Below are positions 1-26,796 of a stretch of 26,796 nucleotides of DNA, one piece after another. The notes beneath the pieces are model-generated. The model searched no databases. It was not told where the DNA came from and saw nothing but the letters and a program-made list of their open reading frames with translations. Within the stretch, counting starts at the first letter, position 1. The number at the start of each line of letters is the position of its first letter. A program made the translations under genes and the position numbers. This DNA is from a virus. Taxonomy: Duplodnaviria; Caudoviricetes. The DNA is taken from positions 1-26,796 of the IMG/VR virus record IMGVR_UViG_3300020419_000074; one strand, given 5' to 3'.

Positions 1-666
1 CTAAAACTACCAACAGGTACAACTGCACAAAGACCTACAGCGTCTAGAGGAAAAACAAGATATAATACAGATTTAAATACATTCGAAGGCTACGACGGTT
101 CTAACTGGATTGTGCTAAACGGTGTACAAGACTTAGATGGTAATACAAAGATTACAGCAGAATTAACTCCTGGAGCAAACGACAATATTATAAGATTTAA
201 TGTTGCAGGAGCAACAGTAGTAGATGTTAACAGTACAAGATTAAATGCTCCACAAGTTACAGTTGATAACATTACAATAGATGGTAACACTTTTACATCA
301 GCTACAAATACAAATATAGAAATGGCACCGGCAGGAACTGGTAAGACTCTTTTTAATAATACAATTAGTATTAAAGATAACACAATTAAAAACGAAGTAA
401 ATGATAGTGTCACACAATTTGCTACAACTGGAACAGGTTATGTAAAATTTTCAGGTACTAGTGGATTAGTTATTCCTCATGGTACTTCACTAGAACGCCC
501 ACCTTTTGTAAACAGTGAAACTGGTATGATGAGATTAAATACAGCAGAGCAAAGAGTAGAAATATTTGATGGAACAAGTTGGGTATCTGTTGCAGGATCT
601 GCATCAGGTATTACAACAGCAGACGCAGAAGCTATTGCGTTAGAATTGGTATTAAGTTTAGGATAA
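1..666 (+). CDS. Tail-fibre-type virion structural protein, C-terminal part (5' truncated by window)
   Basis: Frame 1 is open from base 1 (LKLPTGTTAQRPTASRGKTRYNTDLNTFEGYDGSNW...), upstream of the listed start at 112. It has two copies of the phage fibre motif P-x-G-T-[TS]-x-[QE]-R-P...G-x-x-R-x-N-T...E-x-[YF]-D-G-x-x-W and ends in the hydrophobic tail AIALELVLSLG, stop TAA. Confidence 0.75.
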   Translation, partial: LKLPTGTTAQRPTASRGKTRYNTDLNTFEGYDGSNWIVLNGVQDLDGNTKITAELTPGANDNIIRFNVAGATVVDVNSTRLNAPQVTVDNITIDGNTFTSATNTNIEMAPAGTGKTLFNNTISIKDNTIKNEVNDSVTQFATTGTGYVKFSGTSGLVIPHGTSLERPPFVNSETGMMRLNTAEQRVEIFDGTSWVSVAGSASGITTADAEAIALELVLSLG

Positions 667-670
667 TAGT

Positions 671-1000
671 ATGGCAACGTTTTTTAGAAGTAAAGTATTA
701 AAAGATGTAGGAGTAGTTAAGACACCGGGTATTGTATGTGATGGTTCTACAAGATCAACAATTATTGGTGTTAGTCTTACAAATCTACTTCAATCTAATA
801 TTTTTGTTAATATTTTAGTAGCAGATGATACTAGTGTTGAAGGATTTTATTTAAAGGATGTAGTGATACCACCTAATTCAAGTTTAAAACCATTAGGCCC
901 TGCTGAAAAAATAATCTTAGCACCTAACAACAGTATATCTTTTCAATCAAATGAAAACGATAGTTTAGATGTTGTAATAAGTTATGTGGATATTGTATAA
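671..1000 (+). CDS. Small (109 aa) putative beta-sandwich virion/adaptor protein
   Basis: AGGA upstream, starts 4 nt after the previous stop. Alternating beta-strand pattern. Similar in size and layout to 11015..11332. Confidence 0.6.
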   Translation: MATFFRSKVLKDVGVVKTPGIVCDGSTRSTIIGVSLTNLLQSNIFVNILVADDTSVEGFYLKDVVIPPNSSLKPLGPAEKIILAPNNSISFQSNENDSLDVVISYVDIV

Positions 1001-1009
1001 GGATAAGTT

Positions 1010-1378
1010 ATGGCAAATTATTTAGGAACAAGTGCAGATCATATTATTGGTTCATTCCAAAATAGATTTTTTTATGGATTACGTAGAACAGACGAAGGTG
1101 AACTTTTTATAGGTAAAGTGGATCAACTTAAAAATGATGATTCACTAACTTTAAACAAGCCAGGAGATCCTACACAAAATTATCCAGACTTTGCTGAAGG
1201 ACAAGATTTTTATGAAGGTAGAGATGTAAACAAAGGACTTGTTTACGAAAATTTAAATTATGAACAGTTTCGTTGGGATGATCGAAATATAAGTTATTAC
1301 ATAAATTCAGAAGGTGAATTAGTAGCAAGAGTAGGACAAACTCATACATACGATGACGGTTCATCGTCAAGCGGATAG
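1010..1378 (+). CDS. Hypothetical phage protein (122 aa) in tail module
   Basis: AAGGA RBS, tight packing between neighbours, same strand. No recognised motif. Confidence 0.65.
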   Translation: MANYLGTSADHIIGSFQNRFFYGLRRTDEGELFIGKVDQLKNDDSLTLNKPGDPTQNYPDFAEGQDFYEGRDVNKGLVYENLNYEQFRWDDRNISYYINSEGELVARVGQTHTYDDGSSSSG

Positions 1379-1387
1379 GATAATATA

Positions 1388-4300
1388 ATGGCAGACTTTA
1401 GAATTGATAGAATTAGATTTCGTTGGAAAAATACTTGGGCAGGAGCAACTGCTTATATCAAAGATGATATAGTAATTTACCAAGGTAAGTCTTTTGTATG
1501 TTTAATTGGACATACATCTGATTCTAGTTTTTATACAGATTTAAATGCAACTTCGCCTAAATGGGTCTTGATGCAAGACGGTTATGAATGGAAAAATAAC
1601 TGGACACCTAGTACGTATTATGATGTAGGTAATATTGTTCAATGGAAAGCATACGTATATAGAGCATTAACGCCACACACATCTGCTTCAACAACTGCAC
1701 AAGGTCTTACATATGATAATGCAAAATGGGAATTAGTTGCTAAAGGTTCTAATTGGTTAAACACTTGGTCTGTTAGTACAGATTATGATTTAGGCGATGT
1801 TATTAGATATAACGGATATGTTTACATAGCAAGCACCAAACATACATCTGCCGCAACCGAAGCATTAGGACTTGAAGCAAATCAAGGTGCTTGGACACAA
1901 ATAAGTAAATCAGATCACTGGAGCGGAGATTGGACTTCAGCTACAAGATACAGAGTAAGTGATATTGTCAAATATGGTGGCATTGTTTACAGAGCTAATA
2001 CAGGACATACAAGCTCTGCTAATTTGAATGCAGATTACGGATATTGGGATATTGTAAATTCTGGTATCGAATATAAAGGTGAATGGACAACTAGCAATAG
2101 GTATAAACTTAATGATGTTGTTAAATATGGAGCAACTTTATGGAAGTGTAAAACTGAACACACGTCTAATGCAACACTATTTACATTTGATCAAACTTCC
2201 GATCCAGGTACAACTAAATGGGACTTATGGTTACCTGGTTTAGAATATGAAACAGTTTGGAATCAAAATACACAATATGCAAAAGGTGATATCGTACTAT
2301 ACGGTGGATATGCATATACAGCTCTAACAAATCATCAAGGTTCTGTACCAAGTATAAACGGAAAAATCCAAGATACAGGAAACTGGGAATTATTAAAAGA
2401 AGGATACAGGCACTTAGGTGATTGGGGTGAAGATAGTTCAGGATATGATTATAATACCGGAGATGTAGTAAGATTAAACGGATACTTATATATTTGTTTA
2501 TCTGATTCGCATGATGGTGCATCACCTGATGGTTCTAACAAATGGCAAGTACTTGTTACTGGTAGACATCACAGAGGCGAATGGGCAGACAACACACAAT
2601 ACGAAAAAATGGACGTTGTGCTATTTGCTGGTTCAGCATACCTTTGTTCAAAGCAACATATATCTTCAGCTTCAGGAGCAAGACCAGATTTAGATATTGA
2701 TTATACACAAGAACAATTTTGGACTCTTTTAATTCAAGGTGAAGCTACAAACGTTTTAAGAGAACGGGGTGATTTAAGAACTCATAATTCACAAACAGAT
2801 AGTTCAATGGCTGATGAACGATTAGCTATAGGACCTGCAGGACAAGTTTTAAAAGCAAACAATCCACTTGATGCAACACTAGATACTGGCGAAATTGCTC
2901 AATGGGGTAACTTCGGTGCAATACCAAAAGTATTTTATGTATCTACTACTAGTGGATTAGATATTACTACTAACGGCACTACAGAAGCAGCACCTTTCAA
3001 AACAATAAAATACGCATGTGATTTTATTCAAGCAGACTTAAACAATAGAGCACCAGCTTCTGTTTTTATTAAAACAGGGACATACGAAGAAATACTTCCT
3101 ATTAGTGTGCCTAAAGATGTTGCACTTATAGGAGACGAATTAAGAAGTACATCAGTATTTCCTAAAGCAGGATACGAAACTAGCGATATGTTCCGTGTAC
3201 GTAACGGATCAGGCGTTAGAAATATGTCATTAAACGGCCTTAGTGGCACACTAGGCGCAGCAAATTCATATGGAACAAAACGTCCTACAGCTGGCGCATA
3301 TGTAAGTTTAGATCCAGGAACAGGTCCTACTGATACAAGTGTACATATTACGAGTAAGTCACCATACATACAAAATGTTTCAACTTTTGGTACAGGATGT
3401 ACAGGACTAAGAGTAGATGGTTCATTACATAATGCAGGTTACAGGTCTGTAGTAGCTAACGACTTTACACAAATTTTAACAGACGGTATAGGTTATTGGT
3501 GTAGTTATAACGGAAGATCAGAGCTAGTGTCTGTGTTTACATATTACTGTCATGTAGGATACTTAACTGAATTTGGCGGCAGAGTTAGAGCTACTAACGG
3601 TAACAATTCATACGGAGATTTTGGATCAGTTGCTGAAGGAGTAAACCCTGAAGAAACTGCAAAAACAGGAACAGTTAACAATAGATCAAAACATGCACAG
3701 ATTAGAGTTGTAGAAAACAATGGTACTAACTTACTAGCATTTGGATATTCAAATGCAGGAGAAAACTATACAGGAACACCAAGTATCTCATTAACAGGTT
3801 CAGGTTACAATGCTAGTTTAGCATTTGAAGAAACAAGAAAAAACGGAGTTAATGAAGTTAGAGTTATAGATCCAGGAGACAGTAGTACACCTGGAGGACT
3901 TAATTACACATATATTGTAAATAGTGCTCAATGGGGAGATAGTACAAGTATTAAATTATCAAATGCTGATACTACAGGAACATCAACCGCATATGTGGGA
4001 CAAAGAATAGTTTTACTATCTGGAGCAGGTGATGGACAATATGGAAGAATAAGTTCTTATAATAGTGTAACTAAAATTGCAACTGTAGAAAGAGAAAGCG
4101 ACGGAGCTGCTGGATGGGAACATATCTATCCAGGATATCCGATAGAAAGTTCTTTGACTACAGCAACTAGATATGCAATTGAACCTCGAGTTGAAATTAC
4201 AGAACCTTCTTTTGCATCAGCTAACGTAACAGTTCCTCACAAAGTAGATACTATTACTGCTAATGATATAAACTTTATTATAGCAAAAACTGATTTAATT

Positions 4301-6169
4301 TCATATTCAGGAAATGCTGGAGGCTCATGGACTACATCATCAGGAAGTATAACTGGTAACTGGACTGAAGTAAAAGCTTCTAAAGGTACTAGTTATGTAA
4401 TGGCCGTACAAGGCACTACAGAAACAACAGTAGCAGGACTATCTGCGGATAACGGACAAAGCTGGTCAACTACAACTTTATCAAATGGTGCTAATTGGAT
4501 AGACGTTGCATTTAAGTCAGACAAATGGATTGCAATATCAAGTGGAAGTGCAACAGAAACATCTATTAGTACAAACCAAGGAGGTTCCTGGAGTGCAGGC
4601 ACAACTATTTCAGGACAGAATAAAAAAATTGAATACGGTAACGGAATATTTGTAATATTACCTGAATCTGGAAACACAGCATTAACATCAACAGATGGTA
4701 CAACTTGGACAACAAGAACGTTACCAGTAACATCTAATTGGCAAGATCTAAAATATGCCAATGGTAGGTTTGTTGCTGTTGGCGTAAGCGATGCAAAAAT
4801 AATTTATAGTCTTGATGGAATAACTTGGTATGATGCATATATAGATATCGGAAATGTACAAGATAGTACAACAGGATTATGGAATAACCTTGCATACACT
4901 CAAGGTGTTTGGATGTGTTCTAATAGTGTAGATAATACTATTATTACATCACAATCAGGAAGCGTTTGGTCTTCATTGTTAGATGATAGTACAACTAAAG
5001 CATTTTTAACAACAGGCGGATATGCCTCAGTTGCTGGCGGACTTACTTCAAGTGGTATGCCTGTATTTGTTGGATCAAAAGGAACAACAGATGCATGTAG
5101 CGTAAGCTATGGAGCTAGACCGTTTATGAGAGCAGATGTTGCAGGTTCAAGAGTTTCAGGATTTACAATTTACGATCCAGGTAGTGGATATAGTTCTACT
5201 CCTACAGTAACAATACATGATTATCCAAATACTATTGATGCAACCTATACTGTAAAGACAGCGGCAACAGGAATATTAGGACAACCAGTATTTAATAATA
5301 GAGGACAAGATTGGAATAAGTCTGCGGCTACTGTTACAGGTAGTGGATACTCTGAAGTCTATCAACAAGGTAAACAGATTGTATTAGAAGGAGTAACAGC
5401 CATTCCAGGACCTGGAGAAAACCTTATTATAAGTGGCATTAATGATATTATTTACAAAGTTGTAAGCATAGATGCACAAACTGGTGCTGGCCCTTACGGG
5501 TTAACTTTATCAATCGATCCAGAAATTGGTAATGCTGAATCACCTGCACACGGAACAGCTATAGAACTTAGAGAAAATTATAGTCAGATTAGATTAACAG
5601 GACACGACTTCCTTGATATTGGAACTGGTAATTTTAGTGAAACAAATTATCCAATTTTATATACAGATGGATATGACTTTGGCGCAGGATCAGAACCAAA
5701 ACAATTTAACGAAGTTATTGAAAAAGGCGGCGGCAGAGTATTTTATACAGCAACAGACCAAGATGGAAACTTTAGAGCTGGTGAACAATTCTTAGTTGAA
5801 CAGTCAACTGGTATTATTACATTAAATTCTAGTTTGTTTAACTTTTCAGGATTACAAAGTTTAACATTAGGTGGAATAGTTGTTGGTGGAACAGCCGTTG
5901 TTATTAACGAATTTTCAAAAGAACAAACTTTTATTGCTAATTCAAACAATGTTGTACCAACACAAAGAGCAATAGCAGCTTATATAGCGTCAAGAGTAAG
6001 TGGTGGTGGATCTAATGCAAGTACAAATGCATTGAATGCAGGACAAATTAAAATATCAACAAGTAATATAGATCAAGCTGGGGGTACAACAATACAGGTA
6101 CCTCAGAAAATGACTATAAAAGGTGGAGCAGATGGGCATTATTTATCAAGTATGTATTTCGTTGCATAA
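1388..6169 (+). CDS. Large tail fibre/spike protein A (1593 aa): 8 CBM5/12-like repeats, putative pectin-lyase-like beta-helix core, Asp-box beta-propeller insert
   Basis: AGGA RBS. N-terminal W-x5-Y-x3-D-x-V-x-Y-x-G-x-x-Y repeats. 'FYVS...G...APFKTIKYA...IKTGTYEE.LPI.VP..VALIGDELR' is typical of a beta-helix entry. Six Asp-box-like motifs. Colinear paralog of 6209..10999. Confidence 0.75.
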   Translation: MADFRIDRIRFRWKNTWAGATAYIKDDIVIYQGKSFVCLIGHTSDSSFYTDLNATSPKWVLMQDGYEWKNNWTPSTYYDVGNIVQWKAYVYRALTPHTSASTTAQGLTYDNAKWELVAKGSNWLNTWSVSTDYDLGDVIRYNGYVYIASTKHTSAATEALGLEANQGAWTQISKSDHWSGDWTSATRYRVSDIVKYGGIVYRANTGHTSSANLNADYGYWDIVNSGIEYKGEWTTSNRYKLNDVVKYGATLWKCKTEHTSNATLFTFDQTSDPGTTKWDLWLPGLEYETVWNQNTQYAKGDIVLYGGYAYTALTNHQGSVPSINGKIQDTGNWELLKEGYRHLGDWGEDSSGYDYNTGDVVRLNGYLYICLSDSHDGASPDGSNKWQVLVTGRHHRGEWADNTQYEKMDVVLFAGSAYLCSKQHISSASGARPDLDIDYTQEQFWTLLIQGEATNVLRERGDLRTHNSQTDSSMADERLAIGPAGQVLKANNPLDATLDTGEIAQWGNFGAIPKVFYVSTTSGLDITTNGTTEAAPFKTIKYACDFIQADLNNRAPASVFIKTGTYEEILPISVPKDVALIGDELRSTSVFPKAGYETSDMFRVRNGSGVRNMSLNGLSGTLGAANSYGTKRPTAGAYVSLDPGTGPTDTSVHITSKSPYIQNVSTFGTGCTGLRVDGSLHNAGYRSVVANDFTQILTDGIGYWCSYNGRSELVSVFTYYCHVGYLTEFGGRVRATNGNNSYGDFGSVAEGVNPEETAKTGTVNNRSKHAQIRVVENNGTNLLAFGYSNAGENYTGTPSISLTGSGYNASLAFEETRKNGVNEVRVIDPGDSSTPGGLNYTYIVNSAQWGDSTSIKLSNADTTGTSTAYVGQRIVLLSGAGDGQYGRISSYNSVTKIATVERESDGAAGWEHIYPGYPIESSLTTATRYAIEPRVEITEPSFASANVTVPHKVDTITANDINFIIAKTDLISYSGNAGGSWTTSSGSITGNWTEVKASKGTSYVMAVQGTTETTVAGLSADNGQSWSTTTLSNGANWIDVAFKSDKWIAISSGSATETSISTNQGGSWSAGTTISGQNKKIEYGNGIFVILPESGNTALTSTDGTTWTTRTLPVTSNWQDLKYANGRFVAVGVSDAKIIYSLDGITWYDAYIDIGNVQDSTTGLWNNLAYTQGVWMCSNSVDNTIITSQSGSVWSSLLDDSTTKAFLTTGGYASVAGGLTSSGMPVFVGSKGTTDACSVSYGARPFMRADVAGSRVSGFTIYDPGSGYSSTPTVTIHDYPNTIDATYTVKTAATGILGQPVFNNRGQDWNKSAATVTGSGYSEVYQQGKQIVLEGVTAIPGPGENLIISGINDIIYKVVSIDAQTGAGPYGLTLSIDPEIGNAESPAHGTAIELRENYSQIRLTGHDFLDIGTGNFSETNYPILYTDGYDFGAGSEPKQFNEVIEKGGGRVFYTATDQDGNFRAGEQFLVEQSTGIITLNSSLFNFSGLQSLTLGGIVVGGTAVVINEFSKEQTFIANSNNVVPTQRAIAAYIASRVSGGGSNASTNALNAGQIKISTSNIDQAGGTTIQVPQKMTIKGGADGHYLSSMYFVA
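1421..2725 (+). repeat. 8 tandem ~50-aa carbohydrate-binding-module-like (CBM5/12, ChtBD3-like) repeats
   Basis: Examples: WSGDWTSATRYRVSDIVKYGGIVYRANTGHTS and YKGEWTTSNRYKLNDVVKYGATLWKCKTEHTS. Eight counted by eye. Confidence 0.75.
3596..3640 (+). repeat. 45-bp perfect direct repeat, copy 1 (copy 2 at 9344..9388)
   Basis: aacggtaacaattcatacggagattttggatcagttgctgaagga (NGNNSYGDFGSVAEG) is identical in both paralogs. Confidence 0.95.
4210..5110 (+). other. Asp-box/BNR-like beta-propeller domain within fibre protein A
   Basis: SGNAGGSW, SADNGQSW, STNQGGSW, STDGTTW, SLDGITW, SQSGSVW at ~45-aa spacing. Absent from paralog B. Boundaries approximate. Confidence 0.7.
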
Positions 6170-6181
6170 TGATGAAAATGG

Positions 6182-6189
6182 CATAAATA
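6182..6189 (+). promoter_or_regulatory. T4-like late promoter (CATAAATA)
   Basis: 7/8 match to TATAAATA in the short intergenic gap before the 1596-aa gene, followed by a GGAG RBS. Confidence 0.6.
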
Positions 6190-6208
6190 TTAAAAACGGA
6201 GCAAATAA

Positions 6209-9200
6209 ATGGCTGAATTTAAACTAGGTAGAATAAGATTTATATGGAAAGGTGACTGGGTTACCTCAACTACATATTATAAAGACGATATCGTCAGATA
6301 TGGTGGTAATACCTATATTTGTATTAAAGGTCATACAGCTCCAGCAGACTTTACTACAAGTCAAGGAACATACTGGAATAAAATATCCGACGGACAAGAC
6401 TGGAAAGGTATATGGGTAGCAGGCACAGTTTATAAAGTTAACGATGTTGTTGCATATGGTGGATACTTATATATTGCAAATACAGGACATACTGCCGCTG
6501 CAACCAATACTTTAGGATTAGAGCAAGATCAATCTAAATGGGATACTTTTGCTGAAGGATTTAATTATTCAAATGATTGGACAATAAATTATAGATATAA
6601 AGTAAACGACCTTGTCAAATATGGCGGTACTGTTTATATTTGTATTACAGGGCATACTTCAGCAGCAACTACAACATTAGGTTTAGAAGCAGACCAAGCT
6701 AAATGGCAGATATTTTCAGAAGGGTTTAATTGGAAAAGTGATTGGACAACTTCTTTTAGATATAGAGTAAACGACATTGTTAAATATGGTGGAATTGTTT
6801 ATGTTTGTATCGAAGGACATACATCTAATGCTTCAGCCGCAAGCGGTTTAGAAGCAGATCAAGCCAAGTGGCAGTTTTCAAATAAAGGTATAGAGTACAA
6901 AGGCGACTGGGCAACAGCAACAAGATATAAAGTTAACGACATTGTTAAACACGGTGGCGCAATTTGGATTTGTGTAACTTATCATACTAGTCAAACTAAC
7001 CTTAGTGATGACGAAGCAAAATGGAATCAGTTTGTAGAAGGTTTAGAGTTTGAAGATAGTTGGGCAGGCGTTACAAGATATCAACCAGGTGACTTTGTTA
7101 CTTACGGTGGATATTCTTACGTTGCTAAAACAAATAACTTAGGAGCAAGACCAACTTCAAGTCCAAGTGATTGGGATTTATTTACAGCAGGTTTCCGTTT
7201 TATAGGAGACTGGGGTGATGATAGTTCAAATTACGAATACTTTACAGGCGATGTTGTTAGGTTAGGCGGATACACATATCTTGCTATTGCAGATAGCTCA
7301 GGACAACGTCCACCAAATGCAACTTACTGGCAAAAGTTAAACAGCGGTGTTGCATGGAAAAATGCTTATGCAGACGCTACTTTATACGATGCAGGTGACT
7401 CAGTTAGACAAAACACAAGCAGTTATATTTGTGTATTAGCACATACTTCTAATACAGGTGTTAATGATCCAGCTAACGATTCAGGCGGAACATACTGGAA
7501 TCAACTCGCAGGCGGACCTGAAACAGATGTTCTAACAACACAAGGTGATTTAGTTTACTATAGTGGTTCAGGACCAGCAAGACTTCCAATTGGTAATGCA
7601 GGACAAGTTTTAACAGTTAATGCATCAGGAAATGCACCTGAATGGGCATACATAGGAAAAATTAATAATATATTCTATGTGGACACAAATACAGGACAAG
7701 ACCTGCCAGCTTCAAACTACGGAGTTACTATTGCAAGGCCTTGGAAAACAGTTAGATATGCATGTGAACAAGTTAACTATGGTGCATTAAGAGAAAATGC
7801 AGGTTACTTACTAAAACGAAATAGAAACTTTATTGCAGAGGAAGCACTACAATGGGTTAGATATAATGTAGCAAATCCAACAGGAATTTGGGTAGGATAT
7901 ACATGTGATGACGAAGGCAAGTGTCGAAGAGATATAGGATATATTACTGATTCAATAATATGGGATCTTACTCATGGCGGTAACAAACGTTCAAGAGATT
8001 CCACAATGACTTTCTTCCAAGCTAACGGAAATCTTCTTGCATCAATTTCAGATGAAGTTGCTCAAACAAATGCTACTATTAACTTTGCAAGAGATTTAAT
8101 GATTAATAGTATTTTAGCAAATACTGCACCTGCTACAAATTATCAATCAGAGATGAGCTTTACACCAGCACATTCACAAGTTATTGACACAGCTTATACA
8201 GCAGAATCAGATGCAAGTACACTAATTACTGCAAATATAAAAATTACTACAGATGCACTTACCGCTGGTGTGAACACTAATGTTCCAGCAGAAAGAATTG
8301 CAAACAATAGTATATTTGTAAAAACAGGACAATTTAACGAACACTTACCTATTATTGTTCCAAGAGAAACAGCAGTCATAGGTGACGAACTTCGTGGTAC
8401 TAAAATTGTAGCGGCATCAGCAGTAACAGGAGCATCAGATGTTCCTAAAAGTATTGCTGCAATACAAAGATTAAAAGCAATTATTAGCGATATTGCTACA
8501 AACGGATCTGTTACAAAAACAGCAGGCAACGCATCAAGCCAAGTTACTTCTAAAGTAGCAGGATCTGCAGGAGCAGGGACTGCGGCTAACGGATTATTCC
8601 AACAGTTAGAAGATTATATTGATTTCCGTGTTAACGGTGCTAGTGGAGACTCAACTACTCCTACACCAGAAGGAACAAATACACCTACATCAGATACAGG
8701 ATACTTGTTTGCACAGGAATGTATTGAAGCTAATAGAACTTTCTTAAAAGACGAAGCAGTAGCATATATAAATGCTACATATCCTAGTTACTCTTACAGC
8801 GAAGCAGCTTGTAAAAGAGATGTTGATAGATATTTAGATGGTGTAATATATGATTTAAAATACACAGGAAATTACAGAACAATACTAAACGGACGCTACT
8901 ATGCTAACTCAGTTAGCGGAAATGCTAAAGAAGACATGTTCTATATGAGAAACGGTACAGGACTTAGAAATTGTACTATTAGTGGTTTAGCAGGCGCATT
9001 AGGATCTGCTAACGCATACGGAACAAAACGTCCAGATGCAGGAGCATTTGTAAGTTTAGATCCAGGATTTGGTGTTAGTGATACAGATGCTCATATTGTA
9101 AGCAAATCACCATACGTACAAAACGTATCAACTTTTGGTACAGCTTGTATTGGTATGAAAGTTGATGGCGCACTACATAACGCAGGTTATGACTCAATTG

Positions 9201-10999
9201 TTGCAAACGACTTCACACAAATTCTAAGTGATGGTATTGGTGCTTGGATTACAAACTTAGGTAGAGCTGAACTTGTTAGTGTGTTTACATATTACAATCA
9301 CGTAGGTTACCTTGCAGAAAATGGTGGTAAGATCCGTGCTACAAACGGTAACAATTCATACGGAGATTTTGGATCAGTTGCTGAAGGACAAGATGCAACT
9401 GAAACAGCAATTACAGGTACTGTTGATAATAAATCAACAGAAGCAGAAGTTACAAACGTTTTAACAGACGGAAATAATATTTTAACATTAGAATACGTTA
9501 ATGCAGGTACAGGATATACAGCAGGCGGAACTACAATTACTATAACTGGTGAAGGCTATGGACACGCAATTAATAACCCTGTTGTTACAGCAACTGGCGG
9601 TGTTATGGAAGTTAGGCTTACTGACCCAGCTAGTAACTTAGGTGGCGCAGGATATGTAACTGCCGCAGGTGTAGCACAATCTGGAAATACAACTCAAATT
9701 GTAATTTCAAATACAGACACCGGTATTAACACAACTTATACAGGAATGAGTATATACCTTACAGCAGGTGCAGGTGCAGGACAATATGGTTATATTCAAT
9801 CTTATAATTCTGGTTCTAAAACAGCAACAATTTATAAGCACAGTGACGGAACAGCAGGATGGGATCATGTAACAGGAGTTTCACCTGTAGCTGTACTAGA
9901 TGATACTACAAATTATATTATTGAACCAAGAGTAACATTTAGCGGCGGCGGCGTAACAGCTTATGCAGATATTGCAAAAGGTCGTGTAAAAGTTACAGAC
10001 GGAAAAATTTCAGAAGTAAGACTTTGGGATCCAGGTACAGGGTATAGTGGAACACCAACATTTACATTAACAGATCCAAATAATACTGTTGATGTGCCTC
10101 ACGCAGTTAGAACTGGTGATGGAGTACTAAGACAACCAACATGGACAAATAGAGGTACAGCATTTACTACAGCACAAGCATCAATAACAGGCGACGGTCA
10201 TGCAGATAGATATCAACCTGGTGCAAACATAAGAATTTCAGGTTTAGCATCTGCTCCACAAGCTGGCGCAAACGTGGCATTCTCAGGTATTGCAGGTAAA
10301 TGGTTTAAACTTGTTAAGACTACAAACCTTATAGGCAGTGGACCGTTTGATGCAACATTCCAAGTTAGCCCAGATATTACAACATCAGAAGCACCAGAAC
10401 ACGGTGAAGCTACAACTGTAACAATTAGATACAGCCAAGTAAGATTAACAGGACACGATTACCTTGATATTGGTACTGGTGACTTTGCAGATACTAACTA
10501 TCCAGGAAGTCCAGGAGTTAATCCAGATCAAACCAAAGAAACAAATAACTTTGGTGGTGGTAGGGTGTTCTTTACATCAACAGACCAAGATGGTAACTTT
10601 AGAGTTGGTGACTTGTTTAGTATTGAACAATCAACAGGTATTGCATCATTAAATGCAGATGCATTTAATATTTCAGGATTAAATCAATTACAACTAGGTT
10701 CAGTTGAACTAGGCGGTGATGGTGCAACAATTACAGAATTCTCCACAGACGGAACATTTACAGCAGACAGCGATAATATTGTTCCAACACAAAAAGCTAT
10801 TAAAACTTATATTACTAGTCAAATAGGTGGAGGACAAGGTGAACTTAATGTAAACAGCATAACAGCAGGTGTAGTGCAGATTAGCGGATCAACAATAACT
10901 ACAACCACTAATGTTGCAATAAATACATTACAGAAAGTAAACTTTACTAAAGGGGTTGACGGTCATCCGTTGGCCATGAACTACTATCTACAACAATAA
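6209..10999 (+). CDS. Large tail fibre/spike protein B (1596 aa), paralog of A, with two helical-module inserts
   Basis: GGAG RBS. Same N-terminus style (MAEFKLGRIRFIWK vs MADFRIDRIRFRWK). Shared blocks with A: GDELR, SKSPY.QNVSTFGT, VANDFTQIL.DGIG, ELVSVFTYY, YSQ.RLTGHD.LDIGTG, TDQDGNFR, VPTQ.AI..YI. Confidence 0.75.
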   Translation: MAEFKLGRIRFIWKGDWVTSTTYYKDDIVRYGGNTYICIKGHTAPADFTTSQGTYWNKISDGQDWKGIWVAGTVYKVNDVVAYGGYLYIANTGHTAAATNTLGLEQDQSKWDTFAEGFNYSNDWTINYRYKVNDLVKYGGTVYICITGHTSAATTTLGLEADQAKWQIFSEGFNWKSDWTTSFRYRVNDIVKYGGIVYVCIEGHTSNASAASGLEADQAKWQFSNKGIEYKGDWATATRYKVNDIVKHGGAIWICVTYHTSQTNLSDDEAKWNQFVEGLEFEDSWAGVTRYQPGDFVTYGGYSYVAKTNNLGARPTSSPSDWDLFTAGFRFIGDWGDDSSNYEYFTGDVVRLGGYTYLAIADSSGQRPPNATYWQKLNSGVAWKNAYADATLYDAGDSVRQNTSSYICVLAHTSNTGVNDPANDSGGTYWNQLAGGPETDVLTTQGDLVYYSGSGPARLPIGNAGQVLTVNASGNAPEWAYIGKINNIFYVDTNTGQDLPASNYGVTIARPWKTVRYACEQVNYGALRENAGYLLKRNRNFIAEEALQWVRYNVANPTGIWVGYTCDDEGKCRRDIGYITDSIIWDLTHGGNKRSRDSTMTFFQANGNLLASISDEVAQTNATINFARDLMINSILANTAPATNYQSEMSFTPAHSQVIDTAYTAESDASTLITANIKITTDALTAGVNTNVPAERIANNSIFVKTGQFNEHLPIIVPRETAVIGDELRGTKIVAASAVTGASDVPKSIAAIQRLKAIISDIATNGSVTKTAGNASSQVTSKVAGSAGAGTAANGLFQQLEDYIDFRVNGASGDSTTPTPEGTNTPTSDTGYLFAQECIEANRTFLKDEAVAYINATYPSYSYSEAACKRDVDRYLDGVIYDLKYTGNYRTILNGRYYANSVSGNAKEDMFYMRNGTGLRNCTISGLAGALGSANAYGTKRPDAGAFVSLDPGFGVSDTDAHIVSKSPYVQNVSTFGTACIGMKVDGALHNAGYDSIVANDFTQILSDGIGAWITNLGRAELVSVFTYYNHVGYLAENGGKIRATNGNNSYGDFGSVAEGQDATETAITGTVDNKSTEAEVTNVLTDGNNILTLEYVNAGTGYTAGGTTITITGEGYGHAINNPVVTATGGVMEVRLTDPASNLGGAGYVTAAGVAQSGNTTQIVISNTDTGINTTYTGMSIYLTAGAGAGQYGYIQSYNSGSKTATIYKHSDGTAGWDHVTGVSPVAVLDDTTNYIIEPRVTFSGGGVTAYADIAKGRVKVTDGKISEVRLWDPGTGYSGTPTFTLTDPNNTVDVPHAVRTGDGVLRQPTWTNRGTAFTTAQASITGDGHADRYQPGANIRISGLASAPQAGANVAFSGIAGKWFKLVKTTNLIGSGPFDATFQVSPDITTSEAPEHGEATTVTIRYSQVRLTGHDYLDIGTGDFADTNYPGSPGVNPDQTKETNNFGGGRVFFTSTDQDGNFRVGDLFSIEQSTGIASLNADAFNISGLNQLQLGSVELGGDGATITEFSTDGTFTADSDNIVPTQKAIKTYITSQIGGGQGELNVNSITAGVVQISGSTITTTTNVAINTLQKVNFTKGVDGHPLAMNYYLQQ
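6242..7500 (+). repeat. 8 tandem CBM5/12-like repeats
   Basis: Example: WKSDWTTSFRYRVNDIVKYGGIVYVCIEGHTS. Eight counted, matching protein A one-to-one. Confidence 0.75.
9344..9388 (+). repeat. 45-bp perfect direct repeat, copy 2
   Basis: Identical to 3596..3640. Confidence 0.95.
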
Positions 11000-11014
11000 A
11001 CATGGAGAAATAAA

Positions 11015-11332
11015 ATGGCAAGTGGAAGATTAGGAGCAAGCGATGTAGGAGCAGGAGCATATACGACAGTATACACTTGTCCGGCTTCTACGTTTGCGGT
11101 TGTGAGTATCAACATATTAAATAGAGGAAATAGCTCTGCTAGTGTTAGATTAGCAATAGCGGACGCTAGTACACCGACAGCAGGTGAGTTCATAGAATAT
11201 GATACAGAACTTACAGCAAAGTCGCTACTAGAAAGAACTGGTATTGTTATGCAAGCCGGTAAATTATTAGTTGTCTATACAAACGTAGCAAACATAAGTG
11301 CAGTTGCGTTTGGAATTGAGACAGCGGCATAA
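11015..11332 (+). CDS. Small (105 aa) putative beta-sandwich virion/adaptor protein
   Basis: GGAG RBS. 'TTVYTCPA...VVSINILNRG....VRLAI...EFIEYD..L....LERTGIV' is a style seen in small tail-module proteins of aquatic myoviruses (recognised from memory, not searched). Confidence 0.65.
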   Translation: MASGRLGASDVGAGAYTTVYTCPASTFAVVSINILNRGNSSASVRLAIADASTPTAGEFIEYDTELTAKSLLERTGIVMQAGKLLVVYTNVANISAVAFGIETAA

Positions 11333-11335
11333 ATA
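11328..11335 (+). promoter_or_regulatory. T4-like late promoter (CATAAATA) overlapping the upstream stop codon
   Basis: The TAA at 11330-11332 lies inside the motif. AAGGA RBS and the ATG at 11357 follow. Confidence 0.55.
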
Positions 11336-11356
11336 CAATGACAAAGGAATTATAAA

Positions 11357-11689
11357 ATGGGAAGATATATTAACGCAACTCCAGGTCAAGCATCTACAGT
11401 AAGAACTGTAAGCACTACGTACCAGGCACTTGTAAATGATCGAATCTTAGCAGACTGCTCAGGTGGTTCATTCACAATAACCCTTCCTGCCGCAGCAGAT
11501 ACAATGGCAGGTGATGTAGTACAAATTTACGATATTACTGGAAACGCAGCGTCTAATAACATTACCGTCGGTCGCAATAGTTCAAAGATTCAGAATGCAA
11601 CAGAAGATTTAACAATCAACGTTGCTAACGCTGTTATTACTTTGACTTATACTAATGCAACTTATGGTTGGGTTATTACAACAAACTAA
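11357..11689 (+). CDS. 110-aa protein made of one T4 gp34 (proximal long tail fibre)-like repeat module
   Basis: D-C-S-G-G-S-F-T-I-T-L-P...G-D-V-V-Q-I-Y-D...N-N-I-T-V-G-R-N...I...D-L...Y....GW pattern. Confidence 0.6.
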   Translation: MGRYINATPGQASTVRTVSTTYQALVNDRILADCSGGSFTITLPAAADTMAGDVVQIYDITGNAASNNITVGRNSSKIQNATEDLTINVANAVITLTYTNATYGWVITTN

Positions 11690-11704
11690 GTGGAGAAATA
11701 AGAA

Positions 11705-12715
11705 ATGGCATCGCTATCAACGATCATAACAGCAAGAAATCCGACGTATGAACCGAATGAAAAGAATTTAGAAAAAGGTCAACTTTTCTATTTTACGCCA
11801 TTGGCGGAACACAGCATATGTCACAATTTTACTTGGAACGCTCCAGGAAATGGTTGTGCAAGAGTAGAAATTTGGGGTGCTGGCGGATCAGGTGCAAAAA
11901 TGTGTTGCTGTGGGCAGGGTGTTCCAGGTAATCCAGGAGCATATGTTGTAAAATGTTTTTTAGTAGATGGTAGTTCAAAAGTTTGTGGATGTGTAGGTAG
12001 CTCGTGTGGTAACGGTGACTCGTTATGTTACAGAGGAAGAAGCACAGGCACATGTGTTTGTTATTTTGGTGCAGCCAGTGATAACACAATTTGTGGTTGT
12101 TTATGTGCCCAAGGTGGCGAAGGTGGCACAACTTATTGTTCACCAAGTTCAGGCACTTTTTGTTGTTTTGTAGCAGATGGTAATTTTTGTACAACAGCAA
12201 TGACAACACCAGATGGATCAGCTTGGGGCTCAGGTTGCGGACTAGCATGTAACACAAGAGGCGGCACAGTAGCGGCAACGCAAGCTAACGCATACGGTGG
12301 AGATATTAACTGCCCAGGCGGAATTAGTTGTACAAGTTTTTATAACTGTGATAGTGCAAACCATTGTTATGTTCATTATCACATAAGAACACCAGCAGGT
12401 GTACATTCAACACAAGGTGGAATGGTAACGTTCTCAGGCGATAACGATAGTGCTATAGCTCAAGGCGGCACTGGTCATTATCACCAAAGTCATTATTATG
12501 CACTACAAGGAATGAAGAGAGACCCATCGCAAGGATTTCATATAATGTTATGTTATTTTAGTAGAATGTGCGGCTGTTATGAAAATAACGGATGTCAGGC
12601 TACACCACCACATGGACACGGAGGAGCTCCAACTATGACTTGTAACTCAGTTAGAGATAACGGACAAAGAGGTGGACACGGAGCAATAAGAATTTTATGG
12701 CAGGCAGCCGAATAA
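11705..12715 (+). CDS. Gly/Cys-rich protein 1 (336 aa, 30 Cys), putative fibre-tip adhesin with glycine-rich domain
   Basis: GGAG RBS. EIWGAGGSG..CCC...GNPGAY, CGCLCAQGGEGG, GGHGAIRI. Confidence 0.65.
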   Translation: MASLSTIITARNPTYEPNEKNLEKGQLFYFTPLAEHSICHNFTWNAPGNGCARVEIWGAGGSGAKMCCCGQGVPGNPGAYVVKCFLVDGSSKVCGCVGSSCGNGDSLCYRGRSTGTCVCYFGAASDNTICGCLCAQGGEGGTTYCSPSSGTFCCFVADGNFCTTAMTTPDGSAWGSGCGLACNTRGGTVAATQANAYGGDINCPGGISCTSFYNCDSANHCYVHYHIRTPAGVHSTQGGMVTFSGDNDSAIAQGGTGHYHQSHYYALQGMKRDPSQGFHIMLCYFSRMCGCYENNGCQATPPHGHGGAPTMTCNSVRDNGQRGGHGAIRILWQAAE

Positions 12716-12731
12716 TAGGAAAGAAATTGAT

Positions 12732-13724
12732 ATGGCAACACTAGACACATTAATTAACAACAGACTAAACAAATCCTTTCCAATGGAAGAAAGTAATCTT
12801 GAAGACGGTGAAATTTATGTTTTTTGTTCAGGTAGAGAATTTGGATGTTTCACAAACTGTTTTGCTTGGTATACACCAGCAGCTGGTACTGCTCTAATTG
12901 AAATTTGGGGTTCAGGCGGATCAACAGGATGTCAATGTTGTTGTAACTTTAGTGTAGGTGGCCAATCAGGTGCTTATGCTAAGAAAACAGTAACTATGGC
13001 CGCAGGCGGATACGTTTGTGGACAAACAGGTCACCCATGTATGCCTAATGCAGGATTTTGTTATCCAAACTGTTCAATGGCAACCTGTGTATCTATTTGT
13101 TTAGGAACTGCTAGTACATGTAGTTGTATGTGTGCTCAAGGTGGTAACGGCGGATTTACAGGATGTCACACAGGTAGTTCGACTATGTGTTGTTTACAAC
13201 AATGTTGTTTTGCAACAGTAGCTGCACCAAGTGGTGCAGGATCAGGTTGTGGATATGTTTGTGGATGTAGAAATACATATGCAGTAGCAACTGCTTACGG
13301 CGGAGATATTAATTGCCCAGGAACGTATGCTTGTGTAGGAACTTGGACTTGTAATACATCAAGTTCTACAAACCATATTCAACACTCAAATGCTATACCG
13401 TTTGGGCAGTTTGCAACATGTATGGCAACAGCTATGTCTGGTGCAGACAGTGGTAACTGGTCAGGGCAAGCACAATCAGGACAATTTAGAGCTCCATCGA
13501 TGAATGCAAAAGGTTCAATTAGTACAGCAAACACACCAAACTTTCCAGGATTTTCAGCTTGTTGGAACTCAAGTAAATTTTGTGCATGTTATGAAACACT
13601 AGCTTGTGTACCGTATGTTCCACCAGGACAAGGTGCAACAATGTCACAAGGTTGTCCAGATGTTAGAGATGTAGGATCTCGAGGCGGACTTGGATACGTA
13701 AGGATATTATTTAAAGCGACTTAA
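12732..13724 (+). CDS. Gly/Cys-rich protein 2 (330 aa, 33 Cys), paralog
   Basis: AGGA RBS. EIWGSGG...CQCCC...GQSGAY, CSCMCAQGGNGG, AYGGDINCPG, GGLGYVRI. Confidence 0.65.
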   Translation: MATLDTLINNRLNKSFPMEESNLEDGEIYVFCSGREFGCFTNCFAWYTPAAGTALIEIWGSGGSTGCQCCCNFSVGGQSGAYAKKTVTMAAGGYVCGQTGHPCMPNAGFCYPNCSMATCVSICLGTASTCSCMCAQGGNGGFTGCHTGSSTMCCLQQCCFATVAAPSGAGSGCGYVCGCRNTYAVATAYGGDINCPGTYACVGTWTCNTSSSTNHIQHSNAIPFGQFATCMATAMSGADSGNWSGQAQSGQFRAPSMNAKGSISTANTPNFPGFSACWNSSKFCACYETLACVPYVPPGQGATMSQGCPDVRDVGSRGGLGYVRILFKAT

Positions 13725-13738
13725 TAGGAAAAATAGAT

Positions 13739-14836
13739 ATGGCAACATCATTAGGATCATTATTAACAACTAGATCACAACTTACAGCAAGTGCATCAGA
13801 AACCAATCTAATGAAAGGTAGAATCTGGGGATATACTCCACAGAATCACAGTGAATTTTCAGGAGGTGGTGCTAAGTTTTTTGGTTGTCAAATAACAAAC
13901 GTTGACAGCGATGTATTTGAAGTAGAAGTTGAGATGTGGGGCGCAGGCGGCCGAGGCAACGGATGTATTTGTTGTTGTGGACAAGGCGTTGGCGGTAATC
14001 CAGGTGCTTATATAAGATTTACAACACCTATGACACGTTACGGATGGATTTGTACTACAGGTATGCGAGGTTGTAACAGCGGAACCCATTGTATGTGTGG
14101 CGGAGCAGGTAACTCCACATGTGCTAGAATATGCCCAGGTTGTGTAGCTGGTGTTAATACATATACATGTACTTGTGCATGTGCTCAAGCAGGTTGCGGT
14201 GGCAGAACAATGTGTTTTAACAGTGGAAGTTGGTTATGTTGTGCAGGAGGTCTTGGCTTGTGTTTCACACAAGGAATTGATTTAGATGGTAATTCAGTAG
14301 GTGCTGGTTGTGGAATTGTTTGTAATATGGGTAACGGCAGTAATGGCACTCCGACAGCAGGTAACCTATCAAAAGCATATTATATTAATCAAGGCAACCA
14401 AATGACAGGTGTTGTTTGTTGCAACGTACCAGATACTAATGTTGCAAAAATGTATGTCGGACATTGTAATCCGTGCTGTTGGAATTGTCATAGACAAATA
14501 CTTTATACACCAGCAATGATGTACTCAACGTGCGGTGCTTGTTTTCAAGTAGCTCACTCTTGGCAAGATATGTATACATATGCAGGATCACCTTTTGGTA
14601 ATATGGATGCTGCAACAAACGGTCTAAGTAGAGGACCTACGCTAGGTGGTAGACCAAGTAGTTGTTGGAGCGGTAATAAAATGTGCGAATGTTATGAATG
14701 GACTGGTTGTCATCCTTTCTGGAGACCAGGAATGCCATCACCAGCAACATTTCCATGTAATGGTGTTAGATCACATGGATTTACTCCAGGACACGGATTT
14801 ATCAGAATTACATATTTAGGAGCTATTAAGGTTTAA
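13739..14836 (+). CDS. Gly/Cys-rich protein 3 (365 aa, 35 Cys), paralog
   Basis: AGGA RBS. EMWGAGG...CICCC...GNPGAY, CTCACAQAGCGG, GHGFIRI. Confidence 0.65.
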   Translation: MATSLGSLLTTRSQLTASASETNLMKGRIWGYTPQNHSEFSGGGAKFFGCQITNVDSDVFEVEVEMWGAGGRGNGCICCCGQGVGGNPGAYIRFTTPMTRYGWICTTGMRGCNSGTHCMCGGAGNSTCARICPGCVAGVNTYTCTCACAQAGCGGRTMCFNSGSWLCCAGGLGLCFTQGIDLDGNSVGAGCGIVCNMGNGSNGTPTAGNLSKAYYINQGNQMTGVVCCNVPDTNVAKMYVGHCNPCCWNCHRQILYTPAMMYSTCGACFQVAHSWQDMYTYAGSPFGNMDAATNGLSRGPTLGGRPSSCWSGNKMCECYEWTGCHPFWRPGMPSPATFPCNGVRSHGFTPGHGFIRITYLGAIKV

Positions 14837-14840
14837 ATAG

Positions 14841-14848
14841 TATAAATA
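14841..14848 (+). promoter_or_regulatory. T4-like late promoter (perfect TATAAATA)
   Basis: Exact T4 gp55 consensus in the intergenic gap, upstream of an AAGGA RBS and the ATG at 14881. Confidence 0.7.
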
Positions 14849-14880
14849 TAACGAAAGGTACTTAATTAAGGAATATAGAC

Positions 14881-15549
14881 ATGATAACAAAAACTTTTAC
14901 ACACACTTATCCAAATGAACCATGGAACCCAAGTGTATCCGAAGGAAAAACAGTTGAGGTAACGTGGAAAGGGATAAGATACCACATTTTTAGTAGAGAT
15001 GCTGACGGAAACTTCTTTACTATTGAAGACTCAGATGACAACTTAGACAGACTTAAAGAAGATTTGTCAAAGCACGAACATGAAGGTCATACGTTTCATA
15101 TACTAGATGCAATGAAACATCCACATGTAGCGGCTTATCTTTGGGGTGATGATACAATCCCTGCAAAAGATGCATCAGGAGGCATTCCAGATTATAAATT
15201 TGAAACACCTGGTGATGATGATGATTATGTGTTCGAATATAACACGCAAAATTTTGTGATGTCTTTGTATGATGGATCAACTCCGCTGAAATATGATGTA
15301 GCAAGTGATACATTTACAATGCCATCATTTAACGATCATCCTATTGCTAAGAGTGATATTTTTGATTCATACGATGCAGAAGCGGCAAGAATTGAAGCAG
15401 CTGTTGCAGATAGATCCGATGAGTTTACAGCAGCAGAAATTACTGCTATGAATGCTCAAGCTACTTGGCTTAAAGGTGTTAGAACAGCATACGCTAATAT
15501 TGACACTTGGAAAATTCCACATAAAGAATTAGACTTCACCTGGGAATAA
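14881..15549 (+). CDS. Acidic 222-aa protein, possible tail fibre assembly chaperone
   Basis: AAGGA RBS. Directly follows the fibre-tip-like genes. The C-terminal helix-helix-'WL...Y..IDTWKIP' loosely resembles Tfa-type chaperone ends. No Cys. Function is inferred. Confidence 0.5.
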   Translation: MITKTFTHTYPNEPWNPSVSEGKTVEVTWKGIRYHIFSRDADGNFFTIEDSDDNLDRLKEDLSKHEHEGHTFHILDAMKHPHVAAYLWGDDTIPAKDASGGIPDYKFETPGDDDDYVFEYNTQNFVMSLYDGSTPLKYDVASDTFTMPSFNDHPIAKSDIFDSYDAEAARIEAAVADRSDEFTAAEITAMNAQATWLKGVRTAYANIDTWKIPHKELDFTWE

Positions 15550-15556
15550 TTACAAA

Positions 15557-15564
15557 AATAAATA
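15557..15564 (+). promoter_or_regulatory. Possible late promoter (AATAAATA) upstream of the glycosyltransferase
   Basis: 7/8 match in an AT-rich 97-bp gap. A TATAAGTA variant lies at 15598-15605 and TATAAT at 15610-15615. Confidence 0.4.
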
Positions 15565-15646
15565 ATTCATAATTAAGTACAGCCTTTGGTCTCAACCTAT
15601 AAGTAGTAGTATAATGTTTACTACGAATCCAAAAAGGAAATTATAG

Positions 15647-16597
15647 ATGAGATCAAAGGCTTTTTTTGTGAATGGTGGTTACGGGAGAGTAGTTAGTTCT
15701 ATTCCAGCTTTTGAATTATATGCTAAAGAATCTGATGACGAAGATTTTGTAATTATTTGCGAAGGCGGAACTGATGCATTCAAAGGACACCCTGACCTAG
15801 ATCATCGTGCTTATGACAACTGGCACAAAAATTTATTCAAAGAAAAATTAATCGACAAGGATATTATATCTCCAGAACCATATCGTATATGGGAATATTA
15901 CAACCAAAAATGTAATTTAGCACAAGGATATGACATTGCAATTAATAACAAAGGTTTAAGAGAAGTACCAAAGCCAAGAATGTTTCTTTCAAAAGAAGAA
16001 ATGATAATGGGCCGACAAATAATAAATCAAGTAAAAGAAAGATTACAAAAAGAAAAAGTAGTAATTATACAACCATTTGGTAGAGGTGTACAACACGTTG
16101 ATGGTTCTTTTATCGATAATACTGGTAGAAGTATAGAATATAAAGATTTCAAATTGTTAATTAAAAAATTACAACAAAATGATTTTGCTGTAGTTTCAAT
16201 GGCTGAAATGGGATTTGATTTTAGTAAAGATAAATTACCATTTGATGTTGCTATGCCCGAACAAGTATCATTAAGGCATTGGTCAGCTGCAATTAAATTT
16301 TCTAATCATTTTATTGGTTGTGATAGTGTTGGACAACATTTAGCTTACATAATGGATACTCCAGCAACAGTTATATGCGGTCCTACATTTCCCATAAACA
16401 TTTCTTATCCAGACTGTGACTATTTTAATATTGTTGATCTAGGAATGAAAGACAGAGTATACGATCCAATTAGGATTATGCCAGATGAAACTACATCAAG
16501 GCACAATGAAAATTTAATGACAATGAATGACGACATTGTAGAATATGTTGTTGACAGAGTTTTAGGAAAACCTATACCAGAGGATGACAATGAATAA
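15647..16597 (+). CDS. Glycosyltransferase, GT9 / ADP-heptose heptosyltransferase-like (GT-B fold)
   Basis: AAGGA RBS. C-terminal GT9 signature SLRHWSAAIKFSNHFIGCDSVGQHLAYIMDTPATVICGPT, plus IIQPFG and the N-terminal GGYGR loop. Confidence 0.8.
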   Translation: MRSKAFFVNGGYGRVVSSIPAFELYAKESDDEDFVIICEGGTDAFKGHPDLDHRAYDNWHKNLFKEKLIDKDIISPEPYRIWEYYNQKCNLAQGYDIAINNKGLREVPKPRMFLSKEEMIMGRQIINQVKERLQKEKVVIIQPFGRGVQHVDGSFIDNTGRSIEYKDFKLLIKKLQQNDFAVVSMAEMGFDFSKDKLPFDVAMPEQVSLRHWSAAIKFSNHFIGCDSVGQHLAYIMDTPATVICGPTFPINISYPDCDYFNIVDLGMKDRVYDPIRIMPDETTSRHNENLMTMNDDIVEYVVDRVLGKPIPEDDNE

Positions 16598-18407
16598 AAA
16601 TAATTCAACATGGATTGCAGGAATTGCAAGAGGACATAATGCAGGAGTATGTTTATTAAAAGATGGCGAAGTAGTTTTTTCAATTGAAGAAGAACGTTTA
16701 AGTAGAACCAAATATGATGGCGGACCGTTAGCTTCAATCGTAAAAATTTTAGAATATACAGATAAATTAGATTATTTAATTGTAGCACATACGCAACCTT
16801 TACAGCAAACTGGTCCTACATTAGAGTTTTCAATGGATGACGCCTATACAGGCTTGTGTAGAAAATTAGGATTAATTGATAGACATAATAGAAGTAAACC
16901 TCACCCTCAAGTAATTGATGTAGCAATGTATCATCATCAACTACATGCAGCTTGTTCTTTTTATAGAAGCGGGTTTGAAGATGCTGTTGCGGTAGTTATT
17001 GATGGAGCAGGAACTTTCATACCAATGTCTGTAAACAGGGAAGAAACGTATGGTTTTGAAACTGAAACATTATTTAATTGTTCTTATCCTGCAAACTTTA
17101 GTGAAATTGGTAAACATGTTGGTACGAGAGGTCCCCACCCAGTAGAGTTTATTACACAAAAAAATGAAGCAGGTGAAGATTATGAAATTACAGTTTCAGA
17201 TCGTGCAGGCATTGTAAAAGTTTACGAAGCAGTTACACAGTATTGCGGATTTATGGCAATTGAAGCAGGAAAGACAATGGGACTATTTCCATATGGTCAA
17301 AAGAATGATAAGATTCCAGAATTATTTGATAATATGGGTAGAGTGCCACTGTCTAATAGAAATGTAATTGCACCAACCTATCCTAACGCAGCTTTAGTAA
17401 ATGAATTTCTTTATACAGAGTTAGCCTCACACGAAATCGACGACGGCACAGAACAAGGTGAAAAAATAGATTTAACTTTACATCAGAACAGGAGAGACCT
17501 TGCATATGCTTGTCAAATTCAAACACAACAAGCAGCAAGTAATTTAATTAGAGAAGCTGTAGAACGAAGTGGTAAAAAGAAAGTAGTAGTAAGCGGAGGA
17601 TATGGCTTAAATTGTGTAGCAAATTATCATTATCTAAAAGATTTAGAAGATTTAGGTATTGAAATTTATGTTGAACCAGTAAGTAATGATGCAGGCACAG
17701 CAATGGGAGCTGCATTGCTTATGTATCATAAACTTTCTAATAGCAGTAATGTAAGAGAAAGAAAAGGTGATAATTTATACTTAGGTCCAAAATATAGTTT
17801 TACATCACAACAACTAAAATCTATTGCAAAAGAATTTACTGCTGATATAAAAGATAATGTTACTAACGAAGAAGTAGTAGATTTAATTACTTCAAAAAAT
17901 ATTGTAGCAGTATTTCAAGGACAAAGTGAAAACGGTCCTAGAGCATTAGGAAATAGATCTTTACTTTATGATCCAACTGACCCAAACGGAAAAGATCATG
18001 TTAACGAAGTAAAACATCGTGAATATTTTAGACCGTTTGCAGGAAGTATACTAGAAGAAGATGCACACGAATGGTTTGATTTACGAGGTATGGACAGTTC
18101 ACCTACAATGATGTATGCTGTAAACTGTCAACCAGGCATCAAAGAAAAAATTCCTGCTATTATACATGTAGATGATACTTGCCGCATTCAAACAGTAAAT
18201 CAAGAACAAAACAAAAATTATTATGATCTAATTAAAGCATTTAAAGAAAAGACTGGTTGTCCAATTATCTTTAACACATCATTTAACTTAGGTGGAGAAC
18301 CGCTAGTTGAAACATTAGATGATGCTCTCAGAACACTACAAAACAGCAGGATTGAATACTTATATTTGCCAGAATACAATACATTATTTAAAATAGAAAA
18401 CGAATAA
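16590..18407 (+). CDS. O-carbamoyltransferase, NodU/CmcH/TobZ family
   Basis: EEERLSRTK, HHQLHA, VIDGAG, GKTMGL..YG, SGGYGLNCVAN, NDAGTAMGAA, GPRALGNRS, KHREYFRPFA, HVDDTCRIQTV, NTSFNLGGEPLV. The ORF track starts at 16584, but the ATG at 16590 is better spaced from the GAGGA RBS. Overlaps the GT9 stop. Confidence 0.93.
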   Translation: MNKNNSTWIAGIARGHNAGVCLLKDGEVVFSIEEERLSRTKYDGGPLASIVKILEYTDKLDYLIVAHTQPLQQTGPTLEFSMDDAYTGLCRKLGLIDRHNRSKPHPQVIDVAMYHHQLHAACSFYRSGFEDAVAVVIDGAGTFIPMSVNREETYGFETETLFNCSYPANFSEIGKHVGTRGPHPVEFITQKNEAGEDYEITVSDRAGIVKVYEAVTQYCGFMAIEAGKTMGLFPYGQKNDKIPELFDNMGRVPLSNRNVIAPTYPNAALVNEFLYTELASHEIDDGTEQGEKIDLTLHQNRRDLAYACQIQTQQAASNLIREAVERSGKKKVVVSGGYGLNCVANYHYLKDLEDLGIEIYVEPVSNDAGTAMGAALLMYHKLSNSSNVRERKGDNLYLGPKYSFTSQQLKSIAKEFTADIKDNVTNEEVVDLITSKNIVAVFQGQSENGPRALGNRSLLYDPTDPNGKDHVNEVKHREYFRPFAGSILEEDAHEWFDLRGMDSSPTMMYAVNCQPGIKEKIPAIIHVDDTCRIQTVNQEQNKNYYDLIKAFKEKTGCPIIFNTSFNLGGEPLVETLDDALRTLQNSRIEYLYLPEYNTLFKIENE

Positions 18408-18410
18408 ATA
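18403..18410 (+). promoter_or_regulatory. T4-like late promoter (AATAAATA) overlapping the carbamoyltransferase stop
   Basis: The TAA at 18405-18407 lies inside the motif. The next ATG is at 18418. Confidence 0.5.
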
Positions 18411-18417
18411 TTGTATA

Positions 18418-18813
18418 ATGTTTAAATTGGATAAATTTTTCAGCAAGGGATTAAAGGATAGTGTGCTATTAACAGGTACTATGTCGCATAACGGCCCCTG
18501 GAAACAAGCATACGCAAATACGCTATTAGACAGATTTCATGTATCAGATTTTTCAAGTGCAGAGTATACTATATCAGCTGATTATGATAAAGATAATAAA
18601 GAAGTAATTAAAGTACTAGTTACAGCTAGTTTAGATGAAGCTAGTGTAATAGTATACGCAAGAAATAATTTAGGAACAAATTTAATAGACATAACTGCTA
18701 CAGTTAACCAAAGTTATGTTGATATAACTGTAAATCCAACAGCATCAAAAGAGGGATCTAAAGTAATTTATACTGCACAGTATTATCAAAATCAAAATCC
18801 TCAAGTTATCTAA
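18418..18813 (+). CDS. 131-aa putative virion structural protein (single beta-rich domain)
   Basis: 'LDRF...DFSSAEYTI......KEVIKVLV......A....YA.......LI.I.A' beta-rich pattern and tail-module context. No obvious RBS. Confidence 0.6.
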   Translation: MFKLDKFFSKGLKDSVLLTGTMSHNGPWKQAYANTLLDRFHVSDFSSAEYTISADYDKDNKEVIKVLVTASLDEASVIVYARNNLGTNLIDITATVNQSYVDITVNPTASKEGSKVIYTAQYYQNQNPQVI

Positions 18814-18826
18814 CATTTAGATTATG

Positions 18827-18834
18827 GATAAATA
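18827..18834 (+). promoter_or_regulatory. T4-like late promoter (GATAAATA)
   Basis: 7/8 match in the intergenic gap, before an AAGGA RBS and the ATG at 18862. Confidence 0.55.
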
Positions 18835-18861
18835 TGTTAAAGCCAGAAGGATTATTGAAAT

Positions 18862-19710
18862 ATGCCAACAGTTACAAATAAACAGTTAGAATCAGCATTC
18901 GGATTTAAAAGTACTGGGTTTACTGTTGATGATCAAGGTAACATTACTGCTAGATCACTTGTAGAAACACAAGGATCAGAAACCTTTGATCTAGCTACTC
19001 CAGCAAATTTTACAATTACAGAAAACGGTTCTAATACGGCTTACATTTGGACCCCTGGAGGTGAAAGTGCTAATATCACAATATACAGAGGAGAGTCATA
19101 TATAATTGACTTGACTTCGTTGACTAATGCATTTTATCTTTATGATGGTGCTACACAATATCATACAGGACTCACACATTCAGATGGAGGTATCGGTTCT
19201 ACAGCATTAGGTAAAACATCAGGTAGGCTAGTGTTTGCTGTTTCTTCAACGGCTCCAAATAGCCTAACATATAGAAACTTAGCAGGCACTATTACAGGAA
19301 ACATAAGTGTAGAGGATCCTATAGGATCATTTACTACTGTAACAGTGAAAAGTACAAACGATAGTAATGCAACTAATAACGGAGCATTAATAGTAACTGG
19401 TGGTTTAGGCGTAGGGCTAAAATCAAATTTCGGAGGCACTATAAATGCACTAGGCGGCATAAGTGGTGATTTAACAGGATCAGTGTATGCAACCGATAGT
19501 ACATTATTAGTTGATAGCACAAGCGGAAATATTGTAGGACCAATAAATACTACTACAATTAACAATACTACAATAGGAGCAACTACACCGTCAACAGCCG
19601 CTTTTACAACAGCTACAATAGCAAACTCGCCAACAGTTAATACGTCGGCAACAAATAAAAAGTATGTAGATGAAACAGTATCAGCTTTAGCGATAGCACT
19701 TGGGACTTAA
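18862..19710 (+). CDS. Short tail-fibre-like protein (282 aa)
   Basis: Thr/Ser/Gly-rich. Fibre motifs GALIVTGGLGVG, GDLTGSVYATDSTLLVD, INNTTIGATTPSTAAFT, ATNKKYVD. Ends in ALAIALGT. Confidence 0.7.
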   Translation: MPTVTNKQLESAFGFKSTGFTVDDQGNITARSLVETQGSETFDLATPANFTITENGSNTAYIWTPGGESANITIYRGESYIIDLTSLTNAFYLYDGATQYHTGLTHSDGGIGSTALGKTSGRLVFAVSSTAPNSLTYRNLAGTITGNISVEDPIGSFTTVTVKSTNDSNATNNGALIVTGGLGVGLKSNFGGTINALGGISGDLTGSVYATDSTLLVDSTSGNIVGPINTTTINNTTIGATTPSTAAFTTATIANSPTVNTSATNKKYVDETVSALAIALGT

Positions 19711-19713
19711 CAG

Positions 19714-22700
19714 ATGGCAAAAACACAAATAAAAGATTATATATTTAAACCAGGCATGAGTGCAACAGGAAACTTATATCCTAACGGATATAGTTTGCTT
19801 AATAGTAACAAAGCATATTTACAAGCTGAAACTACTGCATATATTACTTCACAAGTAAATGCAGGAGCAACTGGATTTTCAGGTTACACGTTTGACGTCA
19901 CAAAGGTTCAAAAAGATATAGGATTAATTATTAACGCTTACTTACATGATTTAAGATACGGCGGTAATCAAGAAACAAGTAAAAATGCAGGTTTTTTCTG
20001 GAATGGGGCTACTTCTCAAATATCAGGAACAAGACAAGCTGAAATTAATTATCAGACTGAAGTTAGAAACATAATTAATAATTTTATTTTAACAAATACA
20101 GCTCATACTAGTTTAAGTGCATCAAGTCAAGTAATAGATAATAGTAAAACTACTGAAGCAGGTGTTACAGCTAGAATAACAGAACTATCTAATATAATTA
20201 TTAATGTTATTACAACAGGATTATCAGCATTACCTACACTAGTACTAACAGGTGCAGGTACAATTAAATTTCAAGGCAGGATAGAATTAGAAGACTTATT
20301 ATTAGTAACAAATACAACAAAAAATGAAATAATTTATAATTTTTCTAATAACGAACTAGGCGGAACAATTTCTCAAGATCAGTATTCTGCAGATACTGAT
20401 TTTCCAAAATTTTTACAAATTACAGATGCTGTAACAATACTGACACTTAACAAAGATACTTCAGCACAATCTGCAGATGATGATTTACAAATTTTTAAAG
20501 AATCAACAGAAATAAGAACTAAACCATATGACTTTGGTGTAGATGCAATTGAACGTATGCGTCATGCTTCACCTTTAGCCATGCTTGATGCTGACTTTGA
20601 ATATGGACTACAGCCTACGAAATGGTCTGCAATTGGAACACTTAGAGGTTATCCTAGTATCTACGAAGTACCAGGTACAACAACAGATGTTCAAAGTGTT
20701 GTTACAGATGCTAGTGATGGAACATCAGGTGTTGGTCAAAGTTTAATTACTGTAACTACAACTGCGCCACATGGATTTATTGAAGGTGATCCTGTAACAA
20801 TTAAGGCATTAGAAAATTCTATTGCAGGTGCAGCAAGAGCAGAAGGATCGTTTATTATATATACTGTTCCTACTGCATTAACATTTACTTATTATGCGAA
20901 AGCAAAAGTAGGAAGTTCAAACGGAGATGTACTTTATACTTCTTATACACAGTTAAGAAAAGCAGGATTTTACACAGGAGCAGCAATTGGTAGTCCGCAA
21001 GCCGCTGTTGCTATTCAAGGATTTACTGTGGTATCTCAAGGTGCTTCTGGTACAGTAACTTCTGAAGTTATAACTCCATCAGGAGAAACACGTATTCCAT
21101 ACGATGGAACATCACCAACAATAGGTGCTCCATTAGTACATGCAAGTATACCAACAGGTTCACAAACAACATCAGTAATTGATCAATCAGCAGGAGGTGG
21201 ATCTTTTTTAACTCCTGAAATTTCTACAGATGTTTCAATAGGAGCACAATCTATTCAACTAGTAGATGCAACTGGTGTTGTACCTAACTTAGCTTTTAAC
21301 AGAGGCGATGGAGTTGCTACTTACGTTGAAACTGTTAATCAAGGAACTAATGTAATCACATTGTCTAGTCCAACTACATCTGCATTTACTGCTAATACAG
21401 CTATATATTCAGGAGTAGCGGCTAATAATTATACACCGATTGGTGCTAGTTTACAAGTTAATATAAGTTCAAATGGTACATTATATACAGCTGGAACCAT
21501 AACTAATGTAGGTTTAAATTATGCAGTTGGGGACATTGTAAAAATACCAGGAACTAGTTTAAGTGGACAAAGTCCTGCTAACGATTGTTCATTACAAGTA
21601 AATTCTGTTGATGCATCAGGAGGTGTTTTAACTTTATCAGTAATATCATCTTCCATACCTTTTGACGGTGATGGTACATATAACGGACTAACTCCTACAC
21701 CTGACGGTGGAGAAGGAGTAGGTGCTGAATTTACTGTGGTGTTTACAGACGGAACATTTGCAGCAGTAACAAGAACAAACGACGGATCAGGATATATTGT
21801 TAACGATAGAATTATTATATTAGGTTCACAGTTTGGTACTAATGGTGTTGACGGAACTCATGATTTAATTATTACAGTATCTAGTGTTGACGGAAGCGGG
21901 GCAATTACAGGTACTACACAAACCGGAACAGCTCCCGATGCTGTAATCGATTATGCTGTTACAGACGACAGTACAGAAATGATAATGTCAGCAGCTGGAT
22001 CACATTTGACGATTCAAAATATTAGTGGTGCGGATGCAAGTAGAACGGCAGGTACATATAATGACGTAGGCGGCACAAGTAATGGTTCAGGTACTGTAGG
22101 TACTTTTGATATTGTTGTTGCAGCTGATGGATCAGCAAGTGTAACTGTTAAAACAATTGGTTCTGGGCATACAGCAGGAGATACAATTACAATACAAGAT
22201 TCTGATTTAGGTAGCGGTGGCGCGGCAAACTTAACATTTGATGTATGGCAAACAGGAAATGGTGCAGGTAATGATGCGGCATTTACAGTAAGAACAAATG
22301 GTACAACATACTCAATAATTAATATTACAGCAGGTACTGGCTTTATGGTTGGTGAAACTATTACAGTTCCAGGTAATATACTTGGTGGTGCTACACCAGC
22401 TAATGATTTAGTAGCAACTGTTTTAACAGTTGATGGCACAGGCGGACTGCAAGGAGTATCACCTAGCGGAACAGCAGTTAATAGTGCAACTTATACAGCA
22501 CAGTCAGGAACTAAACTAATTGGTACTGGGTTTATTGCTGATATATCAACATCAGGTGGAACATATAGTATAGATTTTGATAGTCCAGGTGATGGTGGAA
22601 CAAATTACGGATTGAATCAAACTTTTACAATCTTAGGAACTAGTTTAGGCGGAGCCACACCAGCTAATGATTTAACAATATCGATCACAGGAGTTGTATC

Positions 22701-25700
22701 AGATGATTCAACTGCTAGAGGCGAAGTTACTTCAGTATCAGTTTCAGGAACAGCTTCTACTGGTACGTTTAGTGCAACGCCAGTATCTGGTAATAATGTA
22801 GCAGTAAGTGGTACTGGAGCATTATGGACCTTAACTAGAAGCTCACAAGATTCAACAGGTATATATGAAAATTTTAGTTATATTGGTGGAACAAATTACG
22901 TATTTGGAGACAAAGTTGTTATTCCAGGAAACTTATTAGGTGGTGCAACACCAGCTAATGATGTTACTATTATGTCAACTGGCGCGAACTTTGCTACGTT
23001 TACTGTTTTATCAGGCCAGCCAGCACAAGCATCTGTACTTAATTTACTTTGTACATTTACAATGACAGAAGCAACAACTGGACAAATTGCAGCAGGAGCA
23101 AGCATAAGTTTTGAAGCACTAGCTACACTAGAAATTGACTTTCCAAATGCACACGGATTAGTGCCTGGTAGTAGTTTTATTGTAACTACACAATCAGATG
23201 ATGGCTCAAACAATCATAACTTAGCTGACGGTACTTTTATTGCAACAAATATTCCAGCTATAGATAAAATTAGATATCAAGCTAGAGCGGCAGGCACGAT
23301 TGATACAGGTTCAAGCGATATTATTGCCATCGTTTATCCAAAGCCAGATAGTTTCTTTATACATAGACCATTTGACGGAGGAGTGCAGTTAGGTACAGGT
23401 GGTCCACAGCACGGTGCTCAAGCAATACGTCAAAGTAAAAAATATATTAGATATCAGTCAGGTAAAGGTATTATGTATACTACTGGTGCTCTATTTGCAC
23501 CAAGTTACGACTTACAAAGTGTTACTGCTGACGGAGTAGAAGTAGATTCGTTAATAACAATAGTAACTGATGATCACGACCACGGAGTACAAATTGGTGG
23601 TATAATTAGATTACTCGGAGTTGAAACAGAAGGATATAATAGTGGTCCTGGATACGGAAACCAGTATGACCCATATTCAGACTATACAGTAGTGCAAGTA
23701 ACTGATGAACGAACATTTAAAGTAAGAGCAAAACGTAGACTAGGATCTGTTACACCAGATCTAGGATTTAACGCACAAATGAGTGTTGTTACATGGCACG
23801 GTGCAACTGTTAGAGCAGGTGTATTTGATGACCAAAATGGAATTTTCTGGGAATATGACGGTGTTAATATTAATGTTGTACAAAGAACAGGTACATTCCA
23901 GTTAGCTGGTACTATTGCAATGTTAGCAGACGCAAACCTTATTACAGGTACAAATACTAAATTTACAAAACAACTAAAAGCAGGCGATAGAGTTATTGTT
24001 AAGGGAATGACTCACGTTGTAACAAACGTTGCTAGTGATACTAGTTGTACAGTAACTCCAGACTTTAGAGGTGTTAATGATATCAGTGGTTCTAAAATGA
24101 TGTATGTTACAGATAGAAAAGTAAAACAACAAGACTTTAATATTGATAAATTAGACGGCACAGGTAAGTCAAAATACAATATGGACCCTGCAAAAATGCA
24201 GATGATTGGTATTCAATACAGTTGGTATGGTGCAGGTTTTATTGACTATATGGTAAGAGGAGCCGATGGTAACTTTGTATACTGTCATAGAATGAGAAAC
24301 TCAAACGTAAACACAGAAGCGTTTATGAGATCAGGTAACTTACCGGTTAGGTATGAAGTAACCAATGAAGGACCTCCAGGACAACTAAGTTCAGCAATTG
24401 ATTCTTTGGTAACTACTATTCCATTAAAAGATGCAAGTTTCTTTCCAACAAGTGGTACAATTTATATTAATAACGAAATAATACAATATGATGGAATAAG
24501 CGGAAATAATTTAATAAATTGTACAAGAGGTACGACTTTTGCTAATTTCCAAGCAGGAGCACAAAGAACATATTCAGCAGGCGCAGCTACTAGCCATGTA
24601 ATTAATACAGGAGTTGTTCTTATATCAAATACTATTACACCATTAATTAGTCACTGGGGTTCTGCATTTATTACAGATGGCGGGTTTGATGAAGATAGAG
24701 GTTATATTTTCTCATACCCAGAAACAAACATATCAGTTACTACTATTAAACAAACAGCTTTCTTACTTAGACTAGCACCTAGTGTATCAAACGCTATCAT
24801 AGGTGATTTGGGAGAACGTGAACTATTAAATCGTGCTCAATTATTACTTAATGGTATTGAAATTACATCAGAAGCAGGTGATGGTAAAGGTATTATTGTT
24901 GAAGGAGTTATTAATCCACAAAACTATCCAATTAACCCAGTTGACGTTGGTTGGAATGGACTAGCAGGACTTGCACAAGGAGGACAGCCTAGTTTTGCAC
25001 AAGTTGCTTCTGGTTCATCAGTTAACTGGAGTACTGGTGTTTCTGCTACTACTGCAAGTGCTACTGCTCTTGCAACAACAACAGCCGCAATAAATTCAGG
25101 ACAGTATATAGGATATAACAATAGTAGATATATCTATATAGGTGCCGCTGATTATAGATCAACATTTGGAGATAACAGTTTAGATCATGTATTAGGTAGA
25201 AATATTTCAGGTACACATATACCCGCTGGTACAGTTATCAACGGTGGATATATTAGTCCAACAGGCAGTTATGGATACTTTTATATAAGTCAGCGTGTAA
25301 GTGGTGGTAATATTTCTCAGAACCAAACAGATTACTTTACAATTACTTTGAACTCTGCAGCGGCTAATTCAAACAAAGCATTATTTGATAAAACATCTTG
25401 GTTGGCAGCAGGAGCAGCCAACGGCACATCAACAACAGGCGGAAGCGTTACATGGCCAGCTGGTTCATTAGTATCAAGCATATCATTAAAAACATGGGCA
25501 GGTACTGAGTACTACGAAGTTATATTTAATAATGCGTTTTCAGGAACTCTTGCAGCTGGTTCAGGAACTGTAGAATTTACATTTGAACAACCGCCGTATG
25601 CTCTACCAGGTGAAACAGTATTTTCATTTATTGCTGTTCCAGGCGAACGTTCGTCGTTAGATTTAGGAGATCTAAAAGAAATTACTAATACTCCATTAGG

Positions 25701-25815
25701 AGGAAGAGGTACGTTTCCAAATGGTCCTGATGTGTTAGCAATCAATATCTATAAGATTGCAGGTACAGCAACTAATGCTAACGTATTGCTTAAATGGGGT
25801 GAAGCTCAGGCTTAA
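19714..25815 (+). CDS. Giant (2033 aa) modular virion structural / tail-baseplate-associated protein
   Basis: Starts 3 nt after the previous stop. N-terminal helical module shared with protein B, three 'HG[FLV]..G' beta modules, six 'G..Y..GD...IPG..LGG..PAND'-type repeats, and a C-terminal region with RYQSGKG, GVFDDQNGIFWEYDG, IQYSWYGAG (possibly lectin-like). Confidence 0.75.
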   Translation: MAKTQIKDYIFKPGMSATGNLYPNGYSLLNSNKAYLQAETTAYITSQVNAGATGFSGYTFDVTKVQKDIGLIINAYLHDLRYGGNQETSKNAGFFWNGATSQISGTRQAEINYQTEVRNIINNFILTNTAHTSLSASSQVIDNSKTTEAGVTARITELSNIIINVITTGLSALPTLVLTGAGTIKFQGRIELEDLLLVTNTTKNEIIYNFSNNELGGTISQDQYSADTDFPKFLQITDAVTILTLNKDTSAQSADDDLQIFKESTEIRTKPYDFGVDAIERMRHASPLAMLDADFEYGLQPTKWSAIGTLRGYPSIYEVPGTTTDVQSVVTDASDGTSGVGQSLITVTTTAPHGFIEGDPVTIKALENSIAGAARAEGSFIIYTVPTALTFTYYAKAKVGSSNGDVLYTSYTQLRKAGFYTGAAIGSPQAAVAIQGFTVVSQGASGTVTSEVITPSGETRIPYDGTSPTIGAPLVHASIPTGSQTTSVIDQSAGGGSFLTPEISTDVSIGAQSIQLVDATGVVPNLAFNRGDGVATYVETVNQGTNVITLSSPTTSAFTANTAIYSGVAANNYTPIGASLQVNISSNGTLYTAGTITNVGLNYAVGDIVKIPGTSLSGQSPANDCSLQVNSVDASGGVLTLSVISSSIPFDGDGTYNGLTPTPDGGEGVGAEFTVVFTDGTFAAVTRTNDGSGYIVNDRIIILGSQFGTNGVDGTHDLIITVSSVDGSGAITGTTQTGTAPDAVIDYAVTDDSTEMIMSAAGSHLTIQNISGADASRTAGTYNDVGGTSNGSGTVGTFDIVVAADGSASVTVKTIGSGHTAGDTITIQDSDLGSGGAANLTFDVWQTGNGAGNDAAFTVRTNGTTYSIINITAGTGFMVGETITVPGNILGGATPANDLVATVLTVDGTGGLQGVSPSGTAVNSATYTAQSGTKLIGTGFIADISTSGGTYSIDFDSPGDGGTNYGLNQTFTILGTSLGGATPANDLTISITGVVSDDSTARGEVTSVSVSGTASTGTFSATPVSGNNVAVSGTGALWTLTRSSQDSTGIYENFSYIGGTNYVFGDKVVIPGNLLGGATPANDVTIMSTGANFATFTVLSGQPAQASVLNLLCTFTMTEATTGQIAAGASISFEALATLEIDFPNAHGLVPGSSFIVTTQSDDGSNNHNLADGTFIATNIPAIDKIRYQARAAGTIDTGSSDIIAIVYPKPDSFFIHRPFDGGVQLGTGGPQHGAQAIRQSKKYIRYQSGKGIMYTTGALFAPSYDLQSVTADGVEVDSLITIVTDDHDHGVQIGGIIRLLGVETEGYNSGPGYGNQYDPYSDYTVVQVTDERTFKVRAKRRLGSVTPDLGFNAQMSVVTWHGATVRAGVFDDQNGIFWEYDGVNINVVQRTGTFQLAGTIAMLADANLITGTNTKFTKQLKAGDRVIVKGMTHVVTNVASDTSCTVTPDFRGVNDISGSKMMYVTDRKVKQQDFNIDKLDGTGKSKYNMDPAKMQMIGIQYSWYGAGFIDYMVRGADGNFVYCHRMRNSNVNTEAFMRSGNLPVRYEVTNEGPPGQLSSAIDSLVTTIPLKDASFFPTSGTIYINNEIIQYDGISGNNLINCTRGTTFANFQAGAQRTYSAGAATSHVINTGVVLISNTITPLISHWGSAFITDGGFDEDRGYIFSYPETNISVTTIKQTAFLLRLAPSVSNAIIGDLGERELLNRAQLLLNGIEITSEAGDGKGIIVEGVINPQNYPINPVDVGWNGLAGLAQGGQPSFAQVASGSSVNWSTGVSATTASATALATTTAAINSGQYIGYNNSRYIYIGAADYRSTFGDNSLDHVLGRNISGTHIPAGTVINGGYISPTGSYGYFYISQRVSGGNISQNQTDYFTITLNSAAANSNKALFDKTSWLAAGAANGTSTTGGSVTWPAGSLVSSISLKTWAGTEYYEVIFNNAFSGTLAAGSGTVEFTFEQPPYALPGETVFSFIAVPGERSSLDLGDLKEITNTPLGGRGTFPNGPDVLAINIYKIAGTATNANVLLKWGEAQA
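21511..22970 (+). repeat. Six ~60-125-aa spaced internal repeats (LGGATPAND family)
   Basis: LSGQSPAND, FGTNGVDGTHD, LGSGGAAN and LGGATPAND x3, each preceded by G-x-[NG]-[YHF]-x-x-[GN]-[DEQ]. Confidence 0.8.
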
Positions 25816-26468
25816 GAAACCTCTAAAGAATCTACAAAAGATTTCAAATCATCGTATACTTTAGTTTTTGCTTTAAGTTTTTTATAAGTAAATCTATTGA
25901 GTAGTTTTTCTGATTCAACTCCATACCCAGTTCTAACTAGTATAGGTTTTGCACCCATTTTCATTGCAGCTTTAAGATCAGTAATCTTATCACCTACATA
26001 GTATCCTCTAGAAAATTTAATACTAGGATGTTCTTTTTCACAACGCTTGAACATACCTGTGTTAGGTTTAGCGTACATATCGTCTTTGCGACTTGATTCA
26101 CTATAGTACAATGCTTCAATAAATGCACACCCTGCTTCTCCCAACATTTGAAACATTTTTTGATGTACTCTATCAACGTCGGCTTGAGACATAAGGCCCT
26201 TTTGAATACCACCTTGGTTGGTTATAATAACAACTTGAAATCCTAATTTTTTAATTCTAGCTACTGCTTCTAAACTTCCAGGAATTGGTTCGAAGTCCTC
26301 TGGAGTTGTAACATATGTGCCTAAATCTCTGTTTATAACACCATCTCTATCTAAGCCTATTACAAGTTTAGAATTTCTATCATTGTTATCAATGAGAGTT
26401 GGTATGTCTGACGACCACCTAATTATCGGTTGTGGTGTTTCCGTCACTGGTATCTGTTGTTCGTTCAC
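25812..26468 (-). CDS. gmhB: D-glycero-D-manno-heptose-1,7-bisphosphate phosphatase-like HAD IIIA hydrolase
   Basis: GLDRDGVIN (DxD), IITNQGGI, KPNTGM, VGDKITDLKAA, ILVRTGYG. GTG start with GGAG upstream. Overlaps the cupin gene by 50 bp. Histidinol-phosphatase-like specificity is not excluded. Confidence 0.8.
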   Translation of the reverse strand: MNEQQIPVTETPQPIIRWSSDIPTLIDNNDRNSKLVIGLDRDGVINRDLGTYVTTPEDFEPIPGSLEAVARIKKLGFQVVIITNQGGIQKGLMSQADVDRVHQKMFQMLGEAGCAFIEALYYSESSRKDDMYAKPNTGMFKRCEKEHPSIKFSRGYYVGDKITDLKAAMKMGAKPILVRTGYGVESEKLLNRFTYKKLKAKTKVYDDLKSFVDSLEVS

Positions 26469-26796
26469 TTTGACTATCTCCGGGAATAATTCTATAATTA
26501 TCTTCTACTGAGTCAGGTGTACTGACTTCGGTTATGCTACTACCATCTTCTAGTGCTTCTAGTTGATGAGGTTGTAACGGTGGATTATGCCAAGTTTGGC
26601 CTTCTATTAATTCTTGTTGATGTAATGTAGCAGTCTGTGTATCGATCCACCTTACTGTAAATTTACCATTGTTTACAAACCATGTTTCATCTTTTTCACG
26701 ATGAAAATGCATAGAAAATTTATTACCTTTTTTCTCAAATACCATAATTTTACCACAGTACTTGTCATTAGTTGCCCAAATAAGTTCGTAACCCCA
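26419..26796 (-). CDS. Cupin, mannose-6-phosphate-isomerase (type II C-terminal)-like sugar isomerase (5' truncated by window)
   Basis: Frame is open to the window end (WGYELIWATNDKYCGKIM...). Metal motif SMHFHREKDETW...QPHQL...EVST..SVEDNYRI. Confidence 0.75.
   Translation of the reverse strand, partial: WGYELIWATNDKYCGKIMVFEKKGNKFSMHFHREKDETWFVNNGKFTVRWIDTQTATLHQQELIEGQTWHNPPLQPHQLEALEDGSSITEVSTPDSVEDNYRIIPGDSQSERTTDTSDGNTTTDN

Follow-up and report, generated by a model that had tools for sequence, protein, structure and literature searches.

The O-glycosylation system of Bacteroidota works in the periplasm on exported proteins; the assembly of phage virions is cytoplasmic. The sequon of this system is described as D-[S/T]-[L/I/V/T/A/S/M] in soluble loops, with threonine taken almost as well as serine and a mostly hydrophobic residue at position 3 (PMC12871550). 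Glycans on virions are described for mycobacteriophages, whose capsid and tail tube proteins carry them C-terminally (Freeman et al. 2023 as cited in PMC12619734). Marine myoviruses encode numerous glycosyltransferases, and the accounts that mention their targets assume host LPS or phage DNA (PMC7029224, PMC7824862, PMC12801897). The Dx[DN]xDG calcium loop, a short acidic motif, is reported to have arisen repeatedly, each time in a loop, in folds that are unrelated (PMC3123361). Our literature search, which covered main texts and few subscription papers, found no paper on a D-S-[S/T] motif.

In a group of giant marine phages the tail-fibre proteins carry this tripeptide (DS[ST]) at about twice the chance frequency and keep it in predicted loops. 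It is enriched, retained, inserted at particular sites and restricted to a lineage. As in the mycobacteriophage case, phage structural proteins are the proposed acceptors of phage-encoded glycosyltransferases; unlike there, the candidate sites are internal fibre and baseplate loops. The window is the whole stretch of 26,796 nucleotides analysed (IMG/VR record IMGVR_UViG_3300020419_000074); coordinates refer to its plus strand unless stated otherwise.

Enrichment and individual sites in the window

Under the composition-matched shuffling that the sequence-only reading had proposed, the excess persists: 16 of the 29 Asp-Ser dipeptides are followed by Ser or Thr, against 5.6 ± 2.4 expected (2000 composition shuffles; p about 0.001). 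The 16 positions listed by that reading are correct, as are its fractions for fibre protein A (7/8), fibre protein B (4/10), a 282-aa protein (2/3) and a 2033-aa protein (3/8). By the same shuffles protein A alone has 7 copies vs 1.8 expected and protein B 4 vs 1.25, and the 2033-aa protein by itself is not enriched (3 vs 2.1). Among the remaining 14 ORFs only 1 of 16 Asp-Ser dipeptides precedes Ser or Thr. DS[ST] ranks second of 400 XY[ST] motifs within the window (p 2.3e-4, about 0.09 after Bonferroni correction) and 27th of 16,800 class motifs. The window by itself is thus borderline, failing multiple-testing correction, and we regard the excess as real because it is replicated in relatives. 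The nonamer GATAGTWCA is present seven times, each time in frame as motif codons; despite these repeats a DNA-level motif was rejected, since the serine codons at the 16 motifs are mixed (AGT 9, TCA 3, AGC 2, TCT 1, TCC 1), which indicates a protein motif.

Fibre protein A (1593 aa, 1388..6169, phrog_9851), which carries seven copies, consists of CBM5/12-like repeats, beta-rich middle domains and a BNR-type beta-propeller; a sequence search of solved structures with this protein gave CBM matches only. In its predicted structure all six modelled sites are located outside strand cores, four in confident turns or loops (pLDDT about 81-95) and two in low-confidence loops, so that the motif is predicted to be a loop feature. 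The best-retained site is A831 (DSS, 3878..3886), present in 39 of 78 A/B proteins; it lies in a variable-length loop (pLDDT about 90), and in alignment A1 its D and S are invariant to at least 90%. A349 (DSS, 2432..2440), a 3-residue insertion within the last CBM repeat that is modelled as a short helical turn (pLDDT about 81), is retained in 13 of the 15 proteins aligned; B338 (DSS, 7220..7228) shares this site by homology and is therefore not an independent copy. A471 (DSS, 2798..2806) occupies an inserted hairpin loop (pLDDT about 62), is kept in 7/9 A-type proteins and is not present in B or in cyanophage orthologues. A1159 (DST, 4862..4870), in an inter-blade loop of the propeller with pLDDT <50, is likewise kept in 7/9, and A1200 (DST, 4985..4993; pLDDT about 91) is the majority consensus within columns otherwise unconserved. 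A45 (DSS, 1520..1528) is weakly kept (3/9 A-type) and probably incidental. A851 (DST, 3938..3946), predicted as a tight beta-turn (pLDDT about 95), is kept in 3/9 A-type proteins with DAT, DTT and NTT tolerated, and we read it as a structural turn.

Fibre protein B (1596 aa, 6209..10999), a paralogue of A, has four copies. Besides B338 these are B362 (DSS, 7292..7300), in a CBM repeat loop and kept in 4/6 B-type and 2/9 A-type proteins; B814 (DST, 8648..8656), in a lengthened loop, kept in 6/6 close B-type proteins and with T as third residue in 11/11 copies; and B597 (DST, 7997..8005), which occurs in the window only (1/6 B-type) and, like A45 and A851, looks incidental or tolerant. The two DST copies of the 282-aa protein (19495..19521) belong to a fibre hairpin repeat with many occurrences in a relative, G006, and are read as structural turns. 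In the 2033-aa protein, P2033-752 (DST, 21967..21975) is kept in the five closest orthologues (58-83% identity) and missing from the 11 distant segment types listed; P2033-998 (DST, 22705..22713) is an insertion compared with sister repeats and is likewise kept in the five closest orthologues; P2033-1046 (DST, 22849..22857), also an insertion vs sister repeats, is found in some orthologues at 34-36% identity as well.

The proposal that copies were inserted into loops holds for particular sites, namely A349/B338 and A471, which stand opposite 3-5 residue gaps in cyanophage orthologues, and B814 and P2033-998, whose loops exceed their sisters in length. As a general rule it fails: by a majority-gap test with BLAST, only 6 of 299 DS[ST] copies (2%) fall in short insertions, no specific excess over DT[ST] (3.1%) or DG[ST] (3.3%).

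Retention and substitution of the motif

Defined by alignment columns, a rough measure given how shuffled these proteins are, DS[ST] has 17 retained sites with at least five members vs 3-9 for its five permutations. (A clustering of sites via chained BLAST maps was dropped, as it merged 264 of the 299 copies.) The retained sites, which account for the excess, are spread over several folds, and both serine codon families are used at 13 of the 17. Singleton sites are not commoner than in controls (46 vs 40-53). When the other two residues are kept, D stays in 0.78, S in 0.64 and S/T in 0.88 of cases; S and T are equal and freely exchanged at position 3, and none of the other triplets among the 11 tested is as tight as DS[ST] at positions 1 and 3. 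The middle serine is replaced by G or A at 0.06 each and by T at 0.04, with P outside the top seven.

The sequence-only reading had connected the motif to the Bacteroidota sequon. Similar to what is described for that sequon, Asp directly precedes Ser, DST and DSS belong to the accepted triplets and the three residues are found in loops (PMC12871550). Unlike the sequon, DT[ST] (131 vs 185 expected) and D[ST][LIVAM] (398 vs 508) are depleted in the 78 A/B proteins, and we therefore do not assign the motif to that system. In the window the form with a hydrophobic third residue is not enriched either (20 vs 26.2). The depletion of DT[ST] and the rare exchange of S for T do not fit an acceptor position shared by Ser and Thr.

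Occurrence in related phages

Outside the window the excess recurs in A-type (139 vs 57.1 expected, 33 proteins) and B-type proteins (149 vs 74.5, 44 proteins), and 102 CBM-bearing homologues have 408 vs 178.7. In G013, a complete relative, 54 virion-like proteins (rich in S/T/G/A/N) contain 55 copies vs 33.5 expected and the other 351 proteins 38 vs 38.4, so that in the comparison of structural with non-structural proteins suggested by the sequence-only reading the excess is confined to the virion-like ones. With A and B removed, three marine relatives still have 104 vs 68.2; G002 without A and B has none in excess (15 vs 14.0). Unrelated families of the clade also show it: a giant wedge protein (88 vs 56.1), a gp6-like protein (26 vs 13.8) and two more baseplate-operon proteins (16 vs 6.0 and 10 vs 3.4). 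The g1 family shows it weakly (49 vs 38.8), and the 2033-aa family does not (38 vs 40.8).

Beyond the lineage, DS[ST] is depleted in 18 proteins that share just the propeller (21 vs 35.7), below expectation in six cultured T4-like controls (85 vs 110.5) and near it in 80 pelagimyophage baseplate loci (381 vs 372.8; single loci 0 to 2.4-fold), and the equal excess that a generic Asx/ST turn should show there is absent on these three counts. Five cultured jumbo kin have together a mild excess (45 vs 32.7), and four of them gave no match to the glycosyltransferase queries tried. A single protein of P-SSM2, gp8, has 8 copies vs 0.97 in a genome without overall excess, hence single-protein outliers occur. 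The 45 best-listed capsid relatives, with CBB among the nearest, infect Proteobacteria; we found no cultured member of the motif-bearing clade.

The heptose cassette and other candidate enzymes

Downstream of the fibre genes follow three Cys-rich ORFs (8.9-10% Cys, 11705..14836), which hold no DS[ST], a GT9-fold heptosyltransferase-like protein (316 aa, 15647..16597, phrog_8954) and, in the same cassette, a NodU/Nol-like carbamoyltransferase (16584..18407). At the edge of the heptose pathway genes a HAD phosphatase, which we take to be GmhB-like, and a cupin are encoded on the minus strand (25812..26796); neighbouring HldE-like and epimerase genes are present in G002. A sequence search of solved structures with the 316-aa protein gave nothing useful. 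Its GT-B, GT9-like fold, beside ADP-heptose genes, is shared with WaaC/WaaF and TibC (PDB 2gt1, 1psw, 4rap, 4rb4), and by fold it is matched best by GT9 heptosyltransferases, among them TibC, a protein heptosyltransferase. The N-terminal loop differs from WaaC/WaaF/TibC and reads G-R in 8/8 aligned sequences. GT9 enzymes of the WaaC/WaaF/TibC type carry the catalytic Asp at that loop. We infer that the Cys-rich ORFs are candidate targets of the GT9-like enzyme.

The gene order (fibre, Cys-rich or small ORFs, phrog_8954, carbamoyltransferase, heptose genes) is that of the cyanomyovirus 'LPS gene' block, as in P-SSM2 (PSSM2_300-313), S-CAM1, S-SSM7, S-CAM3 and Sf-FS3; that block differs in having a single shorter fibre without motif loops where the window has A and B.

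Phage-encoded glycosyltransferase genes are present in the window and its relatives; in the latter we found at least two additional glycosyltransferase-like clusters, and candidate cassettes in G002 lie at 13-21 kb and 129-133 kb. A GT8/24-like gene alone was rejected because it is present without DS[ST] enrichment in DLP6 (2 vs 6.7 expected), S-SCSM2R (21 vs 24.2) and CcrColossus (3 vs 4.2; eight tail-region proteins), and so was a baseplate-linked GT-A gene, present in RsoM2USA (11 vs 10.2). A second cassette is common to Mosig and G002, G003, G006, G008 and G013. Mosig (EXVC030M) has 21 DS[ST] vs 14.4 expected and no GT9 match; HTVC008M, which infects the same host, has 9 vs 18.0 in its first 100 kb, and S-CAM1, with the GT9 cassette, 16 vs 27.7. 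It was found after the fact, and its support is weak because the range of the pelagimyophage loci spans Mosig's 1.5; most of the 80 baseplate contigs were too short to score for it. A Pkinase-family match was found in 0/5 genomes (G013 and four cultured kin).

Discussion

The reading that we prefer, with a probability of roughly 0.4, is a lineage-specific linear motif whose middle serine is likely an acceptor for a modifying enzyme, with the copies as candidate sites. This jumbo-phage lineage would keep D-S-[S/T] in loops of fibre and baseplate proteins as an acceptor tag, in which Asp and the hydroxyl at +2 may form a recognition turn and a cytoplasmic enzyme would modify the serine between them. 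The enzyme is presumably phage-encoded and most likely a glycosyltransferase, but a different one from its GT9-like neighbour of the fibre genes; the use of the modification might, speculatively, be to shield or solvate large exposed fibres. From the acceptor-tag proposal of the sequence-only reading there remains a triplet that behaves as a linear motif under selection, placed in the loops of proteins on the outside of the virion and enriched in virion-like proteins of G013; the Bacteroidota link and the tie to the GT and heptose genes of the window had to be given up.

A close rival, possible although we would not bet on it, is a selected structural element: Asp, Ser and Thr would cap a turn and stiffen long fibres in seawater with nothing attached, or the acidic loops would perhaps bind Ca2+ or Mg2+. 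Structural turns explain several copies, as A851 and A1200 are confident turns, A851 is tolerant and the 282-aa copies lie in a hairpin repeat. DG[ST], an ordinary turn, behaves alike, with 19 retained sites and 330 vs 182 expected (1.8-fold), and the gap-proneness of DS[ST] (0.129) is similar to that of DG[ST], GS[ST] and DD[ST] (0.10-0.13). The control phages, however, are high in DG[ST] and not in DS[ST], the propeller fold is poor in the motif outside the family, cyanophage orthologues fold without these loops and G, A or P seldom take the place of the middle Ser. Flanks of DS[ST] are more acidic (1.54 vs 1.09 D/E per 10 residues), and the A831 loop reads DxDxDS in some B-type proteins and DxNxDG in others, resembling the calcium loop described in PMC3123361; yet the canonical calcium loop was rejected, with a Dx[DN]xD context in merely 3 of 299 copies vs 2.6 expected and in 0/16 of the window. 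Rather improbable, in our view, is that the motif serves as a peptide on which a partner specific to the lineage docks, such as a decoration protein, a whisker fibre or a chaperone of assembly. Retention independent of fold and position suits any linear binding motif, CBB, 121Q and Atu_ph07 are reported to have fibres resembling whiskers and hairs (PMC7824862), CBB being a near capsid relative, and the mild excess in cultured kin would suit a lineage-wide partner; against this, three small polar residues would give little binding specificity, and acidity is the sole feature their flanks share.

That the GT9-fold enzyme of the window transfers heptose onto D-S-[S/T], the local form of the first proposal, we consider improbable to a still higher degree. 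Apart from its fold, it is favoured by the position of its gene, which in 20 of 28 informative clade loci comes after the fibre genes (ratio 2.30). But seven loci (fragments) without a GT9 gene nearby downstream keep the motif at a ratio of 1.68 (33 vs 19.7, p 0.004), one further such locus has 0 vs 1.1, and the rate ratio with vs without the gene is 1.37 (interval 0.93-2.02); in G008 other genes occupy the place of the cassette. Conversely, six cyanophage fibres with the enzyme in the genome contain 4 copies where 8.1 are expected (P 7e-5 if the excess were 2.25-fold), and the adjoining Cys-rich ORFs lack the motif. In this co-variation test, put forward with the original proposal, motif and enzyme do not vary together, and the link of the motif to the GT9 cassette is weak or none. 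Chance combined with shared ancestry, by which a few old conserved loops would inflate the counts, is very improbable. It would suit the loss of window-only significance on correction, the non-independence of homologous sites, two of which contribute 62 of the 299 copies, the merely modest rise in distinct sites (90 vs 67-76, rank 4/85) and the gp8 outlier; but without these two sites 237 vs 135 expected remain, unrelated families show the excess again, it persists after the removal of A/B, and controls are at or below expectation.

In its widest form the preferred acceptor reading becomes doubtful: RaK2/GAP32-related marine jumbo phages might use D-S-[S/T], inserted in fibre and baseplate loops, as a dedicated cytoplasmic sequon by which their own enzymes build an O-glycan coat on the virion, together with a second system that directs heptose to Cys-rich tip proteins, as a sequence code for particle glycosylation. 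The negative result is useful in that DS[ST] should not be ascribed to the GT9/heptose cassette, which has been noted often. If the acceptor reading is true, a defined acceptor motif in proteins of the virion would allow the question of glycosyltransferase targets to be tested directly with three-residue peptide variants, modified sites would be predictable from sequence and the motif could serve as a portable cytoplasmic glycosylation tag. Even with nothing attached, the retention of a lineage-restricted motif in folds that are unrelated amounts to a real constraint on the particles of these phages.

Enrichment of the motif in virion proteins

The 26.8-kb virus fragment carries a tail and structural module in which two paralogous fibre proteins, A and B, have CBM5/12-like repeats (phrog_9851) and are accompanied by three Cys-rich ORFs, the phrog_8954 protein and a carbamoyltransferase (11705-18407), structural proteins of 282 and 2033 aa and, on the strand opposite to the fibres, a HAD phosphatase and a cupin (25812-26796). 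Its close relatives are fragments of 136-165 kb (38-47% complete by CheckV), and one complete relative, G013, has 364,554 bp. In its capsid protein, relative G002 shares 65-71% identity with Vibrio phage 2.275.O, Phosso, GAP32, CBB and PA5oct; we take the group to be a RaK2-like lineage.

All motif counts and coordinates of the sequence-only reading proved correct, with 16 of 29 Asp-Ser dipeptides in the window followed by Ser or Thr. These 16 copies of D-S-[S/T] (DS[ST]) compare with 5.6 ± 2.4 in shuffles, and related patterns are not raised in the window (DS 29 vs 27.6, DT[ST] 5 vs 7.6, NS[ST] 1 vs 6.4, ES[ST] 2 vs 3.2). Evidence from the window by itself is borderline because the motif was chosen post hoc, after inspection of the window, because its second rank among 400 XY[ST] motifs corresponds to ≈0.09 after correction, and because A349 and B338 (protein and residue of the motif Asp) are a single site, not two.

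Family counts were taken from 162 loci, with one protein per group sharing >25% of 5-mers and window-like proteins excluded. A-type fibres held 139 copies vs 57.1 expected (33 representatives of 71 matches) and B-type fibres 149 vs 74.5 (44 of 109); the g1 family, encoded upstream, had a weak excess (49 vs 38.8; 42 of 99) and the 2033-aa family none (38 vs 40.8; 26 of 90). Among the database matches listed for A residues 780-1270, 120 homologues were split by Pfam content and coverage into 102 fibre-family members, with 408 copies vs 178.7, and 18 propeller-only members, with 21 vs 35.7. At 61 baseplate loci the giant wedge (88/56.1), a gp6-like protein (26/13.8) and two further proteins (16/6.0 and 10/3.4) were enriched and four others were not (2/6.6, 0/2.3, 8/10.4, 6/5.9). 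No excess was found at 80 pelagimyophage baseplate loci (381 vs 372.8). A single baseplate wedge protein, P-SSM2 gp8 (L220:10635-12233), has 8 copies vs 0.97 in a genome without overall excess.

Genome-wide, composition served as a proxy for virion proteins (S+T+G+A+N of at least 0.36 for the counts given here, at least 0.38 in other analyses). This rich set gave 55 vs 33.5 in G013, the rest of its proteins 38 vs 38.4; the rich sets of other relatives gave 21/14.4 (G001), 26/17.0 (G002), 30/18.7 (G003), 16/10.0 (G005), 31/18.9 (G006), 35/22.9 (G008) and 7/6.9 (G007, part), and that of the Pelagibacter myovirus Mosig 21/14.4. Five cultured jumbo kin had 45 vs 32.7. The rich sets of other phages gave 35/32.0 (P-SSM2), 16/27.7 (S-CAM1), 21/24.2 (S-SCSM2R), 9/18.0 (HTVC008M, first 100 kb), 2/6.7 (DLP6) and 3/4.3 (T4, part). 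DDS[ST] is up 4-8-fold in G001, G002, G003, G006, G008 and Mosig. Without A/B, G013, G006 and G008 together have 104 vs 68.2 and six controls 85 vs 110.5; DS[ST] then ranks fourth of 209 motifs, behind TG[ST], GF[ST] and GY[ST], and G002 is flat (15/14.0). All p-values are Poisson values that ignore kinship, so ratios and controls weigh more. DT[ST] is strongly depleted in the S/T/G/A/N-rich proteins of G013 (19 vs 41.2), likewise in A/B fibres (131 vs 185) and S-CAM1 (16 vs 31.2).

Retention and structural context

When 78 A/B proteins (76 representatives >400 aa plus A and B) were aligned, the 299 copies fell on 90 sites, five permutations giving 67-76. Sites with at least five members numbered 17, vs 3-9 in permutations and 19 for DG[ST], and singletons were not elevated (46 vs 40-53), indicating that the triplet is retained once present. 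Given the other two residues, retention was 0.78 for D, 0.64 for S and 0.88 for S/T (0.56 at the third position of DG[ST]), Ser and Thr being equal at the third position; the surroundings are poorly conserved (local identity 0.30 vs 0.40). Both AGY and TCN serine codons occur at 13 of the 17 retained sites, which we take as a sign that serine is selected or that the motif arose repeatedly.

The proposal that copies are insertions holds for A349/B338 and A471, which fall opposite gaps in cyanophage orthologues, but not as a general rule, since a stricter BLAST test gave no excess. The examples from the 2033-aa protein stood, both loops being longer than the sister-repeat loops; the five closest orthologues retain all three of its sites, and some orthologues with 34-36% identity retain site 1046 as well. 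In a repeat-profile comparison, 36 of 78 CBM-repeat copies touched insert states (background 5%), 27 of them from one site.

A residues 290-1290 were modelled with AlphaFold2 (92 sequences, mean pLDDT 86.5, pTM 0.55), and all six sites in the model lie off strand cores: A349 occupies a short helical turn, confidently modelled loops or turns hold A831, A851 and A1200, and the loops with A471 and A1159 are of low confidence. The C-terminal part has matches to propellers of the YCF48 type and to the tail fibres of Agrobacterium phage 7-7-1. The two copies of the 282-aa protein resemble [FVA][GA]DDS[ST][VLI], a repeat recurring in several G006 proteins, and are read from sequence as putative hairpin turns.

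Protein B has two helical C-[RK]-R-D motifs (window 7922 and 8810; aa 572 and 868), which presumably resemble the phycobiliprotein bilin-attachment region and for which Pfam gave no match even at E up to 1. Mosig and G006 both carry heme oxygenase and PcyA-like genes.

Glycosyltransferase genes

The 316-aa phrog_8954 protein is GT9-like by language-model features and by fold (the best matches include WaaC, WaaF and TibC), with G-R in its first loop in 8/8 sequences. With the Cys-rich ORFs, the carbamoyltransferase and the heptose genes it makes up one cassette, and the fibre-GT9-carbamoyltransferase-heptose block also occurs in five cultured cyanophages (P-SSM2, S-CAM1, S-SSM7, S-CAM3, Sf-FS3), and in AG-345-P14 a GT9-like gene lies immediately downstream of the fibre. 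The suggested tie of the motif to neighbouring GT9/heptose genes is not supported: six cyanophage fibres with the gene nearby have 4 copies vs 8.1, and seven clade loci that lack it across at least 6.5-7 kb downstream have 33 vs 19.7 (one more, 0 vs 1.1). These cyanophage fibres are shorter than A/B and lack some domains; in the domains common to both, the motif loops are missing from them too. Twenty clade loci with the gene downstream have 117 vs 50.8, and 20 further loci were too short to classify; the rate ratio of 1.37 (0.93-2.02) leaves room for a partial dependence. Of the 20 loci that have the gene downstream, only 9 gave Cys-rich homologues confirmed by BLAST. At G008:63338-78858 (L125) the fibre pair, one fibre being spread over two ORFs, is followed by other small fibre genes and other enzymes that replace the Cys-rich/GT9 cassette.

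Relatives carry two more glycosyltransferase-like clusters. One directly follows the baseplate operon (G002:129492-132672, L169; GT-A/GT8-like, then radical SAM genes); the single query tried on cultured phages had its only match in Ralstonia phage RsoM2USA, which lacks DS[ST] enrichment, and the GT-A gene of the cluster does not co-vary with the motif. The other comprises GT8/24-like, DUF6716-like and GT2-like genes and FkbM methyltransferases (G002:13111-20838, G013:15833-25655, Mosig_00185-00191, the last with an added sulfotransferase). It is common to marine jumbo phages and Mosig, whose motif ratio lies inside the pelagimyophage spread, and is missing from HTVC008M, P-SSM2 and S-CAM1. 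We regard this cluster, identified post hoc, as an enzyme lead; its GT8/24-like gene by itself is no predictor of the motif. In the Caulobacter jumbo siphophage CcrColossus (L274:17620-23261), glycosyltransferase and methyltransferase genes stand right after the tail genes, with no DS[ST] excess.

Possible function of the motif

DS[ST] is a real, selected motif; that its excess arose by chance is very improbable. A search of the available literature showed no description of it, and it is apparently new. PMC12871550 places transfer to the Bacteroidota motif in the periplasm; the equation of DS[ST] with that sequon is rejected. Phage glycosyltransferases are attributed to host surface or DNA (PMC7029224, PMC12801897), cyanophage sugar clusters and hairy jumbo phages are covered (PMC7824862), glycans on the capsid and the tail tube of mycobacteriophages are cited (PMC12619734), and phosphorylation and acetylation are reported for marine phage virions, with no site pattern given (PMC12014285).

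The best-fitting reading, to which we give a probability of about 0.4, is a putative enzyme acceptor site, because the triplet occurs whatever the fold, has Ser in preference to Thr at its middle position and a hydroxyl at +2, lies in acidic loops and is restricted to the lineage. The enzyme would recognise D-S-[S/T], favouring Ser in the middle and requiring the hydroxyl at +2. A selected turn or ion site (for the calcium loop see PMC3123361) is possible but somewhat doubtful: it accounts for those copies that are ordered and for DG[ST] behaving in parallel, and leaves unexplained why these folds are depleted of the motif elsewhere. A docking peptide is unlikely, and heptosylation at the motif by the GT9-like enzyme, given the cyanophage counts and the loci without its gene, still less so. 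The copies are probably a mixture of kinds, and modification of virion proteins at these putative acceptor sites is plausible.
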